From IMG/VR virus record IMGVR_UViG_3300036770_007539, positions 62,001 to 126,000 of that record: DNA of 64,000 nucleotides; one strand, 5' to 3'. Numbering within the stretch: the stretch's first letter is position 1; each line of letters begins with the position of its first letter. The translations under genes and the position numbers were made by a program. Below are positions 1-64,000 of this stretch, piece by piece. The notes below the pieces were generated by a model. The model saw only the letters and a program-made list of their open reading frames with translations. It was not told where the DNA came from and did no database searches.

Positions 1-1
1 T

Positions 2-259
2 AAAAGTAAAAATGTCAAACAAAACAATGTTGTTTTAGCTCTGGTAAAAATATACGATTCAAAAGGCTTAGACGCCGGGACAGTTGTCGCAGAGAACAGA
101 ACAGATCAAAACGGAAGATGGAAAGTTGATTTATCTCCAGGTCAGTATCATGTTCACATTACAAAGCCAGCTTCTACTCAAAAGCCCCAAATAGATCATT
201 ATTTTCCCATCTCAGTAGATGGAGAAAAATCTTCTTTAGACTTAGAACCTATTGGATGA
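2..259 (+). CDS. 5'-truncated ORF with a carboxypeptidase-regulatory/prealbumin-like beta-sandwich motif
   Basis: Frame 2 is open from the window edge to TGA 257-259 (not in ORF track); contains RTDQNGRWKVDLSPGQYHV, a T-D-x-N-G...L-x-P-G-x-Y pattern. Confidence 0.55.
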   Translation, partial: KSKNVKQNNVVLALVKIYDSKGLDAGTVVAENRTDQNGRWKVDLSPGQYHVHITKPASTQKPQIDHYFPISVDGEKSSLDLEPIG

Positions 260-268
260 TTGGACATT

Positions 269-631
269 ATGAAGAAGAATACAAAATGGAAATCTTCTAA
301 AGAAGTTTTAAATAAAAAAAAAGCTCTAAATAAACTCTTAGATGATAAGAAAAAAATAGAATTAGAAATTAAAAAAACATCTTCAACATTAGAAGAGATT
401 GAAAATAAAAAATTCTCAGAAGATGCAATGAATAAATTACCAATAGAGTCATTGCAAGACTTGTATCATAAAAATGAATCGCCAACTGAGGTCATTGAGA
501 ATCATTCTAAAGAAAGAAAAAAACAATTAAAGTTTTTTGATGAAATCTCAAGCTTAGAGCATGAAATTTATCAAGCAAAAATTGATTTAACTATTGAAAA
601 AATTAATAATTTACTAGAAAAAATAAATTAA
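269..631 (+). CDS. hypothetical coiled-coil protein
   Basis: ORF track 260..631; ATG at 269 preferred over TTG; K/E-rich heptads. Confidence 0.6.
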   Translation: MKKNTKWKSSKEVLNKKKALNKLLDDKKKIELEIKKTSSTLEEIENKKFSEDAMNKLPIESLQDLYHKNESPTEVIENHSKERKKQLKFFDEISSLEHEIYQAKIDLTIEKINNLLEKIN

Positions 632-635
632 AATT

Positions 636-1325
636 ATGAATAAATATAATATAATTTGTATTGATTGTCCCTGGAGCTTTTCTGATAAGCTAGAGATGTC
701 AGACGTAGCTCGCAGCTCTGAATCTCAATATCCAGTATTAAATATTGAAGAATTAAAAAAATTAAGAATTAATGACATAGCAGCAGAAGATGCTTTAATA
801 GTATCATGGACGCCATCTTCTTTATTACAAGAGGGGCTAGACTGCTTAAAAAGTTGGAATTTTAGACAGACCCAAATGGTCGTTTGGAATAAAACAAATA
901 AAGATCCTTTTAAAAGTATTAAAAATAAGTTGAAGAAAATAGATTTAAACGATAAATCTAATATTGATAAAATTTTTAATGATTTTAATTACAATGATTT
1001 AATGGGATTTGGGATGGGTAGGATGTGGAGGAATTGTCATGAAATTGCTCTAGTAGGCGTTAGAGGTAAAATTTATAAGCACTTAAAAAACAAATCTCAA
1101 AGAACTGTTCATTTTGGAATTAATGAAAAACATTCTAAGAAACCAGAACATATCCAAGATCAATTAGATTTAATGTTTCCAGATCCATCTCTAAAAAAGA
1201 TAGAGGTTTTTGCAAGAAGATTAAAAGAAGGTTGGACATGTATTGGAAATGAAGTATGCTCTGGCAAAGATATACGAGAATCTATAAATGAACTATTATT
1301 TGATAAGGTTTGCGATAGCATATGA
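636..1325 (+). CDS. MT-A70 family adenine methyltransferase
   Basis: IICIDCPW (DPPW variant), VWNK, HEIALVGVRG, HSKKPE and IEVFARR in MT-A70 order. Confidence 0.85.
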   Translation: MNKYNIICIDCPWSFSDKLEMSDVARSSESQYPVLNIEELKKLRINDIAAEDALIVSWTPSSLLQEGLDCLKSWNFRQTQMVVWNKTNKDPFKSIKNKLKKIDLNDKSNIDKIFNDFNYNDLMGFGMGRMWRNCHEIALVGVRGKIYKHLKNKSQRTVHFGINEKHSKKPEHIQDQLDLMFPDPSLKKIEVFARRLKEGWTCIGNEVCSGKDIRESINELLFDKVCDSI

Positions 1326-1822
1326 ATGCTTTGTTGTTAAGTTATTCATATGAGCCAATTTCTTTTATTTCCGAAAGAAAAGCATTAAAAATGCTTTGTT
1401 TGGGAAAAATTGAAATTTTATCTTCATGGGAAGATCAAACTATCATTTCTAATAACAAATTAAATTATCCATCAGTGGTTAGATTGGTTTATAAAAATAG
1501 ATGGATGCCAAAAATTGCAAAATTTAATAGAAAAGCAATCTTAAAAAGAGATTATTATATTTGTCAATATTGTGGATATGCAGGGACTTCAGCTCAATTA
1601 AGCATAGATCACATTGTTCCACGTTCTTGTGGAGGTCCCAACTCTTTTGATAATTGTGTAACTTCTTGTCACCCGTGTAATTCAAGAAAAAAAAATAGAA
1701 CACCAGAGCAAGCAGGAATGAAATTATTAAATAAGCCAGAGGCTCCTAAACGTTTTATTGTAAACGAATATAGGAGCCTCTCTATTGTGCATCCAGATTG
1801 GAAATTTTATTTAGGAGCCTAA
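1322..1822 (+). CDS. HNH endonuclease (McrA-like)
   Basis: RD-x3-CQYCG, IDHIVPRSCGG, NCVTSCHPCNSRK; ATGA overlap with the methylase stop. Confidence 0.9.
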   Translation: MNALLLSYSYEPISFISERKALKMLCLGKIEILSSWEDQTIISNNKLNYPSVVRLVYKNRWMPKIAKFNRKAILKRDYYICQYCGYAGTSAQLSIDHIVPRSCGGPNSFDNCVTSCHPCNSRKKNRTPEQAGMKLLNKPEAPKRFIVNEYRSLSIVHPDWKFYLGA

Positions 1823-2547
1823 ATTTCAGATGGCTTCCACCTATATCCTGAAGGCGCAGATGGATAGCCTTCTACCCATTCAGGACCGCCCGATTCACCA
1901 GCGTCAGTAGCAGATTCTCCAGCCCCCGTGTTTCCAGTTCCTGTTAAACTTTCCACCCTTTGTACTTTTTCAGATAGCGATTGTTCTTTCCGGAAATCAT
2001 CGGAAGGACCAACTGTATCTTCCTCCAAATTTACTGACTCAGTTTTATCGTTTGTTGTAGGCACTCTGCTTCTATATGCTTTAAGTTTTGCAGCCTCGTT
2101 TGCAGCATCTCTTGCTGCTGCCGATTCGCTCTGAGGACCCATATCCATTGGTACAACCTGACCCAAGGCTGCTGTAATAGCCTCTACATGTTTCATGTAG
2201 TTTTTGAAATTTGGAGAAGAATAAGCCATGATACTTAAATCATTTAATTGAGATTTAATACCTCTGCCTCTTGCATCTAATCTATCCTTCATTATAGTAG
2301 CACTCATTCCTTGAGTGAATAAAGTATTTGTAAATATAGCTAATGAATTTAGCAATGTATTGCATTTATTTCTGAACGCAATAATGTCGTCTGATCCGCC
2401 CGTCTCATCGGCAGGAGACACTGAGCTTTTTACTTTGCTACATAATTCTTTAGCTGCGTTATGCGCCAAGATTGCATATCTATAATTTGCTTTGGCGTTC
2501 ATTGCTAATTTGACTTGATAATAATTTGCGACTTTTAAAATACTCAT
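1819..2547 (-). CDS. hypothetical protein, possibly virion-associated
   Basis: Long minus-strand ORF; ATG at 2547 (MSILKVANYYQVKLA) preferred; A/S/G/E-rich tail. Confidence 0.65.
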   Translation of the reverse strand: MSILKVANYYQVKLAMNAKANYRYAILAHNAAKELCSKVKSSVSPADETGGSDDIIAFRNKCNTLLNSLAIFTNTLFTQGMSATIMKDRLDARGRGIKSQLNDLSIMAYSSPNFKNYMKHVEAITAALGQVVPMDMGPQSESAAARDAANEAAKLKAYRSRVPTTNDKTESVNLEEDTVGPSDDFRKEQSLSEKVQRVESLTGTGNTGAGESATDAGESGGPEWVEGYPSAPSGYRWKPSEI

Positions 2548-2620
2548 GTTCTTATGTTTATTAATGCATATGATTATAGAAAAAATATTATTTTTTTCAT
2601 CTAACATTTAAGGAATAATT

Positions 2621-3646
2621 ATGAACAGTGAAAAGATAGATAAGACAAAAATAATTTTAATAGCTTGCATCCTATTTTTATTAGGAATTTTAATTTTTTT
2701 GACGTGTTCCGTTAGAGAAATTAAACAATCCTTAAAAGAATCTCAAGAGAAACTTGCTACAAATACTATTCAAATGAAAGATCTTGAGGATTCTATTAAA
2801 CGTAGCCAATCTTCTTATGTTACTCAAGGATCTTTAGAAAAATCACTTTCAGAACTGGGAATGGACAAAGTAAAAGAAGATTTGGATTCTTTAGATGCTA
2901 AGTTGGTGGCAATAAATAAAATTTTGACAAAAACTCCAGGTCTTTACATTACAAACGTTCCAAGCACTGGAAGTAAGCCAAAACCTCCAAGCGAGCCTTT
3001 TATTCCCCCTCAATTACCATGTGTTTCTGGAACTTGCCCTAACCCAGATGTATATGGATACTTGAACAATGAAAAAATCCTATCTATTGATGAACCTTTT
3101 GAAAATATGGCTGTGCCTTTTGGTAAAACTTCATTTAAGGCATGGCAAGAAAAGCCTTGGACTTTACAGATATTTCCAAGGGGCTATCATGTAAGCAATG
3201 TATTAAGTCAAAATGAAGATGGTCAATATATTGTTCATAATAAGTTTGAAATTGAAGTAGAGGGTAAAAAATATCCAGTTAAAATTTCAGAGTCTACCAC
3301 CACTCAAGAGGTAAATGATTCTGAATTTTGGTTTAATCCTAAATTGTATTTAGGCATAGGGGCTGGCGTTACAGTCACGCCAGAATTAAGAGCAGAAGTA
3401 GTTCCGTCATTGAATGTTTCAATGTTTTCTTATGGACCTAATAAAAAAGAATCTACATTTAGTATGTTGGGTGTGGGAATTTCTGCTCATACTCAAAATT
3501 TAGCACCCGCTATATCGATTTCTCCAGTCAATTATAATGTCGGAGAAGTTTTGCCGTTGATAGATAATTTATTCATTGGACCGACAGTCGCTATAGATAC
3601 AAATGCAAATGTTTCAATCTCTGGTTCCGTCCAAGTCGGTCTTTAA
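2621..3646 (+). CDS. membrane-anchored protein (N-terminal TM, coiled coil, beta-rich C-terminus)
   Basis: IILIACILFLLGILIFLTC TM segment; AAGGA RBS; alternating hydrophobic strands at the C-terminus. Confidence 0.75.
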   Translation: MNSEKIDKTKIILIACILFLLGILIFLTCSVREIKQSLKESQEKLATNTIQMKDLEDSIKRSQSSYVTQGSLEKSLSELGMDKVKEDLDSLDAKLVAINKILTKTPGLYITNVPSTGSKPKPPSEPFIPPQLPCVSGTCPNPDVYGYLNNEKILSIDEPFENMAVPFGKTSFKAWQEKPWTLQIFPRGYHVSNVLSQNEDGQYIVHNKFEIEVEGKKYPVKISESTTTQEVNDSEFWFNPKLYLGIGAGVTVTPELRAEVVPSLNVSMFSYGPNKKESTFSMLGVGISAHTQNLAPAISISPVNYNVGEVLPLIDNLFIGPTVAIDTNANVSISGSVQVGL

Positions 3647-3698
3647 TTTCAATCAATGAAATTGCATATTAATGTAAGCTTTCCTCTAAGGAGTTACT

Positions 3699-3827
3699 AT
3701 GAATCAATCAGATCAATTTCAACATCTCTACTTAGAAGAATATTGCGTAAATTATAGAAAAGAGAAAGAAGAACTTAATGAAGAGAAAAGAGTCGAAGTC
3801 ATCCAGGTCTTCGGTCAAGAAGAATAA
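3699..3827 (+). CDS. small 42-aa hypothetical protein
   Basis: AAGGAG RBS ~5 nt upstream of ATG 3699; MNQSDQFQHLYLEEY...FGQEE; not in ORF track. Confidence 0.5.
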   Translation: MNQSDQFQHLYLEEYCVNYRKEKEELNEEKRVEVIQVFGQEE

Positions 3828-4128
3828 ATCCAATGCTTCGCCCAATAGATTTCTGTTAAAGAAAGGCAAGGATTTATTTATTATTAATAAATTCATGTTA
3901 GATTCCTTGCCTTTTCAAGAAGTTTTAATTATGGCAGAACATACATATGAAGAAGTAAAAAAACAATTATACTTAGATGCAATCTCTGGAGATCATTTCA
4001 TTCAAGAAATGAAAGTTGTCGAGGCTTTACATCAAGGGCTGATGGAGCTATACTCTAGGCACCCGATCTTGGAAAATTACGTACAAGATCAAAGCAAATT
4101 CAAATCAATTAAAGAAAATTTAGCATAG
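3778..4128 (+). CDS. hypothetical protein (start uncertain)
   Basis: ORF track; 5' end overlaps the small upstream ORF. Confidence 0.55.
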   Translation: MKRKESKSSRSSVKKNKSNASPNRFLLKKGKDLFIINKFMLDSLPFQEVLIMAEHTYEEVKKQLYLDAISGDHFIQEMKVVEALHQGLMELYSRHPILENYVQDQSKFKSIKENLA

Positions 4129-4146
4129 GAGTTAATTTTAAATTAT

Positions 4147-4689
4147 ATGAAAAATACTTTGGAGCGGGATCGTGAGCGTTGGTTCGTTAATTCGGCTATT
4201 CGAGTGCCAAAAGTCATTTGTATCAATTCAGATGACAAGAACTTAGGCGCTCTCATCACTAGGGATGCTTTGAAGCTTGCTCAAGAGCAAGGCTTGGATT
4301 TAGTTCAACTGAGCCCGCCATCAAAAGATAAGCCGCCCACTTGTAAAATTATGGACTTTAGCAAGTTTAAATATGAAACTTCTAAAAAGAAAAAAGAAGC
4401 TGATAAAAAGCAGCGAGAATCCATTGTCAAAGTTAAAGAAATTAAATTCAAACCAACTACAGGCGCTCACGATTTAGAGATTAAAGCTAAGCAGGCAGAA
4501 AAATTTCTTCAAGAAAACATCAAGGTTAAGATTGCTATTCTATTTGTTGGTCGAGCAATCACTCATCAAGAACTTGGCACTCAAACTCTTGAGCAATTTT
4601 TAAGCTTTCTTCCAGAAAATTCATTTAAAATTGATGGAAATATTTCTTGGGAAGGAAAAGAACTTACATTGATAATTATGAAGCCATGA
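4147..4689 (+). CDS. infC: translation initiation factor IF-3
   Basis: NSAIRVPKV, GLDLVQLS, PPTCKIMDFSKFKYE, VKEIKFKP, KVKIAILFVGRA. Confidence 0.95.
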   Translation: MKNTLERDRERWFVNSAIRVPKVICINSDDKNLGALITRDALKLAQEQGLDLVQLSPPSKDKPPTCKIMDFSKFKYETSKKKKEADKKQRESIVKVKEIKFKPTTGAHDLEIKAKQAEKFLQENIKVKIAILFVGRAITHQELGTQTLEQFLSFLPENSFKIDGNISWEGKELTLIIMKP

Positions 4690-5135
4690 TTCTTACAGAT
4701 GAAGAAACGGTAAGATCTTTAGGTCTTGCGGCTGAAGAAGTTTATAAGAATGAAATTGAAGATCTAAAAAGTATCTTAGAAAAAGAACTTCTTCTCTCTG
4801 AGAAGAGTGGAGTACCAGGAATAGGATTAGCATGCCCTCAAATTGGAATTCCTAAAAAAATGGCTATAATTAGAATGCCTGGAAAGACTTTTTTTTATGC
4901 AGATTTAGTCAATCCAGTTATTGAAGAGAAATATGATTTAAGTATATTTGATGGGGAGGGGTGCTTATCTTTTCCTGGTCTTTCTGGAAGAACTCAAAGA
5001 TACCAAGAAATAAAAGTAAAAAATTTACTAGGATTTCCTAAAAAATTTATTGCAACTGGATTGCCAGCAGTATGCATTCAACATGAAATAGATCATTTGC
5101 ACGGAATAGTACTGCCCGATTTAATTAAAGGATAA
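4686..5135 (+). CDS. def: peptide deformylase
   Basis: All three PDF motifs: GIGLACPQIG, EGCLS, QHEIDHLHG; ATGA overlap with infC stop. Confidence 0.95.
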   Translation: MILTDEETVRSLGLAAEEVYKNEIEDLKSILEKELLLSEKSGVPGIGLACPQIGIPKKMAIIRMPGKTFFYADLVNPVIEEKYDLSIFDGEGCLSFPGLSGRTQRYQEIKVKNLLGFPKKFIATGLPAVCIQHEIDHLHGIVLPDLIKG

Positions 5136-5136
5136 T

Positions 5137-5313
5137 ATGCAGAATAATAATGATAATTTACTTTTATTTAAAAATTTATTAATTGAAATGGCTGTGCGAG
5201 TAGCTACTTTAGAAAAAGTCTTATTAGATAAGGACCTCATCTCATTAGATGACTTATCATCTGCAGACGAAAAACTAAATAAAGAAATAACCAACATTAT
5301 TAATGAAAAATAA
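5137..5313 (+). CDS. small 58-aa hypothetical protein
   Basis: ATG 5137 to TAA 5313 fills the gap (MQNNNDNLLLFKNLLIEMAVRVATLEKVLLDK...); not in ORF track. Confidence 0.6.
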   Translation: MQNNNDNLLLFKNLLIEMAVRVATLEKVLLDKDLISLDDLSSADEKLNKEITNIINEK

Positions 5314-5569
5314 TATTACTTTAATATGTGAAAATTTAAAAAATAAAAAAATAAAAAATAAATTTTTTTCTTTAAAAAAAGAATTTTCTGAGATTGATTT
5401 TAAGATAATATCATATCATGAAGATGATTCTTTTGATCAAGATATTAAATTTCTTCCTTCCTGGGTTATAAGTATTAATAATACCACAGATATAGTGGAG
5501 GGTGATGTTTTAATATCTCCGCTAAGATCTTTAATAAAGAAAAAATTAAGAAAGGAAAGTTATGACTAA
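5303..5569 (+). CDS. hypothetical protein, weak thioredoxin-like pattern without CxxC
   Basis: DIKFLPSWVI resembles the cis-Pro strand of thioredoxin folds. Confidence 0.5.
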   Translation: MKNNITLICENLKNKKIKNKFFSLKKEFSEIDFKIISYHEDDSFDQDIKFLPSWVISINNTTDIVEGDVLISPLRSLIKKKLRKESYD

Positions 5570-5903
5570 GAAAAATGATACAACTACTGTTCAGGCAACG
5601 ACTTCCGAGTCAACCAAATCAGCGGCTTCGGAGGCTGATTTGCTTTGGGAGCAGATTAAAAAGACCCCAATTTCTTTATTTGGTATGGCTCCAAATTCAT
5701 TGGAGTCATTAGTAACTCGTGTTAATATCGCCCCTGACAAATTGCATTTAAGCGTTAAAGGTCCAGGTGCATCTGTATCTTTCATTGAAGACGCACTTAA
5801 TGTGCGCAGAGACAGTATGGGGTCAGAAGTTAGAGTTAATGGATTTGAAGTTGAATCCACCAATAACGGAATGCTAGTAATTAGCAAAGCATCATTTAAA
5901 TGA
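5562..5903 (+). CDS. hypothetical protein
   Basis: ORF with AAGGA RBS, in operon. Confidence 0.7.
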   Translation: MTKKNDTTTVQATTSESTKSAASEADLLWEQIKKTPISLFGMAPNSLESLVTRVNIAPDKLHLSVKGPGASVSFIEDALNVRRDSMGSEVRVNGFEVESTNNGMLVISKASFK

Positions 5904-5915
5904 TTTGAGCAGCCC

Positions 5916-6317
5916 ATGATTTTGAATGTAAAAATTCATATTATTATGGGCTGTTACGGATTAAAAGATGACGACTTTGTGTGTTGTCCTGGCATAGATA
6001 ATAAGATTTATTCTTTTGATAAGAAGTCTTATTTTTATAAAGAAATTATGGATTATTTAGATAATTGTAAATTATTTGAAAAGCCAATTTATGATTACAA
6101 TGCTACAAGAAATTTTCTATCAAGGTTTAAGCAAAAGTTTGAAAATCCGATCTCTCCTATTTGGGTAGAGAGAAAATATAATATTTACCAAAAGTTTGCA
6201 ATTGATCATAAAAATTGTGGGCTTTTTTTAAAGCTTTCAACTGAAAAAATAGAAACATCCGATTCGAAATTAGAATCAGAAAACCGATCAAATATTTTAA
6301 AATTAATCCAAAAATAG
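5916..6317 (+). CDS. hypothetical protein
   Basis: ORF track; in operon. Confidence 0.65.
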   Translation: MILNVKIHIIMGCYGLKDDDFVCCPGIDNKIYSFDKKSYFYKEIMDYLDNCKLFEKPIYDYNATRNFLSRFKQKFENPISPIWVERKYNIYQKFAIDHKNCGLFLKLSTEKIETSDSKLESENRSNILKLIQK

Positions 6318-6326
6318 GAGGTTCTT

Positions 6327-6722
6327 GTGGCAAGAAAAAAACATCACGAAACAAAATTAAATGATGGCATTGAATACCTTGATGATTCAAATGAGATGGA
6401 ATCAAGCTCATCTCAGGTTGATGAATTCGATGAATTCGATGAATTCGATTATCTAATAGTTAGAGAATCTTTCTGTATGGCTTGTGATACTCCTTTAAAA
6501 TCTTATCACTCTTTGATTTGTCATGACTGCTTAAGTGATGGGGCAGAATTATTTCATAATTTAATTAATAAAAATATTAAAAATAGTATTTTTATCGACC
6601 CAAATTTTGTAATGGATATCTCAGAAGATATAATTGAAGAGGAAATACATGAGGATGAAGATGAGGATGAGGATGAAGATGAGGATGAGGATGAAATTGA
6701 ACCGGAGGATGAAAAAAAATGA
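6327..6722 (+). CDS. acidic protein with CxxC...CxxC zinc ribbon
   Basis: GTG start with AGGAG RBS; CMACD...CHDC; poly-ED tail. Confidence 0.7.
   Translation: MARKKHHETKLNDGIEYLDDSNEMESSSSQVDEFDEFDEFDYLIVRESFCMACDTPLKSYHSLICHDCLSDGAELFHNLINKNIKNSIFIDPNFVMDISEDIIEEEIHEDEDEDEDEDEDEDEIEPEDEKK
6420..6449 (+). repeat. (GATGAATTC)x3 tandem repeat encoding DEF x3
   Basis: Read directly. Confidence 0.9.
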
Positions 6723-6982
6723 CCAACAGCGCAAATAGAGACATTCTATCTTTAATAGATAAAATTTCTTTTTCTACCGAAGACAAGCTTAATCTTTATC
6801 ATAATATTAAAGATATTTTATCGATTGAGGCATCTGTAGATCAAAAATCTTTAATATTAGTTGAAAAAATTCAAGATTTTTTTCATTCTAAGATTGAAGA
6901 GCTTAAAGAGATAGAGGAATTAAAATTGGAAGGTCAATTTAATTCAAATTCTACAAAACCATCTTTTAAAAGGATTGTATGA
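6719..6982 (+). CDS. hypothetical protein
   Basis: ATGA-coupled ORF. Confidence 0.65.
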   Translation: MTNSANRDILSLIDKISFSTEDKLNLYHNIKDILSIEASVDQKSLILVEKIQDFFHSKIEELKEIEELKLEGQFNSNSTKPSFKRIV

Positions 6983-7419
6983 GAACAGCATTTGAAGATC
7001 CAGATTCTGAAAAAAACGAACCCGAAACAAAAAGCGGTCTAAAAATTAATAATTCAAAATCAAAATTTCAAGTAAAAAACGATCAGAAAAAAGATTTTGA
7101 TCAAAAAGTTAAAGAGCTAGTCTCTGAAAAATCAGAGAGAAATAAAAAAGCTTTAGAACTAGGTCAGAAATTCTTATCAGCTTTAAATGATAAGACATTA
7201 TCATCCAATAAATCTTTAATTCAAAAAGATCTTGAAAAGCAAATATGCAATGACTTATTTTTGCTTGCGACCGCCGTTAACAATGATCCTACAGAATCAG
7301 AAGGCGGCGGCTCTCTTGTATTAGATACTTTATTTTTTAAATCTCTTTTAATGATGAGAGATAGGCTAAATGAATTGGAATATTCATTTAAAAGTTTAAA
7401 CGAAAAATTAAAAGAGTAA
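6979..7419 (+). CDS. hypothetical protein
   Basis: ATGA-coupled ORF. Confidence 0.7.
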   Translation: MRTAFEDPDSEKNEPETKSGLKINNSKSKFQVKNDQKKDFDQKVKELVSEKSERNKKALELGQKFLSALNDKTLSSNKSLIQKDLEKQICNDLFLLATAVNNDPTESEGGGSLVLDTLFFKSLLMMRDRLNELEYSFKSLNEKLKE

Positions 7420-7422
7420 AGT

Positions 7423-7593
7423 ATGAATCTTACTAAATCTGATATTATAAATAAAATATCAGAAGAAAAATTACAATATTCAGATTATCTTAGATTATGC
7501 AAGAATTATCAGATAGATCCAGATCCGAAAGCCATAGCATATCATCAGGGTATGATTCAGGCTTTGAATCAGATTTTGATGTCTCTGGAATAG
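7423..7593 (+). CDS. small 56-aa hypothetical protein
   Basis: ATG 7423 to TAG 7593 (MNLTKSDIINKISEEKLQYSDYLRLCKNYQIDPDP...); not in ORF track. Confidence 0.55.
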   Translation: MNLTKSDIINKISEEKLQYSDYLRLCKNYQIDPDPKAIAYHQGMIQALNQILMSLE

Positions 7594-8186
7594 ATGATTT
7601 TTCTTATTTAAGACTATACTTAGAGTCTTCGAAAGAAGATTATAAAATAATTAATTATGTAAATTCGAAATCAGATTTAGTTAAGACTGCTAAGCAAAAT
7701 GGAGTTTTGCTGCAACCCACTAATAAAAATGACTGGGCATATAAAGCTAATTGTCCATTTCCAGATCATCGTGACTCCAGCCCATCTTTTAACATTAATA
7801 TTCAAACAAATACTTTCCATTGTTTTGGGTGCTCTAGAAAAGGCGGCACTTGCCAGTTTCTAGCTTGTCTGCATAAAAAACAAACAATTGAAATTGCAAA
7901 AGATTTACTTGCCAATAAGCAAGTTAAAATTGATGAGCTTGTCAAAGAAGCGCAGCAGTCGTATAATGATATTATCTCTCCTTACCTAGAGAGTTTTTCA
8001 GAGATTCATTTTAATTTTTTAAAAGATAATTCTTTCTCAGAAGAGGCTTTTGAATACGCTTCTAATGTTGCCCCTGTATTTGAACTATATGTAAAAAACA
8101 TATTGAAAAATAGCAACCTAGATATAGACTCTTTGAATCTAAGATTGGATTTCTGTAAGAGAAAATTTGAAGAATTTAATTTTTAA
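7497..8186 (+). CDS. CHC2 zinc-finger protein (primase Zn-binding domain without TOPRIM)
   Basis: CPFPDHRDSSPSF...FHCFGC. Confidence 0.85.
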   Translation: MQELSDRSRSESHSISSGYDSGFESDFDVSGIDDFSYLRLYLESSKEDYKIINYVNSKSDLVKTAKQNGVLLQPTNKNDWAYKANCPFPDHRDSSPSFNINIQTNTFHCFGCSRKGGTCQFLACLHKKQTIEIAKDLLANKQVKIDELVKEAQQSYNDIISPYLESFSEIHFNFLKDNSFSEEAFEYASNVAPVFELYVKNILKNSNLDIDSLNLRLDFCKRKFEEFNF

Positions 8187-8213
8187 ATTAATTATTTGCT
8201 ACTGGAGGATCAT

Positions 8214-9386
8214 TTGAAAGTTTTAATTGTGGGAGATGTTCATTTAGATAAGGGAACTTCTATTGGTAAGAATTATGGTCCAGGAAAATTAAATTCCAGA
8301 AATGAGGACAAGTTTAGATTGTTAAAATGGGTACAATCTAAAGCAATTGAATATAATGTAAAAAATGTAATTTTTACCGGAGATATTTTTGAGTCCTATA
8401 ATGTAGACAATGTTCTGGTTCAGCTTTTCTTTTCATATTTAAAATCGTATGAACAGTACGATATAAACGTTCATATTATTTTAGGTAATCATGATATAAA
8501 AAGAATTGGAAGCGAATATCACAGCGTATTAAACCTAATTAATATTGTAGAGCTTCCCAAATGCAAAGTTTACTCTGAAATTTTCACTCAAGAAGTTGAA
8601 GATGGATTTATTACATTCATTCCTTTTAGAGATAGAAAATCTTTAAACGCCGAGACTAATGCTGCTGCGTTAGATAAATTATCTGAATTACTACCTTCTA
8701 AGACTAGTTTTCCACATATTTGCGTGGGACACTTGACTTTAGAAGGTTCTTTATATGTTGGTGATGAAATTGATGATTTGCACAATGAGCTACATTGCAG
8801 TTCTGAAATGTTTTCTTCTAGGTTCAATGCGACTTTCATGGGACACATTCACAAGCCACAAATTAGAAATGAGAGCCCGCTAGTTTGTCATGTTGGGTCT
8901 TTGGATATTTCAGACTTTGGAGAAATGAATCATGATAAAATTGTTTATATTTATGATTCTTCTAGGGAGAATCCAATTAAGTTAGACGTTCCAACTAGAA
9001 ATCTAAGAAAATTAGAAGTCATTATTCCAGAAGAGGTAGACCCGACTCAATATTTGATTGATGTTCTCAGTAATGAAGAAGATAAAAAATCATTTTATGA
9101 TTCTATTCTTAATTTAGAATTAAAATTTCAAGATCCAAAACAAAAAATAGATGTAAAAAAAATAAATCAAACCTTAGAAAAATATTCAGTTCATAATTTA
9201 ACTGGAATTATTGAATCTAGAGCTAAAAGCGTTGTATCAACTGATAAAAGAAATAGCTTAACTTCATCGGTTTCTCCAAAAGATGCTTTTAAAGATTGGT
9301 TAGATTCGAGAGAGCTGACAGATGATAGAAAGTCAAAAATCATTCAACTTGCTAATGATATTATTGATGAGGCTATGAGCAAATGA
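8214..9386 (+). CDS. sbcD: SbcD/Mre11-like metallophosphoesterase nuclease
   Basis: GDVH, GDIF, GNHD, GH, GHIH motifs; TTG 8214 preceded by GGAGGA. Confidence 0.9.
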   Translation: MKVLIVGDVHLDKGTSIGKNYGPGKLNSRNEDKFRLLKWVQSKAIEYNVKNVIFTGDIFESYNVDNVLVQLFFSYLKSYEQYDINVHIILGNHDIKRIGSEYHSVLNLINIVELPKCKVYSEIFTQEVEDGFITFIPFRDRKSLNAETNAAALDKLSELLPSKTSFPHICVGHLTLEGSLYVGDEIDDLHNELHCSSEMFSSRFNATFMGHIHKPQIRNESPLVCHVGSLDISDFGEMNHDKIVYIYDSSRENPIKLDVPTRNLRKLEVIIPEEVDPTQYLIDVLSNEEDKKSFYDSILNLELKFQDPKQKIDVKKINQTLEKYSVHNLTGIIESRAKSVVSTDKRNSLTSSVSPKDAFKDWLDSRELTDDRKSKIIQLANDIIDEAMSK

Positions 9387-11551
9387 ATCCACTGAAATTA
9401 TCAGTTAAAAATTTTATGACTTATAGAGAGGCAGATATTGATTTTTCAAAATTTGATTCCGCCTTAGTCTTAGGTCAGCACAATGGAGATTTGTCCTTAT
9501 CCAACGCTGCTGGCAAATCTACCATTTTCAGAGCCATAAAATATGCTTTATTTGGAACTTATGACGTATCTACAATAGATAGAATTGTTAGACGAGGAGA
9601 GAAAAAATGTATTGTTGAATTTGAATTTGAAATAGATTCAATTCAATATAAAATATTTAGAGCTAGAACAAAAGGGTCCTCTACATTAGAGTTTTATCAG
9701 AAAATCAATGATCAATGGGTATCTAAAAGCAGCAATACTAACTCTAATATTGAATCCGAAATATCCAAATTATTGTCATTAAATGACAATGCCTTTCATA
9801 ACATTTATCTTTTTTCGCAAAAAGATCATTTGCACGGCTTCTTGTCTGCCAAGAATCCAAAAGAAAGAATTGAAATTATTAAGAATGCTTTATTGTTATC
9901 TATTTATTCAAGATTAGAGCAGGCTGCCAAAGAAAAAATCTCAGAAATAAACAAAGAGATAACTATCTTAAATGCCAAGATTGAATCTTTAGAAAATCCA
10001 ATCGAACACAAAGAAGAAGTCATAAAAAAACTACAAATTACTCAATCTATTTTAGATTCTAAAATATCTGATAAGCACAACATTTTAGAAAAATTAAATT
10101 CTTTAAATCAAGAATTAAATATTTTAGAATCTTCTTTAGATAAATCTGTAGAAGATATGCTTAAGCAGGTAAAGCAATTTCAGTCAGAGTCTGAAACAGT
10201 TAAAACTAAACTTTCTTCTTCAGAAGATAAGAAGAGCAGAAAATTTAATGAAAAACAAAAATCTTTAAAAGACTCTCAAGAACTGATTAATTTAATAAAT
10301 AAATATAATTTAGAGTTAAAATCTTATTTAGATTTATCTTCTTTTGATAAGAATGAATTAAAAGAAGAGCTTCAATCTTTATTTAAAGAGGAGTCCGATT
10401 TAAAAGCTAAAGTTATATCTAATAATACAAGGCTAAATCAATTAAAGAACCCGCTCCCAGAAGACGAAGTTTGTTCCGAATGTTTTCAAACAATCACAGA
10501 AGAATATAAAAATTGTCATTTAGAAAAAGTCTCTAAAGAATTACAAATATTAAATGAAGAAAATAAGCAGTATAATCTAAAATTAGAAAAGATTCAAAAT
10601 AAAAAAAATGATGCAAATAATAAAATTGCAAAAACAGATGAAAGATCTAAGCTAATTAATGAGACTGAACAAAAAATAAAAAATTTAAAAGAAAAAGAAT
10701 CTTCTTGCGCTCAAAACCGAGAATCGATTGAAGAATTTATTTCTTTAATAGACAAAGAAATTCAATCATTTAATGAAACATTAAATTCTTTGCAAGAAAA
10801 AATTTCATTATTAAATGATAAAATTTCTAAAAATATAAATAAAGATGTTTCTGAAAAAATTAAAAACATTAAAGAAAAAATTAACATTGCTAATGAGCAA
10901 ATAACTGCACTAAATGGATCTATTTTGACTGGAACTAATAATCTTGCCATTTTAAAAGATAAAATAGAACTTGCAGATAAAAATATTTTAAAATTCAACG
11001 CTTTTATTTCTTCTAAAAAATCTTTAGAAGATTCTTTGAATGACTATCAAGTTATTGCACAGGGATTTTCTCCTACTGGAACACCTAACAGAATTATTTA
11101 TAACATTTTAGATTTGTTTCAGAGCAATACAAACATCTGGCTAAGTAAAATTAAACCAGGACTAGAAATACAATTCATTATAACAAAAGATAAAAAGGGC
11201 AAAGAAGAAGATACTTTTGATATAAAGTTTTTTGAAAACTCTTTAGAGTTAGATGCTTCTGAGTTATCAGGGGGTCAAGAATTTGTTATTCGATGGGCGC
11301 TAAAAATGGGTCTTAAAGATACCGTAGAGAATGGTGTTCCAAAATTTAAGCTTCTTTGCTTTGATGAAATTGATGAAAGATTAGATGAAGCATCTTCCTC
11401 TGCTTTCATTTCAATAATCAAAGAACTAGAAAAAGACTATAAGGTTTTAGTTATTACTCATAAAGACAAATTAAAAGAAAAATTTAATAATGCTATTATC
11501 GTAAATAACGAAGGTCAATTAGGCTCTATAGCGAAGGTAATATCTGTATGA
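9383..11551 (+). CDS. sbcC: SbcC/Rad50 SMC-like ATPase
   Basis: Walker A NAAGKST, coiled coil with CSEC hook, LSGGQ signature, FDEID Walker B, ITH. Confidence 0.92.
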   Translation: MNPLKLSVKNFMTYREADIDFSKFDSALVLGQHNGDLSLSNAAGKSTIFRAIKYALFGTYDVSTIDRIVRRGEKKCIVEFEFEIDSIQYKIFRARTKGSSTLEFYQKINDQWVSKSSNTNSNIESEISKLLSLNDNAFHNIYLFSQKDHLHGFLSAKNPKERIEIIKNALLLSIYSRLEQAAKEKISEINKEITILNAKIESLENPIEHKEEVIKKLQITQSILDSKISDKHNILEKLNSLNQELNILESSLDKSVEDMLKQVKQFQSESETVKTKLSSSEDKKSRKFNEKQKSLKDSQELINLINKYNLELKSYLDLSSFDKNELKEELQSLFKEESDLKAKVISNNTRLNQLKNPLPEDEVCSECFQTITEEYKNCHLEKVSKELQILNEENKQYNLKLEKIQNKKNDANNKIAKTDERSKLINETEQKIKNLKEKESSCAQNRESIEEFISLIDKEIQSFNETLNSLQEKISLLNDKISKNINKDVSEKIKNIKEKINIANEQITALNGSILTGTNNLAILKDKIELADKNILKFNAFISSKKSLEDSLNDYQVIAQGFSPTGTPNRIIYNILDLFQSNTNIWLSKIKPGLEIQFIITKDKKGKEEDTFDIKFFENSLELDASELSGGQEFVIRWALKMGLKDTVENGVPKFKLLCFDEIDERLDEASSSAFISIIKELEKDYKVLVITHKDKLKEKFNNAIIVNNEGQLGSIAKVISV

Positions 11552-12462
11552 AAATTATAGCTTTAGCTGGCAGGAAAGGAAGCGGAAAGTCTACACTGTC
11601 TAATTATTTAGTTGCAAATGAAAATTTTACAAAATTTTCATTTGCAGATTATTTAAGAGAATTAATTATAGATGTTTTTTTAATAGATAAAAAATATTTT
11701 GAGCAATCTTTCAAAGAAACAGAACTTTTAAATATTTGTACCAATCAGGATTTTTATAAAAAAATATCAGATTATATTAAGGAAGATGTTACTTATCTTC
11801 AAGGAGAGGAAATTATAATTAAAACTCCAAGACAGTTGCTACAATTTATTGGAACAGACGTATTGCGTCTGCATGATATTAATTTTCACGTTAAAAAAAC
11901 CTTATTAAAAATACAAAACAGTACCAAAACTAATTTGGTTTGTGATGATCTTAGATTTTATAATGAGCTATTAGGTCTTAGAACTTTAAATGTAGAAGAG
12001 TATTTTGTAATTAGACCAAATAATTGGAACATTTCCAACCATTCTTCAGAAAAATCTCTTAAATGGCACAATATAAAGAATATAATTATTAATAATTGTA
12101 ATATTCATGCTTTGATGAATGCTTTTAAGAATCGCTTAGGTTCAAAAGATGACAGTTTTAGCCAAATAATTCGAGAAAAATCTAATGAACATTCGGATTA
12201 TCAATTCGATACGGAGCATTCTACGTCTAAAGATGCTTTTATTGGGGGATTTATTTGTCAGCATAAATTGTTAAATAATCTTTCCGAGTTGGAATTATTA
12301 TCTATAAAAAATCACTTGAGTAATCTTTCTAAGGACACTGACTATATTTATAATAATTTTAAATTAGAAAATTTAAAACAATGGCTGGATGTTAAATTTC
12401 CCCCAGAAGTTAATTTAACATCTTGGGAAGAAGGGATGATTTATTATAAATCAACGGTTTAA
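11548..12462 (+). CDS. deoxynucleoside monophosphate kinase with C-terminal extension
   Basis: AGRKGSGKST, FSFADYLR, RQLLQFIGTD, DDLRFYNE, HSSE. Confidence 0.85.
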   Translation: MKIIALAGRKGSGKSTLSNYLVANENFTKFSFADYLRELIIDVFLIDKKYFEQSFKETELLNICTNQDFYKKISDYIKEDVTYLQGEEIIIKTPRQLLQFIGTDVLRLHDINFHVKKTLLKIQNSTKTNLVCDDLRFYNELLGLRTLNVEEYFVIRPNNWNISNHSSEKSLKWHNIKNIIINNCNIHALMNAFKNRLGSKDDSFSQIIREKSNEHSDYQFDTEHSTSKDAFIGGFICQHKLLNNLSELELLSIKNHLSNLSKDTDYIYNNFKLENLKQWLDVKFPPEVNLTSWEEGMIYYKSTV

Positions 12463-12545
12463 ATTTAAATTACTAAAGATTCGATATATTAATATGAAAG
12501 AAAAAAGTTTAAAAGACACTATAAAAATAATTATGCAAGACCGTT

Positions 12546-12869
12546 ATGCAATATATGGCTACAAAAAGGAATTTGCAAGAGATTTCTAAAACATGCATGG
12601 AACTTCTAGCTAAAAGAGGCGAAGAAGGATTGTATAATTATTTAAAAAAAACAGCCATAGTTAGAGTAGAAAGTCAGCCCAATTTAGAAAATGAATTTAT
12701 TCAGACTGCAGAAGACTTTTTTTCATTATACAGATCTACCGGAGACGAGCATTACTTTATTTTAGGAAAAATTCTTCGAAGAGTGGGTCATGCCGTATAT
12801 AGATACGAGTTAAAAGTAAACCCACTAAAAAAAATAAATAAAAAGAAATTTCTTAATTTATTAAAGTAA
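12546..12869 (+). CDS. hypothetical protein
   Basis: ORF track (start may be 12555). Confidence 0.65.
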   Translation: MQYMATKRNLQEISKTCMELLAKRGEEGLYNYLKKTAIVRVESQPNLENEFIQTAEDFFSLYRSTGDEHYFILGKILRRVGHAVYRYELKVNPLKKINKKKFLNLLK

Positions 12870-12873
12870 TAAA

Positions 12874-13833
12874 ATGATAAGCTTAATAGTTACAGAGTCA
12901 GATCTAGAAAAAATAGCAGGAATTCCAGTATTTGTAACGGTAGAAACAAATATTCCATCTACTATTTTTTATACGCTAGATGGCTCAGATCCGACGCCAT
13001 TATCGTCTATTTATATAGATAAAATTAATTTACCCACTGTCAATTCAAAAATAACATTAAAAATATTTGCTACTAACGGAATAATAAATTCCACTATTTT
13101 TTCTAAAATATACGGAGCTTCTTTTGTAGGCATTGACCCTGGCTCCGCTCAAGTATCCAATTATAACCAGTATAGAACTGGCACAAATTACGCTCCATTT
13201 GGAGACATGCTCCAAGATGTAAGCCCAATTTTTGGTCCTGCTGCTGGTCTTATTATTGACAACGGCAACGTTCAAAATGTTTTAGATGGATACGATTCCG
13301 ATGGCAACAGAGTAGGGTCTATTGATGAAGGCGTTGGAAGGCTTGATTTTATTTATTCCGAAACAGATGGAAAAGGTAATGTTGGGAGAGGTATAGGTAC
13401 TGTTTCTTATTCAACAATTCGAGAGCCAGAATCTCCGCCAGATCAATCAAGTGTTAATAATAAATTCTTTAATCCTAGAGCTAAAATTATTTTTCAATCA
13501 TATGAAGACACTGAAAATCAAGACATTTCTATGTTAAATAGAAGTCAATTCACTTTAATAAATCCAGAAAAGTTTAATGGTGGCTCACAATACTATTATA
13601 ATCCTGGAACTTTACAAACCACTGGCGGAGCGCTCCGCCAACATTTTAATCCAAAAGACTCAACAATAACTTATTATTATTTCGATTCGGCATCTTTGCG
13701 TTGGGTCATTTCAAAAGAAAAATTCTTGCCATCTATTTCTACTAATTATGCAAACATAGTTCCAGTGAGTAGAACCTCTGGAACTGGATTAGTATTTAAA
13801 TGGTATCCATTCTTTAGGAGCCGTATTATATGA
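12874..13833 (+). CDS. protein with N-terminal chitobiase/Fn3-associated (YTLDGSDP) domain
   Basis: TIFYTLDGSDPTPLSSIY signature. Confidence 0.7.
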   Translation: MISLIVTESDLEKIAGIPVFVTVETNIPSTIFYTLDGSDPTPLSSIYIDKINLPTVNSKITLKIFATNGIINSTIFSKIYGASFVGIDPGSAQVSNYNQYRTGTNYAPFGDMLQDVSPIFGPAAGLIIDNGNVQNVLDGYDSDGNRVGSIDEGVGRLDFIYSETDGKGNVGRGIGTVSYSTIREPESPPDQSSVNNKFFNPRAKIIFQSYEDTENQDISMLNRSQFTLINPEKFNGGSQYYYNPGTLQTTGGALRQHFNPKDSTITYYYFDSASLRWVISKEKFLPSISTNYANIVPVSRTSGTGLVFKWYPFFRSRII

Positions 13834-14708
13834 AGGGTATTTTGCTGGATGTTAGACCAGAAAAAAATATTAACACTTTAAATCTTAGCGTCAGTAAATT
13901 AAAAACATTTGAAGATTGTAAAGCAAAATTTAAATTTTCTTACATAGATAAGCTTCCTAAAAAGGAGTGGGAGTTTCATTCTTTTGGAAAATTTTTACAT
14001 GCCGTACTAGAGTATTTTCATATTATATTTCGTGATAATCCGGATCAGCCGCTAAATCTTTCTATGAAAGAAGCTTATCTTAAAGCAAAAGAAGTATACG
14101 AACCTAAGCTTTCCAAAGAAAAAGTTAAAGAAATTTGGGAGCTATGCTTTAATTATCTGAAAATTATTTCAGATAAAAGAAAAAATAATGCACTTTCTGA
14201 CTTTTTGGCAGCCGAAAAAGAATTTAACATTAACATAGAAGATACCATTCTTCTTAATGGTTTTATTGATAAGATTCAATTGGATTCTGATAAGATTTTG
14301 CATGTAGCTGATTATAAGACTTCAAAGAGCGATTCTTATTTAAAGAATGATTTTTTTCAGTTAAAAACATATGCTTATGTTATGTTCTTAACCGATCCTT
14401 CTTTAAAGAAGGTTAGAACTTCTTATATTATGGCAAGGATGAATTTTAAAGAAATAGTTAAGGAATTCACTCTTGACGATGTTAAAGATGTGGAAGATTA
14501 TTATCTAGAGAAGGCTGCTTTAATTAGGGCAGAGGCTGGATATAAACCAAAACCAAGTCGATTGTGTGACTATTGCGATTATTTAGAAAGCTGCCCAGAT
14601 GGGTCTAAGTTTTTGGCTTCAGTTGCACCTAGACAGACTAAAATTGTTCCAGTAGAAAAAGATAATACGTTATATTACAGTTCTGTAACTTGGTTTGATA
14701 CGAAATAA
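13830..14708 (+). CDS. PD-(D/E)XK RecB/Cas4-like exonuclease with probable Fe-S cluster
   Basis: LSVSKL...C, FGKFLHAVLE, GFIDKI, ADYKT, QLKTY, CDYCDYLESC. Confidence 0.88.
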   Translation: MKGILLDVRPEKNINTLNLSVSKLKTFEDCKAKFKFSYIDKLPKKEWEFHSFGKFLHAVLEYFHIIFRDNPDQPLNLSMKEAYLKAKEVYEPKLSKEKVKEIWELCFNYLKIISDKRKNNALSDFLAAEKEFNINIEDTILLNGFIDKIQLDSDKILHVADYKTSKSDSYLKNDFFQLKTYAYVMFLTDPSLKKVRTSYIMARMNFKEIVKEFTLDDVKDVEDYYLEKAALIRAEAGYKPKPSRLCDYCDYLESCPDGSKFLASVAPRQTKIVPVEKDNTLYYSSVTWFDTK

Positions 14709-14752
14709 CTTAAATAATTTATTTTAATTTTAAAAATTAAGAAAGGTATATT

Positions 14753-15994
14753 ATGACTCTTCAAGTTCAAGAAGTTGATTTATGCAAATTAAATGTACAA
14801 TACGTGGCTCCGAATGAAAAAGTAAAAGAAGCAAGATCAAAAGCCATAGATCGAATTAGGCGAGAAAAAGTTCCAGTAAAGGGCTATAGACCAGGCACAG
14901 CACCTAATCATGTCATTGAATTTGCCATGAAATCTACAATTGATTCTTTAGCTGCAAAAGATCTGGTATCTGATGCATATAATGATCTTATTTTTCAGCA
15001 CAAAATAAAAACTTTATTTTATCCAAAAGTAGACCATCAATCTTTTGATAATGGTAAATTTCATTGTGAAATGACGGTCTGGAAAAAACCAGAGGTAGAT
15101 CTAAAAGAATACAAAGGTTTTAATATTCCAAAGCCAGCAACAGAAAATGTCAAAGATTTAACTGCTAAAATGCTGCAAGATTTAAGAATGAAAAATGGAG
15201 AGTCAAGACCTTATAACGAAGGTGATTTTGTTCAGCTTGGAGATAAAATCACTCTAGATATTAAAGCAGAATGCGAAGGGGAAGTTATAAATGAACTAAC
15301 TCAAGAGGGTATGCTTTATCAAGTTGGTCAATTTAAAGAGCTTGACGAGAATCTGTCGGGAATGGTGCCCGATGAAACAAAATCTTTTAAAGTTCAAATG
15401 GCAGAAGATGCTCCTGTAGATTCAATTAAAAATAAGATCATTGATTTTACAGTAACTTTGCACATGGGCATGAGAACTGAGCCTGCTGCGCTAGATGATG
15501 AGCTTGCCAAAAAACTAGGAATGTCCAATCTCTCTCAATTGGAGACTTATGTAAATTCTATGTTTGATGCCCAATTAAAAGATAAAGAGAAAAAACTATT
15601 AAATAATCAATTATTTATTAGATTAATCGAAAACAACCCTTTTGATGTTCCTTCATGGCTAGTAGAACTTGAAGCCGAAAATTCAGCGAAAACCAGAGGA
15701 GTTGAACTTTCTTCTTTACCAGCAGAAATTCGTCAAAAAGTCCTTGTCGAATCCGAGAAAGCTGTTAAGCTTAGCCTGATCCTAGACTCAATCAGAGAAA
15801 ATGAACCAGAAACATCTTTCTCTGAAAGAGAATTATTAAATCTATTGCGCATGAAAGTTTCAGAGTCTGGAAGTAATCCAGATGAATTTATTAAGCAAGC
15901 ATCCAAAGATGGATCTATTTTTGGTATTATTGCTAATATGAAAGATACTGCGACGGTAGATTGGATTCTTAAACACTGTAACATTGTAGATTGA
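14753..15994 (+). CDS. tig: trigger factor (ribosome-associated chaperone)
   Basis: KGYRPGTAP ribosome-binding loop; FKBP-like middle (GDKITLD, LSGM); PALDDELAK, FDVP; 413 aa. Confidence 0.88.
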   Translation: MTLQVQEVDLCKLNVQYVAPNEKVKEARSKAIDRIRREKVPVKGYRPGTAPNHVIEFAMKSTIDSLAAKDLVSDAYNDLIFQHKIKTLFYPKVDHQSFDNGKFHCEMTVWKKPEVDLKEYKGFNIPKPATENVKDLTAKMLQDLRMKNGESRPYNEGDFVQLGDKITLDIKAECEGEVINELTQEGMLYQVGQFKELDENLSGMVPDETKSFKVQMAEDAPVDSIKNKIIDFTVTLHMGMRTEPAALDDELAKKLGMSNLSQLETYVNSMFDAQLKDKEKKLLNNQLFIRLIENNPFDVPSWLVELEAENSAKTRGVELSSLPAEIRQKVLVESEKAVKLSLILDSIRENEPETSFSERELLNLLRMKVSESGSNPDEFIKQASKDGSIFGIIANMKDTATVDWILKHCNIVD

Positions 15995-16008
15995 TAAAGG
16001 AATTATAT

Positions 16009-16290
16009 ATGTCAGATGAAACCAATGATTTTCCAACAAAATGGCTAAATAAACTTCCAGAATCTATTAAAGATTCTGTTGGATCAATGTCAGATGATGA
16101 AGTTAAAGAAAGACTTATTGAAGTTGAAAAAGGAATTTCTCAATTTGAGCAAGACATGGAGAAAGACGAAAAATTAGCAGCTGCAAAGCAGCTAGTGAAA
16201 GAACTCAAAGAAACGTACACAATACCAATCAAAGAACACCAGATAATGGTTAAGTTTCTAGTTTGGAACCTAGAGCAACGCGGAAAATAA
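16009..16290 (+). CDS. hypothetical coiled-coil protein
   Basis: ATG 16009 with AAGGA RBS. Confidence 0.7.
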   Translation: MSDETNDFPTKWLNKLPESIKDSVGSMSDDEVKERLIEVEKGISQFEQDMEKDEKLAAAKQLVKELKETYTIPIKEHQIMVKFLVWNLEQRGK

Positions 16291-16305
16291 TAAATAAAGG
16301 AAAAA

Positions 16306-16587
16306 ATGGCTATCAAAACTCATACGATTAAATCTTGCTGTGGAAATTCAAGTACAATCCTTGAGACTGATAAGCCATTAAGAAAATATCAGGTAGACGT
16401 ATTCAAGCAGGCTGGGTACGTCATACCTGATAATTTTTTTAATTCTGGGGTATTTTACGCCCAAAAAGATGGTCTTATTGCTACGGGCTCATTTGGCACC
16501 AATAAAATTAGTTTGCGAGTATCTCCCCGCTCACAAGACTTAATTCAAGAATTTTCTCAGCTGCTGGAGGCTGCAGTTTCTAAATGA
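16306..16587 (+). CDS. hypothetical protein
   Basis: AAGGA RBS; ORF track. Confidence 0.7.
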   Translation: MAIKTHTIKSCCGNSSTILETDKPLRKYQVDVFKQAGYVIPDNFFNSGVFYAQKDGLIATGSFGTNKISLRVSPRSQDLIQEFSQLLEAAVSK

Positions 16588-19500
16588 AAGATTTTGTTTC
16601 TTTTCACAATCACACCACATATTCAGTATTAGATTCTTTAATTAGACCAAGAGATCTTTTTTATAGAGCCAAAGAATTAGGTCAGTCTGCAATTGCTGTA
16701 ACCGATCACGCAACTTTGGCTGCTGCGCATGATTGCCTTCATGCTAGTAAGGAGACTGGCGTAAAACTAATTATGGGGTGTGAATTTAATTTTGTAGATG
16801 ATTTAAATTCTACAAATAAAAATGATAGATGGCGACATGTGATTCTTTGCGCCAAAAATTATAATGGATATAAGAACCTTTTAAAACTAAGTAGAGAAGC
16901 AAACAATTATAATGTTATTGCTTTCAAAAAGACATTTCCTAGAATTGATTGGTCTTTGCTAGAAAAATATTCTTCTGATTTAATTTGTACCACAGCTTGT
17001 GCTGGTGGAATACTTGGTCAATTAATCAATACCAGGCAAATTGAAACTGCTAAACTTCAAGCTAAAAGATTGAAGTCTATTTTTGAAGACGACCTTGCCT
17101 TGGAAATTCAACCTCACGCTTTAAAAAGACAAATTAGTACGATGAATGATTATATTGACCAGACTTTGGTTAATAACATCTTAATTAAGATCGGTAAAGA
17201 ATTAGATATTAAAGTCATTCCAACAACAGACGCTCATTATCTTTACAGAGAAGATGCGGAGGCGCATGATGTGGAGTTGGCTATTGGCTCAGGTCAGCCA
17301 GTTGAATCAAATAATAGATTACGTTACTATAATACTAGCGATAGCTCTCTTCATTCTGAGTTTTATATGAAATCTCGGGATGAAGTTGTTTCTTTCTTTT
17401 CTCGTCTCTATAAGGAAAAAGCAGATGAATGGGCAGACAACACTCTATACTTTGCTGAAAAATGTGAATTTCCAAACTGGATTGACCCAGCCTTTACCAA
17501 TCCTTCTAAACGAGAACTTCCAGATTTTCCAGTAAAAGATCAGCCTGATTATAAGAAATTTCTTGTTTGGAAGCACGAGCATCTTGAAAAAGAATGTCCA
17601 GAAGACGAGGCATATCTTAGATATGTTGTATATTCAAATCTTGATTCTAGAGCTAAAATGCCAAATATTGAAGCATATAAAGCCAGAATTGAAGATGAGT
17701 TTGAAGTTATTGCAGGTAAGAAATTCAATAGTTATATGTTAATTGTGGCGGATATTTTAGATTTCTGTCGCAAGAATAATATTTCTACTGGCTATGGTCG
17801 AGGCAGTGCCGGTGGAAGTTTAATTGCTTATCTTGCTAGAATTCACGAAGCAGACCCTCTAAAATATAACTTAATTTTTGAACGATTCCAAAATCGTGAA
17901 AAAACGGCTATGCCCGATATCGATCTTGATTTCTCCAAGCGAAATCGAGAAAAGGTTCTTGAATATATTTATAAAAAATATGGCAATGAATACGTGGCTC
18001 AAATTGCCAACTATATGGAATTGACGCCTAAGCCATATGCTAGAGCCATTTCAAGAGTTTATAAACTGGGCGGAGACTTTAAATCTGCTGTTAAGATAGG
18101 TAATGAAATTGCAGGCGCAATTCCAGATGATATTCATAAAGTATCTGATTTGATAGATAATGCACCCCTATATGCTGAATATAGCAAATTCTATCCACAA
18201 TTAGCCAAGAGTTCTCAAAAACTTGGAAATATATTTGCTGCTTTTTCTAAGCATGCAGCAGGGTTGGTTATTGGAAAAAGAAAGCTTGAAGAAATTGTAC
18301 CATTACGTATAGATAAAGAAGGCTTTATTGTTCTTGAATATGAAAAAGAGCGAGCCGAAGCCAATGGATTAGTTAAGATGGATATTCTTGGTCTTGAGAC
18401 TTTGGATATTATTGATGACTGCTTTGAGTTAATTAAAAAACAAGGTAAGCCATTACCATCCGAGCCTTTTGACTTTGAAATGTATGATGAAAAGACTTAT
18501 GATTTGATTGCTTCCGGAAATACTTTTGCTGTATTCCAGCTTGGAACTTCAGGGGCAACCATGGATCTTTGCAGGAAGATTAAGCCTAAATCCATTCTTG
18601 ATTTAGCTCTAATCAATGCCTTAGCACGACCTGCCACCGCTGATATTAGGGATGAGTTTTCAAAGGTGCGAAATGGGGAGAAGCCAATGGAGTTATTGCA
18701 TCCTTCATTGCAAAGAGCTTTCGGATTTACCTATGGTTTTGGTCTTTTCGAAGAATCTCTTATGTTCTTAGCTCAAGATGTTGCAGGTTGGACTCTTAAT
18801 GAAGCTGATGCCTTGCGAAAATTGACTAAAGAAAAAGGTAAAAATCCTGAGAAGGCAGCAAAATTACGTAAAAACTTTATTGATAAATCAGTGGAAAATA
18901 ATATTGATGTAAGTATTGCTACTACAGTGTGGGATGATGTAATTTCTAAATTTTCTGGGTATGGGTTCAATTTGAGCCACGCTGTATTTTATTCCTTTCT
19001 AGGATTCAAGACAGCCTATCTAAAAGCTCACTATCCATTAGAGTTTCTTACCGCCAACTTAATTGCGGAAGCTAATTCCAATGCTAAGAACGCTCCTGAT
19101 AATATTCTTAAAATCAAGCAAGAACTTCGCTCATCAGGTGTAAAAGTTCTACCTCCTGATATTAATAAATCTGAAATGACCTATAATATCATTGACGATA
19201 ATACATTGCTAACGGGTTTTGATTCATTAAAATTTATGAGCAATGATGCCATTCCAGAGATTATTGCTCATCGTCCATATAACTCTTTTGAAGATTTTAT
19301 GAGAAAAGTCAGCGCCAAGAAAGTTAAGATTAATAGTGTTTATGCTTTGATTGGATCTGGTTGCTTTGATTGTTTTGGCATGAGTCGTAAGCAAATGTAT
19401 TTATACGCCGCTGATTACAGAAAGAAGCTATCACTTTATCTGTCCAGGGCAGAAGATGCAACCCAGCCTTTTAACTATCCTTTTCCAGAGGTTGGAGATT

Positions 19501-20195
19501 TTACTATTCCAGAAAAAAATGCATTTGAAATTTTTTATTTAGGGGAAGGATTAACTGGGACGCCATTTGAAATTTATCCTGAATTTTTTGATAAGTCGTC
19601 TGTAAATTTTGCAAATCTTGCTAAAGACTTTCCAGACAAAGAAGAAAATGGTTTTTCAGTAGATATCCCATCTGGATATGGATATCTTCAAGGAATTATT
19701 GAAAATTATTTTACTTTTAAGATTAAAAAAGAAACTTCTAAAAATTTTGGAAGAGAAATGGGAAAGATCTCTTTAAGAGATCCTTTTGGTAATTCTATTG
19801 CTCTGACATTATTTCCGGATGAATTAGAAAACTTTAAAAAAGATATCAGAAAAGTCATGGGCTCTAAATTTGTGATAGAACCTGGAGTGGCAATTAATTT
19901 TGCAGGAGGGTTAAATTGGTATGAGGGATCTCCTAGCTTAATTCTTAAACAGTTAAGAAAAATTGCAGGTATACCTCAAAAACCATCTAAGGATCAATTA
20001 AAGCCACAGAAAGTCAATTTAAAAATTGCTAACTCTAAAAAGAAAAAATCAACTACTATGATGGAATTTTTAGATGAAATTAATGAGGAATTAGAAGAGA
20101 ATGGAATTGTTGAAAATCAAGATTTAGAAAAAAATGATCTATTAGATATAGATGAGTTATCTGAGTTTCAGGCGCCAGAAGACAACGACGATTAA
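16584..20195 (+). CDS. dnaE: DNA polymerase III alpha subunit (family C)
   Basis: PHP motifs HNHTTYS, TDH, DAHY; GRGSAGGSL; PDIDLDF; KHAAG; KMDILGL; YGFNLSH; LPPDINKS; no intein. Confidence 0.97.
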   Translation: MKDFVSFHNHTTYSVLDSLIRPRDLFYRAKELGQSAIAVTDHATLAAAHDCLHASKETGVKLIMGCEFNFVDDLNSTNKNDRWRHVILCAKNYNGYKNLLKLSREANNYNVIAFKKTFPRIDWSLLEKYSSDLICTTACAGGILGQLINTRQIETAKLQAKRLKSIFEDDLALEIQPHALKRQISTMNDYIDQTLVNNILIKIGKELDIKVIPTTDAHYLYREDAEAHDVELAIGSGQPVESNNRLRYYNTSDSSLHSEFYMKSRDEVVSFFSRLYKEKADEWADNTLYFAEKCEFPNWIDPAFTNPSKRELPDFPVKDQPDYKKFLVWKHEHLEKECPEDEAYLRYVVYSNLDSRAKMPNIEAYKARIEDEFEVIAGKKFNSYMLIVADILDFCRKNNISTGYGRGSAGGSLIAYLARIHEADPLKYNLIFERFQNREKTAMPDIDLDFSKRNREKVLEYIYKKYGNEYVAQIANYMELTPKPYARAISRVYKLGGDFKSAVKIGNEIAGAIPDDIHKVSDLIDNAPLYAEYSKFYPQLAKSSQKLGNIFAAFSKHAAGLVIGKRKLEEIVPLRIDKEGFIVLEYEKERAEANGLVKMDILGLETLDIIDDCFELIKKQGKPLPSEPFDFEMYDEKTYDLIASGNTFAVFQLGTSGATMDLCRKIKPKSILDLALINALARPATADIRDEFSKVRNGEKPMELLHPSLQRAFGFTYGFGLFEESLMFLAQDVAGWTLNEADALRKLTKEKGKNPEKAAKLRKNFIDKSVENNIDVSIATTVWDDVISKFSGYGFNLSHAVFYSFLGFKTAYLKAHYPLEFLTANLIAEANSNAKNAPDNILKIKQELRSSGVKVLPPDINKSEMTYNIIDDNTLLTGFDSLKFMSNDAIPEIIAHRPYNSFEDFMRKVSAKKVKINSVYALIGSGCFDCFGMSRKQMYLYAADYRKKLSLYLSRAEDATQPFNYPFPEVGDFTIPEKNAFEIFYLGEGLTGTPFEIYPEFFDKSSVNFANLAKDFPDKEENGFSVDIPSGYGYLQGIIENYFTFKIKKETSKNFGREMGKISLRDPFGNSIALTLFPDELENFKKDIRKVMGSKFVIEPGVAINFAGGLNWYEGSPSLILKQLRKIAGIPQKPSKDQLKPQKVNLKIANSKKKKSTTMMEFLDEINEELEENGIVENQDLEKNDLLDIDELSEFQAPEDNDD

Positions 20196-20209
20196 ATTGG
20201 AGATTTTAT

Positions 20210-20881
20210 ATGAAATGCATGAATTGCACTGCGGAAATTTTACCACAATACGTTCATTCTATTGCAAATAATATGTGCCCAGGCTGCGGCGAAGCAATAT
20301 ACGACGATCAAACAAAAGATCTTTACAACGAATTAAAAGAGGCTATGCTCAGAATGCCCAACGATCCCGTTGGTCTTGCAGGCTGGCTACTAGACAATTA
20401 TAAGCTTCATAAGATCGGCTCTGCCGAACCTGTCTCTAAGTTTTATAATAGCTCTTTAAAAGAAGAGTCATATAAAGAGTCAAAAAATAAAACTGCATCT
20501 GTTGAAAAAACCCATGAATTCTTTCAAAGAGCAGGAGTTTCGCCTCAAATCAAAGGTAAACCTTCAAAAGATTATAGTTCTTTAGTGGAGCAAATCAATA
20601 ATGATATTGATGGCATGTATGGCGATGATGAAGTTGAAATGGTTTCAGAGTTTTCAGAAGAAGACAATATAATTGCTGCCAAATCTATGAATGCTAAATT
20701 TGCAGAAGAAGAAATTTTATTACCAGGAAAGCCTTTGGCTCGCCATGAAATGAAAGAATTAAAAAATTTAATGAGTAAGAATAATTCAAAAGCAGAAGTC
20801 ATTCTAGAAAATGAAAGAATGGAAAAACTTCAAAGGCAAGAAAATATGCTTTCCGGAGGGGGCGGCTTTAAAAGAGCATGA
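20210..20881 (+). CDS. zinc-ribbon protein
   Basis: CMNC...CPGC at the N-terminus. Confidence 0.7.
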   Translation: MKCMNCTAEILPQYVHSIANNMCPGCGEAIYDDQTKDLYNELKEAMLRMPNDPVGLAGWLLDNYKLHKIGSAEPVSKFYNSSLKEESYKESKNKTASVEKTHEFFQRAGVSPQIKGKPSKDYSSLVEQINNDIDGMYGDDEVEMVSEFSEEDNIIAAKSMNAKFAEEEILLPGKPLARHEMKELKNLMSKNNSKAEVILENERMEKLQRQENMLSGGGGFKRA

Positions 20882-21210
20882 TTAGAATCATAGATAATAA
20901 AAAAATAGATTTAACAGAATCGGAACATCAATTGTATCAAGAAATATGCAAAGCATATGATACAACTACTTTTCAAGGAAAAGATTTATTTAAGGGTCTT
21001 TTTGAAACTAACGATGATGGCGTTATTATTTTTTTAAAACCATCCAATAAACCCTATGCCAGTATGGAAGTTTTCTTATTTTTAATTTCCGTAATGGTGC
21101 ATCAGCACTTGCGTCAAAGCACACAGCAATTTGATCTTTTAATGGAAGATGCTCGTCGAGTTATTGACGAAGCCAAAACAGTTATTTTAGAATTAAAAAA
21201 CAAAGGATAA
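20878..21210 (+). CDS. hypothetical protein
   Basis: ATGA-coupled ORF. Confidence 0.7.
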   Translation: MIRIIDNKKIDLTESEHQLYQEICKAYDTTTFQGKDLFKGLFETNDDGVIIFLKPSNKPYASMEVFLFLISVMVHQHLRQSTQQFDLLMEDARRVIDEAKTVILELKNKG

Positions 21211-21216
21211 TTTATT

Positions 21217-21624
21217 ATGGAACAAAGAAACATTGAAAGCCTGGTAGAATTTGTATTGAACCAGGTTCAGGCGGTCCAATCTGGAACTTTCGAAGTTATT
21301 AAATCTGATGTTGTTGCAGCCGCTTCTTTAGAAGCCCAGCTTCTATTGGCAGACATTTTGTCATCTGCAGAATTTGAAGTAAAACAGAGAGAAAATGATT
21401 TGGATTTTTTGGAAGCAGAACTGGCTACTAATATTAGGACAGAGAATAGAGAGAAAAAAATTACTGAAGCTCAGGTTAAAGAGCTAATCAGTAGCAAGTC
21501 CGAAGTTAGAGAAGCCAGAAACAACTCAGCAGTAGCTCATAAAGAGTTTAAGAAGTGGCAATATATTTTTAACACGTTAAAAGATTCTCATATCTTTTTT
21601 AGAAACTTGAACAAAACACAATGA
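21217..21624 (+). CDS. UvsY-like recombination mediator (putative)
   Basis: Helical 135 aa with KKITEAQVKELI; directly upstream of recA. Confidence 0.5.
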   Translation: MEQRNIESLVEFVLNQVQAVQSGTFEVIKSDVVAAASLEAQLLLADILSSAEFEVKQRENDLDFLEAELATNIRTENREKKITEAQVKELISSKSEVREARNNSAVAHKEFKKWQYIFNTLKDSHIFFRNLNKTQ

Positions 21625-21663
21625 TGCGCCAGCAGGCTTAAAAGCATCCAAAGGAGATAAATA

Positions 21664-22641
21664 ATGGTAACAAAAAATAGTAGCACTTCCCCTACTTCGA
21701 AATTAAAATTTGATATTAGCGCATTAGTAGATAAAGCTAGGGGAATATACGGAAAATCAGACGCTGGCTTAGCCAAGCAAATTTCATCTGGCTCAAACAT
21801 TGTGCGAGCCGACAAAGACACGGATTTTGTTCTTTGGTCAAAAGGAGACCATTGGCAAAAATTAACTGGAACCAAAGGTATTCCATTTGGAAAAATTGTA
21901 CAAATTGCCGGAAAGCCAGACTCGGGCAAAAGCACACATGCAATGTGCTTTATGGCAGAAGCTCAAGAGCAAGGTGTATTAGTTATTCTTTGGGATGCTG
22001 AAGGTAAATTTTCTCAAAGACGCTATGACTCTAAAATGGGCGGCAATTCTAATGAATTGCTAGTCGTGCAAACTAATTCTATCCAAGATGGAGTCATGCA
22101 CGTCGCTAATACAATTCATGCGGCTAAACAATTAGATCCTAATGTTAAAGTTTTAATTGTTTGGGATAGCGTAGGTGCTTCTTTGAATTCAAAAGAAGAC
22201 TCCGAGGAAACTGAAGAAGCATCTAATCAGCCAGGCGTAGACGCCAGAGATATTGCTAAAGCAGTTAAGAAATTGAATAAAACCATGTTTCGATATTTCA
22301 ATAAAGAAACAGGCGAGCATTCAGTAGCTTGCTTAGTGGTCAATCAGGTTTATGCTAACATTGGGTCAGTGGGAACCAAAGAAAAAGGTGGAGCCCAGCT
22401 AGAATACCTTTCTAGCTTGATTTTAAACTTGACTCGAAAATCCGACTTGACAAAAACCCGTGGAGGAATTAAAGTCAAGCATGGGATTGTTTCTCGTGCC
22501 AAGGTTAAAAAGAACCATCTTTTTGATGGAGATGATTGTGTGTCAGAATTAGAACTTGAAGTTTCAGCATCTGGAATTCGTTTGTTTGGCAAAGGAAAGA
22601 AAGATGATGATGGAGATCTTCTTGAAGAAGAAGATGATTGA
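21664..22641 (+). CDS. recA: RecA/UvsX-like recombinase
   Basis: GIPFGKIVQIAGKPDSGKST, WDAEG, VWDSV, VNQVY, GGAQLEY, VKKNH. Confidence 0.9.
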   Translation: MVTKNSSTSPTSKLKFDISALVDKARGIYGKSDAGLAKQISSGSNIVRADKDTDFVLWSKGDHWQKLTGTKGIPFGKIVQIAGKPDSGKSTHAMCFMAEAQEQGVLVILWDAEGKFSQRRYDSKMGGNSNELLVVQTNSIQDGVMHVANTIHAAKQLDPNVKVLIVWDSVGASLNSKEDSEETEEASNQPGVDARDIAKAVKKLNKTMFRYFNKETGEHSVACLVVNQVYANIGSVGTKEKGGAQLEYLSSLILNLTRKSDLTKTRGGIKVKHGIVSRAKVKKNHLFDGDDCVSELELEVSASGIRLFGKGKKDDDGDLLEEEDD

Positions 22642-22661
22642 TAATTAAAGGCAAATAATAT

Positions 22662-23003
22662 ATGAGTGAAAATAAAGATCCGGCTTTTATTAAAGCCTCA
22701 GCTTTATCTGAAGTAGATAAGAAACTATCAGATCCAAATGCTAATAAACATTTGCACCTGATATCCATAGAAGATCCTTATCATAAGACAAAAGAACGCT
22801 CTTTCTTTACGTACAATTTAGACAAGAGTAATTTTGGATTAGAATTTAAAGGATTTGAAATAGACAAGAAGGCAATTGGTCAAGTAAAAACATGGACAGA
22901 AGCACTGAAGTATGCTGAATCAAAAAAGATCGAAATGATCAGTTTATTTATACCATGGCATCGAGTTGTCAAAGTCCAAAATCTATCATATAGACCTAAA
23001 TGA
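22662..23003 (+). CDS. hypothetical protein
   Basis: ORF track. Confidence 0.7.
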   Translation: MSENKDPAFIKASALSEVDKKLSDPNANKHLHLISIEDPYHKTKERSFFTYNLDKSNFGLEFKGFEIDKKAIGQVKTWTEALKYAESKKIEMISLFIPWHRVVKVQNLSYRPK

Positions 23004-23025
23004 ATAAATAACAAGGAGATAAATT

Positions 23026-23739
23026 ATGTCAGAAGAAAATCAATCTTACGGTTTTGTATCATGGGACGATCTAAAATTTTCATCAAAAGATGGAAAGAAA
23101 AGTTATGAAAATAAAGAAAGTGATTATTTTAAATTGGAGGCAGGGGTAAATACAGTTCGTATTCTCACATCTCCCGCTCCTTATAGCTTCCATAATTGGA
23201 AGCCAGAGGGTGACAATGTAGATCAGAAAAAAGCTAGTAAATGGGGATATACCGTTCGCTGCTCTAAAATGCACGGGTCTTGCCCACTGTGTAAGTCAGG
23301 AAACAAGCCAAAGCAAAAATTTCTAATGGCTGTTCTTGTAAAAGAAGTAGAAGCAAAGTCAGATCACAAAGATAAAAATAAAATCAAATTGCTTGATGCT
23401 TCGCCTGCAATTGCCAAAGACCTTAAAACTCTTAACGATAATAAAAAATGGGGAAATCCTTTCCGATACGATGTTGATATCGTAAAGAACCCTGATGCAG
23501 ATCCAAATAATTATTATTCAGTAACTCCATCTGGTCCACCAGAGCCTCTTTCGGAATCTGAAATGTCAATGAAGGCTTCATGGGATGATAAGACCCTGAC
23601 TCGCCACTTGGTCATTCCAACTCCAGCACAAGTAGAAGAGCAAATGGAAAGAATTATGAAGAAAATTGCCGTAGATGGTAATGCACCAGTCAAAAAAGAA
23701 GCAGCTGATGGAGATGATGATTTTCCATCGGTAGATTGA
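23026..23739 (+). CDS. phage ssDNA-binding protein (gp32-like)
   Basis: FKLEAGVNTVRIL, C-x3-H-x2-CPLC, YDVDI, acidic tail DDDFPSVD; AAGGAG RBS. Confidence 0.75.
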   Translation: MSEENQSYGFVSWDDLKFSSKDGKKSYENKESDYFKLEAGVNTVRILTSPAPYSFHNWKPEGDNVDQKKASKWGYTVRCSKMHGSCPLCKSGNKPKQKFLMAVLVKEVEAKSDHKDKNKIKLLDASPAIAKDLKTLNDNKKWGNPFRYDVDIVKNPDADPNNYYSVTPSGPPEPLSESEMSMKASWDDKTLTRHLVIPTPAQVEEQMERIMKKIAVDGNAPVKKEAADGDDDFPSVD

Positions 23740-23764
23740 TAAAATAAAAAAAGCATATTAATAA

Positions 23765-23804
23765 ATAACAAAGGGATGCGATTAATTTCGCATCCCTTTG
23801 TTAT
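23765..23804. terminator. 17-bp perfect hairpin after ssb (probable intrinsic terminator)
   Basis: ATAACAAAGGGATGCGA-ttaatt-TCGCATCCCTTTGTTAT. Confidence 0.75.
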
Positions 23805-23817
23805 ATTTAAGGATAAT

Positions 23818-24429
23818 ATGCCAAGAATTTTAGGATTAGACGCAAGCACTAGCACGATAGGAATCTGCGTGTTAGACTTCACTTTGGATGGTAAGTTTGA
23901 TTTAATTTTAGCTAATTATTATAAGCCGCCAAAGAAAGGTCATCCTATAGAAAAATTAGCAATGACCAAGATGGCAATTGAAAAAATTATTGAAAAATAT
24001 AACCCTGATCATATTGCACTAGAAGATATCATTTTGTTCATGAAAGGCAAGAGCACTGCAAAAACCACTACTAGTCTAGCTGCTTTAAATAGAACCGTAG
24101 GTCTTGCAGTTTATGAAAAAACCACACGACCTCCCACGTTATTGAACGTCTTAACGATTAGACATGCTATTAAAATAAGAGAAGTTCCAGACAAAGAAAA
24201 AATACCAGAAACAGTTGCTGAAAGATTGCAGATCCAATTTCCTTGGATTTTAAATAAAAATAATAAGCCCATACCTGAAAATTATGATATTGCAGATGGA
24301 ATGGCGGTGGCGTTAGCATATGCATGTCTTGTCATAAATAATGATGGTAAATTTCCTCTAGATAAAGAATCTAGTATTAAGAAGGAAAAAAAGAAAAAGA
24401 AAAAGAAACAATTGCCAAAGAGTAAATAG
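23818..24429 (+). CDS. ruvC: RuvC-like Holliday junction resolvase
   Basis: ILGLDAS, IALED, DIADGMAVA; ATG 23818 with AAGGA RBS. Confidence 0.85.
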   Translation: MPRILGLDASTSTIGICVLDFTLDGKFDLILANYYKPPKKGHPIEKLAMTKMAIEKIIEKYNPDHIALEDIILFMKGKSTAKTTTSLAALNRTVGLAVYEKTTRPPTLLNVLTIRHAIKIREVPDKEKIPETVAERLQIQFPWILNKNNKPIPENYDIADGMAVALAYACLVINNDGKFPLDKESSIKKEKKKKKKKQLPKSK

Positions 24430-24431
24430 CT

Positions 24432-25283
24432 ATGAATTATAAAAAGGCTCTTGAATTATTAGAATTAACCGAGGGCTTTACTGAAGACCAATTAAAAAAA
24501 CAATTTAGAAAATTAGCTGCCAAATATCATCCAGATATCAACAAAAGCTCTGATGCAGAGAAAAAATCAAAAGAAATTTCCGAAGCTTATAATTTTTTAA
24601 AAGATCCTAAAAACTGGAATATACCATCAAACAGATCTACTAACCCGGCTGGGTATCATACTGTTAAAGTTAATATTTCAAGAAATAAACATAAAACCGT
24701 AAATATTGATGATTTATTTTCTGCAATAAAAATGAATTTTTTTAATGTACCTTCGAAAACAATAAAAGTCTCTTTAAGAGATGCGATTTTGGGGTGCAAT
24801 GTCAAGACCAGTGTTGATTGGATAGAATCATGTGCCGAATGCCCAAAGGACAATTCTAAATGCCAACGATGCAATGGCACAAAGCAGGTCAAAAGATCTG
24901 GTAATTGGAATTTAACTTTAATTCCAGGTATTCAACATAATACTACTATTACTTTAGATAGAATTATTAATAATAAAAATTATAAATTTTCTTTTGTAAT
25001 TTTAGTAGACGAGGACCCTAACTGCACTCGCCAGGGAAATGATATCTTTATTAAAAGGCAATTTTCTTTATTAGATGTTTTGCGAGGCGGAAAGTTTGAA
25101 CTGGATACATTTACTAAAAAAATTCAGTTTAATTTAAATCCTGGAACTAAAAACAATGATTTAGTTATAGTTAAAGATAGCGGTCTTCCTAACCATGGAC
25201 ACTATAAAATTATAGTCTTGGTTGATTACCCTAAAGACATAGATAAGTTAATTAATTTCTTAGAGCAAAGTCAAGGTACTTAA
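24432..25283 (+). CDS. dnaJ: DnaJ-family co-chaperone
   Basis: J-domain with YHPD, partial Zn finger CAEC/CQRCNG, C-terminal domain RQGNDI...PGTKNND. Confidence 0.85.
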   Translation: MNYKKALELLELTEGFTEDQLKKQFRKLAAKYHPDINKSSDAEKKSKEISEAYNFLKDPKNWNIPSNRSTNPAGYHTVKVNISRNKHKTVNIDDLFSAIKMNFFNVPSKTIKVSLRDAILGCNVKTSVDWIESCAECPKDNSKCQRCNGTKQVKRSGNWNLTLIPGIQHNTTITLDRIINNKNYKFSFVILVDEDPNCTRQGNDIFIKRQFSLLDVLRGGKFELDTFTKKIQFNLNPGTKNNDLVIVKDSGLPNHGHYKIIVLVDYPKDIDKLINFLEQSQGT

Positions 25284-25618
25284 TGAGTTTTTTATTTCAA
25301 TGCCCAAATAAAGATTGTAAAAAAGTTACAGAGCTAGTATTAGATCCTCAAACTAACTTGGCTCATTGCAGTGATTGTGATTGTGAAATATCCGAAGTTA
25401 CGTCTTTTGTTAAAAATTCTTTAAGAGGTATAAAAAAATTTCGAGACTCTAAAAAGAGAGCGGCTTCATTTGCTATGGCTTGCAAGAACTGCCATAAAAA
25501 AATGACTCCATTATTAATTAAAAATAATTTGCATTGCCCAGAGTGTAGAAATATGCATGAAGTTTCTCCGCATTTTAAGAACGTTTTTATTTTAAATTTA
25601 AAACAAAATGAACACTAA
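25283..25618 (+). CDS. double zinc-ribbon protein
   Basis: CPNKDC, CSDC, CKNC, CPEC. Confidence 0.75.
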   Translation: MSFLFQCPNKDCKKVTELVLDPQTNLAHCSDCDCEISEVTSFVKNSLRGIKKFRDSKKRAASFAMACKNCHKKMTPLLIKNNLHCPECRNMHEVSPHFKNVFILNLKQNEH

Positions 25619-26399
25619 TAGTTTTATTAATAATTATATTTTAACTGATAAAATATACAAAGAAGTCATTGACAGATCTTACAATTTATTGTTTACAGAA
25701 AATGGAAAAACTACTTATAATTATATAAAATCAAGAGTTAGTGAAAAAATTATTAGAGATTATGAATTTGGATACTTTCCAAGCTCTTTAGATTTGAATC
25801 AATTGCAAATTGATTTCGATAATCTAAAGAAAGTTAAATTAATATTTCAAAAAAATATTAAAGATAATTTCAATACTATTATCTTTAATAGTTTTTTTGA
25901 AAATCATAATTTAATTTTTCCTATTAAAGATGAGTATAATAATGTTGTAGGTCTTATAGGCAGAACGTTACTGTCAGAAAATGAATACAAATCTAAAGGC
26001 TTAGAAAAATATAAATACACTTTCTTTAGCAAAAGTCATATTTTATTTGGTTTAAATAAGGCGAAAGAATCTATTGCCAATTATGGAACTGTAATTTTGG
26101 TAGAGGGTCAATTGGATTGCATTCAATTACAATCCAATGGAATATACAACGTCGTAGCCTTAGGCGGATTAGATATGCATTATTATCAATATTATCTATT
26201 AAAGAAATATGGAGGTAATAAATTAAAGATTTATGCATTGCTTGATAATGATGAACGTGGACAGCAAGGGATTGTCAAGTTGCAGCAAAAATACAAAGAA
26301 AAAAATGAAATTAAAAAGCTTTCTTTGCCTGGTAATTATAAAGATATAGATGAGTATATTAAAAATAAAAAAGATTTGACCTTTTTAGCAAATATATAA
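25608..26399 (+). CDS. dnaG: DnaG primase catalytic core (TOPRIM) lacking the Zn finger
   Basis: LIFPIKD...GLIGR, KYKY, LFGL, LVEGQLD, VVALGG, LDNDERG, KDIDE. Confidence 0.88.
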   Translation: MNTNSFINNYILTDKIYKEVIDRSYNLLFTENGKTTYNYIKSRVSEKIIRDYEFGYFPSSLDLNQLQIDFDNLKKVKLIFQKNIKDNFNTIIFNSFFENHNLIFPIKDEYNNVVGLIGRTLLSENEYKSKGLEKYKYTFFSKSHILFGLNKAKESIANYGTVILVEGQLDCIQLQSNGIYNVVALGGLDMHYYQYYLLKKYGGNKLKIYALLDNDERGQQGIVKLQQKYKEKNEIKKLSLPGNYKDIDEYIKNKKDLTFLANI

Positions 26400-26405
26400 G
26401 GATAT

Positions 26406-26879
26406 ATGGCTCGCCAAAGAGATTTTTCTACAAATAGAAGCAATAGTTATCAGTGGGTTATTATGGAAACACCTTTTGATTCTGATACTTTGTCTGATTT
26501 CTCAGACTCTCAAGGGTTTGCAGGTGTAATGAATGATGCAATTTATAAAGAAGAGCTAAAAGAATTAAATGAAAAATTAAAAGAAGAATATTGGAGAATT
26601 GTAGAAAATAATCTTACACCCAGACAACAGCAAGTTTTAAAATTGTTAGCTACCGGAATGACCCAAATAGATGTTGCTAAAGTTTTAAATGTAAATCAAT
26701 CTTCTGTTACAAAATCGGTTCACGGAAACACTGATTACGGAAAGAAAAATGGAAAAAAAAGTAAAAAATCCTATGGCGGAGCCAATAAAAGAATCAAAAA
26801 ATTAGTAGATAAAGACCCTAAAATTCAAGAAATATTGGCTAGAATTGCCGAGATAAAAGAAGAGTTAGAAGGTTTTTAA
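26406..26879 (+). CDS. sigma70 region-4/LuxR-type HTH transcription factor
   Basis: LTPRQQQVLKLLATGMTQIDVAKVLNVNQSSV. Confidence 0.75.
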   Translation: MARQRDFSTNRSNSYQWVIMETPFDSDTLSDFSDSQGFAGVMNDAIYKEELKELNEKLKEEYWRIVENNLTPRQQQVLKLLATGMTQIDVAKVLNVNQSSVTKSVHGNTDYGKKNGKKSKKSYGGANKRIKKLVDKDPKIQEILARIAEIKEELEGF

Positions 26880-26943
26880 AAATATCTATTAATTCTAAAG
26901 TATAATCATAGCTATATTTTTTTATATAATTAGGAGTTGGTTA

Positions 26944-27423
26944 ATGTCTAGACCTTCAATAGATTACTCAAACTTAGAGAATGACTTAAATAAATCTAAT
27001 AAAAAAGTTTTTAAATTATCAGATGTTCAACATAAAATTCGTAAAGTTGCATTTGATGTTGTTAGATTTATTGATGGCTCTGATATTGAAGGCTTGTGGA
27101 AAATAGACAAGAATCAACAAGGAGAATATATTGTAGCTCTTTATGATGATTCTGTAGACTCTCTAGAAAAGACTGCATCTGATAAAACTGGATGGAAAGT
27201 TGTTTTATCAAAGCAAAATGATTTGCATGTCTTTTATAAAGAAGAGCCTATAATTAGATTAGCCAGCACTGATTTAGGTATTCCCGAAGAAGAAATGACG
27301 TTGGTTCCAACGTATCTTCCTAATAAACTAGCTAATAATTCGAAATTAGTTAGAGGGCTTTTAAATCAGTTGTCTGAATCTGAGCGTCAAGAATTGTATA
27401 AGAAATATCCTGAACTTGCTTGA
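26944..27423 (+). CDS. hypothetical protein, first gene of the head block
   Basis: AGGAG RBS; KVAF and KTAS motifs. Confidence 0.75.
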   Translation: MSRPSIDYSNLENDLNKSNKKVFKLSDVQHKIRKVAFDVVRFIDGSDIEGLWKIDKNQQGEYIVALYDDSVDSLEKTASDKTGWKVVLSKQNDLHVFYKEEPIIRLASTDLGIPEEEMTLVPTYLPNKLANNSKLVRGLLNQLSESERQELYKKYPELA

Positions 27424-27437
27424 ATTTAGGAAAATAA

Positions 27438-29057
27438 ATGGATTTTAATCAATTAAACAGTTTTATTTTAAAGACAGCAGAAGCAGTAAAAGAACAAGAA
27501 AGCTTTTTTACTGGAGTATTAGCTAAAAAAGCCGAGCAATTAGCTGAAGTTTTTCCTTACGATATTACGGTCGTAGGCATGTATAATTTCTTAAATAAAA
27601 GAGCTAATTCTCAATCGATGATTTCTCGCTCAGAATTAAAAAAGACATATAATACACTGTATAGCAATAATAATAAATTTGCCACTTATTTTGCCGATGA
27701 ATTAGGTACAAGCTCACAACAAGAAGCTAAACAAGTTGATGATAGAGAAGGGGAAGACTTATTAGTTATTGCAAATAAAAATGTTGATTCTAATTTAGTT
27801 GATACTTTATCTTCATTATTTGATGGCGGTAAAAACGCCGTAATTAAAACGTACACTAAGAAAGCTGCTGTCGCAGCTGAGAAGAATACAATTTATACAT
27901 TAAATTCTTTAGGAATTCATCCTAAATTAGCAGAGGTAGTTGCTGGAAATGATGCATGGTTGGTTTGCCGAGCTGCCTTTGAAACTCCAAAGGGAGAAAC
28001 TTCTGCATTGGTACCAGTTGAAATAGTTGATGGTCAGCCCGTCCTTCCCAATTCATTAGTCTCTTCGGAAGGTCTTATTGAATTAACTGCGTCCACTCTT
28101 TCTGATTACTTGACAAAAAATGCTGGAAAATTATTAAAAATTAATGCTGAGCAAGTATTGAATTTTATTTCAAAGCAAGCCGAGCCATTATCTGAAGTTG
28201 AGCTTGCATTGTTCCGATTAAAAACAGCTTCGGGCAATGAAGTTGTTTTGGACGCACCCGGAGTATTGCTACAAAATCCAAACCTTGACAGAGATGTCAT
28301 TGATGTTCAAATGCCGTCATTTGAGGTTCCAGAAGAATATCAATCTGTTGGAGAAAGACTATCATCTAAAGCTGGTGAAGCCGAGTTAATTCATGGCAAG
28401 CAAGCAATTAATAAAGGCAGAGAATTAATCTTAAGAAAGCTATCTTCTTTTGGATATCAAGCTCAGGTCGGAGTAGCATCATCAGATAAAGAAGGAATTG
28501 TTTACGCTGCTTCTATCGATGGAATTAGAGGTTTTAAAGTACCAGTAAAAATTGCTAATTCACAAGTGTTGCTTCCCACAATGGTTGTAACCGAAAGCTC
28601 TATTAAAGAGTTCTCACCAGAAGGCATTAGCGAAGTAATGCACGAATCTAATGATTTGCAAGCTATGGCAATGGCTTCGCCTCTCTATGACTTAAAGCCT
28701 CAAGAATTATTTGTAAGTTTAGCAGCTGCATTGCAAGAAGAGAATTTTGACAAAGCAGAAGATGCCTTGCATATTCTTAGAGAATCTGGAGATTCTCACT
28801 TTTATAATATGGCATTTAATATTTATAAGCAGGCTCTTAAAGGAGAATTTAACATTCAAAAGCAAGCCTCTTGTGGGTGCTCTCATCCAGTTAAAACAGC
28901 TAATAGCTCAAGCTTAATTTGTAGTCATACTGGACTAGCTGTAAACAAAGTTTATCAAGACAAGTTTGGTCAGTGCCGTCCATTGCACCGCAGAGGAATG
29001 GAGGATGGTTCTGAATCAGCGCATTTCGTAACCTCAAAAGTATATTGGAACTGCTGA
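27438..29057 (+). CDS. hypothetical virion/head protein with an internally duplicated domain
   Basis: 539 aa; several KxA motifs; VPVEI..LP and VPVKI..LP repeats. Confidence 0.75.
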   Translation: MDFNQLNSFILKTAEAVKEQESFFTGVLAKKAEQLAEVFPYDITVVGMYNFLNKRANSQSMISRSELKKTYNTLYSNNNKFATYFADELGTSSQQEAKQVDDREGEDLLVIANKNVDSNLVDTLSSLFDGGKNAVIKTYTKKAAVAAEKNTIYTLNSLGIHPKLAEVVAGNDAWLVCRAAFETPKGETSALVPVEIVDGQPVLPNSLVSSEGLIELTASTLSDYLTKNAGKLLKINAEQVLNFISKQAEPLSEVELALFRLKTASGNEVVLDAPGVLLQNPNLDRDVIDVQMPSFEVPEEYQSVGERLSSKAGEAELIHGKQAINKGRELILRKLSSFGYQAQVGVASSDKEGIVYAASIDGIRGFKVPVKIANSQVLLPTMVVTESSIKEFSPEGISEVMHESNDLQAMAMASPLYDLKPQELFVSLAAALQEENFDKAEDALHILRESGDSHFYNMAFNIYKQALKGEFNIQKQASCGCSHPVKTANSSSLICSHTGLAVNKVYQDKFGQCRPLHRRGMEDGSESAHFVTSKVYWNC

Positions 29058-29827
29058 TGTTAGAATTATTAAAAAAGCTCGAAGAATTGCGTTGTTCTTT
29101 TTTAAATAGAGATCATGAAGTTCTTGATTTAGCAGAACGTGCAGGACCTGATATGTTACAGGCAATTGCAGGCTGCTTTATCGGTTGCGCTCAGTCAGTT
29201 GATGGTCTTGTAAAGGCTCACTCCTACAAGCTTGGAGAAGCGGAGAGAAAAGAATTTGAAGAATTTTGCAAAAACAAAAAAGAAGAAATTGGAGAAGTAG
29301 AAGAAGATTTAGTTGAAAAAGAAGTGACTCCAACAGATTTGGATGCAGTTGCCGCACTAGCAGAAGAATTTTCAAAATCTGGCGATGCACTTTTGCGCAG
29401 ACAGGCTTCTGTATTAGACCAGGTTTTATTGACGTTTGCAGTTCCAGAAGTAAGAATGGAAGAAAAAAAAGCTTATGATGAAAAAATAGCTCAAATCAAA
29501 GAAAATTTAAAAAAAACTCCATCTGAAAAAAAAGCAAAAGTATCTTTTGATCCAAAGCAAGTAGCTGATGTTGTTGATAAAAATGTAAAAAAATATAATC
29601 CATTGGAAGCCCCATTAAAAACTAGAAATTGTATCGATCATCCGGGGCATCATTTAATTAGAGTATCTGATGATGTATATCAATGCTCCTTAGACTATAA
29701 AGAATATAACTTTAAAAGCGGATACACTACATTAAGCGGTAATCAAGTCCCTGGAGGAGATGTTGCTCTTCAATCTCAAGTTCCCAGTTACAGTAATGTT
29801 CGAATGAGTTTTAATCCTGAAAAATAA
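29057..29827 (+). CDS. hypothetical head-block protein with a C-terminal Cys/His motif
   Basis: ATG 29057; TRNCIDHPG...YQCSLD. Confidence 0.7.
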   Translation: MLELLKKLEELRCSFLNRDHEVLDLAERAGPDMLQAIAGCFIGCAQSVDGLVKAHSYKLGEAERKEFEEFCKNKKEEIGEVEEDLVEKEVTPTDLDAVAALAEEFSKSGDALLRRQASVLDQVLLTFAVPEVRMEEKKAYDEKIAQIKENLKKTPSEKKAKVSFDPKQVADVVDKNVKKYNPLEAPLKTRNCIDHPGHHLIRVSDDVYQCSLDYKEYNFKSGYTTLSGNQVPGGDVALQSQVPSYSNVRMSFNPEK

Positions 29828-29847
29828 TTTAACTTAACAGATATATT

Positions 29848-29883
29848 AATAAGCAGGGCAAAAGTTGCCCTGCTTATTTTTTT
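29848..29883 (+). terminator. rho-independent terminator
   Basis: AATAAGCAGGGCAA-aag-TTGCCCTGCTTATT followed by a T-run. Confidence 0.8.
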
Positions 29884-29891
29884 GGAGCTTT

Positions 29892-30608
29892 ATGGATTTT
29901 TCTATTATTTTAAATCATCCCAAGAGAAATGAAATTGTATCTAAATTATTAAATGGAATTTCCCCCAAAGAAATTTCAATCTGGTTAAAAACTTTATTCA
30001 ATGATTCGGATGAAGCTCATCTTAGATTGAGTCAAAAAATAATTGAACAGTTTTCTAAAAGTGATTTTTTAAATTATGAAAAACATTTAAATTCAGATAT
30101 TGCAGCTGCTCAAAATGGAGACGAAAAAGCATTAAATTCTTTAAAAAATAATAAAACTTGGAAACAAAGAGTAGATTCTTTGTTGGAAGAAAAAGTTGAT
30201 ATTAAAGATAGATTAAATAAAATGGAATTATTGGTCAGGGATAGAATGGAACAAGTATTTGATTCTATCCAAAATAATCCACAAGGTACAAGGGGAGACC
30301 ATGTATTAATTAAATATTTTGAGCATTATTTAAAATTATTAGAGACATATAATAAAACTATAAACCTTGCCCCCGATATGATTATTCAACATAATCACAC
30401 TGTAGATTACATAGATAAAAGAACTGCTTTTCTTCAAGATTCTATTTATGAAATTTTAGAAGAAATGGATCCTGAATTTGCAACTATATTTTTAGATAAA
30501 TTAAATCAAAAACTAGCAACATTACAATATAATGAAGAGGAGCCAAAACAAATTGGCATTTCAGAAATACAAAAATTAGAATATCAGGTAATATCTAGCG
30601 ATGAATAA
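29892..30608 (+). CDS. hypothetical protein (candidate small terminase)
   Basis: N-terminal HTH-like helices (HPKRNEIVSKLLNGISPKEI) plus coiled coil; the small-terminase role is a guess from architecture and position. Confidence 0.5.
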   Translation: MDFSIILNHPKRNEIVSKLLNGISPKEISIWLKTLFNDSDEAHLRLSQKIIEQFSKSDFLNYEKHLNSDIAAAQNGDEKALNSLKNNKTWKQRVDSLLEEKVDIKDRLNKMELLVRDRMEQVFDSIQNNPQGTRGDHVLIKYFEHYLKLLETYNKTINLAPDMIIQHNHTVDYIDKRTAFLQDSIYEILEEMDPEFATIFLDKLNQKLATLQYNEEEPKQIGISEIQKLEYQVISSDE

Positions 30609-32433
30609 AATCAATAAAACAGCATATCCTCAAGGTCATGCCGATACCCACATTAAATCTTATGATTTAAATAAATGGACGAAGACATCTCATGATATTT
30701 CTATTTATGCTAGACAGGGCTATGATTATAATAAAATAAAAGACGAATTAACAAAAAATTGGGACGAAATGGAAAAAAAAGATTTTGCACATTGGATGAA
30801 ATACTATCAAAGCAATAGCCAGAACGCCTATAAAAAAGCACAATATCTTGAAGTTGCTCCTGGTGCTTTTGTTCCTGGTGCCATGCTTTCTAGTTCGCCC
30901 GATTTGAATGACTTAAAGACAAAAATTAAATTACCAGAAGAAGAAGATCCCCAATTTAAAATTAATAAAAAAATTAGATCTATTCTCAATAGATTAACCT
31001 CTGCTGAGAAACTTGCCACAGATCCGGATGTTCAAAGAGAATTATCCAAGCGATTAGATATTGGTTTGCATAAATGGCTTGAAGAATTACAAAGAGTAAA
31101 AAGATTAATACAAATTGCTCCTATTAAACACGCAAATTCTTCTATTTTAGAGGATTTAATTTTTAAAGAAGCAAATATATTGGCACACAAAGGTTTTCCC
31201 AAAACCGCACAAGAATTAATAAAAGTTGCACAACTTATTCCTACGCCCAAAGATCCTCAAGGATCCCCACCTGCCCCTGCGCCCGCTCCAAATCTTCCTG
31301 GTGGTCCCCCTGGTCCTCCTTTAGACATGCCTCCTCCGCCTGATGCACCTCCTGGCGCTCCTCCTGGTCCTGGTGTTCCTCCAGGCGGACCTCCTGGCGC
31401 ACCCCCAGCACCTCCAGGCGGCGGGCTAATTCCCACCGATCCTAGCCAGCTTCCTCCGCTTAAACCAAATCCTCCAAAGCCTGCAGAAAAGCCAAAGCCC
31501 AAAGGGCAAGAAGCATTGGATGAAATGCTTGGCAATTTAAATTCAAATAAAAATAAAGATAATAATAATATCGTAGACCCTCTTGTAGATGATTTGGCAG
31601 GAATGACAATTCAAGCCAAAGAAGATGAGTTTGCTGAGATAGAAATTGTTGCTCAAGCTCTTCCTCCAGAAATGGCTACAACGCCTGTAGATGTTCCATT
31701 TTCAGCGCCATCAGCTATTCCTGTGCCATCCCCAGAACCAACTGGATTGCCAAATGCTAATCTTCCCGCATCAACTCCAGTAAAGGCTCCCCCTGCTTCA
31801 GCAGTTAAGCCTAAACCAACAATTGAAGTTTCTGAAGATGAAGATAAATTTGCAGACACTGTAATTCATAAAAAGACAGATGACTTATTAGAAAGTGCTC
31901 TTTCTTCAATTACAATAACAGATGTAATTGAAAGACTAGATACTTTAGTTAACTTATTTAGAACTAGAGAGATACCAAGACAATTAGCCATCATCGATCT
32001 TATGATGGATCAATTAAATTTAAGTTCATTCTTCCCAGGTCTAGCAGAAGCTTCTTCTAAAAGCTTGGAAAGCAATCAATATGCTCTTTCTCGTATTGAA
32101 GAAGTTTTATCTAAGCTCAAGGGCTCAATTAAAAATGACAAATCTAAAGAAATAGATCTTTTAGGTCAAGAAGCATCTACATCTCCTGATGCACTTGATG
32201 TAGAAGGTGTTAGATCGAGTCTACAGTCCTTAGAAGATAAGGAGAAAGCAAGAAAACAACAAAAGAAACAAGAGGAATTAGCAAAAATAGAAGAAGAAAT
32301 TCCAGAAATAGAAGTAGAAGAAGACTTGGCGCAACCAGTAGAAATGCCTGCCAGCATGACTGGAAGAACAGCTCCATTGGCTCCTCCAATTACGGCTCCA
32401 ACGCCTCCAGCCGCAATCAGACCAACGATATAA
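30601..32433 (+). CDS. large Pro-rich head-block protein
   Basis: MNKINKTA|Y start; ~80-aa P/G tract at 31250-31500. Confidence 0.75.
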   Translation: MNKINKTAYPQGHADTHIKSYDLNKWTKTSHDISIYARQGYDYNKIKDELTKNWDEMEKKDFAHWMKYYQSNSQNAYKKAQYLEVAPGAFVPGAMLSSSPDLNDLKTKIKLPEEEDPQFKINKKIRSILNRLTSAEKLATDPDVQRELSKRLDIGLHKWLEELQRVKRLIQIAPIKHANSSILEDLIFKEANILAHKGFPKTAQELIKVAQLIPTPKDPQGSPPAPAPAPNLPGGPPGPPLDMPPPPDAPPGAPPGPGVPPGGPPGAPPAPPGGGLIPTDPSQLPPLKPNPPKPAEKPKPKGQEALDEMLGNLNSNKNKDNNNIVDPLVDDLAGMTIQAKEDEFAEIEIVAQALPPEMATTPVDVPFSAPSAIPVPSPEPTGLPNANLPASTPVKAPPASAVKPKPTIEVSEDEDKFADTVIHKKTDDLLESALSSITITDVIERLDTLVNLFRTREIPRQLAIIDLMMDQLNLSSFFPGLAEASSKSLESNQYALSRIEEVLSKLKGSIKNDKSKEIDLLGQEASTSPDALDVEGVRSSLQSLEDKEKARKQQKKQEELAKIEEEIPEIEVEEDLAQPVEMPASMTGRTAPLAPPITAPTPPAAIRPTI

Positions 32434-32438
32434 ATTAA

Positions 32439-33164
32439 ATGAAATTAATTGAAGTACTTGAATTAATTGACTTTACTGCACAAGAAAAAGGCTTGTCAAA
32501 GCCTTTTATTTGTGGAGGTTTGCCAAGAGATAAAATCATTTATAAATCAATGGATTTAAGCGATGTTGATATTACAAATGGTGATGCTACCATTCATCTC
32601 TTAGCAAAAGAAGTCTATTTAAAATTAAAGCAGTTTGGTGCCACATATGTTGTGAAAAGTGATGGTCATGCCACTATTATGATTGGGCTTGTTAAACTGG
32701 ATTTTAGTTCTAATTTCATTTTGCCAAATTTAGAATTAATGTTTAATCAAAAAATGTCACCCCTACGACAAGAGTTAATTAGTAGAGATTTTACTTGTAA
32801 TACAATGTTAATGTCGATGGATTTAAAAAAAGTTTATGATCCTTTAGGTGTTGCTGTAGATGCAATCATGAGAAAAGAAATTGACACTAATTTGGGTCCT
32901 GAAATTACATTAAGAGCATCTCCAAATAGAGCTGTAAGAGTTATCTATCTTTCTTCTAAATTAAATTTTAAATTATCTGAAAGATTAGAAAATTGGATTA
33001 TTAATAATAAAGATATATTTTTACAAATAAAACCAAAATATATAGTAGAAAAAATTAACAAAGGAATGAGCTATAATAGCGAAAATACTATTAATTTAAT
33101 TAAAAAATTACAAATAGAAAATTACATCCCATTAAATTATCAAAATTTTAAAGGGATCTTGTGA
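32439..33164 (+). CDS. class II nucleotidyltransferase (CCA-adding/poly(A) polymerase family)
   Basis: PFICGGLPRD, DVDIT, RDFTCN, YDPLG. Confidence 0.85.
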   Translation: MKLIEVLELIDFTAQEKGLSKPFICGGLPRDKIIYKSMDLSDVDITNGDATIHLLAKEVYLKLKQFGATYVVKSDGHATIMIGLVKLDFSSNFILPNLELMFNQKMSPLRQELISRDFTCNTMLMSMDLKKVYDPLGVAVDAIMRKEIDTNLGPEITLRASPNRAVRVIYLSSKLNFKLSERLENWIINNKDIFLQIKPKYIVEKINKGMSYNSENTINLIKKLQIENYIPLNYQNFKGIL

Positions 33165-33382
33165 GCAGAAGACAAGATTTAGATGTCAGACCCTTCCCGA
33201 ATCCGGTAAGAAAAAATTATGATTATGGGGAAGGGCTATATTTTGGAAAAATGGACAAATTTAAAAGCGTTAGAGATTATTTAAATAAAAGAAAACGTAA
33301 AAAAATAAATAAAAAAAGTTTACATGAATTAGTTGAGCAAATTGAAATCTTCTCTCAAGAAGTCTTAAACTTACAAAAGTAA
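33161..33382 (+). CDS. small basic hypothetical protein
   Basis: GTGA-coupled ORF. Confidence 0.6.
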   Translation: MSRRQDLDVRPFPNPVRKNYDYGEGLYFGKMDKFKSVRDYLNKRKRKKINKKSLHELVEQIEIFSQEVLNLQK

Positions 33383-33383
33383 C

Positions 33384-33935
33384 ATGCCAATAGAAACATT
33401 AAATAACAAAGTTCATTTAAAAGTTATCAGAGATAACAAGGATAAAATTTGTCCGTTTGGATTTGATGTTCCTGTTGGATGTCAAAACGCTGGAGAATTA
33501 GTAAAAAATTTATCTTTGGCAACAGACTTGGATAAAGCCGAAGAAAATAAAAAATATTTATTAAATTATGCCTCGGAAGAACCTGGCAGAAAATGTTTTT
33601 ATGCTGACAAAATTTTAAAGAAAAACAATAAAGTTTTATGCACCTTTCCTGAACAGGAATCTGGCATAGAGATGCCTACAGGCTCTCCTTTATATTATAA
33701 ACCAATGAGTGGTACCTTAATGAGCGGATTAATGACATTCCCCTTAGGTTATTATAATGATAACGCTATAGATAGAGATTATTATTATGGATACTATTCA
33801 ATAGAGAGTGTTAGTGACGATCACTCAAATCAAATAGAAAAAAATTCTATTAAAGAAGAATTTTATAATGGAATAAAGAAATTATCAAATGCATCCAAGA
33901 TATATAAGCATTTAAAACAAAAAAACAATCAATAA
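33384..33935 (+). CDS. Cys-containing hypothetical protein
   Basis: CPFG...GC...C...C. Confidence 0.7.
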   Translation: MPIETLNNKVHLKVIRDNKDKICPFGFDVPVGCQNAGELVKNLSLATDLDKAEENKKYLLNYASEEPGRKCFYADKILKKNNKVLCTFPEQESGIEMPTGSPLYYKPMSGTLMSGLMTFPLGYYNDNAIDRDYYYGYYSIESVSDDHSNQIEKNSIKEEFYNGIKKLSNASKIYKHLKQKNNQ

Positions 33936-33979
33936 TAAATAATATTTTAGGATACTAGTATTTAAAAAGGCTCAGAAAA

Positions 33980-34945
33980 ATGACTATTAAAATTGCTCAA
34001 CAATACACAGCTGGTGGAAACTCCTATTTAGAGGGGGAGCGTATGACTCCAGAAGAATTTTTAAAAGGTACTTCTATGAGTGACGTATCCGATCTTCGTG
34101 TAGAAATTGAGCTTTCTCCCGAAACAGAGATGGAAGAAGAGCTTATGGAACATAGCCCAAAAGTAGAGGGTGAAATTCATGTTTCAAGCGATGATGAAGA
34201 TTTTGAATTTGATGAAAAGAAAGAATTTTCTTTTATTTTAGGTAAAGTTCCAGGGTCTGATTCTGAGGAGGAAATTGAAGAGCCTTCAGAATTACAAGTT
34301 TCCGAAGATGATGACAAAATTCAAATTGAAGATGATCCATGGAAATGGAAGCATGAAAAATTCTTACATTGGCTAGAAGATAAATTAAAAAATGTTCCAA
34401 AACACAATGGCAAAGATGTTTCTGGTTTAGAAAAAGCCATGGCTTATTTAGAACATTTAGACAAAGAATGCTCTAAAGCAAGTAGAACTGATTTAAATAA
34501 CGTGATTGATACTCCCAAGCTAGAAGATGCTCGTAAGCAAATTATTGATGGCATCGATCGATTATTTGATAGATTGCAAAAAGTCAATGCCATTAGAGGT
34601 AAAAAAGGCAAAGGTATGAAAAAGAAAGCCTCTGAAGACAACTCAGAAGGCTTTGTAAAAGAAGCTAAATCAATTCATTTTGAAGTTAATGTACCATATT
34701 TTATTAGCTTATTAGCTAGGATTTGCATTAATGCTTCTGTTTCTGCTGGGCATGATATTGAAGAAGTTTTTATGGATTTAGCTAAAAAATATGAATTAAC
34801 AAAACAGCAGAAATTAGAAGTAGTAACATTAATTGAAGATATGGGCTATGCTTCTGTTTGGAGAGATCGCTCTAAGATGCTAGATGAAGAAATTGATTTA
34901 ACATCATCTGAAAACGGTGATTGGGCAGCTCAATATCCAGCTTGA
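33980..34945 (+). CDS. acidic head-block protein
   Basis: MTIKIA|Q start; KKAS and KEAK internal motifs. Confidence 0.75.
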   Translation: MTIKIAQQYTAGGNSYLEGERMTPEEFLKGTSMSDVSDLRVEIELSPETEMEEELMEHSPKVEGEIHVSSDDEDFEFDEKKEFSFILGKVPGSDSEEEIEEPSELQVSEDDDKIQIEDDPWKWKHEKFLHWLEDKLKNVPKHNGKDVSGLEKAMAYLEHLDKECSKASRTDLNNVIDTPKLEDARKQIIDGIDRLFDRLQKVNAIRGKKGKGMKKKASEDNSEGFVKEAKSIHFEVNVPYFISLLARICINASVSAGHDIEEVFMDLAKKYELTKQQKLEVVTLIEDMGYASVWRDRSKMLDEEIDLTSSENGDWAAQYPA

Positions 34946-34952
34946 AGGTTTT

Positions 34953-35609
34953 ATGTCTCGTAATGGCGCTTTTATAAGAGATAGCTCTGGTTCTAGTTCT
35001 TCTTGGTTAGAAGAATTTGCTTCTGAATGGGAAAAGAAAGCAACTACTACAGCTGTAGATGAAGCTAGAAAAAGACAAGCTGAACTAGATTTCTATTCTC
35101 AAATTTCTTCTATTGTTGGCGGAAAAAGAAAACATGCTACCGTTGACTCTATAGTGCAAGAATATCAAGAATTAACTGGTTTAAAAAAATATTTACAAAC
35201 TTTAGCTGAGCAAGATCCCAAATCTCAAGAAAAAATTAAAACAGCTCAATATAATTCAGAAAATAATTCTGAAAAAGTATTAATAAATGTAAATGAAGAC
35301 ATGTTGCCTTCCGACATGTCAGATACTCTTAAAGAACAAATTAAAACACTTATTAATAATAAAATTGAAACTTATAATGGATTTATTTCAATTCCTGCAA
35401 TTCAGGATGATTTATTAAAAAGCTTAAAGCACCAGGGAATAGAAGCTCATCAAGTTTATGATTCTAATATGGTAAAATTTATTGGTAATTGCTTGCGAGA
35501 TTATCAAGAACATCACCCCAGACAAGATAATCATAACCCTCATTTAGGGGAAGCTATTATAGAAATAGAAGATGATGGCAAATTCATGCCAACATTGCAA
35601 AAGAAATAA
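34953..35609 (+). CDS. hypothetical head-block protein
   Basis: ATG 34953; IKTAQ motif. Confidence 0.7.
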   Translation: MSRNGAFIRDSSGSSSSWLEEFASEWEKKATTTAVDEARKRQAELDFYSQISSIVGGKRKHATVDSIVQEYQELTGLKKYLQTLAEQDPKSQEKIKTAQYNSENNSEKVLINVNEDMLPSDMSDTLKEQIKTLINNKIETYNGFISIPAIQDDLLKSLKHQGIEAHQVYDSNMVKFIGNCLRDYQEHHPRQDNHNPHLGEAIIEIEDDGKFMPTLQKK

Positions 35610-35618
35610 TATTATTTA

Positions 35619-37487
35619 ATGAGCAAGAAAGAAAAAGATTTATTTTCAGAAATGAAAGAAAAGATCCTGGAAATGGATCCTGTCTATTGGTGTGAAAAAT
35701 ATTTGACCATTGATGGAAAGCCTTTAAAATTAAGAGATGGTTGGGAGCCATACATTGATATTTATAGATATGTTGGAATGAATGCCCTAAATAAAAAGGG
35801 TAAAAAAGTTATATTTTTAAAGGGTCGTCAAGTCGGTGGAACCATGGCGGCTTTATTTATTGAATTATTTTTATTAGCCTCTGGTCAATATGGAACGAAA
35901 ACTAAGCCGCCAATTAGAATCATGCATTGCTTTCCTCAGTTGGAGATGGCGAGAAGATTTTCTGTTACTAAGTTTGATACAGTGGTTAATACATCTAAAC
36001 TTGTAGACTCTCCCAAAGATAAAATAAAAAAAGTTCCATATATTGAAACTCGCTTGATGCCAGACGCTGATTCTCAGCAGTTAAAATATTTTCAAGGAGG
36101 AAACCATATTTTTATTGAATCTACAGGCTTAACTGGCGATCGGTTGCGTGGTATTACAGCCGATATTTTTCTTGGAGATGAAATTCAGGATATGAGAACA
36201 TCAGCCATTGAAAATGCTACAAAAAGCTTAACACAAGCCCAATACGGAGCTACTGGTGATGGAGTTCAATTTTATTTTGGAACACCCAAGAAAAAAGGCT
36301 CTGATTTTAATAAAAGATGGGCTGTGTCAAACCAACAGTTTTATCATTTAGGCTGTGAAAAATGCGAAAAAGATTTTCCATTATACACCCCCGGAAGTGA
36401 TGATTGGGAAAAAATTTGGATCGAAGATTCTCTTCCGGAGTCTCATCCTAGTCACGGATTTATTGTAAAATGCGTTCATTGTGAGCATGAACAAGATAAA
36501 AGATTTGCTGCTAAACGTGGAAAGTGGGTGGCGTACAATACAGATCCAAAAGTTCAATATATTGGTTTTCATTTAAATCAATTATATATTCCAAATTTTC
36601 CCAGATGGAAAGTTATTGGAGAAAAGCCTGAAAATCACCCAGTTAATACTGAAAGAGCTTATAGAAATGAAATTCTAGGAGAATTTTATTCTGGAACTAG
36701 CCAGCCAATTACCACGGATGAAATCGATCATGTTTGTGGAGAGCAGACAATGATGATGGCTTCTAGGCTGTCTTCTAGCCCTGACAGAAAGATTGTTATT
36801 GGATTTGATTGGGGTCAAAAAGTAGAAGATTCCGGTTCTGGAGACGAAGAATCTTCTGGCGGTAAGTCGTATAGCGTTGCGATCGTTTTAGTTCAAGAAG
36901 GTCCAAAATTATTTAGAATTGCTTGGGCTGAAAGATTTATGAAAAACGATTTAGATTATAAAGTAGAGCGAGCAGAGCAATTATTCAGAAGATACAACCC
37001 TGATTTGGCATTAGGTGATATTGGCTTCGGATATGAAATATGTAAAATATTACAAAAAAAATATAGTCATAAATTTTTAGCAGCTAGCGGATTGCATAAT
37101 GTTAGCGGCAAATACAGATTAAAAGAAGAAGATAATTTAAATACAATTATCTTTGAAAAAGATTATGTTTTAGAACAAATTTTTGAAAAGTTCAAACGTG
37201 GAGAAATTAAATTTCCATACAAAGATTATGAGAAAATAGCATGGTTAGTTGAACATTGCGCTAGCATGGATACAAAGATAACCTACGATCGCAGTGGCGA
37301 ACCAATGACCAAATATGTTAAAGGTCATATTCCAAACGACGGTTTGATGGGATTAGTATATGCTTACGTTGGGGCTTTATCATTAGCCAGCAATAATTTC
37401 AAGATTAAAAATCCAGAAAATTATAAGGAAGCTGGCGTAAGTAAAGACCCCCCTATTGCGCTTGGTTATTTTCCCAAGTGGCGCTGA
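35619..37487 (+). CDS. terL: terminase large subunit (lambda GpA-like features)
   Basis: KGRQVGGT Walker A-like, LRGITAD..LGDEIQD Walker B, FGTP, CEKC/CVHC, GFHLNQL, IGFDWG nuclease, PNDG. Confidence 0.9.
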   Translation: MSKKEKDLFSEMKEKILEMDPVYWCEKYLTIDGKPLKLRDGWEPYIDIYRYVGMNALNKKGKKVIFLKGRQVGGTMAALFIELFLLASGQYGTKTKPPIRIMHCFPQLEMARRFSVTKFDTVVNTSKLVDSPKDKIKKVPYIETRLMPDADSQQLKYFQGGNHIFIESTGLTGDRLRGITADIFLGDEIQDMRTSAIENATKSLTQAQYGATGDGVQFYFGTPKKKGSDFNKRWAVSNQQFYHLGCEKCEKDFPLYTPGSDDWEKIWIEDSLPESHPSHGFIVKCVHCEHEQDKRFAAKRGKWVAYNTDPKVQYIGFHLNQLYIPNFPRWKVIGEKPENHPVNTERAYRNEILGEFYSGTSQPITTDEIDHVCGEQTMMMASRLSSSPDRKIVIGFDWGQKVEDSGSGDEESSGGKSYSVAIVLVQEGPKLFRIAWAERFMKNDLDYKVERAEQLFRRYNPDLALGDIGFGYEICKILQKKYSHKFLAASGLHNVSGKYRLKEEDNLNTIIFEKDYVLEQIFEKFKRGEIKFPYKDYEKIAWLVEHCASMDTKITYDRSGEPMTKYVKGHIPNDGLMGLVYAYVGALSLASNNFKIKNPENYKEAGVSKDPPIALGYFPKWR

Positions 37488-37491
37488 TATA

Positions 37492-38799
37492 TTAAAGCAA
37501 TTTAATTGCCTCATTAGCGAGTTCGGATCTTTCTCCTTTGACTAGAGAAATGTGTCCTGCCAATTTAGATTCTTTAAATGCTTCTACTATTTTGCTAATG
37601 GTATTATTCATGGCATCTAAATTATTAACGTCTATTTGTTCAATATCTCCAGTACAAACAATTTTGCTACCAGTTCCAAGTCTAGTTAGCAATGTTTTGG
37701 CTGCATTAGATGGTAAGTTTTGAGCCTCATCGATAATAATTAATGCGTTGGCTAAACTTCTTCCACGAGCATAAGCTAAAACATCTAGCTCTATTTTATC
37801 CTTTTTAATAAAATATTCTAAATTATCTCTCCAAGTTAAAGAATTCTTTTTATCTTTTCCACCGCTATTGCTTGCTAATAGTGCTTCAAAAGAATCAAAT
37901 ATGGCTTGGAAATATGGTTCCATCTTTTCATATTTATTGCCTGGCATATAACCCAAGTCTTTACCAATGGTCTCTACAGGGCGATAAATAATTAATTTAT
38001 CATATTTTTGTTTTTCTAAAACCAATTCTAAAGCCGAGGCAAGGGTGAGCAATGTTTTACCAGATCCTGCTTGCCCCATTACTGTTACTAGTGGGATACT
38101 GCTATCCATTAATAAATCTAATAAGCAAGTTTGTTCGTTGCTTCTGGGATTTATTCCCCAAGCACTTTGTTTTTTTACTAATTTCACCTTATCATCAGAT
38201 ACTTTTCGTGCAAGCGCTAATTCATAGCCACTATCATCAATGAATAAGGCAAATTGATGCGGTAATAGTTTAATATTATAGCATTTTGGATTAAAAAAGC
38301 TATTTTCCATTAAATCCTGATAGGCATCTGGATGATTTATTTCTGTAATTCCTGAATAAAATTCATTAGTTTTTGTTAATTTATCTTCATATTCTTCTGC
38401 TTGAATTCCTAAAGCTTTTGCTCTAATTCTTAAGTTAATATCTTTAGATAAAAGAGTGGGTATGCTTTTACCTTTTTTATATTTTAATGCGCAGGCTAAT
38501 ATTTTATTATCACCGTAAGATGGATCTTTTCCAATAACATCTTGATCTAAAACATCAACTTTTAAAATTGATTTAGAAGGAAGAGTAATGCCATCAGCTA
38601 AATTTTCATTTTCAGAAAGTTTATCTATTTTTTTAATGAGCATTCTGGCATTTTTGCCGATCTCATCTCTATATGATTTTAGCTTATCTAATTCTTCTAA
38701 TACTGTAATCGGCAAAACTAATATCGAATTTTTAATTTCAGTTAAACATCCGGGAAAGTTGACAAGGATAGAGGTATCTAGTATATATGTTTTTTTCAT
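37492..38799 (-). CDS. phoH: PIN-PhoH (PhoH2-type) ATPase/RNase
   Basis: YILDTS, VLEELD, DNKIL, SKDINLR PIN domain; GQAGSGKT, RGRS, IIDEAQN, GDIEQID. Confidence 0.93.
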   Translation of the reverse strand: MKKTYILDTSILVNFPGCLTEIKNSILVLPITVLEELDKLKSYRDEIGKNARMLIKKIDKLSENENLADGITLPSKSILKVDVLDQDVIGKDPSYGDNKILACALKYKKGKSIPTLLSKDINLRIRAKALGIQAEEYEDKLTKTNEFYSGITEINHPDAYQDLMENSFFNPKCYNIKLLPHQFALFIDDSGYELALARKVSDDKVKLVKKQSAWGINPRSNEQTCLLDLLMDSSIPLVTVMGQAGSGKTLLTLASALELVLEKQKYDKLIIYRPVETIGKDLGYMPGNKYEKMEPYFQAIFDSFEALLASNSGGKDKKNSLTWRDNLEYFIKKDKIELDVLAYARGRSLANALIIIDEAQNLPSNAAKTLLTRLGTGSKIVCTGDIEQIDVNNLDAMNNTISKIVEAFKESKLAGHISLVKGERSELANEAIKLL

Positions 38800-38951
38800 T
38801 TATCTTTTAGCCGTTTTGAGAGTTAAAATTCCAGATTTAAAAAGACTATTATTATAGTATTTTTATTAGATGATCTGTAACTCCTTTTAGGTTATAGGTA
38901 GATTTAACAGCTCTTAACATTATATATAAATATTATCAGGAAGGCTTCAGA

Positions 38952-40706
38952 ATGATTGAATTTAAGAATGGCAGTTTTGTCCCCAGACAAGATTTAAAGC
39001 CTTATATCACTAATAACATGGCGAGAAGTGTTTCGCAATACCGCCGAGCTGCACTTGAAGAAGAATTAAATAAAGGATTGTTTTCTGAAAAAGGTGCAAC
39101 AAAATCCACTGATATAAATTCAAATTCTTATTTAAGTGGAATATCTACGGGCTTTTCAAAAAAAGCCTCTAATTATGATTCTTCATCTGTTGGCGGTGCA
39201 GGGGCAAACTGGAGAGGTAGCGGAGGAGTTCTTCATCAAGTTAGCGAAGTTTATTCACCATTATGGCTATATAGCAACCTAAGTCTTCCAAGAGATCGCG
39301 CAACTATTAATGCTTGGAGCCGTGCGTTCTTTGCTTTAAATCCATTCGTTCATAATGCTTGTACCTTGCATTCTACTTATCCTGTTGCAAAATTAAGTAT
39401 TAAATGTAAAAATCCAAAAGTAGAAAAATTCTTTGCAGAAATGATTGAAGAAATAAATTTAATGGATATGATTGTGCAGATTGCTCAAGAATATTGGATT
39501 TTAGGAGAGGCAATTGTATACGCAGAATTAGATAAAGATAAGGGAAAGTGGAGCAGATTAATCATTCAAAATCCTGATTATGTGGTCATACAAAATTCTT
39601 TAGGAGGAGATCCAGTAATTAGTTTACGACCAGATGAACTTTTAAAGAAAATTGTAAATGGCAATTCGCCAGCAGAGGTGATGCAAAGGTCAAAATTAGA
39701 TCCAGCTATAGTAGACCGAGTAAGAAAAGGAGAAAATATTCCTTTAGATAATTTTAATTGTTCTCATTTAGCAAGAAGAATTTCCCCTTATGAAGTTAGG
39801 GGTACTGGATTAATTGTTCCTGCCTTTAAGGCATTAATGTTATTTGATCAATTTAGAGAGGCTAAATACACTCAAGCAGTATCAATGGTTAATCCATTAA
39901 CTTTGGTTAAAATTGGAAGTGCAGAATTTAAACCTTCTCCAGAAGATATTGCTTCTTACAGAGATATTTGGGAAGCTGCCGAGGCGGATAGAAATTTTAA
40001 AATTTTTACTCACCAAGATGTTGCAGTGGAAAAAATAGGAAGCAACAGTGGAATTCTAGATGATTCTGGGGTTGTCACACAACTAGTAAAAGAAATATTT
40101 ACTGCATTAATGGTTCCTTCTGTTATTATGGACGGCGGAAGTGATACTACTTATGCAAACGGATCGGTTGGATTGGATGTCTTGCGTCAAAGATATATGC
40201 AATTTAGAAACATGTTAACTAATTGGTTGAGAAGAAAGATTTTTGCTCCTATTAGTATTATCAATGATTTTTATGATTATGAAAATGAAGAAAAGAAATT
40301 AATTGTTCCAGAAATTGACTGGAACCATATGAGTATGTTTGACATGGGTGATTACATTCAAAATCTAATGAATATGACACAAGATCCAAACACTAAAAAA
40401 GCTAGTTATCAGACTTTGTATCGATCTTTAGGGCTGGACTATGAAGATGAGCAAAGAAGAATTCGTCAAGAGGCAATATCTGATGCAATTTTAGCAAAAG
40501 AAAAAGTTTCATTAGAAAAAATGTCTTTAAATGAACTGCGGGCTCTTGGACCATCTGATGAAATTCCAGAAGTTCCAGAAAATCCATTACCAGGAGAAGA
40601 CCCCACTACTGGTGGTGGTGGCGCAGCTCCAGGTGGAGAGCCCCCACCAGGGGAATTGCCTGGAGTTCCACCACCACCAGCACCTCCAGAAGCTCCTCCA
40701 GGATGA
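38952..40706 (+). CDS. portal protein
   Basis: 584 aa near terL; EYWILGEA, HLARRISPYEVRGTGLI, helical core, Pro/Gly tail. Confidence 0.8.
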   Translation: MIEFKNGSFVPRQDLKPYITNNMARSVSQYRRAALEEELNKGLFSEKGATKSTDINSNSYLSGISTGFSKKASNYDSSSVGGAGANWRGSGGVLHQVSEVYSPLWLYSNLSLPRDRATINAWSRAFFALNPFVHNACTLHSTYPVAKLSIKCKNPKVEKFFAEMIEEINLMDMIVQIAQEYWILGEAIVYAELDKDKGKWSRLIIQNPDYVVIQNSLGGDPVISLRPDELLKKIVNGNSPAEVMQRSKLDPAIVDRVRKGENIPLDNFNCSHLARRISPYEVRGTGLIVPAFKALMLFDQFREAKYTQAVSMVNPLTLVKIGSAEFKPSPEDIASYRDIWEAAEADRNFKIFTHQDVAVEKIGSNSGILDDSGVVTQLVKEIFTALMVPSVIMDGGSDTTYANGSVGLDVLRQRYMQFRNMLTNWLRRKIFAPISIINDFYDYENEEKKLIVPEIDWNHMSMFDMGDYIQNLMNMTQDPNTKKASYQTLYRSLGLDYEDEQRRIRQEAISDAILAKEKVSLEKMSLNELRALGPSDEIPEVPENPLPGEDPTTGGGGAAPGGEPPPGELPGVPPPPAPPEAPPG

Positions 40707-40764
40707 TGGAATAAATTGATATAGATGGTAGTTAATATTTTATTTTTTAATAATTTAGGATGAA

Positions 40765-43101
40765 ATGATGAATGATGATATCATTATTGTAACTGCAGCT
40801 GGCGCCGGAACTTGGCTTAGAGAAAGATTTACTCCTAAAGGCATTCAGCGCTGGTTAACAGAATCGGCAGTATCCGAATACGCTCATAAAATGGACATTT
40901 TACGAGAAGTAGATGACCGCATTTATGAATGGGCAAAAGATCTTTCTGTATATATTGATCTTATGGAAAAAGCTTATGAATCAAATAGGCTTGCAGATCT
41001 TGCGTCTTTAGGCGTTTCTATTAAAAGAACATTAAAAGGAATTTCTTCAGAGATTTCTAAAGTTGAAAAATTAGTTGGAATTTCAGAAGAATCTGAAAAA
41101 GAATTTCTAAGACAGCGGCAACCAGAAATTCCATTTACTACCAAGTTAAAAACTAGATTTTATGAACCCACAGATAGATTCGATCTGTCTAGGGAAGAAA
41201 TTGCTAGAGAGATGCAAAACAGAGCATCTTCAAAAGAAGATCAGTTATTAAAAGAGGCTGGTGTTTTTGATTTTCTAGATGATTGGACTCGTTCCTGGGT
41301 AGCTAAAAAATTAAGAACAGAAAAAGGAAAGCAAAGAGATCGTGCATTAAAATCTTTTTTTAGAACTTCTAAACTTATAATAAATAACTTAAAAAGAGTT
41401 ACTGATAATTTACATAAGTTAAGAGCCCAGGGAGAAATTGGATCTTATCTTGATTCTTTAAAGAAAGTTGAAAGACTTCAAAAAGATTTTCTATATGGTA
41501 GCGGAAAAGAATCTTCGGATAAAACCGAAGAGGGATTTTATTATGTTTATGACACGTATCTTAAAGACATTATAGAAGATTCAATAAGCGCCCCAACAGG
41601 CGGTTCAGGACCGGCTGCCGGTCCTGCTCCTGGGTCTTCTCCCAGCCCTGCTCTTGGTCCTGGTCCTACTCCTCCAGCTCTTGTTCCTGGACCCGCTAGC
41701 ATTGTTTCCCAACCTACTAATCCTATTACTAGCCCAGGCTCACCTGGAACTTTATCTCCGCCGCCTGTGGATCTTGGAACTTTAGGTTTATCACAATCAG
41801 GTGAGAGGGTGCCTGCGGTAAGTGTTACGATTGAGCAAGACGAAGCTCAAAGAGCAGGCAATGATGCACTTCAAGAAATTCAAGATGTTCATAGAGCCCT
41901 TGAATCTGGTGATTCAGAAAAAGCTCAAGAAGAACTTCAGGAATTAACTACCGCAGTTCAAAGAACTTCTATTGAGGCTTTTCAAGCCGGCTCTGCGGTA
42001 GGAGAAAATGTCGGTTCTCCTGAACCTGCTGCGAAGGCTAAGGCAAAATCTGAAAAAAAAGTCAAAAAAACAACAGAACAACCAACTTCAGCTGCAGTCC
42101 CCGCTGGAACTCAAGCTACCGGTGAAACTCCAGAAGAGAGAGACGCTCGACTCAAGAGTCTAATACTAGCACGTTTGAAATCATTTCGTGAAAATGAGGA
42201 AAGTGCGCCTCTTGCGTCGTCAACACCTACCGAGACTGAAGTTACCGAAACTGCTACTGGGTCTGCTGCTGAATCTTCTGCTGCTACTGAATCAGCAAAA
42301 GAGTCCAAGTCCCCAGCTTCTGCCACTGAAACAGCTGCTGCCGAAGGTGGCAAAACATTAATAATAAATCCGCCATTCAAAGCACCAGGAGAAGGAAAAA
42401 CTGCTACCGCTAAAAAAGCGATAACCGCTGCCGAACTTGTTCTTCAAATAAATTTGTCGGACATAAGCGCAGCTGATCTTCAAGGTCATAAAGATTATTT
42501 ACTTGAATTAGGAAGCGCTTTAAATAGTTCATATGACAACATTCTACCGGGACAATTTACTAACTCCATTAGGTCCAAATTACAAAAATTATATAATTTA
42601 ATTCAAGAAAGAAGCAGCGATCTTGAAAAGATTTTGGCACCCGAAGAGTCTTCGGCTCCAGCCTCCACCGCTGAGCCCGCCGCTGTCGAAGGCGAGGCGG
42701 CGCCAATAAATCCGTCAATCGGAACAGAACCAGATGGACCGATAAAAGCTGCCGAACTTGTTCTTAAAACAAATTTATCGGACATTGGTGCAGCTGATCG
42801 TCAAAGTCATAAAAATTATTTATTTGAACTAGAGGGCAAATTAAAAAAACCAATTCCTGGAGTAGAACGCAAACAGCAATTAGATTTATTTAATAAAATT
42901 AAATCAAGAAGATCAACTCTTGTAACGCTTTTAGCATCGGCGAGTTCAAAAGATTTCAATTTTTTAACAAAACTTGCCAGTGCCTCTAATAAATATCAGG
43001 CTGCTCAATATTTGTTAAGCTATTCTCAGCAATTAGAAGATATTGATTTGAATAAAAGCCTTAAACTTTTAGCTCTTGCCGAGGGATTGTTAGATGATTG
43101 A
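40765..43101 (+). CDS. large low-complexity virion/internal protein
   Basis: P/A/S/T-rich linkers; internal 29-aa duplication; VTAA, KEAG, KLAS motifs. Confidence 0.7.
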   Translation: MMNDDIIIVTAAGAGTWLRERFTPKGIQRWLTESAVSEYAHKMDILREVDDRIYEWAKDLSVYIDLMEKAYESNRLADLASLGVSIKRTLKGISSEISKVEKLVGISEESEKEFLRQRQPEIPFTTKLKTRFYEPTDRFDLSREEIAREMQNRASSKEDQLLKEAGVFDFLDDWTRSWVAKKLRTEKGKQRDRALKSFFRTSKLIINNLKRVTDNLHKLRAQGEIGSYLDSLKKVERLQKDFLYGSGKESSDKTEEGFYYVYDTYLKDIIEDSISAPTGGSGPAAGPAPGSSPSPALGPGPTPPALVPGPASIVSQPTNPITSPGSPGTLSPPPVDLGTLGLSQSGERVPAVSVTIEQDEAQRAGNDALQEIQDVHRALESGDSEKAQEELQELTTAVQRTSIEAFQAGSAVGENVGSPEPAAKAKAKSEKKVKKTTEQPTSAAVPAGTQATGETPEERDARLKSLILARLKSFRENEESAPLASSTPTETEVTETATGSAAESSAATESAKESKSPASATETAAAEGGKTLIINPPFKAPGEGKTATAKKAITAAELVLQINLSDISAADLQGHKDYLLELGSALNSSYDNILPGQFTNSIRSKLQKLYNLIQERSSDLEKILAPEESSAPASTAEPAAVEGEAAPINPSIGTEPDGPIKAAELVLKTNLSDIGAADRQSHKNYLFELEGKLKKPIPGVERKQQLDLFNKIKSRRSTLVTLLASASSKDFNFLTKLASASNKYQAAQYLLSYSQQLEDIDLNKSLKLLALAEGLLDD
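42427..42834 (+). repeat. two copies of AAELVL.(I/T)NLSDI.AAD.Q.HK.YL.EL (42427-42513; 42748-42834)
   Basis: Similar at both DNA and protein level. Confidence 0.85.
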
Positions 43102-45052
43102 GATGGTAAAAATTGCCAGCAGCCAGTTAACTCGAACACCTGACTATCAAGTAGTTAAGGTTGCTGGAATTTTACGTAGATTGAAAAATTGGATTAAATC
43201 TAAATTTGACCAAGAGTTTCAAAACAAAGTAACTGAATTAGAAAAGGACTCAGCGGTCCACTCTCAAACTCTTAAAGAATTACAAGAACAAATTTTAAAA
43301 GTCCAAGAAGCAATTCAAGATAAAGAGCTTGACGAATATAAAAAAGAATTAACATCTTTAAAAAAATTACTTGCCAGAGCTTTTAAAAATACATCTTCTT
43401 CTTTGACTGCGGTCTCAGAATTATCTAATGAAATTCAATCAAGATTTACATCAGACCTAGCTAAAGACACAGATTATGTCGATAAAGTAAAAAAATGGTT
43501 AAAGGAAGATCAAAAATTTGATCTTCCTTTAAATGAATCTATTAATATTTCATTTAAAGATGTAAAATTTTATTCAGGATTGATTCCTGATAGAATTAAA
43601 AATTTTACCGAATCCAATTGGGAAAGAGGCATTTTTCCATCTTTTAAAAAAGAAAATATTAATGTTGCAAATGTAAATAAAGAAAAACTTCAAGACAACA
43701 TAAAAGCCGCAATTGTCAATGGAACAATTACAAAAGTTGAATTGCAAATGCCAGGACCTTCCGATCGTACTAATGCTCCCGCTACAGGGGTTTTAAATTT
43801 AAGTGTAGAATCTGATTTTTATAAAATTCCAGGAACTGATTATTTTGTCAAAACAAATTTTAAAATTAGAGATACTTCTCCTGGAAAATTCATTAAAAAC
43901 CCAGAAATGTCAGTGTTTATGGTGGGCAATACCACACTAGCGCCTCCATCAGAGCCTCCGGCAAAAGTAACTGCCTCTGATAGAATTTCAATATTAAAAA
44001 ACTTTGAAAATAATTATAGAATAAATTTATATAACTCCTTTATAAGGAGTGCGCAAGCAAATTTAGTTCCTGATGAAATTACCGAGCTTTCAGATTCTCA
44101 ACTTGCTAAGGTAATGGAAAAAGGATATATTAAAAATAACGGTAAAGATCCTATTTTGCCAGTTTTAGCTTTTGGTTGGGCGCAAGCAGCTCATGAATCA
44201 GGAAGAAATCCTACAAGATTACACGGCAATAATATTGGTAATATTATTGCCGACTCGAAATGGATTGAATCTGGAAAGCCATTTTTTATTAAAGGTCACA
44301 GAGATTTTTCTGCGGAAGGTGAGCTTCAAGAAATTAAAGAAACCAAATGGAAGGCATTTTCCACTCCAGAAGAAGGGGCTGCCGAATACTGGGGTTTGTT
44401 AAATAGAAAATATCCAAACACTTTAAAATGGGCGGCAGGAGGGGACCCTCAAAGTGCAGTTATTGATTTAGCTACTGGATATAAATATCAGTATTATACT
44501 GGAGAAATTGATAAATATTCTTCAAGCATAAAGTCATTGTATAATACTTTTATGAAAAATTTAGCACATAATTTTCCTCATTTGTCTAAGGAGACTATAC
44601 AATTAGATGAGAGTCCATTAGAAATTAAAAAATGGAGAGCTGAATATGAAACGGAAAAAAAATCTTTTGCTTTGACGGCGCTAATAAAAGAAGCTCTTGA
44701 TAAGAAAAGCAATCAAAGATCTGATGTTTTAATAAAAATAGAAGGCAGTGATTTAACAGACAATTTAGAATATGCTTCAAATTTATCATTTTTAATTCAA
44801 GATTATTTAAATGGCACAACAAAAATAAAAGAAAAAGATAATAAATTATACATTGAAGCATACTCTTATTGTGGTCAGAATTTTAAACATGGAATAGATG
44901 AACTATCAGAACTTTTATCTAAAGAAATTAATAAAAAAATTAATAAAAATGTCTATGCAATTTCAGCTGAAAATATTATAAGTTTTGCCGAAGAAATTAA
45001 CAATGAAACTTTATCCTCTAACCACAGAAAATTTATTATAAGGTACTCATGA
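43094..45052 (+). CDS. virion protein with GH73/FlgJ-like muramidase domain
   Basis: WAQAAHESG...GNNIGNI...WKAFSTPEEGAAEYWGLL..KY...YYT. Confidence 0.7.
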   Translation: MIEMVKIASSQLTRTPDYQVVKVAGILRRLKNWIKSKFDQEFQNKVTELEKDSAVHSQTLKELQEQILKVQEAIQDKELDEYKKELTSLKKLLARAFKNTSSSLTAVSELSNEIQSRFTSDLAKDTDYVDKVKKWLKEDQKFDLPLNESINISFKDVKFYSGLIPDRIKNFTESNWERGIFPSFKKENINVANVNKEKLQDNIKAAIVNGTITKVELQMPGPSDRTNAPATGVLNLSVESDFYKIPGTDYFVKTNFKIRDTSPGKFIKNPEMSVFMVGNTTLAPPSEPPAKVTASDRISILKNFENNYRINLYNSFIRSAQANLVPDEITELSDSQLAKVMEKGYIKNNGKDPILPVLAFGWAQAAHESGRNPTRLHGNNIGNIIADSKWIESGKPFFIKGHRDFSAEGELQEIKETKWKAFSTPEEGAAEYWGLLNRKYPNTLKWAAGGDPQSAVIDLATGYKYQYYTGEIDKYSSSIKSLYNTFMKNLAHNFPHLSKETIQLDESPLEIKKWRAEYETEKKSFALTALIKEALDKKSNQRSDVLIKIEGSDLTDNLEYASNLSFLIQDYLNGTTKIKEKDNKLYIEAYSYCGQNFKHGIDELSELLSKEINKKINKNVYAISAENIISFAEEINNETLSSNHRKFIIRYS

Positions 45053-45381
45053 GTGAAGAAGTAAAATTACATCCATATGCTGCGGCTATTCTCCACTATT
45101 TAAAAGGTAAAAAAATAGAAGTTAACAGCGGAGACGTGAAAACTATTTTCAAATTTGCAGAATCGGATGTAAACCAAAAAAATGTTATCAGAGGCACCTT
45201 AGAAGATGCCATGGGTGATGCGCTAATAGTTTCCATAGAAAAAAATAAAAAAAATACTAGAATTTTTCTAAATGTATGGTCAATTAAATCTATTCTTCCA
45301 ATAGAAGAAGATTTATTTGTAAAAGATGTTTACGAAGATGAGTATGAAGGCTTTGCTAAAAATAAAAATAAAAAATTATGA
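45049..45381 (+). CDS. possible Sm/LSm-fold protein
   Basis: LKGKKIEV...IRGTLEDAMGDALIV...IFLNVWSIKSI. Confidence 0.5.
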   Translation: MSEEVKLHPYAAAILHYLKGKKIEVNSGDVKTIFKFAESDVNQKNVIRGTLEDAMGDALIVSIEKNKKNTRIFLNVWSIKSILPIEEDLFVKDVYEDEYEGFAKNKNKKL

Positions 45382-45803
45382 TTAAAAATGCTTACATAAA
45401 AAAAATAGATGAAAAAACCTGGAGAGTTTATTCTCAAAAGGGTAAAAATTTAGGAACCTTTAAATCTTTAAAGGCTGCAAAAGATCATTTGCAAGAAGTA
45501 GAATTCTTTAAAAATAAAGATCTAAACAAAAATGCACGTTCTGATTTCTATCAAAAAATTATTGAAGCAAAAGAGCACAACCACAAGCACCACAAGCACC
45601 ACAAGCACGATGAAGAAAGTACTTACTCTGCTCTTTTAAGAAAAATTAATAAAGAAAATCCGGAAAACATTAAAAAAGTAATGTCTAATTTTAAAAAAAT
45701 TTTTGAAAATGCTTTAAAAGATGAGACGCCATTGGATGAAATTGAAAAAGTTTGTTTATTAGAATTGCAGGCTAAAAACAAATCAAAGGTTGAAGATGAA
45801 TAA
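45378..45803 (+). CDS. hypothetical head-block protein with a His-rich repeat
   Basis: MIKNA|Y; WRVYSQKGKNLGTF...FFK; HNHKHHKHHKH. Confidence 0.7.
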   Translation: MIKNAYIKKIDEKTWRVYSQKGKNLGTFKSLKAAKDHLQEVEFFKNKDLNKNARSDFYQKIIEAKEHNHKHHKHHKHDEESTYSALLRKINKENPENIKKVMSNFKKIFENALKDETPLDEIEKVCLLELQAKNKSKVEDE

Positions 45804-46104
45804 AAGAATGTATAAACTGGCAGCGGCAACTATTGAAATGGGATCTCCCGAAACTGCAGGAAAGGGAATTGCTGATATTGTTAAATTTTTATTGACAAGA
45901 ATTTCTCCAGCAAGCAGACCCGAAGCTTACCGTAAAATGAGAGATAAAATTAAAGAATTAGATCCTATTACCATTTCTTCTAAAAAGACACCTGCTAGCT
46001 CATCTATGGGTCAATCTATTATGTTTATAAAAACTATTTTAATTGGTCACGATAGCAGGTATATTAAATCTGTATTAGAAAATATAATTAAAAATTTAAA
46101 TTAA
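45796..46104 (+). CDS. hypothetical head-block protein
   Basis: ATG 45796; MYKLA|A. Confidence 0.7.
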   Translation: MNKRMYKLAAATIEMGSPETAGKGIADIVKFLLTRISPASRPEAYRKMRDKIKELDPITISSKKTPASSSMGQSIMFIKTILIGHDSRYIKSVLENIIKNLN

Positions 46105-46105
46105 A

Positions 46106-46864
46106 ATGTTAAACTTTAACAGAAAACCTTTTTTTGAACAAATTTATCTTGGCTCTAATCCAAAAGAGATTCAAGATTTGCAAATATTAAAAAAATCAGG
46201 TATAAATTCTTTATTATTTTTAGATGCAAAAAGCAATTTAAATGAAGCTATTGATAAATATTTTGAAAATAATACGGTAATTCCAATTGATTTATCTAGT
46301 CAAGATGTTCTTAAATATTTAGAAAGAAACTTGAGATCCATTTTAACCAAGCAGCCAATTTATATTGCTTCTGATATAAAATCAAAGCTTGGATTGGTTA
46401 TTGGTATGTATAAAATATTAAAATTAAAAAATATAAAATTTGATAATTTATTACAAGAAATAACAAATTCTCCTATTATTAGATATGGTCAAGACAATGT
46501 TCCCCCTCAGATTATAAAAAGATGGAATGAATTTTTAAAAAATATGATTTCTCCATCAAAAAGTCCAGAAGAAGCCTTGGAAAAAGAACTAGAGGACAAA
46601 TTATCAATTCAAGATGGAAAACTAGATAATTTTAATATTAGACCTTTGTTATATAAAATATATGAAATAAATAATGAAAATTTACCTTCCTTTGCCCCAC
46701 ACGCTGATACGCCGATAATTTCTTCCGATCCTAGCTTAGAAATAGCATCAAATGAAAATTCATATGATACCATGCCTCAAATAGGTCAATACAGTAATTT
46801 AGGACCAATCAGAGGAGCCGGAGCAGTTGAAGGCGCAGGACCACTCAATATTTTTCAATACTAA
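46106..46864 (+). CDS. dual-specificity-phosphatase-like protein lacking the catalytic motif
   Basis: IYLGSNP..LQILKKSGINSLLFLD...PIYIASDIKSKLGLVIGMY where HCxxGxxR is expected. Confidence 0.5.
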   Translation: MLNFNRKPFFEQIYLGSNPKEIQDLQILKKSGINSLLFLDAKSNLNEAIDKYFENNTVIPIDLSSQDVLKYLERNLRSILTKQPIYIASDIKSKLGLVIGMYKILKLKNIKFDNLLQEITNSPIIRYGQDNVPPQIIKRWNEFLKNMISPSKSPEEALEKELEDKLSIQDGKLDNFNIRPLLYKIYEINNENLPSFAPHADTPIISSDPSLEIASNENSYDTMPQIGQYSNLGPIRGAGAVEGAGPLNIFQY

Positions 46865-46865
46865 T

Positions 46866-47597
46866 ATGATTGACAAGTTAGCAGCATCATTAGATATGTC
46901 TTTTAAAGTTCCAGATTCTGAAAAAAGAATCGCTCAAACATCTTTGAGGAACTTTTTAACTACCGTAAATGGTCTTTCCATTGCCAAAGACCATTTGGAT
47001 TTAATGTATGGTCCATTTAAGAAAGCTCAATCTATTTCAGTAGAGGCTTTGACAAAATTTAGGGGAAAGTTAAATAGATTTAAAAATCAAATGAAAAAAA
47101 ATTTTAAAAAAGTAAGAGAACATGCTTTTAATGCATTAAAAACTTTTAATTATTTTTCAACTGATACTCATTGTATAGAATTAATTAATGCTTTCAAAGA
47201 GTCAATGAATGATTTAATTCAATCGGTTATTAAGTTTATTGAAATTTTAAATGATTTTAAAGTAGATGACTTTAAAGATAAAGTTATTATTGCCATTGAT
47301 AATATCAAAAAAGAATCGGCTCAAATAGAATCTTTAATTAGAGATAGGATTATTGATCATATTAAAAAGAATATAATTGGAGAAAGTTGGATCACTAGCG
47401 ATAATAATGTTAAATCTTTGGAAGAAAAAGTTCCAATGGTTATAGAGATTTATAAAAAAATTAATGAGGGCAAAGATTTGAATGATCACGAAAGCTTTGT
47501 TCAAATTCAAAAAAAACCACAAAGTTTAAATTTCAGCGACTCTCAAAGAGTTTTGTATCCTCAAGATATGAGACAAGAAGGTCAGACCAGCACATAA
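46866..47597 (+). CDS. helical hypothetical head-block protein
   Basis: ATG 46866; MIDKLA|A. Confidence 0.7.
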   Translation: MIDKLAASLDMSFKVPDSEKRIAQTSLRNFLTTVNGLSIAKDHLDLMYGPFKKAQSISVEALTKFRGKLNRFKNQMKKNFKKVREHAFNALKTFNYFSTDTHCIELINAFKESMNDLIQSVIKFIEILNDFKVDDFKDKVIIAIDNIKKESAQIESLIRDRIIDHIKKNIIGESWITSDNNVKSLEEKVPMVIEIYKKINEGKDLNDHESFVQIQKKPQSLNFSDSQRVLYPQDMRQEGQTST

Positions 47598-47604
47598 GGA
47601 TTTT

Positions 47605-47739
47605 ATGGGATTCATCAAAATAGGCGATGCAACGCCAATTTTAAAAGTGTTAAGCGAAGAAGAACTTAAACAAGAAAAAAATAAAATTAAAAAAGAAAAT
47701 CAAGAAAATATTAATTCAGATAATAGCAATAAAAAATAA
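47605..47739 (+). CDS. small 44-aa ORF (MGFIKIGDATPI...)
   Basis: AAGGA RBS; ATG 47605 to TAA 47739; not in ORF track. Confidence 0.55.
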   Translation: MGFIKIGDATPILKVLSEEELKQEKNKIKKENQENINSDNSNKK

Positions 47740-47796
47740 CACATGCTATTAAGCTGACATATTGAAGTGAAGTTTTTATGGATAAAAGGATTGTAA

Positions 47797-50700
47797 ATGT
47801 TTGTAAAAATAGGTGAAGCAATTTCCATTACCGCTGCGGATATTGAAAATTCTGAAAATGTACTTTCAGATCCGGAAATTCAAAATAAATTTGAAAAAAT
47901 TGCAAAAGAATTAAAAATTATTGCCCCTAAAGGAGATGATTTTCTTTATTTTAGTGCAGTAATGATGCATGCAGCTGAACATGCTGCTCTTAATGATGAT
48001 GGTTCTTTTAAAGTAACAGCTTCGGGGGATCCAGTTAAAGTTTGGTGGGAGAAAAAAGGAGAGTCGGTAATTTGGAAAAGCAATGATTCAAATTTGCGAC
48101 CATATAAAAATAACAATTGTTTCATTGCTGGAACTAAAATTTTAATGTCCGATGGTTCCGTTAAGAACATTGAAGATATTCAAGTAGGCGATGAAGTAAT
48201 CACGCATAAAAATAACTTTAAAAAAGTTTTAGAAATTTCTCACAGACCCTATAGTGGAAAATTATTAACTTTAAAAATTAAAAACAATGAAAAAATACAT
48301 TGTACTCCAGAGCATCCATTTTATCATGCAGATTTATCTGGTTATTATACTAAAGGTTTAAAGTCTTTAACAGAAAGAAAAAAGAACAGCTCTTCTTTTA
48401 AGACTGCTTTTAAATTTTCTGAAATTAATAAACTATCAGTAGGAGATCTTCTAACCTCTCCGGTAATTAGACATGAGATTTCTACTGGAACAATTAATCC
48501 TAATCGAGCTAAAATTCTTGGAATCTTTGCAGCTGAAGGATGTTATACTAAAAAATATGACAAAAGACAGGGTATTAGATTTACCATAGGCATACATGAA
48601 GAAAAAACCGCTTCAAGCATTAAAGAAGTATTTGAAGAGGAATTCCCAGAATGTTCTGTCAGAGTTTTACCGGAGCCCGAGCGCTCTGTTATTTCTATCA
48701 CTGCCACCGGAGGAAATATTGCTGAATATTTCTTCTATCACGTAGGAGAAATGTCAGACCAGAAAAAATTAAGTAAAGAACTAGTTTACGCAGATGAAGA
48801 TTCTAAAAAAGCGTTCTTGTCTGGATATATTGATGGTGATGGCTGCCTAACGGATTACAATAAATTAATTATAATTACAACCTCTCCTCACCTAGCCTAC
48901 CAAACAAGAACAATGTTAAATTCAATGAACATTGGGTCTTCATTGCGTAGAAAAAATACGAGTGAAGGAAAAATAAAAATATTACAAAATTATAAAGAAT
49001 ATAATTGCAAAGACCATTATCGAGTAGAGATATACGGTGATGCTTATAAAAAATTAGAACTAGAAAAATATACTAATAAATATAAATTTAAAGATTGCAC
49101 TCATAGAGTTATATCTAACTTTGAAAAAGATCATTGCCTTCATGTTATAACGGGAATAGAAGAAAATGATTTTAATGGAATGGTTTATAATTTTGAAGTT
49201 GAAGATGATCATTCCTACGTTGCAAATGGTATAGTTACTCATAATTGCGACATTTTCCCCGAATCCGAACTTATTGCTGCCCACAAAAGATGGGTAGGCA
49301 AGCCTTTATGTCTTGATCATAAAAGCTCTTCAGTTGATATGATTCGAGGGTTAATCGTAGATACTTATTATGATAGAAAATTAAAAAGAGTTGTTGCACT
49401 TTGCGCATTGGATAAGAAAAATTATCCAGATTTAGCCAGAAAAGTATCAACCGGTTATGCTGCGTCTGTTTCAATGGGAACAGGAGTTGGCAAGGCAATT
49501 TGTTATGATTGTGGCAACGTTGCTAGAACAGAACATGATTTTTGTTCTCACATGAAAAATAAATCATGTTACGGGGAAGTTAATTTGGATCTTAATCCAA
49601 TAGAACTATCCATTGTTGTCAACGGAGCAGATCCAAAAGCAAAAATTAAAACAATTATTGCTGCTGCAAATAGTATAGCAAAATATGTTGAAATGAAAGA
49701 AGATGAACTTTCTAAAGTGGAGCCAGAATTAAAAAATAATCGTTTTAAAGATATGCTCTCATCTTTAGAAAATGTTACAGCGCAATTAAATCAATTAAAA
49801 GAGGAAATTGAAAAGCTGTCAGAAGAAATGCAAGGCGAGGAAGAAACCTCTTCAGAAGATTCAAGTGATAGTTTAGAAAAGGAAGCTTCTGATAAATCAT
49901 CGGAATATGCACTAAAAAGCATTTCCAATAAATTAGATACAATATTTGAAAAAATTAACAAACTTTATAGTTTTAATAAGGATGAACAAATGACTACTAA
50001 GAAACAAGCTTATTTCCAAGGTGGCGGCGGAATGAACGAGCCACAAACATATGCAAAAGAAGATGCGGATACAATTCGTAATACCAAAGATAAACAAATG
50101 GGCGGTCAAATGAATACTGGTCCAGTTGACGGAATGCATCCAGGATATGAATCTTTTGGCGAATCAGAAGAAGCACGCAAACGTAGACTTCAACGCTTAG
50201 CTGAAGAAGAAATGCGTTCAATTCGTCGTCAAGCAGCATTAGAAGTTGCCAAAGAAAATCTTGCCAAAAAGCAAGCATATTTCCAAGGCGGTGGTGGTGC
50301 AAATGAACCACAAACCTATACAAAAGAAGATGCTGATAAAATTCGTAATACTCAAGATAAGCAAATGGTTGGAGCGTCTCCATTTCCCAATACCGGTGAT
50401 GTAGACGGTTTATTTCCAGGCGACCAAGATAAAAAAGAAAAACTTTCTCGTGCAAAACTCACTGCACGTTTCTTAAAAGCAGCTGCAGCTAATGGTAATG
50501 ACGATCTTGCAAATTCACGCTGGGAAGTTTTTGCTGATAAAAAACTCGTTTTCTCAGCTAGCGTTAATGAAATTACTGGTGGTCGCTCAAATGCCCTTTA
50601 TGATTCAGTTGCTAATGAGGGCTTTGGTCGCTCATTAATTGCAAAAATCCGAACTAATGGCTTGGAAAAAGTTGCCACCATGTATAAATCAGCACAAGCA

Positions 50701-52398
50701 GCACCACCTGCCCCAATGGCAGCCCCCGCTCCAATGGCAGCTCCAGCACCTGTTCCAATGCCAGGCGCTGCCCCCGCTGGTGATTTGTTGGATATTCCAA
50801 TGAACCCAGAAGAAGGAGTTGCAGCTGCAAGATCTGATGTGGGCGGTAAAGGGGATCCATCAGAAAATCTTGATGGATTACTTAACAAGGCAGAAGAAGT
50901 TCTTGCAGATATTCGTGAAGGCGTCAAAGCCCTTCAAAATCAAGCAGGCAAGCCTGGTGGAGAAGCTGGTGAATTTGAAGAATTAGCAGGCGCAGAACAA
51001 TCTGGTGCTCTTAGCCCAACAACAGCATCATTGGTTTCCATGCAAAAGAAACTTGGTTCAACAATTCTTGCAGCTATGAAAGAAACTGCTGTTAAATTAT
51101 CCAGTGTTTCTGATGAATTAAGACTTGCAAAACGAGTTCTTGTTAAGAATGCTTCTCGAGAAGTTCGTTCTACCGTTGAAGAAAGCAAAGCTGCTACAAG
51201 AGAAATTCTTGCTGATTGCTATACTCTTATGAGCGCATTTAGCAAATATGCATCATCTACAGAAATGCTTGCAAAACAAGCCGCTCAAGAGGTTACTATG
51301 GTTAAAATGGCACAAACTAAAAAAGAAACACCAGAAGAAGAAAAGAAACGAAAAGCACGAGAAGCTGCTGCTCGTGAAGTTGCCGGAAAACATCCAATGT
51401 TTAAAACTTTTAAAACAGATGATTCTCACAGTGTTAGCGATTGGGATCATGTAAGCGATGCCTGGGACGTTGATGATTCAGGTTCAAGCGATGATTTGGG
51501 CATGGGCGATGATTTGATGCATGCTCTTGACATGGGCGATGTAGATCATGACTCTATGTTAATAGACGATAATGATGCTGACGTGGAAATGGCAATTGGT
51601 CCTAATGCTAAAGTTAAAGGAGATAGCAATTCTATTGCAGAGCTTGCTAAAAATCTTAAGACTTCCGAAGATCTTTCTACCAAAGAAGGTCGCGCCGCTT
51701 ATCGTGCAAAACAAGCTGCCAAAGCAATGCAATACAGCAGCATGCTTGACGAAGCCCATGGCAAAGCAGGACCAGTTCTTTCTGGAATGAAAGGCGATGG
51801 AGCTAAAGTTGAAACTCTTCAAGAAATTCAAGAAGATATGTTGGGAGTTGCAACCAAAGAAGTGTCATCTAAAGATGTTTCTCCAAAGACCAAAAAAGCA
51901 GCAGACGACATTCAAAAACTTGTCATTGCAGGTCGCATAAATGCATCTGAAGTTGATCAGCTTGTTAAAGCAGGGTTGGATAAAGAAGCTGTTAAATACT
52001 GGAAAGATTTCTACGGTCAATCCAAAGATAAAGCCAGCAAAGAATTTGCAGCAGATCTCACTTCAGAACATGCTCAAGCTAAAAAAGCAGAGAGCATGGA
52101 TGGCTTCCGTGTTAAAATTGCACGCGCCTATGACCTTGCCAACGAAATGGCAATGAAAGGTCTTATCGGTCGTGACAAGCATGCTATCAAAGAACAAGTT
52201 GATGAACTTATGAGCTTCAATGATGCAGGCTTTGAATCCATGAAGAAACACGTTGAACGCACACCAATGACCCGTACCGCCTCTTATGTAATGCCTCAAG
52301 TTGGCTTAATGAGCGAAGAGCTTATTGCCACAGCATCTGCAGAATCAGGTGATCTTGTCAATGAATTTGCAGCAGCTTTTGCTAATCGCAAATACTGA
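47797..52398 (+). CDS. prohead maturation protease (intein-containing) fused to a scaffold-like C-terminal region
   Basis: After intein removal: NNNCDIFP..EL, PLCLDH (His), SVSMG (Ser), ELSIVVNGAD; then long helical and low-complexity region. Confidence 0.8.
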   Translation: MFVKIGEAISITAADIENSENVLSDPEIQNKFEKIAKELKIIAPKGDDFLYFSAVMMHAAEHAALNDDGSFKVTASGDPVKVWWEKKGESVIWKSNDSNLRPYKNNNCFIAGTKILMSDGSVKNIEDIQVGDEVITHKNNFKKVLEISHRPYSGKLLTLKIKNNEKIHCTPEHPFYHADLSGYYTKGLKSLTERKKNSSSFKTAFKFSEINKLSVGDLLTSPVIRHEISTGTINPNRAKILGIFAAEGCYTKKYDKRQGIRFTIGIHEEKTASSIKEVFEEEFPECSVRVLPEPERSVISITATGGNIAEYFFYHVGEMSDQKKLSKELVYADEDSKKAFLSGYIDGDGCLTDYNKLIIITTSPHLAYQTRTMLNSMNIGSSLRRKNTSEGKIKILQNYKEYNCKDHYRVEIYGDAYKKLELEKYTNKYKFKDCTHRVISNFEKDHCLHVITGIEENDFNGMVYNFEVEDDHSYVANGIVTHNCDIFPESELIAAHKRWVGKPLCLDHKSSSVDMIRGLIVDTYYDRKLKRVVALCALDKKNYPDLARKVSTGYAASVSMGTGVGKAICYDCGNVARTEHDFCSHMKNKSCYGEVNLDLNPIELSIVVNGADPKAKIKTIIAAANSIAKYVEMKEDELSKVEPELKNNRFKDMLSSLENVTAQLNQLKEEIEKLSEEMQGEEETSSEDSSDSLEKEASDKSSEYALKSISNKLDTIFEKINKLYSFNKDEQMTTKKQAYFQGGGGMNEPQTYAKEDADTIRNTKDKQMGGQMNTGPVDGMHPGYESFGESEEARKRRLQRLAEEEMRSIRRQAALEVAKENLAKKQAYFQGGGGANEPQTYTKEDADKIRNTQDKQMVGASPFPNTGDVDGLFPGDQDKKEKLSRAKLTARFLKAAAANGNDDLANSRWEVFADKKLVFSASVNEITGGRSNALYDSVANEGFGRSLIAKIRTNGLEKVATMYKSAQAAPPAPMAAPAPMAAPAPVPMPGAAPAGDLLDIPMNPEEGVAAARSDVGGKGDPSENLDGLLNKAEEVLADIREGVKALQNQAGKPGGEAGEFEELAGAEQSGALSPTTASLVSMQKKLGSTILAAMKETAVKLSSVSDELRLAKRVLVKNASREVRSTVEESKAATREILADCYTLMSAFSKYASSTEMLAKQAAQEVTMVKMAQTKKETPEEEKKRKAREAAAREVAGKHPMFKTFKTDDSHSVSDWDHVSDAWDVDDSGSSDDLGMGDDLMHALDMGDVDHDSMLIDDNDADVEMAIGPNAKVKGDSNSIAELAKNLKTSEDLSTKEGRAAYRAKQAAKAMQYSSMLDEAHGKAGPVLSGMKGDGAKVETLQEIQEDMLGVATKEVSSKDVSPKTKKAADDIQKLVIAGRINASEVDQLVKAGLDKEAVKYWKDFYGQSKDKASKEFAADLTSEHAQAKKAESMDGFRVKIARAYDLANEMAMKGLIGRDKHAIKEQVDELMSFNDAGFESMKKHVERTPMTRTASYVMPQVGLMSEELIATASAESGDLVNEFAAAFANRKY
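48118..49245 (+). mobile_element. intein with LAGLIDADG homing endonuclease (376 aa)
   Basis: CFIAGTKILMSDG N-terminus, CTPEHPF block B, ILGIFAAEG and FLSGYIDGDG, VYNFEVEDDHSYVANGIVTHN followed by Cys +1. Confidence 0.95.
49999..50420 (+). repeat. two copies of KKQAYFQGGGG.NEPQTY.KEDAD.IRNT.DKQM...NTG.VDG
   Basis: Copies start at 49999 and 50266. Confidence 0.9.
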
Positions 52399-52414
52399 TA
52401 ACAAATATTATTAA

Positions 52415-52462
52415 AATAAGGGCAAACTCTAACATAAGTATAGAGTTTGCCTTTATTATTTT
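52415..52462 (+). terminator. hairpin terminator after the protease/scaffold gene
   Basis: GGCAAACTCTA-acataagta-TAGAGTTTGCC followed by TTTATTATTTT. Confidence 0.75.
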
Positions 52463-52475
52463 AAGGAACAAAAAA

Positions 52476-52748
52476 ATGAAATTGCAATTTAATATCGCCT
52501 CTGAAATGAATGAAATTTTACAAAGTTCACTTGTAAAAAGCGCATCTGTTGTTGAGCAAAAAACAAGTAAAAATTATGATGAAATTTCATCTCATATTAT
52601 AAATTTATCAGAGATGGCTATAGAGTTAGACAATCGAGGAATGAATAAAACGGCTTCTTCTTTAAGAAAGACAGCTCGAATGTTTCTTGATTCTGTTGAA
52701 ATTAATAGCCAAGCATATAAAATTGCAGAACTTTACGGACTAGTTTGA
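52476..52748 (+). CDS. small head-block protein carrying the shared helical module
   Basis: VKSAS; LSEMAIELDNRGMNKTASSL. Confidence 0.7.
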   Translation: MKLQFNIASEMNEILQSSLVKSASVVEQKTSKNYDEISSHIINLSEMAIELDNRGMNKTASSLRKTARMFLDSVEINSQAYKIAELYGLV

Positions 52749-52757
52749 AGGACAGAC

Positions 52758-55700
52758 ATGATAAAATCAAATAATTCTATTGCTTTAGATATGGACAGTT
52801 TAATTCAAAAAAAATTAGAATTAAATAAAACTGCTAAAAAAAATAAAGTTAAATGTTGCAGCAAATGTGGAGAATCTTGTAAATGCGACAAAGATTGTCC
52901 TTGCAATTCTAGCTGTTCTTCTGATTGCTCTAACTGTTATGACATGAGTAAAAAGTCATATCAAGAAATATTTAATTTTATTTTAAAAACATCTGAAAAA
53001 GTTGATAATTTAGGATTTGATAAAATTGCAACTGAGCTTTTAAAAGCATCTTCTAATTTGGATTCTGAGCTACAAGAAAAAAATAAAGATTTAAATTTTG
53101 CAAGAACTAGAAGACCTAAAGCGACTGAGGATGCTAAAAAAACTGAAAAAGCGGCTAAGAAAGCTGAAGAGGAGGCTAAGAAAGCTGAAGAGGAGGCTAA
53201 AAAAGCTGCTGAAGAAGCCGCCCGAGCCGCCGATGCCGCTGCAGAAGAAGCCGCTAAAGAAGCCAGAAGAGCTTCCGAAGAAGCTAATGCCAGAAGGAGA
53301 AGATTAATGTCTGGAATTGCTGAAATTCCCTCTCAGACAGAGAAAAAAACCGAGCCAGCTTCTCCTGAAGTGGTCGTTACAAAAATACCATATTCTGGAC
53401 CAGCAGTCGGAGCAAAAAAATCAAAACCCAGAAAAACCTCCGATAAACCTTCCAATGTACAACGAACAACAGATCCTAGCACTGGAGAAACTGTAGTCAC
53501 GGTTCCGTCTATTTCTAAGCAGCCTAGCGCTGTTAGAACTCCCAAGAATAAAAGCAAGAGCCTGCAGGAGAAACCTAAAGAGAACAAGAGAACTAAAGAA
53601 GACTTAGAGCTAGAGAGAAGAACTCTAGAAGATTTTGAAGGTTTTGAAGGAGAAAGAGAATACGACGAGTCAATAGAATTATTTAAAAAGAAACCCATAC
53701 TTGAGGGCATGACTTTTCGAGATTTGGAAAGCCGAGAATCTCTTGAAGACATCATTGATGATAATGGAAAGCGTAAAGGCGAAGGCAAACGTAAACCCAA
53801 ATCATCTGAAGAATATAAAGAAGCACTCGAACTACAGATGATGGGGGATGTTGAATTAAAAAGAATAAATAGAAAAATTGAAAATCTCAGATCTGCAACA
53901 GGTATTGATCCAAAAGAAAAAAAAGAACAATTAGAAGAATTAGAAAAATTAAAAAATTCTACAATAGAAAAAAAGAAAAAAGAAATAGAAGAAAAAATTG
54001 AAAAATATAAAAAAGAACAATCTAAAGAAGAACCTAAAAAAGAAGCTCCTCTTGCGTCCACTACCAGATCTAGATCTCAAGAAAATTGGAGATACATATC
54101 GCCTCAAGAGTATAAGAATAAACTCATTACAGAGTTAATGGAAGGATTGTTAAAGAAAAAAAATAAAATAAGAGAACTTAAATCAAAAATACGTCTAGCC
54201 CCTGAAGGGACGAATAACACTGAAGAGAAAAAACAATTAGAAGAATTAGAAAAATCATATGAAAATGATGTAGAAAATGGTCAAAAAGAAATAAATGAAA
54301 AAGTTGAAAAATATATAAAATTTTTTAAAAGACAACTTGAAAAGAGGGAGGAGGCTGCAAAATCTAAAGTCAACCACCTCATAAGCCCTATAATAGAGGG
54401 AATTCAAAGACTTTCAAGAGAAAATCTTGACGAAGGTATTGTAGAGATTAATAAAGAATTAGCTAAGGCTGGAGGGAGTTCCAGTGTTGGCTCTATGGTT
54501 CAATCAATAAATAATTTATTAAATTATGAACATAATTTAAGACGTGAAAGAGAAATTTCTAAAAGAATTAACAGAATACTTGCTATTGAAAAAGCAGAAC
54601 TTATTCATTTAGAAAATCAGTTTGATTTATTTGAAAAAGAACAAGGCTCTAAAATAAAACAATTAAAAAAAGATAAAAGCATATCTAACAAAGATAAAAA
54701 AAATAAAAGAGAACAACTAATGGCAGAAGCAGATGCTGAGAGGGCTTTCTTAAGCGATAAACAAAAAGAATTTAACGAAATGTTTCAAATGCTAAGAAAA
54801 GAGCTTTTAAAGCTCCCAGTAGAAGAATTGCATCCTGGGCAACAACCCACCATACCAAATTCAATATCTTATCAAAAAGCATATAATATGTTTAAAAAAG
54901 ATTATGGACATTGGTGGTCTTATGAAAAATTTAAAGAAAGATTAAATTCTTACTTTTCAAATTTATCATACGATGATATAAAAGAATTTTATGAATCTAT
55001 TGTAATAAATAAAGAATTTCCATTATCAAAACAAACTGAATTTATTAATTATTTAAAACCAGCCGCTAGCGCGCCAACTCTTCCCAGCGAATTGGTTCCT
55101 TCATTGGAGTTGGATAGAACTTTAACGGACACAGAGGCAATGAGAGAGATGGAAAGCATGCGAGCTGCAAAATTAAGAGCAAAACTTCTTAAAATAGAAA
55201 ATCCAACAGAAGAAGAAAAAGCTGAAGCAGAAAGATTGTCAAAAGTTATAATGGGCAATAAACAAAGACAATTAGCAGAAGATCTCAAAAAGCAAAAAGA
55301 AGAAGCGGTAGTTGGTGATAGACAAGCTCTTTTAAATAAATATATTTTAGATAAAAGAGATTCGATGATTGAAGAAAAAATAATAAACTTTGTGCCAAAA
55401 CTAATACGTGCCTTTGAACAAAAATATTTTCCTGTCACCATCGAACAAGAGGAACAAATAATAGAATTCTTGTCTATAAAAGTAGACCGAAGCTCACAAG
55501 AAGTTATCAGCGCTGTTTTTAATGACGAAATAACCGATGAATTGCTTCGACTTGTATATATTAAATTAACGAATGAATATCCTGTAGAAGATAAAAAAAC
55601 TGATTATAAAAAAATATTAAAAGAATACTTATTTGAAAATAAAGAAATTTTATCTTATTTTAGAAGATTAAAATCTAAATACAGTTTAAGCGAAGTACAA

Positions 55701-56627
55701 ATTATAAATAACGTAGTTGAAAGCCTTACAGACGAAGAAGTGAAGTTGTCTCTGGTTGATGTAAAGTTAGATGTAGACATAGCAAGAAAAAAGTGGAGAA
55801 AATTATTCATTTTAAGAACTCCTATACCTTTATTTTTAAAGTCAAAAATCGATGAAGAAGTTAAAAGAAATCTAAGCCAGCCAGCTCAATACATACCAGA
55901 TACAGCTCGCCTTTCTTTAACAAAATTTGAAAAGAAAACTCATACACAATTAAAAGATGCTATTAAAAAGTCAAATCTAGTAAGATCTCTCATAGCTCAA
56001 TTAAGTCAAGGCAAGATGATAGATAGTAATAGAATAATTGATGATGTCTTTAATGCAGCTAGCGAAACAGAAATTGAAGAGCTTTTTGACACCGTAGAAG
56101 AGGGCTTTTTAAGCATTCCTGCCTGGCTAGAAGAAGCGATCACAGACAAAATCAACGCAGAGCTTATTGAAGTTGATTATAGAGCACAAGAAGCTGCCAA
56201 AACAAAAGAGTATAAAGAAGCTTTGAAACAGTCAATATTAAATTCAGAAAAGGTTGAAAATTTCTTTAATAATTTAAAATCAACAAGATACAATATAGAA
56301 ATTAATGAAGTTTCTAAAGTTAATATTGTTAATGCAGTGGTTGAAAATATGAGCAAATTTTTATTAGATGATCTTTCAAAACATTTAAACTTACAAGAAT
56401 ATGTATTAAATGTAATTCCATTCTATTTAATGAGGGCATTAGCAGAGGAAGCAGCGAATCATTTTAGGATAGATAAAAAAATAATAAATCAAGAATTTAC
56501 ATTTTTATTTAATAGAAATATTAATAAATTGCCTGAAGTTAACAAAACCTCATCTAGTTTCGATAAAATGCTTCGATCATTAGAGGAAAAAATCAATAAT
56601 TTGTATGCATTTGCCATGGTTAAATAA
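52758..56627 (+). CDS. 1289-aa charged coiled-coil virion/internal protein with an N-terminal Cys cluster
   Basis: CCSKCGESCKCDKDCPCNSSCSSDCSNC; AKKAEEE repeats; shared helical module. Confidence 0.75.
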   Translation: MIKSNNSIALDMDSLIQKKLELNKTAKKNKVKCCSKCGESCKCDKDCPCNSSCSSDCSNCYDMSKKSYQEIFNFILKTSEKVDNLGFDKIATELLKASSNLDSELQEKNKDLNFARTRRPKATEDAKKTEKAAKKAEEEAKKAEEEAKKAAEEAARAADAAAEEAAKEARRASEEANARRRRLMSGIAEIPSQTEKKTEPASPEVVVTKIPYSGPAVGAKKSKPRKTSDKPSNVQRTTDPSTGETVVTVPSISKQPSAVRTPKNKSKSLQEKPKENKRTKEDLELERRTLEDFEGFEGEREYDESIELFKKKPILEGMTFRDLESRESLEDIIDDNGKRKGEGKRKPKSSEEYKEALELQMMGDVELKRINRKIENLRSATGIDPKEKKEQLEELEKLKNSTIEKKKKEIEEKIEKYKKEQSKEEPKKEAPLASTTRSRSQENWRYISPQEYKNKLITELMEGLLKKKNKIRELKSKIRLAPEGTNNTEEKKQLEELEKSYENDVENGQKEINEKVEKYIKFFKRQLEKREEAAKSKVNHLISPIIEGIQRLSRENLDEGIVEINKELAKAGGSSSVGSMVQSINNLLNYEHNLRREREISKRINRILAIEKAELIHLENQFDLFEKEQGSKIKQLKKDKSISNKDKKNKREQLMAEADAERAFLSDKQKEFNEMFQMLRKELLKLPVEELHPGQQPTIPNSISYQKAYNMFKKDYGHWWSYEKFKERLNSYFSNLSYDDIKEFYESIVINKEFPLSKQTEFINYLKPAASAPTLPSELVPSLELDRTLTDTEAMREMESMRAAKLRAKLLKIENPTEEEKAEAERLSKVIMGNKQRQLAEDLKKQKEEAVVGDRQALLNKYILDKRDSMIEEKIINFVPKLIRAFEQKYFPVTIEQEEQIIEFLSIKVDRSSQEVISAVFNDEITDELLRLVYIKLTNEYPVEDKKTDYKKILKEYLFENKEILSYFRRLKSKYSLSEVQIINNVVESLTDEEVKLSLVDVKLDVDIARKKWRKLFILRTPIPLFLKSKIDEEVKRNLSQPAQYIPDTARLSLTKFEKKTHTQLKDAIKKSNLVRSLIAQLSQGKMIDSNRIIDDVFNAASETEIEELFDTVEEGFLSIPAWLEEAITDKINAELIEVDYRAQEAAKTKEYKEALKQSILNSEKVENFFNNLKSTRYNIEINEVSKVNIVNAVVENMSKFLLDDLSKHLNLQEYVLNVIPFYLMRALAEEAANHFRIDKKIINQEFTFLFNRNINKLPEVNKTSSSFDKMLRSLEEKINNLYAFAMVK

Positions 56628-56640
56628 TTAGGAATAAATT

Positions 56641-56838
56641 ATGAAAAAAATAGATGTAGCTCAAGAGATGACAGATCGTTTAAACGCAGAAAGTGAATTA
56701 AATTCTGATAAATTTAAATTGCAAATTGCTTTAGAGTGTTTAAATAAAGCTGCTATATGTTTTGACATGGCAGATAAAGAAAAATACTCTGAAAAAATTA
56801 CAAAAATAATGGAAAAATTATCTAAAGTAGAGGAATGA
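56641..56838 (+). CDS. small protein consisting mostly of the shared helical module
   Basis: LNKAAICFDMADKEKYSEKITKIM; AGGA RBS. Confidence 0.65.
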   Translation: MKKIDVAQEMTDRLNAESELNSDKFKLQIALECLNKAAICFDMADKEKYSEKITKIMEKLSKVEE

Positions 56839-56839
56839 C

Positions 56840-58231
56840 ATGTTTATTAAAAAGTTTGCAGAAGTAGATTTTGAAAATTTATTTGAAATAAATCTAAAAT
56901 CTTTAGAAAATAAAGAAAATCATTCTAAATCTAATTATTTAGAACATGCAATTAATTTTCTTAAAATTTCTGCAGATCTTTTGGATGAAATTGGTAAAGA
57001 AGAAGCAGCTGAAGAATTAACTCTTATTTTAGATGAACTTGCCGAAGTTGAATCAGATGATACAGATCATGAATCAGAAGAAGGACCGGAAGAAGAATTA
57101 GTAGACTCTTTAGGAAAACATATTCATGATCCGTCATTAGAAGGCACTGATTCTTCTGAAGAAATGCTCAGCCATATGAAAAATAAAGGCTGGATGTTTG
57201 GAAATCACCAACCTGCTTCTGGAATGATAATTATTCACGAAGATGCTGAGCCTTTTGAAAGTTCAAATAAAATGAAAGGTCCAGAATGTAAAGCTTGTGG
57301 TCAATGCGCTAATTGCTGCGATTGTAGCTCTTGCAATTACTGTGGTGATAAAATGGCAGACGATGCGTTATTTTGCGGAGATGCATGCGCTGATATGGCA
57401 GAAGATCAAGGCATGGTCTATGACTGCATGTCAGACGATGATGGCGCTGAAATGAGTGAAGAAGACGAAGAGGAGTATGAAGAAGGTGACGAGGAATCTG
57501 ATGAGATGGAAGAAGATGATGAATTAATGGAAGAAGATGATGAATTAATGGAAGAAGAGGAAGAGTTTAATAAAGAAGCAAATGATTTTTATGATCTTGG
57601 CGCAATGATGGCTCAAGAGCATGCTCAGATGAATTTAGTAAATGTTCTTGAAGCTGTCCTCGCTGTTGAGGAAGATCTTCCATTAGATGAAACTGAAGAA
57701 TTTGCTTTGGGCTATTTAGAAGCATGCGATTGCTCATTAGAAGAGGCTTTAAAACAATTTGAAGAAGTTCAAGAATATCTTGAAGAAAATGATTATGAAC
57801 CAAGATATTCTCTAGAAGAAGTTGAAAGACTTCTTTCGGATGATGAATTATCAGATGACCCAAGCGATGATTTCGATAATGAATTAGAAGGAATTATATC
57901 AAAACAAGAATCCTCTGAATCTATGGAAGAAGATGAGGACATCATAGACCTTGAAGAAGATGAAGATGAAGATGAAGATGAAGATGAAGATGAAGACGAA
58001 GAGGACGAAGAGGACGAGAACGAGGAAGGCGATGAATTAGATGTTAATGATGCTAGATCTAAACCAAAATGCAAAGGTTGGAAAAAATCACCCGTTGGTT
58101 CTCCAAGACAAAGAGCTTTTTGCCGTCGCCACTGCGGCATGAAGAAAAAATTAACTTCTAAGAAAGTCGCAGACGATCCAGATTCTTGCATTAATCAAGG
58201 CTTGCGTCGCTGGAAATGTCGTTGTTCCTGA
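56840..58231 (+). CDS. highly acidic protein with a Cys cluster and basic C-terminal domain
   Basis: Poly-E/D tracts; CKACGQCANCCDCSSCNYC; RAFCRRHCGMKKKLTSKKVADDPDSCINQGLRRWKC. Confidence 0.75.
   Translation: MFIKKFAEVDFENLFEINLKSLENKENHSKSNYLEHAINFLKISADLLDEIGKEEAAEELTLILDELAEVESDDTDHESEEGPEEELVDSLGKHIHDPSLEGTDSSEEMLSHMKNKGWMFGNHQPASGMIIIHEDAEPFESSNKMKGPECKACGQCANCCDCSSCNYCGDKMADDALFCGDACADMAEDQGMVYDCMSDDDGAEMSEEDEEEYEEGDEESDEMEEDDELMEEDDELMEEEEEFNKEANDFYDLGAMMAQEHAQMNLVNVLEAVLAVEEDLPLDETEEFALGYLEACDCSLEEALKQFEEVQEYLEENDYEPRYSLEEVERLLSDDELSDDPSDDFDNELEGIISKQESSESMEEDEDIIDLEEDEDEDEDEDEDEDEEDEEDENEEGDELDVNDARSKPKCKGWKKSPVGSPRQRAFCRRHCGMKKKLTSKKVADDPDSCINQGLRRWKCRCS
57952..58030 (+). repeat. 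(GAAGAT)n acidic microsatellite encoding (ED)n
   Basis: Read directly. Confidence 0.85.
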
Positions 58232-58244
58232 TATATAATACCTT

Positions 58245-58940
58245 ATGTTAAGAATATTACACACCAACAATAGCTTGCCATATTCCTGGCTTGTTGATCC
58301 AAATGCCGAATTTGAGCCCGGTATGATAGCTCAATTGAAAGTATATGGCAATCAAGTTGTTTGTGGTGTATCTGATGGTCTTAGCCCCATTGGAATCATT
58401 GACGATATGAAGAAAACCAGCTTCTCCTCAGCAAAAGTTGATGAGGTTTGCATTATTCCATGTCCTATTCCTACCTTGTCAGGTTCTACTTATGTTACTC
58501 CTATTGATTTAAAATATGAACTAGAAAATGCTAATATTTATCCAGGGTCTTTCGTATGTACCCCTGAATTAGTTGTTTTAAATGCTAGAAATGGCGTCAT
58601 TACTATTCCTGCAGGTACTCCATTAAATTATAGCTCTTCAAATAGTGGGATTTTTGACGCTGTTAGAGTGGTGGTTCGATACAGCCACCAAGTGGCTGGT
58701 ATTCCAGGAGAAAACTCTACAGAGGGTACTGGAAGAATAACAGTTTGGACCAGCAAAATAATAGCTGCAACAGACCAGTTTGATACCTCTGCCTCTTATG
58801 CTTTGAATAGCATTTTATTTTGCGGAATTGATGGCAAGTTAAGCACTTCCAGAATTGATGAAACTTATCCGCCCGTTGGAATTGTTACGGCTCCGCCAAC
58901 AGCTATTTATAGTTTCTTAGAATTTAAGACATACTTCTAA
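58245..58940 (+). CDS. putative head decoration/cement-like protein
   Basis: Beta-rich; FEPGMIAQL...PIGIIDD...ITVW...LFCGIDGKL...VGIV; paralog of the next gene. Confidence 0.55.
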   Translation: MLRILHTNNSLPYSWLVDPNAEFEPGMIAQLKVYGNQVVCGVSDGLSPIGIIDDMKKTSFSSAKVDEVCIIPCPIPTLSGSTYVTPIDLKYELENANIYPGSFVCTPELVVLNARNGVITIPAGTPLNYSSSNSGIFDAVRVVVRYSHQVAGIPGENSTEGTGRITVWTSKIIAATDQFDTSASYALNSILFCGIDGKLSTSRIDETYPPVGIVTAPPTAIYSFLEFKTYF

Positions 58941-59302
58941 TGGTTATAATTTTTGAATCTTTACATGAAAAGCCTGTTAAAATGCTTTTTAAAGATTCTT
59001 TGCATTTTCCAGACCCAGGAATGATCGTTTCATTAGATGATGGAATTGCTAAAATTTGTACGGGCAAAAGACCCTTTGGAATTATTGGAGATTATCCAGA
59101 TGAGTTTGGATTAATTCCTGTTTGGTTTGAGAATACAATCTTTGAAACTAACATGATAGAACCTGGCGTTTATAAATTAAAAGATAAACTATATTGTAGT
59201 GAATATGGTAGATTTACGAATGTAAAAATATTTGAAGATTCTTTGCTAATTGGACACATAGAAGAGATTAAAGAAAATAGTTTGGTAATTGAGCTAATTT
59301 AG
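58940..59302 (+). CDS. short paralog of the preceding decoration-like protein
   Basis: PDPGMIVSL...PFGIIGD...IPVW...LYCSEYGRF...IGHI. Confidence 0.55.
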   Translation: MVIIFESLHEKPVKMLFKDSLHFPDPGMIVSLDDGIAKICTGKRPFGIIGDYPDEFGLIPVWFENTIFETNMIEPGVYKLKDKLYCSEYGRFTNVKIFEDSLLIGHIEEIKENSLVIELI

Positions 59303-59339
59303 CGATATTAAGATATATAGTTTGACGCAAAAGGAATGT

Positions 59340-59660
59340 ATGGATAATGATCAGGATTTAAAAGCATTAATGTCTTCTGAAGTATTTAGAAATTATTTGT
59401 CATTAGAGATGGAAAGAGAAGCAAAAGCTAAACTTCCAAATGAAGAACAAATAAAAATATCTCAACGCAAAGCAAAAGAAGCTAGCGAAGCATTAACTGC
59501 ATTTGCTCAATTTGAAACACAAGTAAAAGAAAACTTTCTTTTAAAAGAAGCTTTTTTAAATATGCAAAAAGAAATTTCTAACAATCCAGCCCTTGCACAA
59601 AAATTAGGTAAAAAATTTACCGATGCAATTATGATGTTAGATTTAGATTCAACTTTTTGA
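59340..59660 (+). CDS. hypothetical protein
   Basis: ATG 59340 with AAGGA RBS; SSEVFRNY resembles SSPVLREY at the start of the next protein. Confidence 0.65.
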   Translation: MDNDQDLKALMSSEVFRNYLSLEMEREAKAKLPNEEQIKISQRKAKEASEALTAFAQFETQVKENFLLKEAFLNMQKEISNNPALAQKLGKKFTDAIMMLDLDSTF

Positions 59661-59667
59661 GGAATAG

Positions 59668-62600
59668 ATGAAAAAAGAAGATAATTTTATCAGCAGCCCA
59701 GTCCTTAGAGAATATTACAATACAGCCATTGAAAAAGGCTGGATTTCTAATGAAGTTGCAGTTAAAACTGCCTCATTGGAAGCTGATCGTTATTCTCCTA
59801 CTGGAAATCTAATGCAGGATTTAGTCAATCTTGCATTTGGTTTGCGAGAGGCGGGTCTATATTCTCAAGCTGAGTCTTTAGAGACAAAGATTAATATTTT
59901 CAAAAAAGCTCAAATAGAACTTGGGTTAATTGATCAAAAAAGCTTATTGATGCAGCAACATGCTCATCCTGAGAATGCTAAAATCGTTGATGCTCAAAAT
60001 GGCTGGGGCGTAGTTCATACAAATGTAGATAGACAACGTAAAATTTTAGAAACCCTAACACATCAACCCAAAGGAATGCATCAAGAAGCTATTAAAACAA
60101 TATCTCTTGCTGCTGCTGAAGCTTTGGGCTTATTAAAGTTAGCTCAAGATGATGGAGATGGGCTTGTAGAAAGTTCGCCTGGCGATGCATTGGGTGAAGA
60201 TGGGGAAGACATGGATGAGACAGTGCCAGAGTCTGGTCAAATATTGCCTTCTGGTAAATTGGTAGATCCTGCCATGGCGCAAAAAGTATCTGCCCATAAA
60301 AATATAACAAAAACAACATATGCTTCTATTAAAAATTCATTAAAAGCTATTAATGGAGCTTTTAGTAAAATTAAAAACAATACTAAACTCTTCTCCAAAG
60401 ATTCCATATTAAAAAATATGGAGAGCCCCACTTCTAAGTGGTATCTATCAGTTATTGGGGCAGATTCTGAGTCTCTTAAAAATTTAGAAAGACTAACTAG
60501 TAATTTTGGAACTACTCCAGAATCCGCTGCTGCAAAAATTGAAGCAATGGAATATGAGTCTTTAAAAAGTCTTATAACATCAGCAATGCCTGCCTATGGA
60601 GGATATGTTATAGGAACTAATTTTAGTTATCCAATGATGGCAGCTCCAGGAGCTAAAAGAGTAAGAAGCAGACAAGAAAGAAAAGAAAAAGCTGAAAGAG
60701 GCTTTTTCGATAAAATATTTGATTCAGAAACTAAATCTGAAGAAGTTGCTAAAGATACTACTCCAGAAGAAATGAAACTGGACATAGTAGAAAAAGCAAA
60801 GTACGATGATCGATACAAGCAAAATAAAAATTCAATTTGGTCAGGAATTATGAGCTATGCAGACCGTCCAAAATTGGGCGGAATCGAGCAGTCGCCTGAA
60901 AAAGTTGCTAGATTGGCAAACGCTATCTCCCAGCATATTTCTAGCGAGAGCGAAAAATTATTTTCAGAAGATAATATTCAAGCAGCAGGCGCTGCTGCAA
61001 TAGCTAAATATTCTACAGTTGTTAATACATTAAATAAAATTTCAACTCAAATTAATGTTGGATTAAACGCCATTTATCCAGACCGAGTAGAGTTATTTAC
61101 ATCTATTACAAAAAGGTCTGCGGCGCTATCAAGATATTTAAATGACCAAAAAGATGAGTTGATTCCAGTTTCTTCTCTTGGGCTCTTTCAAGAGATTCTA
61201 GGAAACGTAGCAGCTATCAATGCCTCTGCTTTAAATGCCGTTTCTGTATTTGAAACCAATCCTATTAGCACAGAGCTTGAATCTCCTAGGGTATCTTCTA
61301 AGAAGGCAAAGCCTATTTTAGATAATTTGGTTTACTGCATTAACATGATGGATCAATATGCTGATTATTTGAGAGTAAAAGCTCCTAATGGTCCAGATTA
61401 TAAGAAAGTCACAAATTATTATAATAAAATGATGGCTATTCATCAAGCCGTTAATGCCAATCAAAATAAAACTTGGGCAGACGTTCAAGCCGCCATTGCA
61501 GGTAAAGCTGGATTGAGTTTTGAATCTTATGATCATCTTAATTCTTATATTGCAAATCTTAGAAACCGAGTTGCGCAAGCTGTTGCTCAAAGCCCTGGAT
61601 TAGGAGTTAAGGCAAGCGATGATAATCAAGTGGTAAAATTGGGTCAATCCATGCTTGAAGAAGCAGTAAGTAATGTTAAAGGAACTATAGGAAATCTTTT
61701 CGGGGGTATACCTGCGGCTGCGGGTCCCGTTGCTACTCCCGCAGCCGCAGCAGCTGCAATTGGAGCAGTAGGAGCAATAGGAGAACCCTTGACTCCTGAA
61801 CCAAAAAAAGTGGATTCATCAGTTAAAACCCCAGATGTAGCTGCGTTTAATCCTGCCCCTTCAGGCGGCGTGGCTGCGGGCGGCGGGGCTGCAGGCGCAG
61901 GCTCTGGTGGAGTATCTAGTGGCAAAGGACCTTCTGCTCCAGCAACAAGCAAAGATAAACTTTCTGCAGCCAGACAAAAAGTTTGGGAAATGCAAGAAAT
62001 GCTTCAAGAATTATCAGAGTTCTTAACAAAGAACCCAAGTAAAGCCCCAGAAGCAAATAAGGCTGATTTTGATACCATTATGTTCGTTGGGAGATCCAAT
62101 CAAAAAGGAAGCCTAGATGGAGATTGGGGCAGAAGAACCACCAGCTCAATCACCGCTGCAAACAAAGCAACTAAATTAAGTTTAACTCCTTCTCCTTCAA
62201 ATAAAGCTGATGAATCAGTTTTATCGAATGAAGCTACTAAGAACACTCAAGCCATACAAAATTGGCTAGACAATAACGGATGGACAAGAGCAGGGGAGAG
62301 ACCAGCAGTGGAGCTTGACAGAATTTCCATGGCTATATTTGATTATACTTCCGAGGCAACTGCCCAACAAGATCCAAATGGAACTCCATTAAAAGATAAA
62401 GATCTATCTTCCTTATATGCTTTTTATAAATATTTAGAAAAATTTGTTTCAGAACTAAGTATATTGCCTAAAGATCAATGGTTTTTAATATTTAGCTGGT
62501 TTAACGGCAGAGTGGAGGCATTACTTGGATCTGAACAAATTCCAGCAGGTAAAAAACCTATTTTTAATACTTATAAAAATTATATTTCTAATTTAAATTT

Positions 62601-63222
62601 AAAATTTAATCAATTAATTGATGCTTATAAAATTACTGAAGGTCAAGTTCTTGGAGAAGACTTCTTTAAGCTTGATTCTGGAGCGGGCGGTGGCGGAATA
62701 CCTATTGGTCAAAGCGGAGTGCCAGGTCAAGGTGGTCCGGACGGTGGCTGGGGACCTGGTGGTCAAGTCGGTCCCGGAGGCAAAGGATTTCAATATGGTA
62801 CCATTGAAGAAGGAGAAGGCGATGTAGATCTCGATGAACCGCCCTTTGGTCCTAATGGAATTAATTTAAACTCTCCTCACTTTGATGGTTTTGAATTAGG
62901 ATTCAAGAAAAAATTCCCCATATCCTATTTTAAATATAGAGCCGTTGATGTCGCAAGAACTTTATTTGCAAAAAACCATCGGTACACAGAATCTACAAGA
63001 GAATTGACCCTTAAGTGTGTTGATGATTACTCAATATTTTTAAGTAATTTGCAAGTAGCAGTTTCTGCTGCTCTTGATAGTTATAGAGAAAAAGCCAATC
63101 CTCCTGATGAAGTTTTTGAAATAGTATATAAAAACAGTGTAACAATTGGTAGAATGATCAGCAGTCACTTAAGTCAATTAACTGATGTGGCAAGACAAAT
63201 GGCAGCCGGAAGAACTCTATGA
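59668..63222 (+). CDS. 1184-aa virion/internal protein with a peptidoglycan-binding-like motif
   Basis: KTAS, KKAQ, KLAQ motifs; shared helical module; VWEMQEML...DGDWGRRT; Gly/Ala linkers. Confidence 0.7.
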   Translation: MKKEDNFISSPVLREYYNTAIEKGWISNEVAVKTASLEADRYSPTGNLMQDLVNLAFGLREAGLYSQAESLETKINIFKKAQIELGLIDQKSLLMQQHAHPENAKIVDAQNGWGVVHTNVDRQRKILETLTHQPKGMHQEAIKTISLAAAEALGLLKLAQDDGDGLVESSPGDALGEDGEDMDETVPESGQILPSGKLVDPAMAQKVSAHKNITKTTYASIKNSLKAINGAFSKIKNNTKLFSKDSILKNMESPTSKWYLSVIGADSESLKNLERLTSNFGTTPESAAAKIEAMEYESLKSLITSAMPAYGGYVIGTNFSYPMMAAPGAKRVRSRQERKEKAERGFFDKIFDSETKSEEVAKDTTPEEMKLDIVEKAKYDDRYKQNKNSIWSGIMSYADRPKLGGIEQSPEKVARLANAISQHISSESEKLFSEDNIQAAGAAAIAKYSTVVNTLNKISTQINVGLNAIYPDRVELFTSITKRSAALSRYLNDQKDELIPVSSLGLFQEILGNVAAINASALNAVSVFETNPISTELESPRVSSKKAKPILDNLVYCINMMDQYADYLRVKAPNGPDYKKVTNYYNKMMAIHQAVNANQNKTWADVQAAIAGKAGLSFESYDHLNSYIANLRNRVAQAVAQSPGLGVKASDDNQVVKLGQSMLEEAVSNVKGTIGNLFGGIPAAAGPVATPAAAAAAIGAVGAIGEPLTPEPKKVDSSVKTPDVAAFNPAPSGGVAAGGGAAGAGSGGVSSGKGPSAPATSKDKLSAARQKVWEMQEMLQELSEFLTKNPSKAPEANKADFDTIMFVGRSNQKGSLDGDWGRRTTSSITAANKATKLSLTPSPSNKADESVLSNEATKNTQAIQNWLDNNGWTRAGERPAVELDRISMAIFDYTSEATAQQDPNGTPLKDKDLSSLYAFYKYLEKFVSELSILPKDQWFLIFSWFNGRVEALLGSEQIPAGKKPIFNTYKNYISNLNLKFNQLIDAYKITEGQVLGEDFFKLDSGAGGGGIPIGQSGVPGQGGPDGGWGPGGQVGPGGKGFQYGTIEEGEGDVDLDEPPFGPNGINLNSPHFDGFELGFKKKFPISYFKYRAVDVARTLFAKNHRYTESTRELTLKCVDDYSIFLSNLQVAVSAALDSYREKANPPDEVFEIVYKNSVTIGRMISSHLSQLTDVARQMAAGRTL

Positions 63223-64000
63223 ATCTCTCCAAAGAAGAAATAAGCCTTTTAAGAGAATCTTTTCTTTTTGAAGAAGTTGAAAAGCTTTGCTTTCCTCAAC
63301 ATATTCAAAAAACAGCAGGATTGTTTGAAACCCTAGGTCTATCTTCTGTTCAAAATTTTTTACAAGACTTTTCTTCAAGATACATAAAAGACTCTTCCGA
63401 AACCCCAGGCGGATACATTACATCTATGCTTAATGTTTTATCAGCTGGCGTTTTATTTAGAATTAATCCTATACTGGGAGCAATCTATCTTGCTTTAGAT
63501 GCCTTCGGCTATAACATTTCTGATATGGCTAAAAAATTGGTTAAATACCTCAAGCCTAAATTAGAAGAAAAAGGCGAAGTCTCTAGCAAAGAAATTAACG
63601 AAGCAGCTGCCTCATTATTTGGAGGAATGGGAGAGTTTGCCATCAGCATGGCTGATGATGGGATTGTCGCCTCTGCTAGTAAAGAAAGTATCTCAGAAAT
63701 TATATTTGAAGAAATTCTTAAAGAAGCATCCCTAATTGAAGGGATAGATAAAATTGCCGCTCAAGAAATTGAAAAAACAGCAATTGGATGGCAAGATGAA
63801 GTAGATAAATATTATAAATCAAAATATTATGGCAAAGGAACTCCCGGTTCTCCGTTTTTATTCGGAGGAGGAAAAGAAGTTCCCATTATTCAAAGAATAT
63901 TTGGCAATCTTTTTAATAGACCAAATGGCGCCAGTAGACTTAAATGGTTCGGCGTCGGAATAGTTGCCTGGATAGTTAAATCTCTTTTCGCAGGTGCCCT
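63219..64000 (+). CDS. 3'-truncated virion protein with hydrophobic segments
   Basis: ATGA-coupled; open to the window end (MNLSKEEISLLRES...IQKTAGLFE...WFGVGIVAWIVKSLFAGA); not in ORF track. Confidence 0.75.
   Translation, partial: MNLSKEEISLLRESFLFEEVEKLCFPQHIQKTAGLFETLGLSSVQNFLQDFSSRYIKDSSETPGGYITSMLNVLSAGVLFRINPILGAIYLALDAFGYNISDMAKKLVKYLKPKLEEKGEVSSKEINEAAASLFGGMGEFAISMADDGIVASASKESISEIIFEEILKEASLIEGIDKIAAQEIEKTAIGWQDEVDKYYKSKYYGKGTPGSPFLFGGGKEVPIIQRIFGNLFNRPNGASRLKWFGVGIVAWIVKSLFAGA

What the first reader, a model, noticed from the sequence alone, without database searches (positions are those of the whole stretch)
4147..25283. Phage-encoded nascent-chain pipeline: IF3, deformylase, trigger factor, DnaJ
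Seen: infC and def are coupled by ATGA; a full three-domain trigger factor keeps the ribosome-binding loop (GYRPG versus canonical GFRxG); DnaJ has an intact HPD. Established: IF3 acts at initiation, PDF and trigger factor act at the ribosomal exit tunnel, and DnaJ feeds DnaK. A phage trigger factor is much less familiar than phage PDF. Inference: a coordinated take-over of initiation, N-terminal maturation and folding, possibly serving the many large virion proteins.
Basis: partly seen in the sequence, partly recalled or inferred. Interest (0 to 1): 0.6.

Follow-up and report, generated by a model that had tools for sequence, protein, structure and literature searches.

The report
Huge-phage trigger factor and proteostasis genes
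A roughly 300-450 kb phage lineage carries its own ribosome-exit chaperone (trigger factor) together with IF3, peptide deformylase and DnaJ; these are real, inherited phage genes scattered through the replication gene block, not one operon.

Summary
All four genes are present as described. IF3 is at 4147-4689. Peptide deformylase (PDF) is at 4686-5135, overlapping infC by ATGA. A three-domain trigger factor (TF) with a GYRPGTAP loop is at 14753-15994. DnaJ with an intact HPD is at 24432-25283. The contig is a 301-kb IMG/VR virus record with terminase and portal genes in the same window.

Chimeric assembly is excluded. Three per-run assemblies span the TF stretch with no mismatches. The gene order PD-(D/E)XK nuclease, TF, DnaE also recurs in relatives whose TF is only 24-36% identical.

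Phage-type TFs form one strongly supported group apart from the bacterial TFs sampled. At least 141 clusters (50% identity) match at E<=1e-30. In 12 large relatives, PDF and DnaJ occur in 12 of 12, IF3 in 10 of 12 and Hsp70 in none. S21, ClpP and methionine aminopeptidase are also widespread and occur in this genome outside the window.

The "pipeline" is therefore a conserved lineage trait, but only infC-def are physically coupled, and only in one sub-lineage. No expression or functional data exist.

IF3 and PDF are already known from huge phages.

The parts
4147..4689 (+). infC: translation initiation factor IF3 (180 aa, ATG start)
   Evidence: Pfam IF3_N 86.6 bits and IF3_C 82.2 bits. Phage relatives are 47-88% identical; the nearest named bacterial IF3s are about 41-46% identical.
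4686..5135 (+). def: peptide deformylase (149 aa). Its start overlaps the infC stop (ATGA). It has no C-terminal tail.
   Evidence: Pfam Pep_deformylase 100.9 bits. Motifs GIGLACPQ, EGCLS and HEIDH are intact. The overlap is visible. The same 4-nt overlap occurs in two diverged relatives, L050 and L056.
14753..15994 (+). tig: phage-type trigger factor (413 aa). N-terminal ribosome-binding domain with GYRPGTAP, FKBP-like middle domain, C-terminal arm domain.
   Evidence: Pfam Trigger_N and Trigger_C. Clade profile against 1w26, E=2e-49. AlphaFold model pLDDT 87.2. Foldseek 1w26_A TM 0.74. The motif is conserved across the clade.
24432..25283 (+). dnaJ-like J-protein (283 aa): J domain with HPD, half zinc finger (2 CxxC), DnaJ C-terminal domain
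   Evidence: Pfam DnaJ 58 bits and DnaJ_C 52.3 bits. Alignment with 11 relatives. The same 2-CxxC form occurs in L033, whose TF is 66% identical.
7497..14708 (+). Conserved upstream block: DnaG zinc ribbon (7497-8186), SbcD (8196-9386), SbcC (9383-11551), dNMP kinase (11548-12462), small ORF (12546-12869), CHB_HEX_C-domain protein (12874-13833), PD-(D/E)XK nuclease (13830-14708)
   Evidence: Pfam. The same gene order lies upstream of TF in L002-L004, L071 and L072.
15991..24429 (+). Conserved downstream block: two small ORFs, DnaE-type Pol III alpha (16584-20195), RecA (21664-22641), RuvC (23776-24429)
   Evidence: Pfam. The same order occurs in relatives.
35619..40706 (+). Phage hallmark genes on the same contig and strand: large terminase (35619-37487) and portal (38952-40706). 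A minus-strand ORF (37492-38799) lies between them.
   Evidence: PHROG terminase large subunit E=1e-64 and portal E=1.1e-51. Pfam GpA_ATPase.

Best explanation
The window is part of a huge phage from a subsurface metagenome. The contig is 301 kb and CheckV rates it 71% complete; near-complete relatives are 394-448 kb. The lineage carries a vertically inherited set of translation and protein-quality-control genes.

Inside the window:
- IF3.
- A tail-less peptide deformylase, translationally coupled to infC.
- A complete trigger factor.
- A DnaJ-type J-protein.

Elsewhere in the same genome: ribosomal protein S21, ClpP and methionine aminopeptidase.

Most likely mechanism (inferred from the families, not shown here):
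1. The phage TF docks on host ribosomal protein uL23 at the exit tunnel through its conserved G-[FY]-R-x-G loop and cradles nascent phage polypeptides.
2. PDF, followed by methionine aminopeptidase, processes their N-termini.
3. IF3 and S21 bias or sustain initiation.
4. DnaJ hands clients to host DnaK, because the phage encodes no Hsp70.
5. ClpP degrades proteins.

The genes are conserved individually and lie dispersed in the early replication/recombination gene array. Only infC-def form a coupled pair. 'Pipeline' therefore describes a shared functional theme, not a transcription unit.
For: Phage identity: the contig is an IMG/VR virus record, with terminase and portal in the window.

Not chimeric: three per-run assemblies each hold 13800-19700 in one contig with 0 mismatches and even depth of 46-75x. 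A fourth sample from 2018 covers most of the stretch in short pieces at low depth, and none of the listed pieces has a mismatch.

Deep conservation of TF at one genomic position: the order SbcD, SbcC, dNMP kinase, CHB_HEX, PD-(D/E)XK, TF, DnaE is seen in contigs whose TF is 36%, 35%, 32%, 26% and 24% identical. A scan of IMG/VR found 33 viral contigs with the gene, up to 447 kb.

Size and separateness of the TF clade: 141 representatives (50% identity clusters) match at E<=1e-30. Phage-type TFs fall on one side of a branch with SH-aLRT 100 in two trees.

TF function: G44 and R46 are invariant and the signature loop is conserved. All three domains are equally conserved, 0.37-0.42 mean identity. 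The protein matches E. coli TF over its full length by profile and by fold.

Co-occurrence in 12 large records: PDF 12, DnaJ 12, IF3 10, S21 11, ClpP 11, methionine aminopeptidase 9, IF1 5, Hsp70 0. S21, ClpP and methionine aminopeptidase in this genome were confirmed by Pfam.

PDF catalytic motifs and the DnaJ HPD are conserved in relatives.
Against: There is no expression, binding or activity evidence. No RNA run holds the sequence.

The TF N-domain with E. coli uL23 complex test gave no answer.

The four genes are not contiguous, and IF3 is missing from 2 of 12 records, one of them 97% complete.

The host is unknown, so the fit of the phage TF to the host ribosome is untested.

The window's TF has L where E. 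coli TF has F198, the PPIase active-site residue. This was read by eye, so PPIase activity is uncertain.

The bacterial TFs in both trees are limited samples, so the donor and the root of the phage clade are unresolved.

The 'phage' label for most clade members rests on tree membership. Context was checked for 5 proteins and for the 33 IMG/VR loci.
Confidence: 0.75

Rival explanations
1. The chaperone genes serve DNA replication and recombination rather than nascent-chain folding. In phage lambda, host DnaJ/DnaK remodel the P-DnaB complex at the origin. By analogy, the phage DnaJ (and perhaps TF acting off the ribosome as an assembly chaperone) would help assemble or recycle the phage replisome. 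That would explain why both genes sit among DnaE, RecA, RuvC, SbcCD and primase.
For: TF lies between the PD-(D/E)XK nuclease and DnaE. DnaJ lies between RuvC and the primase core. This placement is conserved down to 24% TF identity. TF has a solved off-ribosome assembly role with ribosomal protein S7 (PDB 3gty, the top fold hit). The lambda precedent is from my own knowledge.
Against: The ribosome-docking loop is the most conserved feature of the phage TFs. Strict conservation would not be expected for a purely off-ribosome role. Phage gene arrays group genes by timing as much as by function. PDF, IF3, S21 and methionine aminopeptidase co-occur with them and have no replication role.
Confidence: 0.12
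2. The phage TF is an antagonist rather than a helper. It would outcompete host TF, SRP or the host's processing enzymes at uL23, shutting down host protein maturation or membrane targeting, or reserving ribosomes for phage mRNAs.
For: The phage TF clade has a long stem and is only about 20-25% identical to bacterial TFs. One relative carries a 32-residue lysine-rich insert in the docking loop (P0023), which suggests altered ribosome contacts. That TF overproduction is toxic in E. coli is from my own knowledge.
Against: The substrate-cradle C-domain and the FKBP domain are as conserved as the docking domain. A mere blocker would not need them. No direct evidence exists.
Confidence: 0.08
3. Artefact: the genes are cellular DNA joined to a phage contig by misassembly, or a recent non-functional pick-up from the host.
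For: TF matches in the cultured-phage collection are of this kind. OR844993.1 is an UNVERIFIED_ORG record carrying the bacterial operon tig-clpX-engB-hemA.
Against: Composition is uniform and one strand is used throughout. Independent assemblies agree. Synteny is conserved in dozens of viral contigs. The nearest bacterial TFs are at most 27% identical.
Confidence: 0.01

Closest known systems
Bacterial trigger factor (E. coli Tig, PDB 1w26/2vrh)
   Same: Same three-domain order, similar length (413 against 432 aa) and the same signature docking loop. The full-length fold matches at TM 0.74 and the profile at E=2e-49.
   Different: It is encoded by a phage and belongs to a separate deep clade, about 20-25% identical to bacterial TFs. 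Its neighbours are DNA-metabolism genes rather than clpP-clpX. The loop has Y for F in this sub-lineage, and the residue equivalent to PPIase F198 is L.
Translation genes of huge phages (Al-Shayeb et al. 2020, PMC7162821)
   Same: The paper reports IF1, IF3, S21 and PDF as huge-phage genes that redirect host translation. Its supplementary genomes BM_PHAGE_CIR_35_55 (437,772 bp), SR-VP_PHAGE_40_16 and PPR-W_PHAGE_36_0 carry auto-annotated 'Trigger factor' and DnaJ CDS 7-12 kb apart. They cluster in the paper's trees with an IMG contig from sample 3300010403, the sample of my relative G007.
   Different: The main text never mentions trigger factor, DnaJ or chaperones. The clade-wide conservation, the synteny and the separate TF clade are not described there.
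Cyanophage peptide deformylase (Frank et al. 2013, cited as reference 21 in PMC7162821)
   Same: A phage-encoded, catalytically intact PDF. From my own knowledge it lacks the C-terminal helix of E. coli PDF, as the 149-aa PDF here does.
   Different: Here def is translationally coupled to infC. Sister lineages replace that arrangement with a separate def carrying a SecA-type SEC-C zinc tail.
Phage-encoded chaperones and co-chaperones (T4 gp31 co-chaperonin, phage EL GroEL-like protein, RB43 J-domain protein Rki; from my own knowledge)
   Same: Phages supplement or redirect host folding machines. A J-protein without its own Hsp70 must recruit host DnaK.
   Different: Those act after translation. 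A ribosome-docked, co-translational chaperone of phage origin has not been described in the literature I could search.
bS21-encoding phages (Chen et al. 2022, PMC9723584)
   Same: [quoted passage not shown] DnaJ appears in their supplementary annotation.
   Different: No trigger factor, PDF or IF-3 was found in the supplementary text held, one file of which was cut when stored. In those phages S21 sits next to capsid genes. Here it sits about 5 kb upstream of infC in the early array.

Membership tests
Trigger factor (Tig) | N-terminal ribosome-binding domain with the GFRxGxxP signature loop | tested here: met
   Trigger_N 80 bits, over profile positions 1-139 of 144. GYRPGTAP at residues 44-51. 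G and R are invariant in 34 clade members.
Trigger factor (Tig) | Central FKBP-type PPIase domain | tested here: met
   Pfam FKBP_C did not reach threshold on this protein. The clade profile matches the TF PPIase domain 1l1p at E=1e-11. The model's middle domain matches FKBP and SlyD structures. Many clade members carry PF00254.
Trigger factor (Tig) | C-terminal helical arm domain forming the cradle; overall fold | tested here: met
   Trigger_C 46.5 bits. Full-length Foldseek match to 1w26_A, TM 0.74/0.71.
Trigger factor (Tig) | Binds the ribosome at uL23 | tested here: inconclusive
   The complex test with E. coli uL23 returned 'no answer' (score 0.02), which counts neither for nor against binding. 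It needs biochemistry.
Trigger factor (Tig) | PPIase catalytic residues | tested here: inconclusive
   The position equivalent to E. coli F198 is L in the window protein and F in most clade members (read). Activity cannot be judged from sequence.
Peptide deformylase | Three metal-binding and catalytic motifs: GxGxAAxQ, EGCLS, HExxH | tested here: met
   GIGLACPQ, EGCLS and HEIDH are present. Pfam 100.9 bits. The motifs are conserved in 10 relatives.
Peptide deformylase | C-terminal ribosome-anchoring helix of type 1B enzymes | tested here: not met
   The protein ends 11 residues after the HEIDH motif. Eight relatives carry a SEC-C zinc tail instead.
IF3 | IF3_N and IF3_C domains joined by a lysine-rich linker | tested here: met
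   Both domains are above their cut-offs. The linker runs from about residue 75 to 95 and is rich in K.
IF3 | Non-canonical AUU start used for autoregulation in bacteria (from my own knowledge) | tested here: not met
   The ORF starts with ATG. Relatives use ATG, GTG or TTG.
Class A (type I) DnaJ/Hsp40 | J domain with the HPD tripeptide | tested here: met
   DnaJ domain 58 bits. HPD at residues 33-35. It is conserved in all 11 relatives.
Class A (type I) DnaJ/Hsp40 | Four CxxCxGxG repeats forming two zinc centres | tested here: not met
   The window protein has only two CxxC motifs. The L033 relative shares this form, whereas more distant relatives have four.
Class A (type I) DnaJ/Hsp40 | Partner Hsp70 (DnaK) and GrpE encoded alongside | tested here: not met
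   HSP70 was found in 0 of 12 records, including four that are at least 92% complete. GrpE gave only a sub-threshold 14.9-bit match.

The most novel reading that the evidence does not exclude
Phage-type trigger factors are an ancient, virus-specific branch of the TF family, held at one genomic position throughout a large group of huge phages. Together with phage PDF (free, coupled to infC, or carrying a SecA-like SEC-C zinc tail), methionine aminopeptidase, S21 and IF3, they would re-equip the host ribosome's initiation site and exit port with virus-made factors. That would amount to a virus-specified 'exit-tunnel complex' tuned to the phage's many very large proteins.
Probability: 0.3. Interest if true: 0.75.

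Novelty: new member of a known kind. Interest (0 to 1): 0.55.

Why it matters
Phages are known to bring or borrow post-translational chaperones (GroES and GroEL homologues, J-proteins) and, in huge phages, initiation and elongation factors. A ribosome-docked co-translational chaperone would extend viral control to the moment a chain leaves the tunnel.

The phage TF clade is large, old and syntenic. This makes it a clean natural experiment on which TF features are indispensable: the docking loop, the FKBP domain and the arms are all retained.

It also offers cloneable proteins for testing whether a virus can re-specify the ribosome exit site. The two alternative PDF designs, infC-coupled or SEC-C-tailed, suggest different ways of placing PDF at the ribosome.

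Tried and rejected
1. Complex prediction of TF residues 1-115 with E. coli uL23 gave 'no answer' (0.02). It is not evidence either way.
2. The promoter and terminator consensus scan of 3500-23400 was uninformative. Promoter-like sites (75) were fewer than in shuffles (85), and the terminator-like hits were mostly inside genes. No transcription units could be drawn.
3. The search for related loci with alignment A1 in genome contigs failed for lack of a usable conserved stretch. GTDB genomes were therefore not scanned for phage-type TF.
4. Host hint: the nearest named bacterial IF3s are Myxococcota/'Deltaproteobacteria' and Persephonella at 41-46% identity. I consider this too weak to name a host; the phage's 35% G+C also fits poorly with Myxococcota, which from my own knowledge have high G+C. 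Al-Shayeb's gene-taxonomy profile for a clade member was also indecisive, with Proteobacteria 4.2% against Firmicutes 3.0% of genes.
5. No RNA runs hold the sequence, so expression could not be examined.
6. TF matches in the cultured-phage collection turned out to be short unannotated faecal contigs, or bacterial DNA in an UNVERIFIED_ORG record.
7. The first word-based search suggested a score gap between phage and bacterial TFs. The exhaustive search filled that gap with more phage-type TFs, so I dropped the 'gap' argument in favour of the tree split.
8. No ClpX partner for ClpP was found; AAA_2 matches were weak.

Full report
**1. What is in the sequence**

The window is bases 62001-126000 of a single 301,007-bp contig. 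IMG/VR holds it as a linear virus record that CheckV rates 71% complete. It has 35% G+C and five tRNA genes.

Nearly all ORFs in the window lie on the + strand with small gaps, and composition is even. A large terminase (35619-37487, PHROG E=1e-64) and a portal (38952-40706, E=1.1e-51) lie downstream.

All four genes of the finding are confirmed by Pfam above curated cut-offs:
- IF3: 4147-4689.
- PDF: 4686-5135.
- Trigger factor: 14753-15994.
- A DnaJ-type protein: 24432-25283.

The infC stop and def start share ATGA at 4686-4689. PDF keeps GIGLACPQ, EGCLS and HEIDH. TF carries GYRPGTAP. DnaJ carries HPD.

**2. Trigger factor is complete**

Pfam did not call an FKBP domain on this protein. A 34-member profile of its relatives (A1) aligns from end to end with E. 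coli TF 1w26 (E=2e-49) and with the isolated TF PPIase domain 1l1p (E=1e-11).

An AlphaFold model built on A1 has pLDDT 87.2. It matches 1w26_A over its whole length (TM 0.74/0.71), and its middle domain matches FKBP and SlyD structures.

Within the phage clade the N-domain, linker, PPIase domain and C-domain are equally conserved, with mean pairwise identity of 0.40, 0.40, 0.42 and 0.37. The docking loop G-[FY]-R-x-G-x-x-[PST] is kept almost throughout, and G44 and R46 are invariant.

**3. It is phage DNA and not a chimera**

The source is a subsurface metagenome. Three per-run assemblies each hold 13800-19700 (nuclease, TF, DnaE) in one contig with no mismatch and flat depth. A fourth, earlier sample covers most of the stretch in short pieces at low depth, and none of the listed pieces has a mismatch. 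These runs come from one study and may include the source sample.

Independent support comes from synteny. Contigs of 344, 327 and 204 kb, whose TFs are 36, 35 and 32% identical, show the same gene order: PDF, thioredoxin, primase Zn ribbon, SbcD, SbcC, dNMP kinase, CHB_HEX protein, PD-(D/E)XK nuclease, TF, two small ORFs, DnaE, then RecA, RuvC and DnaJ. Two contigs whose TFs are only 26% and 24% identical keep the same core. A scan of IMG/VR returned 33 viral contigs with the gene, eight of them 327-448 kb.

**4. A large, separate TF clade**

The word-based search found about 60 relatives at 30-79% identity, followed by bacterial TFs at no more than 27%. The exhaustive search found 141 representatives (50% identity clusters) at E<=1e-30, with a continuous fall in score.

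Two trees were built:
- 34 phage-type and 28 bacterial TFs.
- 57 phage-type and 27 bacterial-type rows. The 27 were 23 bacterial TFs plus four weak hits of the exhaustive search that grouped with them.

In both, all phage-type TFs fall on one side of a branch with SH-aLRT 100. The root and the donor are not resolved, because the bacterial rows are a limited sample.

**5. The gene set across the lineage**

Twelve large records were searched: this genome and 11 relatives, four of which are at least 92% complete. The number of records carrying each family was:

| Family | Records (of 12) |
|---|---|
| PDF | 12 |
| DnaJ | 12 |
| IF3 | 10 |
| S21 | 11 |
| ClpP (mostly two copies) | 11 |
| Methionine aminopeptidase | 9 |
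| IF1 | 5 |
| Hsp70 | 0 |

In a subset of five records, GroES occurred in 2 and Hsp20 in 3, and no clear ClpX was found.

This genome has ClpP at about 53.1 kb and S21 at about 60.8 kb, the latter about 1 kb before the window. Methionine aminopeptidase lies at about 216 kb. All three were confirmed by Pfam. GroEL, EF-Tu and DnaK were not found, and GrpE gave only a sub-threshold match.

It is nonetheless a lineage trait of separate genes.

**6. Arrangement**

The infC-def 4-nt overlap recurs in two diverged relatives: ATGA in L050 and GTGA in L056. There too the PDF is tail-less, at 145-149 aa. In eight other relatives def lies 13-25 kb from infC and ends in a SecA-type SEC-C zinc motif.

DnaJ in most relatives has four CxxC motifs. 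The window's protein and that of L033 (TF 66% identical) have two, so this is a sub-lineage state and not a one-off lesion.

**7. Literature**

No paper in the searchable library links trigger factor to jumbo or huge phages, or names a phage trigger factor.

Al-Shayeb et al. 2020 describe IF1, IF3, S21 and PDF in huge phages but do not mention TF, DnaJ or chaperones in the text. Their supplementary GenBank files carry auto-annotated 'Trigger factor' CDS in 11 of the first 200 files. Clear members of this clade are among them, with DnaJ 7-12 kb away. Examples are BM_PHAGE_CIR_35_55 (437,772 bp) and SR-VP_PHAGE_40_16 (426 kb).

JGI also auto-names clade members 'trigger factor'. The gene is thus visible in databases but unanalysed.

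The only TF match in a named cultured-phage record examined is bacterial DNA, carrying tig-clpX-engB-hemA in an UNVERIFIED_ORG entry.

**8. Interpretation**

Shown:
- The genes are present, intact, phage-borne and co-conserved.
- TF has the full architecture and the docking loop.

Inferred from the families:
- TF docks at uL23 and shields nascent phage proteins.
- PDF and methionine aminopeptidase mature N-termini.
- IF3 and S21 act at initiation.
- DnaJ recruits host DnaK.
- ClpP degrades proteins.

Not shown:
- Expression timing, ribosome binding or any coordination beyond infC-def.
- Any link to the 13 open frames of 800-2229 aa in the genome.

Rival readings are given with their tests: a replication-chaperone role suggested by the gene neighbourhood, and an antagonist of host exit-site factors. 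Misassembly is excluded.

**9. Verdict**

This is a new, well-populated viral member of known kinds: the trigger factor family and the auxiliary translation and proteostasis genes of huge phages. It is of moderate to good interest, chiefly because a conserved phage-encoded co-translational chaperone has not been discussed in print and is directly testable.

Noticed in passing
L059-L067 (relatives G001-G007, G010, G011); compare window 4686-5135: In eight relatives PDF ends in a SecA-type SEC-C zinc motif (C-x-C-G-S ... K-K-[YF]-K-K-C-C) and is not next to infC. In the window and two other relatives PDF is tail-less and overlaps infC by 4 nt. These look like two alternative designs, possibly two ways of tethering or co-producing PDF at the ribosome.
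   Followed up: partly
window 24432-25283; L033 19691-20539: The DnaJ of this sub-lineage has lost about 35 residues of the zinc-finger domain, leaving 2 of 4 CxxC motifs. It keeps the J domain and the C-terminal domain.
   Followed up: partly
G000 outside the window: about 53,074-53,670 (ClpP), 60,753-61,088 (S21), 215,924-216,673 (methionine aminopeptidase): Further proteostasis and translation genes of the same phage. S21 lies only about 1 kb upstream of the window start and carries a C-terminal extension beyond the S21 domain (111 aa).
   Followed up: yes
L002 10001-11404 (protein P0023, 344-kb contig): This relative's TF has a 32-residue lysine-rich insertion inside the ribosome-docking loop, with K in place of the invariant R. 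The same contig encodes an EF-Tu.
   Followed up: no
window 47797-52398: A 1533-aa ORF contains an intein with a LAGLIDADG homing endonuclease at about residues 108-483. The identity of the extein is unclear; there are weak PHROG hits to head proteins and protease. Relatives carry inteins in DnaE instead (L003, L071, L072), whereas the window's DnaE has none.
   Followed up: no
window 7497-8186 and 25608-26399: The DnaG primase appears to be split into two ORFs 17 kb apart: a CHC2 zinc-ribbon ORF and a catalytic-core plus Toprim ORF.
   Followed up: no
L049 (G010:193600-195050): A second J-domain protein in one relative is fused to a region that looks like a protein kinase (H-G-V-I-H-G-D-I-K-P motif).
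   Followed up: no
window 636-1822: An MT-A70 family adenine methyltransferase is followed by an HNH endonuclease, just upstream of the region.
   Followed up: no
window 56840-58231: The last 44 residues or so of this 463-aa ORF match the C-termini of five unrelated-length PHROG families of unknown function. This may be a shared C-terminal module.
   Followed up: no
L068 (OR844993.1 125109-134161): The record named 'Staphylococcus phage SA 1306 Kay' (UNVERIFIED_ORG, 163 kb) carries tig-clpX-engB-hemA. This is bacterial chromosomal DNA, so it should not be counted as a phage trigger factor.
   Followed up: yes

What the first reader, a model, noticed from the sequence alone, without database searches (positions are those of the whole stretch)
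26944..64000. Shared K-x-A motif across ~15 head-block proteins: candidate prohead-protease cleavage code
Seen in sequence: unrelated head-block proteins begin with a short leader ending in hydrophobic-x-K-x-A. Examples: MNKINKTA|Y (30601), MTIKIA|Q (33980), MIEMVKIA|S (43094), MIKNA|Y (45378), MNKRMYKLA|A (45796), MIDKLA|A (46866), MTTKKQA|Y (49990), MFIKKFA|E (56840), ..FILKTA|E (27438), ..LVKSA|S (52476), ..LNKTA|K (52758), ..AVKTA|S (59668), ..IQKTA|G (63219). The motif also recurs at domain/linker boundaries: portal FSKKA|S, LIKVA|Q before the Pro tract, YKSA|Q, VKMA|Q, LKLA|Q, LLKEA|G, LEKEA|S. Established: T4 gp21 and phiKZ gp175 head proteases remove propeptides from many head proteins at short consensus sites ending in Glu. 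Inference: the protease at 47797 processes a large set of head and ejection proteins at an Ala-P1/Lys-P3 site, so the motif would mark virion cargo.
Basis: partly seen in the sequence, partly recalled or inferred. Interest (0 to 1): 0.85.

Follow-up and report, generated by a model that had tools for sequence, protein, structure and literature searches.

The report
Predicted head-protease cleavage motif, jumbo phage
A short motif (hydrophobic-x-Lys-x-Ala) is strongly over-represented at the starts and domain junctions of head-gene proteins of this giant phage and about 50 relatives, including Bacillus phage G. It is most likely the site where the phage's own head-maturation protease cuts, so it could be used to predict the packaged head proteins of uncultured giant phages from sequence alone.

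Summary
All 20 quoted strings are at the stated coordinates. In an unbiased scan of about 157,000 three-position patterns, [ILVM]-x-K-x-A is the top pattern in the first 40 residues of head-block proteins (15 observed, 1.6 expected, p 2e-10). It is not enriched in the replication block.

The enrichment replicates in 47 related jumbo-phage loci (217 observed, 47.5 expected). It also replicates in the head block of Bacillus phage G, but not in its tail block.

Sites are conserved where flanking sequence is not:
- a portal site in 66 of 69 portals
- about 13 sites in the protease-scaffold polyprotein
- seven-residue leaders followed by hypervariable sequence

In 33 relatives two window genes are one ORF, with the motif at the junction.

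The gene at 47797 encodes an intein-interrupted HK97-type prohead protease fused to a scaffold. It is orthologous to phage G gp19 and carries the motif at its own N-terminus.

The cleavage-code reading is therefore well supported but indirect, because no cleavage was observed. Three refinements apply. P5 hydrophobic counts as much as P3 Lys. P1 can be Ala, Ser or Gly. P3 is Ser or Thr in some relatives. This is a new specificity variant of the known T4/phiKZ-type head proteolysis.

The parts
47797..52398 (+). 1533-aa ORF made of a prohead serine protease (aa 1-107 plus 484 to about 640), an intein (aa 108-483) and a long scaffold-like tail (aa about 640-1533). It is the presumed enzyme and also a multi-site substrate.
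   Evidence: PHROG 18299 head maturation protease 5.7e-13. NCBIfam NF045541 prohead protease/MCP fusion 9e-8 on the intein-less homologue. 37% identity to phage G gp19. The AF2 model matches phage G gp19 (3e-14) and many COG3740/prohead proteases in BFVD. The polyprotein is conserved at 35-76% identity in 38 relatives.
48118..49245 (+). Intein with a homing-endonuclease domain (C108 to N483, followed by C484), interrupting the protease domain.
   Evidence: CFIAGTKIL...VTHN|C boundaries. PHROG endonuclease hit at aa 234-419. Close relatives L002, L003 and L005 have the protease without it.
49318..49320 (+). Invariant His (CLDHKSS), candidate catalytic His.
   Evidence: H133 is invariant in the 25-sequence alignment A2. 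Position.
49471..49473 (+).
   Evidence: S184 is invariant in A2. The only hhalign segment against HK97 gp4 puts it on the Ser of GMSVGF, but that alignment is not significant (E 0.6).
47800..47814 (+). Protease N-terminal site FVKIG|E (P1 Gly).
   Evidence: h-h-K-h-G|E (Ala at P1 in a few) in all 25 protease N-termini. Phage G gp19 has FPVKIA|G.
47890..47904 (+). Second motif in the protease N-terminal region, FEKIA|K.
   Evidence: F-x-K-x-A in 18 of 18 aligned polyproteins. It lies in a predicted helix, so cleavage here is less certain.
49978..49992 (+). Shine-Dalgarno-like AAGGA plus in-frame ATG (49990). Probably a nested start for a scaffold protein with the leader MTTKKQA|Y.
   Evidence: AAGAGGAAA(A/C/T)T-ATG is conserved upstream of the homologous Met in 12 of 13 relatives. 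The arrangement resembles lambda C/Nu3 (own knowledge).
49996..50010 (+). Scaffold site 1, TKKQA|YFQGGGG.
   Evidence: x-[NK]-K-x-[AG]|Y-[FY]-Q-G is conserved in the aligned relatives (78% match the strict pattern).
50263..50277 (+). Scaffold site 2, AKKQA|YFQGGGG (second copy of the repeat).
   Evidence: K-[EQ]-[AG]|Y-[FWYH]-x-G is conserved at this column.
50470..50484 (+). Scaffold site FLKAA|A.
   Evidence: RF[VI]KA[AS]|N column, 89% occupancy.
50680..50694 (+). Scaffold site MYKSA|Q immediately before the Pro/Ala-rich tract.
   Evidence: L[IV]K[KS]A|Q at 94% occupancy, followed by a variable Pro-rich linker.
51238..51312 (+). Cluster of three scaffold sites: FSKYA|S, LAKQA|A and MVKMA|Q.
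   Evidence: The AFVKYA| column has 94% occupancy and the IVKRA|E column 100%.
39153..39167 (+). Portal site FSKKA|S (P1 = aa 72), upstream of the conserved portal core.
   Evidence: G-h-x-K-x-[AGS]|Q is present at the aligned position in 66 of 69 portals, inside an otherwise poorly conserved Ser-rich region. Phage G portal has FQMAKQA|A at aa 20. The portal is identified by PHROG 16240, 1e-51.
30610..30624 (+). Leader site INKTA|YPQG of the 610-aa protein at 30601.
   Evidence: 35 family members have a variable leader followed by K-x-A|YP(N/Q), with K at P3 in about 85% and A or S at P1 in about 95%.
31216..31230 (+). Internal site LIKVA|Q before the Pro-rich linker of the 30601 protein.
   Evidence: h-x-[K/S/T]-x-A|[QE] is aligned in essentially all 35 homologues and is followed by a variable Pro/Gly linker.
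33983..33997 (+). Six-residue leader MTIKIA|Q of the protein at 33980.
   Evidence: In 46 homologues the M-[ST]-L-x-x-x-A|Q(E) leader is conserved while the following 20 to 40 residues are hypervariable with indels. P3 is K in the window's lineage and S or T in many others.
43103..43165 (+). Two sites in the protein at 43094: MVKIA|S (aa 8) and VVKVA|G (aa 24).
   Evidence: The first site varies (K/R at P3, A/S at P1). VVKVA|[GS] (IIKVA|G in one) is conserved in all 13 homologues whose N-terminal region aligns.
45378..45392 (+). Minimal five-residue leader MIKNA|Y of the gene at 45378.
   Evidence: The orthologous site LVK[LVI]A|K follows a leader of about 25 aa in 33 relatives. Five-residue leaders MxKxA occur 42 times against 12.1 expected, whereas MKxA occurs 3 times against 2.7.
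45808..45822 (+). Leader site MYKLA|A of the gene at 45796.
   Evidence: In 33 relatives this protein is the C-terminal half of one ORF of about 250 aa together with the 45378 homologue. The motif (KK[ML][VI]K.A|A) sits exactly at the junction.
46869..46883 (+). Leader site IDKLA|A of the gene at 46866.
   Evidence: M-I-K-K-[AS]|Y or x-K-L-A|[AS] in about 40 homologues.
27465..27479 (+). Site ILKTA|E (P1 aa 14) of the protein at 27438.
   Evidence: Present. Conservation could not be tested because the relatives' loci do not cover it.
52530..52544 (+). Site LVKSA|S (P1 aa 23) of the 90-aa protein at 52476.
   Evidence: Two further sites lie at aa 60 and 67.
52821..52835 (+). Site LNKTA|K (P1 aa 26) of the 1289-aa protein at 52758.
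56846..56860 (+). Leader site IKKFA|E (P1 aa 7) of the protein at 56840.
59758..59772 (+). Site AVKTA|S (P1 aa 35) of the 1184-aa protein at 59668. P5 is Ala, so it is a weaker match.
63303..63317 (+). Site IQKTA|G (P1 aa 33) of the protein at 63219, which runs past the window end (444 aa in the parent contig).

Best explanation
The window is the head-gene region of a jumbo phage (a 301-kb contig) from a large clade whose only cultured member is Bacillus phage G. The gene at 47797 encodes an HK97-type prohead serine protease. In this phage it is interrupted by an intein, and it is fused to a long scaffold.

The motif [LIMFVY]-x-K-x-[A>S,G]↓ has alternating P5, P3 and P1 side chains, as expected for a substrate strand docked in a protease cleft. 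It is most likely this protease's recognition and cleavage site.

Inside the assembling prohead the protease would:
- trim itself
- cut the scaffold into pieces at about 10 to 13 sites
- remove about 72 residues from the portal
- clip 5- to 35-residue leaders from about 15 other head-block proteins
- separate the domains of small polyproteins

Shown here: the enrichment, its restriction to head-block genes, its conservation across the clade, its placement at junctions, and the protease identity. Inferred: that the peptide bond after P1 is actually cut, that this protease does it, and that motif-bearing proteins are packaged.
For: 1. Statistics in the window. It is the top pattern of about 157,000 (p 1.9e-10), and the replication block is not enriched.
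2. Replication: 47 loci with portals 54-62% identical show 217 observed against 47.5 expected in the first 40 aa. In phage G the head block gp4-21 has 22 against 7.6 (z 5.1), whereas gp22-141, gp142-177 and the tail block gp178-189 give z of 1.0 or less.
3. Constraint is on P5/P3/P1 only. In the polyprotein, P3 K identity is 0.62 against a baseline K of 0.39, and P1 A is 0.75 against 0.40. P4 and P2 are 0.21 and 0.25, against an overall 0.40.
4. Sites lie at boundaries: the portal site in 66 of 69 portals ahead of the conserved core; sites before Pro-rich linkers; a 7-aa leader followed by hypervariable sequence.
5. Gene fusion and fission: the 45378 and 45796 homologues form one ORF in 33 relatives, with the motif at both the leader and the inter-domain junction. 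L054 fuses the 33384 and 33980 homologues with MPLAKTA|Q between them.
6. Leaders shrink to exactly five residues (MxKxA 42 vs 12.1) but not to four (MKxA 3 vs 2.7).
7. Protease identity. Its own N-terminus carries the motif in all relatives, as T4 gp21 and phiKZ-type proteases carry theirs (PMC10052503; own knowledge).
8. Precedent: mass proteolysis of head proteins at a 3-residue code in T4 (I/L-x-E) and in SPN3US/phiKZ (A-x-E) (PMC10052503, PMC12991175).
Against: - No direct evidence of cleavage is available. No virion N-termini were accessible, and the phage G mass-spectrometry paper (PMC7316594) is not held.
- Pfam gave no protease hit. PDB sequence and fold searches gave nothing. hhalign against HK97 gp4 was not significant. 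The AF2 model is only of moderate quality (pLDDT 69).
- Some conserved motif instances lie in predicted helices or coiled-coil scaffold (FEKIA at aa 32-36) and may be structural rather than cut.
- P3 is not always Lys at orthologous sites in relatives.
- The window's own protease/scaffold junction reads ELSKVE, not a match, where relatives have EL.K[LVI]A.
- Many counts in relatives are not phylogenetically independent.
- Most 'head-block' proteins have no assigned function, so their presence in the head is assumed from gene position.
Confidence: 0.66

Rival explanations
1. The motif is a capsid-targeting or scaffold/protease-docking signal that recruits proteins into the prohead, like a T4 CTS or an encapsulin cargo-loading peptide, but is not itself cut.
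For: The motif is retained in 5- to 9-residue leaders even after gene fission removed any need to separate domains. This suggests a role beyond separation. It is restricted to the head block.
Against: Ten or more conserved copies lie inside the scaffold and at inter-domain junctions of polyproteins. That is hard to explain by targeting alone. In T4 the CTS is also the cleaved propeptide (own knowledge), so targeting and cleavage are not exclusive.
Confidence: 0.12
2. The sites are cleaved, but by another protease (a host enzyme, or a second phage protease such as a ClpP-like one) rather than the 47797 product.
For: Staphylococcal phage 80alpha head proteins are processed by the host Prp protease (own knowledge). 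Phage G encodes ClpP/ClpX as well (10.1101/2024.12.16.628780). No assay links the motif to this enzyme.
Against: The motif co-occurs with this protease family from a GC-poor environmental phage to a Bacillus-group phage, so the hosts presumably differ. The protease's own N-terminus carries the motif in every relative. No other protease gene was found in the window's head block.
Confidence: 0.08
3. The motif is a structural or compositional by-product: amphipathic helices in K/A-rich coiled-coil proteins, Lys-rich codons after start codons favouring translation, or inheritance among homologues.
For: M-x-K is enriched after start codons in general. Some instances lie in predicted helices. Scaffold proteins are K/A-rich. 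Counts in relatives include orthologues.
Against: Per-protein shuffles control for composition. The replication block has the same K content and Lys-rich starts but shows no enrichment. An i, i+2, i+4 spacing is strand-like, not helical. Sites occur up to 70 or more residues from the start and at fusion junctions. Unrelated protein families share the motif. P4 and P2 are less conserved than average.
Confidence: 0.07

Closest known systems
T4 gp21 and phiKZ gp175 / SPN3US gp245 head proteolysis (I/L-x-E↓ and A/S/G-x-E↓ codes)
   Same: A phage-encoded prohead serine protease cuts itself, the scaffold, the portal and many minor or internal head proteins at a very short consensus. Substrates often carry short N-terminal propeptides, and the setting is a large-capsid phage (PMC10052503, PMC12991175).
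   Different: P1 is a small residue (Ala > Ser, Gly), not Glu. Lys is at P3 and a hydrophobe at P5. The enzyme is closest to phage G gp19 and COG3740/HK97-type proteases rather than the T4 gp21 family. Leaders can be as short as 5 residues. Nothing has been verified experimentally.
Herpesvirus assemblin (maturational protease), consensus (V/L/I)-x-A↓S
   Same: Ala at P1, a small or polar P1', and a hydrophobe upstream. The enzyme is fused in frame to its scaffold and cleaves the scaffold. Phage prohead proteases of the HK97 and T4 types share the assemblin fold (own knowledge).
   Different: Assemblin places the hydrophobe at P3. Here P3 is Lys and the hydrophobe is at P5. Assemblin has only two or three sites in total, against dozens of substrates here. 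No sequence similarity was detected.
HK97 gp4 prohead protease (MEROPS S78 / COG3740)
   Same: Best-supported fold family for the enzyme: BFVD hits to COG3740 proteases, PHROG 18299 and NF045541. His and Ser are invariant.
   Different: HK97 gp4 cuts gp5 after ...TFNK|SLGSD (sequence; cleavage position from own knowledge), which does not match this motif. HK97 has few substrates. There is no Pfam PF04586 hit and hhalign is not significant. This enzyme has a conserved Cys/His zinc-ribbon-like insert and a scaffold fusion of about 900 aa.
Lambda C/Nu3 (and P2 gpO) nested protease-scaffold genes
   Same: The protease and scaffold lie in one reading frame, with an internal in-frame start preceded by a conserved ribosome-binding site. 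This would give both a protease-scaffold fusion and a free scaffold.
   Different: Lambda C is an S49 (SppA-type) protease (own knowledge). Use of the internal start is inferred only from sequence conservation.
Bacillus phage G gp19 and its head block
   Same: Orthologous protease (37% identity; fold E 3e-14) and orthologous portal (34%). The same motif is enriched in the phage G head block, with leaders such as MKRLISKTA|A, FQMAKQA|A and MKRLIKKA|S.
   Different: Phage G has protease, gp20 and gp21 as separate genes rather than one 1150-aa fusion, and no intein. Its leaders share a longer M-K-R-L-x-K-K-A consensus.

Membership tests
Prohead-protease cleavage code (T4/phiKZ type of system) | A phage-encoded prohead protease gene in the head module next to scaffold and portal | tested here: met
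   The gene at 47797 is a head maturation protease by PHROG 18299, NF045541 and fold hits to prohead proteases. The portal is at 38952 and TerL at 35619.
Prohead-protease cleavage code (T4/phiKZ type of system) | A short consensus shared by many otherwise unrelated head proteins, above chance and absent from non-head proteins | tested here: met
   window; 47 relatives; phage G head versus tail and other genes.
Prohead-protease cleavage code (T4/phiKZ type of system) | The protease and scaffold themselves carry the consensus (autoprocessing and scaffold degradation) | tested here: met
   The motif is conserved at the protease N-terminus, and about 13 positions are conserved in the polyprotein.
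Prohead-protease cleavage code (T4/phiKZ type of system) | Mature virion proteins begin at P1' (mapped N-termini) | not testable with these tools
   No proteomic data for this phage. The phage G mass-spectrometry paper is not held.
Prohead-protease cleavage code (T4/phiKZ type of system) | Glu at P1 (T4 I/L-x-E; phiKZ/SPN3US A/S/G-x-E) | tested here: not met
   P1 is Ala, Ser or Gly. This is therefore a different specificity, not a member of the Glu-P1 group.
HK97-type prohead serine protease (S78 / COG3740) | Sequence-profile match to the family | tested here: inconclusive
   PHROG 18299 5.7e-13 and NF045541 9e-8, far below its curated cut-off. No Pfam hit. hhalign against HK97 gp4 gave E 0.6.
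HK97-type prohead serine protease (S78 / COG3740) | Fold similarity | tested here: met
   AF2 model (pLDDT 69). BFVD gave 59 hits at E<=1e-3, led by phage G gp19 and including several COG3740/prohead proteases. The PDB library gave no hit.
HK97-type prohead serine protease (S78 / COG3740) | Invariant catalytic His and Ser | tested here: inconclusive
   H133 (CLDH) and S184 (VSMGT) are invariant in 25 sequences. Equivalence to HK97 H65/S114 rests on a non-significant alignment.
Herpesvirus assemblin-type specificity | (V/L/I) at P3, Ala at P1, Ser at P1' | tested here: not met
   P1 Ala is shared. P3 is Lys and the hydrophobe is at P5. P1' is mostly Q, Y, S, G or A.
Nested protease/scaffold gene (lambda C/Nu3 type) | In-frame internal start with its own ribosome-binding site | tested here: met
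   A conserved GAGGA-type SD 5 to 8 nt before a conserved ATG in the window and in 12 of 13 relatives. Actual use of the start was not tested.
Intein | Cys at position 1, C-terminal His-Asn, nucleophile at +1, and absence from close homologues at the same site | tested here: met
   C108...HN483|C484. L002, L003 and L005 lack the 376-aa insert.

The most novel reading that the evidence does not exclude
A clade-wide proteolytic 'zip code', h-x-K-x-[A/S/G]↓, is read by an HK97-type protease in the phage G-like giant phages (hundreds of metagenomic genomes up to about 480 kb). It serves both as the ticket into the prohead and as the cut site. This would explain why it is kept as a bare five-residue MxKxA leader after gene fission and why it sits at the junctions of head polyproteins. 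If so, the packaged head and ejection proteome of uncultured megaphages could be read directly from sequence. The same short tag could also be used to load foreign proteins into these capsids or to predict host immune decoys that sense the protease.
Probability: 0.3. Interest if true: 0.75.

Novelty: new variant of a known kind. Interest (0 to 1): 0.62.

Why it matters
Mass proteolysis of head proteins at a three-residue code is established only for the T4-like and phiKZ-like lineages, both with Glu at P1. A second, chemically different code (Lys at P3, small residue at P1, hydrophobe at P5), tied to an HK97-type protease and conserved from phage G to environmental megaphages, would have four consequences.

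1. It would show that 'many-substrate' head proteases arose in another protease lineage.
2. It would give a sequence-only predictor of which of the many unannotated proteins of uncultured giant phages are head or ejected proteins.
3. It would explain gene fusion and fission events and nested starts in the head module.
4. It would define what a host sensor of this protease would have to mimic, since CBASS activation loops mimic the T4 gp21 motif (PMC12991175).

It is directly testable in phage G, which is in culture and has published virion mass-spectrometry data.

Tried and rejected
- DNA similarity of the protease gene to GenBank phages: no match.
- Pfam on 10 head-block proteins, including the intein-less protease: nothing except a weak DUF6321 hit.
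- PHROGs: only TerL, PhoH, portal, protease and tRNA nucleotidyltransferase were recognised.
- PDB sequence searches with a single sequence and with a profile: only chance hits.
- Foldseek against PDB: no significant hit.
- hhalign of the protease profile against HK97 gp4: not significant.
- ESM Atlas for the 778-aa and 1184-aa proteins: uninformative.
- tblastn of 29 phage G head-region proteins against the window: only portal and protease match. The major capsid protein was not found in the window.
- Literature: seven full-text searches and several papers read found no description of a K-x-A or Ala-P1 code for phage G or its relatives. The key phage G paper (J Mol Biol 2020, PMC7316594) is not held, so prior description there cannot be excluded.
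- The 2024 phage G particle proteomics was judged too unspecific to serve as a virion list, because it detects about 55% of nucleic-acid-metabolism ORFs.
- Rejected: a DNA-level signal (synonymous codon variation and frame controls).
- Rejected: simple K/A richness (shuffles; replication block as control).
- Rejected: K-x-A alone as the motif (rank 2 of 1600 but not Bonferroni-significant).

Full report
WHAT THE WINDOW IS

The window has about 32% GC and almost all genes are on the + strand. It is 100% identical to parts of two IMG/VR contigs, one of 301 kb, so it comes from a jumbo phage.

Positions 1 to about 26.9 kb are a replication and nucleotide-metabolism block, including a Pol III alpha-like protein and a DnaJ-like protein. 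From 26.9 kb onward lies the block that holds the following recognisable genes:
- TerL (35619)
- PhoH (37492, minus strand)
- portal (38952)
- a 1533-aa ORF (47797)

Most other proteins there match no family in PHROGs, Pfam, NCBIfam or the ESM Atlas. The closest cultured relative by portal is Bacillus phage G, at 34% identity over 70% of the protein. A portal-profile scan found 359 relatives in IMG/VR. The 80 loci fetched have portals 54-62% identical and sit on contigs of up to 480 kb.

THE OBSERVATION

Per-protein shuffles give:
- [ILVFMY]xKxA over the 30 head-block proteins: 55 observed, 24.9 expected (z 6.1).
- The same in their first 40 residues: 16 observed, 2.3 expected (z 9.1).
- The 35 replication-block proteins, which are even richer in Lys, show no enrichment: 19 vs 14.1 overall and 4 vs 2.1 in the first 40 residues.

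Because the pattern was chosen after seeing the data, I ran unbiased scans.
- Among 1600 two-residue patterns, K-x-A ranks second in head N-termini, but at p 3e-4 it would not survive correction.
- Among about 157,000 three-position patterns (20 residues plus 7 classes, 8 spacings), [ILVM]-x-K-x-A is the single best: 15 vs 1.6, p 1.9e-10, about 3e-5 after Bonferroni. All the next-best patterns are variants of it. The replication block's top list contains nothing similar.
- Codons at P3 and P1 vary synonymously, and the other five frames do not carry the signal.

The refinement is that the P5 hydrophobe is an integral part of the motif.

REPLICATION OUTSIDE THE WINDOW

In 47 related loci longer than 12 kb, the first 40 residues of + strand ORFs hold 217 motif instances against 47.5 expected. 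Whole proteins show 2- to 2.5-fold enrichment in nearly every locus.

In phage G, using the annotated genes gp1-189, enrichment is confined to the head block:
- gp4-21: 22 vs 7.6 (z 5.1)
- gp22-141: 29 vs 24.6
- gp142-177: 9 vs 10.5
- tail block gp178-189: 15 vs 11.8

Phage G head proteins start with leaders such as MKRLISKTA|A (gp13)...FQMAKQA|A (portal gp14)...KLSKVA|A (gp9), MSKKISRLKKTA|L (gp20) and FPVKIA|G (protease gp19). The lack of enrichment in tail genes is what a prohead-confined protease predicts.

CONSERVATION PATTERN

A logo of 263 non-identical N-terminal K-x-A sites shows P5 = L/M/I/F (Met enriched 7-fold) and P1' = Q (4.2-fold) or Y (3.5-fold).

Family alignments show the motif held in place while its surroundings drift:
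- The 33980 family keeps a seven-residue leader M-[ST]-L-x-x-x-A|Q, followed by a hypervariable acidic stretch full of indels.
- The 30601 family has leaders of variable length and sequence ending in K-x-A|YPN. It has a second site, h-x-[K/S]-x-A|Q, just before a Pro/Gly linker.
- The portal has G-h-x-K-x-[AGS]|Q at about residue 72-77 in 66 of 69 sequences. This lies inside a poorly conserved Ser-rich segment upstream of the conserved core.
- The 43094 family keeps VVKVA|G (with IIKVA|G in one member and Ser after the cut in another) in all 13 homologues whose N-terminal region aligns.

In the polyprotein of about 1150 aa (18 sequences, 35-45% identity), about 13 alignment positions carry the motif in 50-100% of sequences. 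There, P3 Lys and P1 Ala are far more conserved (0.62 and 0.75) than Lys and Ala elsewhere (0.39 and 0.40). P4 and P2 are less conserved than average (0.21 and 0.25, against 0.40).

An alternating i, i+2, i+4 constraint is what one face of an extended substrate strand in a protease cleft would give. It is not helical periodicity. At some orthologous sites in more distant relatives P3 is Ser or Thr. Lys is therefore the preferred residue, not an obligatory one.

JUNCTION EVIDENCE

In 33 relatives, the homologues of window genes 45378 (141 aa) and 45796 (102 aa) form one ORF of about 250 aa. Its layout is Met, a leader of about 20-25 aa, LVK[LVI]A|K, domain A, a linker, KK[ML][VI]K.A|A, then domain B.

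In the window and its close relatives L002, L003 and L005, the two domains are separate overlapping genes in different frames. Each retains the site in a minimal leader (MIKNA|Y and MNKRMYKLA|A).

One relative (L054) fuses the 33384 and 33980 homologues, with MPLAKTA|Q at the junction.

Across relatives, five-residue leaders MxKxA occur 42 times against 12.1 expected. Four-residue MKxA leaders are not enriched (3 vs 2.7). Leaders therefore seem to shrink to exactly P5-P1, with the initiator Met serving as the P5 hydrophobe. These counts include orthologues, so they illustrate the point rather than provide independent statistics.

THE ENZYME

The ORF at 47797 has three parts.
- A protease domain split by a 376-aa intein: C108 to HN483, followed by C484, with a homing-endonuclease domain.
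- The intein itself, which is absent from the otherwise 79-85% identical genes of L002, L003 and L005.
- A coiled-coil and Pro/Ala-rich tail of about 900 aa.

Evidence that it is a prohead protease:
- PHROG 18299 'head maturation protease', 5.7e-13.
- NCBIfam NF045541 'prohead protease/MCP fusion', 9e-8.
- 37% identity to phage G gp19.
- An AF2 model (pLDDT 69) whose best BFVD matches are phage G gp19 (3e-14) followed by many COG3740/prohead proteases.
- Invariant His (CLDH) and Ser (VSMGT), plus a conserved Cys/His insert.

Pfam, PDB sequence, PDB fold and hhalign-versus-HK97-gp4 comparisons were all negative or non-significant. Family placement is therefore 'HK97-type, divergent' rather than proven.

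The protease's own N-terminus reads h-h-K-h-G|E (Ala at P1 in a few) in all 25 relatives.

Upstream of the first NKQ[AG]|YFQGGGG site there is a conserved Met preceded by a conserved GAGGA-type ribosome-binding site. This suggests a nested in-frame start that would also yield a free scaffold protein, as in lambda C/Nu3.

MECHANISM PROPOSED

The protease-scaffold fusion and the nested scaffold co-assemble with the portal, the capsid protein and accessory proteins. After splicing of the intein, the protease becomes active in the prohead and cuts after h-x-K-x-[A/S/G]. It would:
- release itself
- fragment the scaffold at about 10 to 13 sites
- remove about 72 residues from the portal
- trim the short leaders
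- split the polyproteins of about 15 head-block proteins

The statistics, the conservation, the junction placement and the enzyme identity are shown. Bond cleavage, enzyme-substrate pairing and packaging of the substrates are inferred.

RIVALS

- A non-cleaved targeting signal. This is possible, and it may coexist with cleavage. The retention of the motif after gene fission hints at a recruitment role.
- Another protease doing the cutting.
- A structural or compositional artefact.

The artefact reading is contradicted by the shuffles, by the replication-block and phage G tail controls, by the strand-like spacing, and by the occurrence of the motif in unrelated families.

COMPARISON WITH KNOWN SYSTEMS

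Functionally this is the T4 gp21 or phiKZ gp175/SPN3US gp245 kind of system (PMC10052503, PMC12991175), but with a different code: a small P1 instead of Glu, Lys at P3, and a hydrophobe at P5. The enzyme also comes from a different protease lineage.

In P1 chemistry it is closest to herpesvirus assemblin ((V/L/I)-x-A|S), which differs at P3. HK97 gp5 is cut after ...TFNK|S (and own knowledge), which is not this motif.

I found no description of this code in the searchable literature. The 2020 phage G structure and mass-spectrometry paper could not be read, so earlier mention there cannot be excluded.

VERDICT

It is a new variant of a known kind. Interest is moderate to high, because it is clade-wide, predictive, and immediately testable in phage G.

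Noticed in passing
window 48118-49245 (+): An intein with a homing-endonuclease domain sits inside the prohead protease domain (C108...HN483|C484). It is absent from the close relatives L002, L003 and L005. It may also be present in L047, whose ORF is 1578 aa. Head maturation in this phage would depend on protein splicing.
   Followed up: partly
window 49978-49992 (+); relatives: A conserved Shine-Dalgarno sequence plus an in-frame ATG lies inside the protease-scaffold ORF. It is probably a nested scaffold gene (lambda C/Nu3-like) starting at 49990. The QEEN-M peptide conservation may reflect the ribosome-binding site.
   Followed up: partly
window 45378-46104 (+): Genes 45378 and 45796 overlap in different frames. 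They correspond to the two halves of a single ORF of about 250 aa found in 33 relatives. This is a gene fission, or possibly a frameshift site, within the linker just upstream of the motif. It is shared by L002, L003 and L005.
   Followed up: partly
L084 14982-17283 (window-equivalent about 68200-70500, beyond the window end): Two paralogous ORFs of about 265 aa have HTH-like N-termini (MIDKDTLSELYVNKNLTSYEIAQIY... and MKKIDIPKEKLIELYCENNLTMIKIAKIY...). They are separated by short ORFs and look like homing endonucleases, possibly in introns splitting a structural gene. The major capsid gene was not identified in the window.
   Followed up: no
window 49500-49600 (+); alignment A2 columns about 215-240: A conserved CxxC...C.H (zinc-ribbon-like) insert lies between the catalytic Ser and the C-terminal strands of the protease domain. 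It is invariant in 25 relatives and not known to me from HK97 or T4 proteases.
   Followed up: no
window 636-23739, N-termini of 8 replication-block proteins: [FWY]-S-x-x-D occurs 8 times in the first 40 residues of replication-block proteins against 0.6 expected (p 2e-7; about 0.04 after correction). The contexts look heterogeneous, for example a PHP-domain HTTYSVLDS, so this is probably chance.
   Followed up: partly
window 52758-56627 (+), aa about 30-60: The 1289-aa protein has a dense Cys-rich N-terminal stretch (KCCSKCGESCKCDKDCPCNSSCSSDCSNC) right after its predicted cleavage site. Its function is unknown.
   Followed up: no
L009/L086/L087 (Bacillus phage G gp13, gp20, gp38, gp56, gp65, gp141): Phage G leaders share a longer consensus, M-(x)-K/R-R-L-x-K-K-A|. 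It also occurs on genes outside the head block (gp38, gp56, gp65, gp141). These are candidates for dispersed head-internal proteins.
   Followed up: partly
window 50000-52000: The local GC rise to 0.42 coincides with the Pro/Ala-rich and acidic low-complexity parts of the scaffold region, not with a foreign insert.
   Followed up: no
window 37492-38799 (-): A PhoH-like gene is the only large minus-strand gene. It is inserted between the terminase and the portal.
   Followed up: no

What the first reader, a model, noticed from the sequence alone, without database searches (positions are those of the whole stretch)
29348..59892. Recurrent ~22-aa helical module in about 8 proteins: candidate capsid-targeting tag
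Seen in sequence: LSEMAIELDNRGMNKTASSL (52605), ILKTSEKVDNLGFDKIATEL (~52980), LNKAAICFDMADKEKYSEKI (~56740), LKISADLLDEIGKEEAAEEL (~56960), LVNLAFGLREAGLYSQAESL (59821), IFKEANILAHKGFPKTAQEL (31159), VAALAEEFSKSGDALLRRQASVL (29348), and a weaker LLSYSQQLEDIDLNKSLKLL (~43012). Consensus L-x3-(A/S)-x2-(L/F)-(D)-x2-G-x4-A-x2-L. Two ORFs (52476, 56641) are little more than this module; in 52758 and 59668 it sits near the N-terminus flanked by K-x-A sites. Inference, by analogy to the T4 internal-protein capsid targeting sequence: a portable tag that docks cargo on the scaffold/prohead and is then cleaved off. Together with the K-x-A code this would be a modular protein-loading system.
Basis: partly seen in the sequence, partly recalled or inferred. 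Interest (0 to 1): 0.8.

Follow-up and report, generated by a model that had tools for sequence, protein, structure and literature searches.

The report
Shared helical domain in phage head proteins
Five neighbouring genes in the head-assembly region of an uncultured 301-kb phage, and probably a sixth gene elsewhere, share a real helix-turn-helix domain near their start, which most likely lets proteins with very different tails join the same structure inside the forming head; whether it is a cleaved "address tag" is untested.

Summary
All eight quoted segments exist at the stated coordinates. As a set of eight 20-mers they do not support each other: leave-one-out HMMs recover only one.

With orthologues from about 9 related metagenomic phages, five resolve into a real paralogous domain:
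- They are 52476 (A), 52758 (B), 56641 (C), 56840 (D) and 59668 (E).
- Profile-profile P is 3e-5 for A-B, 1e-5 for C-D and 8e-5 for A-E. The best of 175 background comparisons is 7e-3.
- The domain is an N-terminal motif, a conserved K-x-A(S) and a helix-Gly turn-helix hairpin.

Of the other three, 30601 (F) is a probable sixth carrier (P = 3e-4 against a 60-member family, in register). 29348 and 43012 are not supported.

A-D lie directly after a homologue of the phage G gp19 head-maturation protease and before a decoration-like protein. The split major capsid gene lies just past the window. The domain is the only conserved part of B, D and E. E's paralogue lacks it.

Best reading: a clade-specific docking or co-assembly domain of scaffold-like or internal head proteins. 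Cleavage at K-x-A and capsid targeting are untested. This is a new variant of a known kind, of moderate interest.

The parts
52476..52748 (+). Gene A (90 aa), the domain on its own.
   Evidence: Orthologues occur in 9 lineages at 37-49% identity. The AF2 model has pLDDT 79.5, with H36-53, a turn at R-G-M and H57-71 at pLDDT >90. An exhaustive HMM search finds only 7 clusters, all 78-90 aa.
52758..53078 (+). N-terminal domain of gene B (aa 1-107 of the 1289-aa product of 52758-56627).
   Evidence: This is the only part alignable with orthologues (45-49% identity over aa 1-107). hhalign A-B gives P = 3.2e-5 across the whole domain. An HMM trained on B retrieves A at 15.7 bits against a null maximum of 7.3.
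53079..56627 (+). Variable tail of B. It is K/E-rich with low-complexity repeats in the window. It is poly-acidic and much shorter in most relatives (complete B is 205-845 aa in relatives).
56641..56838 (+). The turn Gly is replaced by D/N/S/G.
   Evidence: hhalign C-D gives P = 1.1e-5 (probability 82%) and A-C gives 5.9e-3 on the N-terminal motif. Orthologues share 47-61% identity.
56840..57049 (+). N-terminal domain of gene D (aa 1-70 of the 463-aa product of 56840-58231). It is followed by an acidic tract, a Cys-rich cluster and a basic C-terminal motif.
   Evidence: An HMM trained on A, B, C and E retrieves D at 8.3 bits against a null maximum of 7.0. The C-terminal 45 aa hit phrog_11180/3477/727 and, weakly, DUF6321.
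59668..60177 (+). N-terminal domain of gene E (aa 1-170 of the 1184-aa product of 59668-63222).
   Evidence: The N-domain is about 63% identical between lineages against 32% for the whole protein. hhalign A-E gives P = 7.6e-5 and D-E gives 1.5e-3. AF2 is low-confidence overall, but H48-61/turn/H65-84 is the best-predicted part. The 470-aa paralogue lacks the segment.
31147..31236 (+). Probable sixth copy: the helix-turn-helix that ends the N-terminal domain of F (aa 183-212 of the 610-aa product of 30601-32433), followed by a Pro-rich linker.
   Evidence: The segment is conserved across 60 homologue clusters. hhalign B-F gives P = 3.1e-4 over full length and 6.6e-5 over the N-domain, A-F gives 4.2e-3 and 1.4e-3 respectively, and E-F gives 3.2e-3 over the N-domain, all in register. 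F gave the two best of the 175 background comparisons.
29348..29416 (+). Quoted segment in the 260-aa protein (G). It is not a member.
   Evidence: It gives no hit in any leave-out HMM or hhalign test. It does not fit the ungapped register.
43012..43071 (+). Quoted segment in the C-terminal tail of the 778-aa protein that follows the portal (H). Membership is unsupported. The tail itself is conserved.
   Evidence: The C-terminal 45 aa are conserved in an orthologue that otherwise aligns only over aa 2-332. hhalign gives P = 0.085-0.13. No further orthologues were found.
47797..52398 (+). Context: a homologue of the phage G gp19 head-maturation protease with a long C-terminal extension, immediately upstream of A. 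The window copy is interrupted by an intein.
   Evidence: phrog_18299 at 5.7e-13. Intein Pfam hits. phmmer to phage G gp19 at 1.3e-29. gp19 is annotated as a head maturation protease in PMC12484599. Atlas leads to S78/S77/S80 proteases.
58245..58940 (+). Context: a decoration/cement-like protein (231 aa) immediately downstream of D.
   Evidence: Atlas feature and structure neighbours are cement/decoration families, which is a lead only. It is 94-95% identical across lineages.
59322..59660 (+). Context: a 112-aa protein that precedes E and shares E's extreme N-terminal motif (S-S-E-V-F-R-N-Y).
   Evidence: 470-family against 112-family P = 0.012; weak.

Best explanation
A, B, C, D and E are tandem paralogues that share a clade-specific N-terminal helical domain. 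F probably shares its core.

**Domain layout.** The domain has three parts: a short amphipathic N-terminal helix, a conserved K-x-A(S), and a helix-Gly turn-helix hairpin. Numbered from the turn Gly as 0, the hairpin has an aliphatic residue at -11, a small residue at -7, L/F at -4, an acidic residue at -3, a small residue at +5 and L at +8.

**Proposed function (inferred).** I propose that it is a common docking or co-assembly domain of scaffold-like or internal head proteins.
- The hairpins either pack with one another or bind one shared partner in the procapsid. Candidate partners are the long C-terminal extension of the protease, the inner capsid surface or the portal.
- The domain-only proteins A and C would be the minimal subunits.
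- Proteins with very different tails would thereby be incorporated: acidic or K/E-rich B, acidic D and the 1184-aa E.

**What is shown:** homology, conservation, predicted hairpin structure, gene position and modular presence or absence.

**What is inferred:** procapsid location and docking. Processing by the neighbouring protease is possible but unsupported.
For: - **Homology.** hhalign gives A-B 3.2e-5, C-D 1.1e-5, A-E 7.6e-5, D-E 1.5e-3 and A-C 5.9e-3. All are in the same register. The background minimum is 6.9e-3 in 175 tests.
- **Collinear features in A and B.** The N-terminal motif, K-x-A and hairpin occur in the same order in both.
- **Key positions.** They are conserved in 37 cluster sequences and 60 F sequences.
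- **Structure.** The hairpin is predicted with pLDDT >90 in A. It is the best-predicted part of the E N-domain.
- **Gene order.** It is conserved in all relatives, including the distant L021: protease homologue, A, B, C, D, decoration-like protein, 120 aa, 112 aa, E.
- **Capsid gene.** The split major capsid gene lies a few kb downstream.
- **Only conserved part.** The domain is the only conserved part of B, D and E.
- **Scaffold-like tails.** B and D have acidic or charged low-complexity tails.
- **Modularity.** E's paralogue lacks the unit. B of L021 lacks the Cys-rich insert.
Against: - No virion or prohead proteomics exists for this uncultured clade.
- No homologue was detected in phage G, the closest cultured relative (best P = 1.5e-3 in 150 tests). 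No experimental anchor can therefore be transferred.
- No Pfam, PHROG or PDB match gives a function.
- F carries the hairpin internally. It sits in a conserved block next to a CCA-adding enzyme, upstream of the terminase, and that block is not known to be structural.
- Small residues at helix crossings plus a turn Gly are generic features of tight alpha-hairpins, so part of the similarity could be convergent.
- One reversed-sequence control reached P = 8.5e-4.
Confidence: 0.45

Rival explanations
1. One reading: a portable capsid-targeting tag, analogous to the T4 CTS, present in about 8 proteins. It would dock cargo on the scaffold and then be cleaved off at flanking K-x-A sites by the prohead protease.
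For: - The genes lie next to a head-maturation protease homologue.
- A conserved domain is joined to hypervariable tails, as with T4 internal proteins and SPN3US propeptides.
- K-x-A(S) is conserved upstream of the hairpin in the A, B and E families. A K-x-A is conserved on both sides of E's hairpin.
- In the 444-aa protein that follows E, the L021 orthologue starts exactly at M-T-K-T-A-G, while the others carry 30-40 extra residues before it.
Against: - No cleavage data exist.
- K-x-A is not enriched in B, C, D or E. Conserved N-terminal K-x-A also occurs in replication-side proteins.
- One K-x-A lies inside the hairpin's second helix in A, B and F.
- The hairpin is not at the extreme N-terminus.
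- Two of the eight members fail.
- Tag-only proteins A and C would have no cargo.
- The major capsid protein fragment aligns from about residue 5 to profile position 9 of phrog_2522, which leaves no long propeptide.
Confidence: 0.15
2. The domain has nothing to do with capsid entry. It would be a hetero-dimerisation or chaperone module that pairs each short protein with the long protein encoded next to it (A with B, C with D, 112 aa with E). This could serve folding, stabilisation or regulation of assembly factors that may not end up in the head.
For: - A short ORF followed by a long ORF with a similar N-terminus recurs four times: 47605 then the protease, A then B, C then D, and 59322 then E.
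- The strongest similarities are within adjacent pairs.
Against: - A-E similarity crosses the pairs.
- The pairing rests on sequence resemblance only.
- The 47605 ORF is present in only two lineages.
- The head-module position and the scaffold-like tails are not explained.
Confidence: 0.2
3. The resemblance is largely convergent or due to chance. Amphipathic alpha-hairpins with a Gly turn and small residues at the helix crossing arise repeatedly, and a reader scanning about 21,000 residues can collect eight look-alikes.
For: - Leave-one-out on the eight 20-mers fails for seven.
- G and H get no support.
- A consensus regex also hits an unrelated protein in the relative genome, and hhalign rejects that protein (P > 0.19).
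- Foldseek finds only generic helical bundles.
- One reversed-sequence control reached 8.5e-4.
Against: - For A-E the profile P-values are 100-fold beyond the background.
- The similarity extends over 40-70 residues with collinear extra motifs.
- The genes are tandem neighbours in every lineage.
- The loose regex gives 5 hits against 0.45 expected, though the regex was derived post hoc.
Confidence: 0.1

Closest known systems
T4 capsid targeting sequence (CTS) of internal proteins IPI-III and Alt
   Same: Both are conserved N-terminal elements on otherwise very variable proteins encoded by a large phage that has a prohead protease. The proposed role is incorporation into the prohead core (PMC7411985).
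   Different: - The T4 CTS is about 10-20 aa at the extreme N-terminus and is removed by gp21.
- Here the unit is a 40-45 aa hairpin inside a 70-170 aa domain.
- No sequence relation, cleavage or packaging is shown here.
- Domain-only proteins exist here.
Long N-terminal propeptides of SPN3US/phiKZ head and ejection proteins
   Same: - The N-terminal region is of similar length: 111-130 aa propeptides in SPN3US gp47, gp53, gp54 and gp75.
- A targeting role was hypothesised for the gp47 propeptide (PMC7411985).
- Both are giant-phage contexts with many internal head proteins.
   Different: - The SPN3US propeptides are defined by mass spectrometry and end at a T4-like cleavage motif.
- Here there is no proteomics and no recognisable cleavage motif.
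- The protease belongs to the phage G gp19 lineage.
- No sequence similarity was tested or found.
Helix-turn-helix coat-binding domain of the P22 scaffolding protein
   Same: Both are small helix-turn-helix elements in helical, charged, fast-evolving proteins encoded between the portal/protease and capsid genes. The P22 HTH is essential for coat binding (bioRxiv 10.1101/2022.12.13.520362 abstract).
   Different: - The P22 domain is C-terminal and there is a single scaffolding gene.
- Here the domain is N-terminal and sits in five tandem paralogues.
- Foldseek of the A model gave no significant PDB match.
Bacillus phage G head module (gp14 portal, gp19 protease, gp26 decoration, gp27 capsid)
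   Same: - The portal (34% identity), the protease N-domain (1e-29) and the capsid protein (1e-23 for the last fragment) are homologous.
- The gene order is similar.
   Different: No counterpart of the A-E domain is detectable in phage G gp8-gp39. The domain family is confined to 7 clusters at 50% identity among 1.84 billion proteins.

Membership tests
T4-type capsid targeting sequence | Short (about 10-20 aa) peptide at the extreme N-terminus | tested here: not met
   The hairpin spans aa 36-71 (A), 71-100 (B), 24-62 (C), 31-69 (D) and 48-84 (E). A separate short N-terminal motif exists, but it is not the quoted module.
T4-type capsid targeting sequence | Removed by the prohead protease at a defined motif | not testable with these tools
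   No proteomics exists. K-x-A is conserved in the A, B and E families but is not enriched and is not shown to be a site.
T4-type capsid targeting sequence | Sufficient to direct a foreign protein into the head | not testable with these tools
   This needs an experiment, and no cultured host is known.
Giant-phage N-terminal propeptides (SPN3US/phiKZ type) | Conserved N-terminal region of about 100 aa or more on head or ejection proteins | tested here: inconclusive
   Conserved N-domains of 70-170 aa are shown. That the proteins are in the head is inferred from gene position only.
Giant-phage N-terminal propeptides (SPN3US/phiKZ type) | Cleavage C-terminal to a T4-like motif, shown by mass spectrometry | not testable with these tools
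   By eye I found no conserved x-x-E motif at the domain boundary across all orthologues.
Scaffolding proteins (P22 gp8-like functional class) | Helical, charged protein encoded between the portal/protease and capsid genes | tested here: met
   AF2 predicts A as all-helical. B and D have acidic or K/E-rich tails. The gene order is protease, A-D, decoration-like protein, then capsid.
Scaffolding proteins (P22 gp8-like functional class) | Helix-turn-helix that binds the coat protein; present in proheads and absent from virions | not testable with these tools
   A hairpin is predicted. Binding and prohead presence are untested. There is no structural match to solved scaffolds.
New paralogous domain family (A-E) defined here | Profile-profile similarity beyond background, in one common register | tested here: met
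   Met for A, B, C, D and E. F is probable. G and H are not met.

The most novel reading that the evidence does not exclude
The hairpin domain would be a natural, exchangeable loading module of a giant-phage head. Domain-only proteins A and C would form the core lattice. Any protein carrying the same hairpin (B, D, E and perhaps F) would co-polymerise with them and so be packaged. The unit would have moved between proteins, being present in E and absent from its paralogue. It would be removed by the gp19-like protease at K-x-A(S). That would be a second, structurally different, naturally modular encapsidation code besides the T4 CTS.
Probability: 0.15. Interest if true: 0.6.

Novelty: new variant of a known kind. 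Interest (0 to 1): 0.38.

Why it matters
Large phages pack many proteins into their heads, and how those proteins are selected is known in only a few model systems. A defined, conserved hairpin domain shared by tandem head-module proteins with interchangeable tails would give a concrete, testable handle on protein loading or scaffold co-assembly. This would be in the phage G-related lineage of huge phages, which is uncultured apart from phage G itself. If function is confirmed, it would also be a candidate fusion tag for loading cargo into capsids. As it stands it is a new sequence family (no Pfam or PHROG match, 7 clusters worldwide) with an inferred role, not a demonstrated mechanism.

Tried and rejected
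- **HMM of the eight 20-mers.** It is circular and fails leave-one-out.
- **Leave-one-family-out 40-column HMMs.** They recover A and D but not B, C or E. The ungapped short profile has too little power, so I replaced it with hhalign on N-domain alignments.
- **Word-indexed protein search with A.** It found only A itself.
- **Exhaustive profile search with the A family.** It found no long proteins, so it could not show the module on other cargo.
- **Metagenome scan with the 231-aa protein.** It gave only 6 loci.
- **Foldseek of the A model against the PDB.** There was no significant match.
- **AF2 of the E N-domain.** The model is low-confidence (pLDDT 45).
- **Pfam and PHROGs on A-E, F, G, H and sub-regions.** There were no informative hits.
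- **Peptidoglycan-binding lead for E.** It came from the atlas at scores below 0.8 and Pfam did not confirm it.
- **Phage G gp8-gp39.** There is no counterpart of the domain.
- **The 444-aa protein after E.** It matched a consensus regex but hhalign rejected it.
- **K-x-A as a general code.** It is not enriched in B-E and also occurs in non-head proteins.
- **H orthologue search.** It found nothing new.
- **Not run.** I did not use read mapping or RNA tools, because expression would not discriminate between the hypotheses.

Full report
**Where the window comes from**

The window is part of a 301-kb viral contig (IMGVR_UViG_3300036770_007539).
- G+C is about 33%, and almost all genes are on the + strand.
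- Up to about 27 kb it encodes replication functions: DNA polymerase, a UvsX-like recombinase, SSB, RuvC and a sigma factor.
- Later genes are the large terminase at 35619-37487, PhoH on the minus strand and the portal at 38952-40706.
- The closest cultured relative is Bacillus phage G.
  - Its portal is 34% identical.
  - Its gp19 matches the N-terminal part of the 1533-aa product of 47797-52398 at E = 1.3e-29.
  - Its capsid protein gp27 matches fragments of a capsid gene just past the window end, which is split by two LAGLIDADG endonuclease insertions.
- gp19 is annotated as a head maturation protease in PMC12484599. PHROG 18299 and atlas leads agree with that annotation.
- The 231-aa product of 58245-58940 resembles decoration or cement proteins. 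This is a lead only.

**Checking the observation**

All eight strings are at the quoted coordinates. An HMM built from them separates them from shuffled proteomes, but that test is circular. Leave-one-out retrieves only the 52476 segment. Taken as eight 20-mers, the motif is therefore not self-supporting.

Longer alignments tell a different story for the 52-60 kb cluster.
- The 90-aa protein A resembles the N-terminus of the next gene, B (z = 5.7).
- The 65-aa protein C resembles the N-terminus of the next gene, D (z = 5.3).
- phmmer gives reciprocal best hits for both pairs.

**Relatives**

Scans of viral and metagenome contigs, an exhaustive profile search and contig look-ups produced about nine lineages. 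All have the same gene order:
- protease homologue;
- A (86-91 aa);
- B (205-1289 aa);
- C (60-71 aa);
- D (160-463 aa);
- the 231-aa protein;
- a 120-aa protein;
- a protein of about 107 aa;
- E (1071-1184 aa).

A-E evolve fast, at 28-61% identity. Over the same lineages the terminase, the portal and the 231-aa protein are 89-95% identical.

Within B, only aa 1-107 can be aligned. In D, only the first 70 aa or so and the last 66 aa align across lineages. In E, the first 170 aa are about 63% identical against 32% overall.

**Is the shared element real?**

With 5-10 orthologues per family, hhalign gives the following:

| Pair | P | Note |
|---|---|---|
| A-B | 3.2e-5 | A 1-74 to B 1-107, bridging B's Cys-rich insert |
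| C-D | 1.1e-5 | |
| A-E | 7.6e-5 | K-T-A-S plus hairpin |
| D-E | 1.5e-3 | |
| A-C | 5.9e-3 | N-terminal motif |
| A-D | 0.046 | |
| B-D | 0.039 | |

- The background was 175 comparisons of these five profiles with 35 other gene families of the window. Its best values were 6.9e-3 and 1.1e-2.
- Reversed controls gave 0.03-0.6, with one outlier at 8.5e-4.
- Anchored on the turn Gly, the conserved positions are aliphatic (-11), A/S (-7), L/F (-4), D/E (-3; R in E), G (0; D/N in C), A/S (+5) and L (+8).
- AF2 models A as all-helical, with a confident hairpin H36-53/turn/H57-71.
- The E N-domain model is poor overall. The same hairpin (H48-61/turn/H65-84) is its best-predicted part.

I conclude that A-E share a homologous domain, and that tandem duplication explains their adjacency.

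**The other three segments**

- **F (30601).**
  - It gave the two best background hits, both exactly at the quoted segment.
  - A search found 60 homologue clusters. In these, the segment is a strongly conserved helix-turn-helix that ends the N-terminal domain before a Pro-rich linker.
  - Against that deep profile, B-F gives P = 3.1e-4 over full length and 6.6e-5 over the N-domain. A-F gives 4.2e-3 and 1.4e-3 respectively, and E-F gives 3.2e-3 over the N-domain. All are in register.
  - F is a probable sixth carrier, but its hairpin is internal.
  - Its gene lies in a conserved block next to a CCA-adding enzyme, and that block is not identified as structural.
- **G (29348).** It never scores and does not fit the register.
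- **H (43012).** It lies in a conserved C-terminal tail, but membership is not supported.

**Modularity**

- E has a 470-aa paralogue just past the window. The two share collinear segments on either side of E's K-T-A-S + hairpin block (P = 5.6e-5 and 8.7e-4), and the paralogue lacks the block itself.
- The B orthologue in L021 lacks the Cys-rich insert.
- B's tail ranges from poly-acidic repeats to a roughly 1180-aa K/E-rich region.
- The hairpin unit therefore behaves as a discrete block that has been gained or lost.

**K-x-A**

- A K-x-A(S) follows the N-terminal helix in 10/10 B, 5/5 E and 7/9 A orthologues.
- Another K-x-A lies in the hairpin's second helix of A, B and F.
- K-x-A is enriched only in A and in the unrelated 27438 protein. 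It is not enriched in B-E.
- Conserved N-terminal K-x-A also occurs in proteins outside the head cluster.
- Nothing here shows that it is a cleavage site.
- One weak hint concerns the 444-aa protein after E. Its L021 orthologue starts exactly at M-T-K-T-A-G, while the other orthologues have 30-40 more residues upstream.

**Interpretation**

The following are shown:
- a clade-specific paralogous helical domain;
- its conservation against hypervariable tails;
- its position directly after the protease homologue and before the decoration-like and capsid genes;
- its modular presence or absence.

The following is inferred. The domain is a docking or co-assembly element of scaffold-like or internal head proteins, with A and C as minimal subunits.

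This reading works like the T4 capsid targeting sequence, the SPN3US/phiKZ propeptides (PMC7411985) and the P22 scaffold helix-turn-helix. Membership in any of those families is not supported:
- the position and length differ from the T4 tag;
- the domain is N-terminal rather than C-terminal, unlike P22;
- no cleavage or packaging evidence exists.

The family has no Pfam, PHROG or PDB relative. It is confined to 7 clusters among 1.84 billion representative proteins. No counterpart is detectable in phage G.

**Verdict**

Modularity and head context hold, while targeting and cleavage are untested.
- This is a new variant of a known kind, of moderate interest.

Noticed in passing
window 47797-52398 (aa ~108-483): The head-maturation protease homologue carries an intein with a LAGLIDADG endonuclease. 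The orthologues in L007, L009 and L010 lack it. The protein also has a conserved C-terminal extension of about 900 aa, far longer than the 300-aa phage G gp19.
   Followed up: partly
L003 17809-21189 (window-equivalent ~67476-70853, just past the window end): The major capsid gene (phrog_2522, phage G gp27-like) is in pieces, separated by two LAGLIDADG homing-endonuclease ORFs. These are probably introns.
   Followed up: partly
window 47605-47739: A 44-aa ORF repeats the N-terminus of the downstream protease homologue (MGFIKIGDA against MFVKIGEA) and is also present in L009. Together with A then B, C then D, and 59322 then E, this makes four cases of a short ORF followed by a long ORF with a similar N-terminus.
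   Followed up: partly
window 52854-52937 (B aa 33-60) and ~57290-57400 (D aa ~150-190): Metallothionein-like Cys-rich clusters occur in B (10 Cys in 28 aa) and in D. They are conserved in most orthologues, but the B cluster is absent from the L021 orthologue.
   Followed up: no
window 58245-58940: The 231-aa decoration/cement-like protein is 94-95% identical between lineages whose neighbouring genes are only 30-60% identical. This suggests either extreme constraint or recent exchange.
   Followed up: partly
window 59322-59660, 59668-59760; L003 14883-16295: A second shared N-terminal motif (S-x-V-F/L-R/E-E/N-Y ... A-I/M-E) links the 112-aa protein, E and a 470-aa protein downstream. E and the 470-aa protein are paralogues in their N-domains.
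   Followed up: partly
window 58090-58231 (D C-terminal ~45 aa): A basic, Cys-containing C-terminal motif of D matches the C-termini of several PHROG families of very different lengths and, weakly, DUF6321. This is another apparently portable end-module.
   Followed up: no
window 27438-32433; L027, L028: The block of 539-aa protein, G (260 aa), 247-aa protein, F and CCA-adding enzyme is syntenic in distant contigs, and F has 60 homologue clusters. The function of the block is unknown. The 539-aa protein has 16 K-x-A against 3.7 expected.
   Followed up: partly
window 42960-43101 (H C-terminal 45 aa): The C-terminal tail of the 778-aa protein after the portal is conserved in a 520-aa orthologue. 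BLAST aligns the rest of the two proteins only over their N-terminal 330 aa or so.
   Followed up: partly
window 63219-64000 (start of 444-aa protein); L021 8348-9373: The L021 orthologue of the protein after E begins exactly at M-T-K-T-A-G. Other orthologues carry 30-40 extra N-terminal residues before the conserved K-T/Q-A-G.
   Followed up: no
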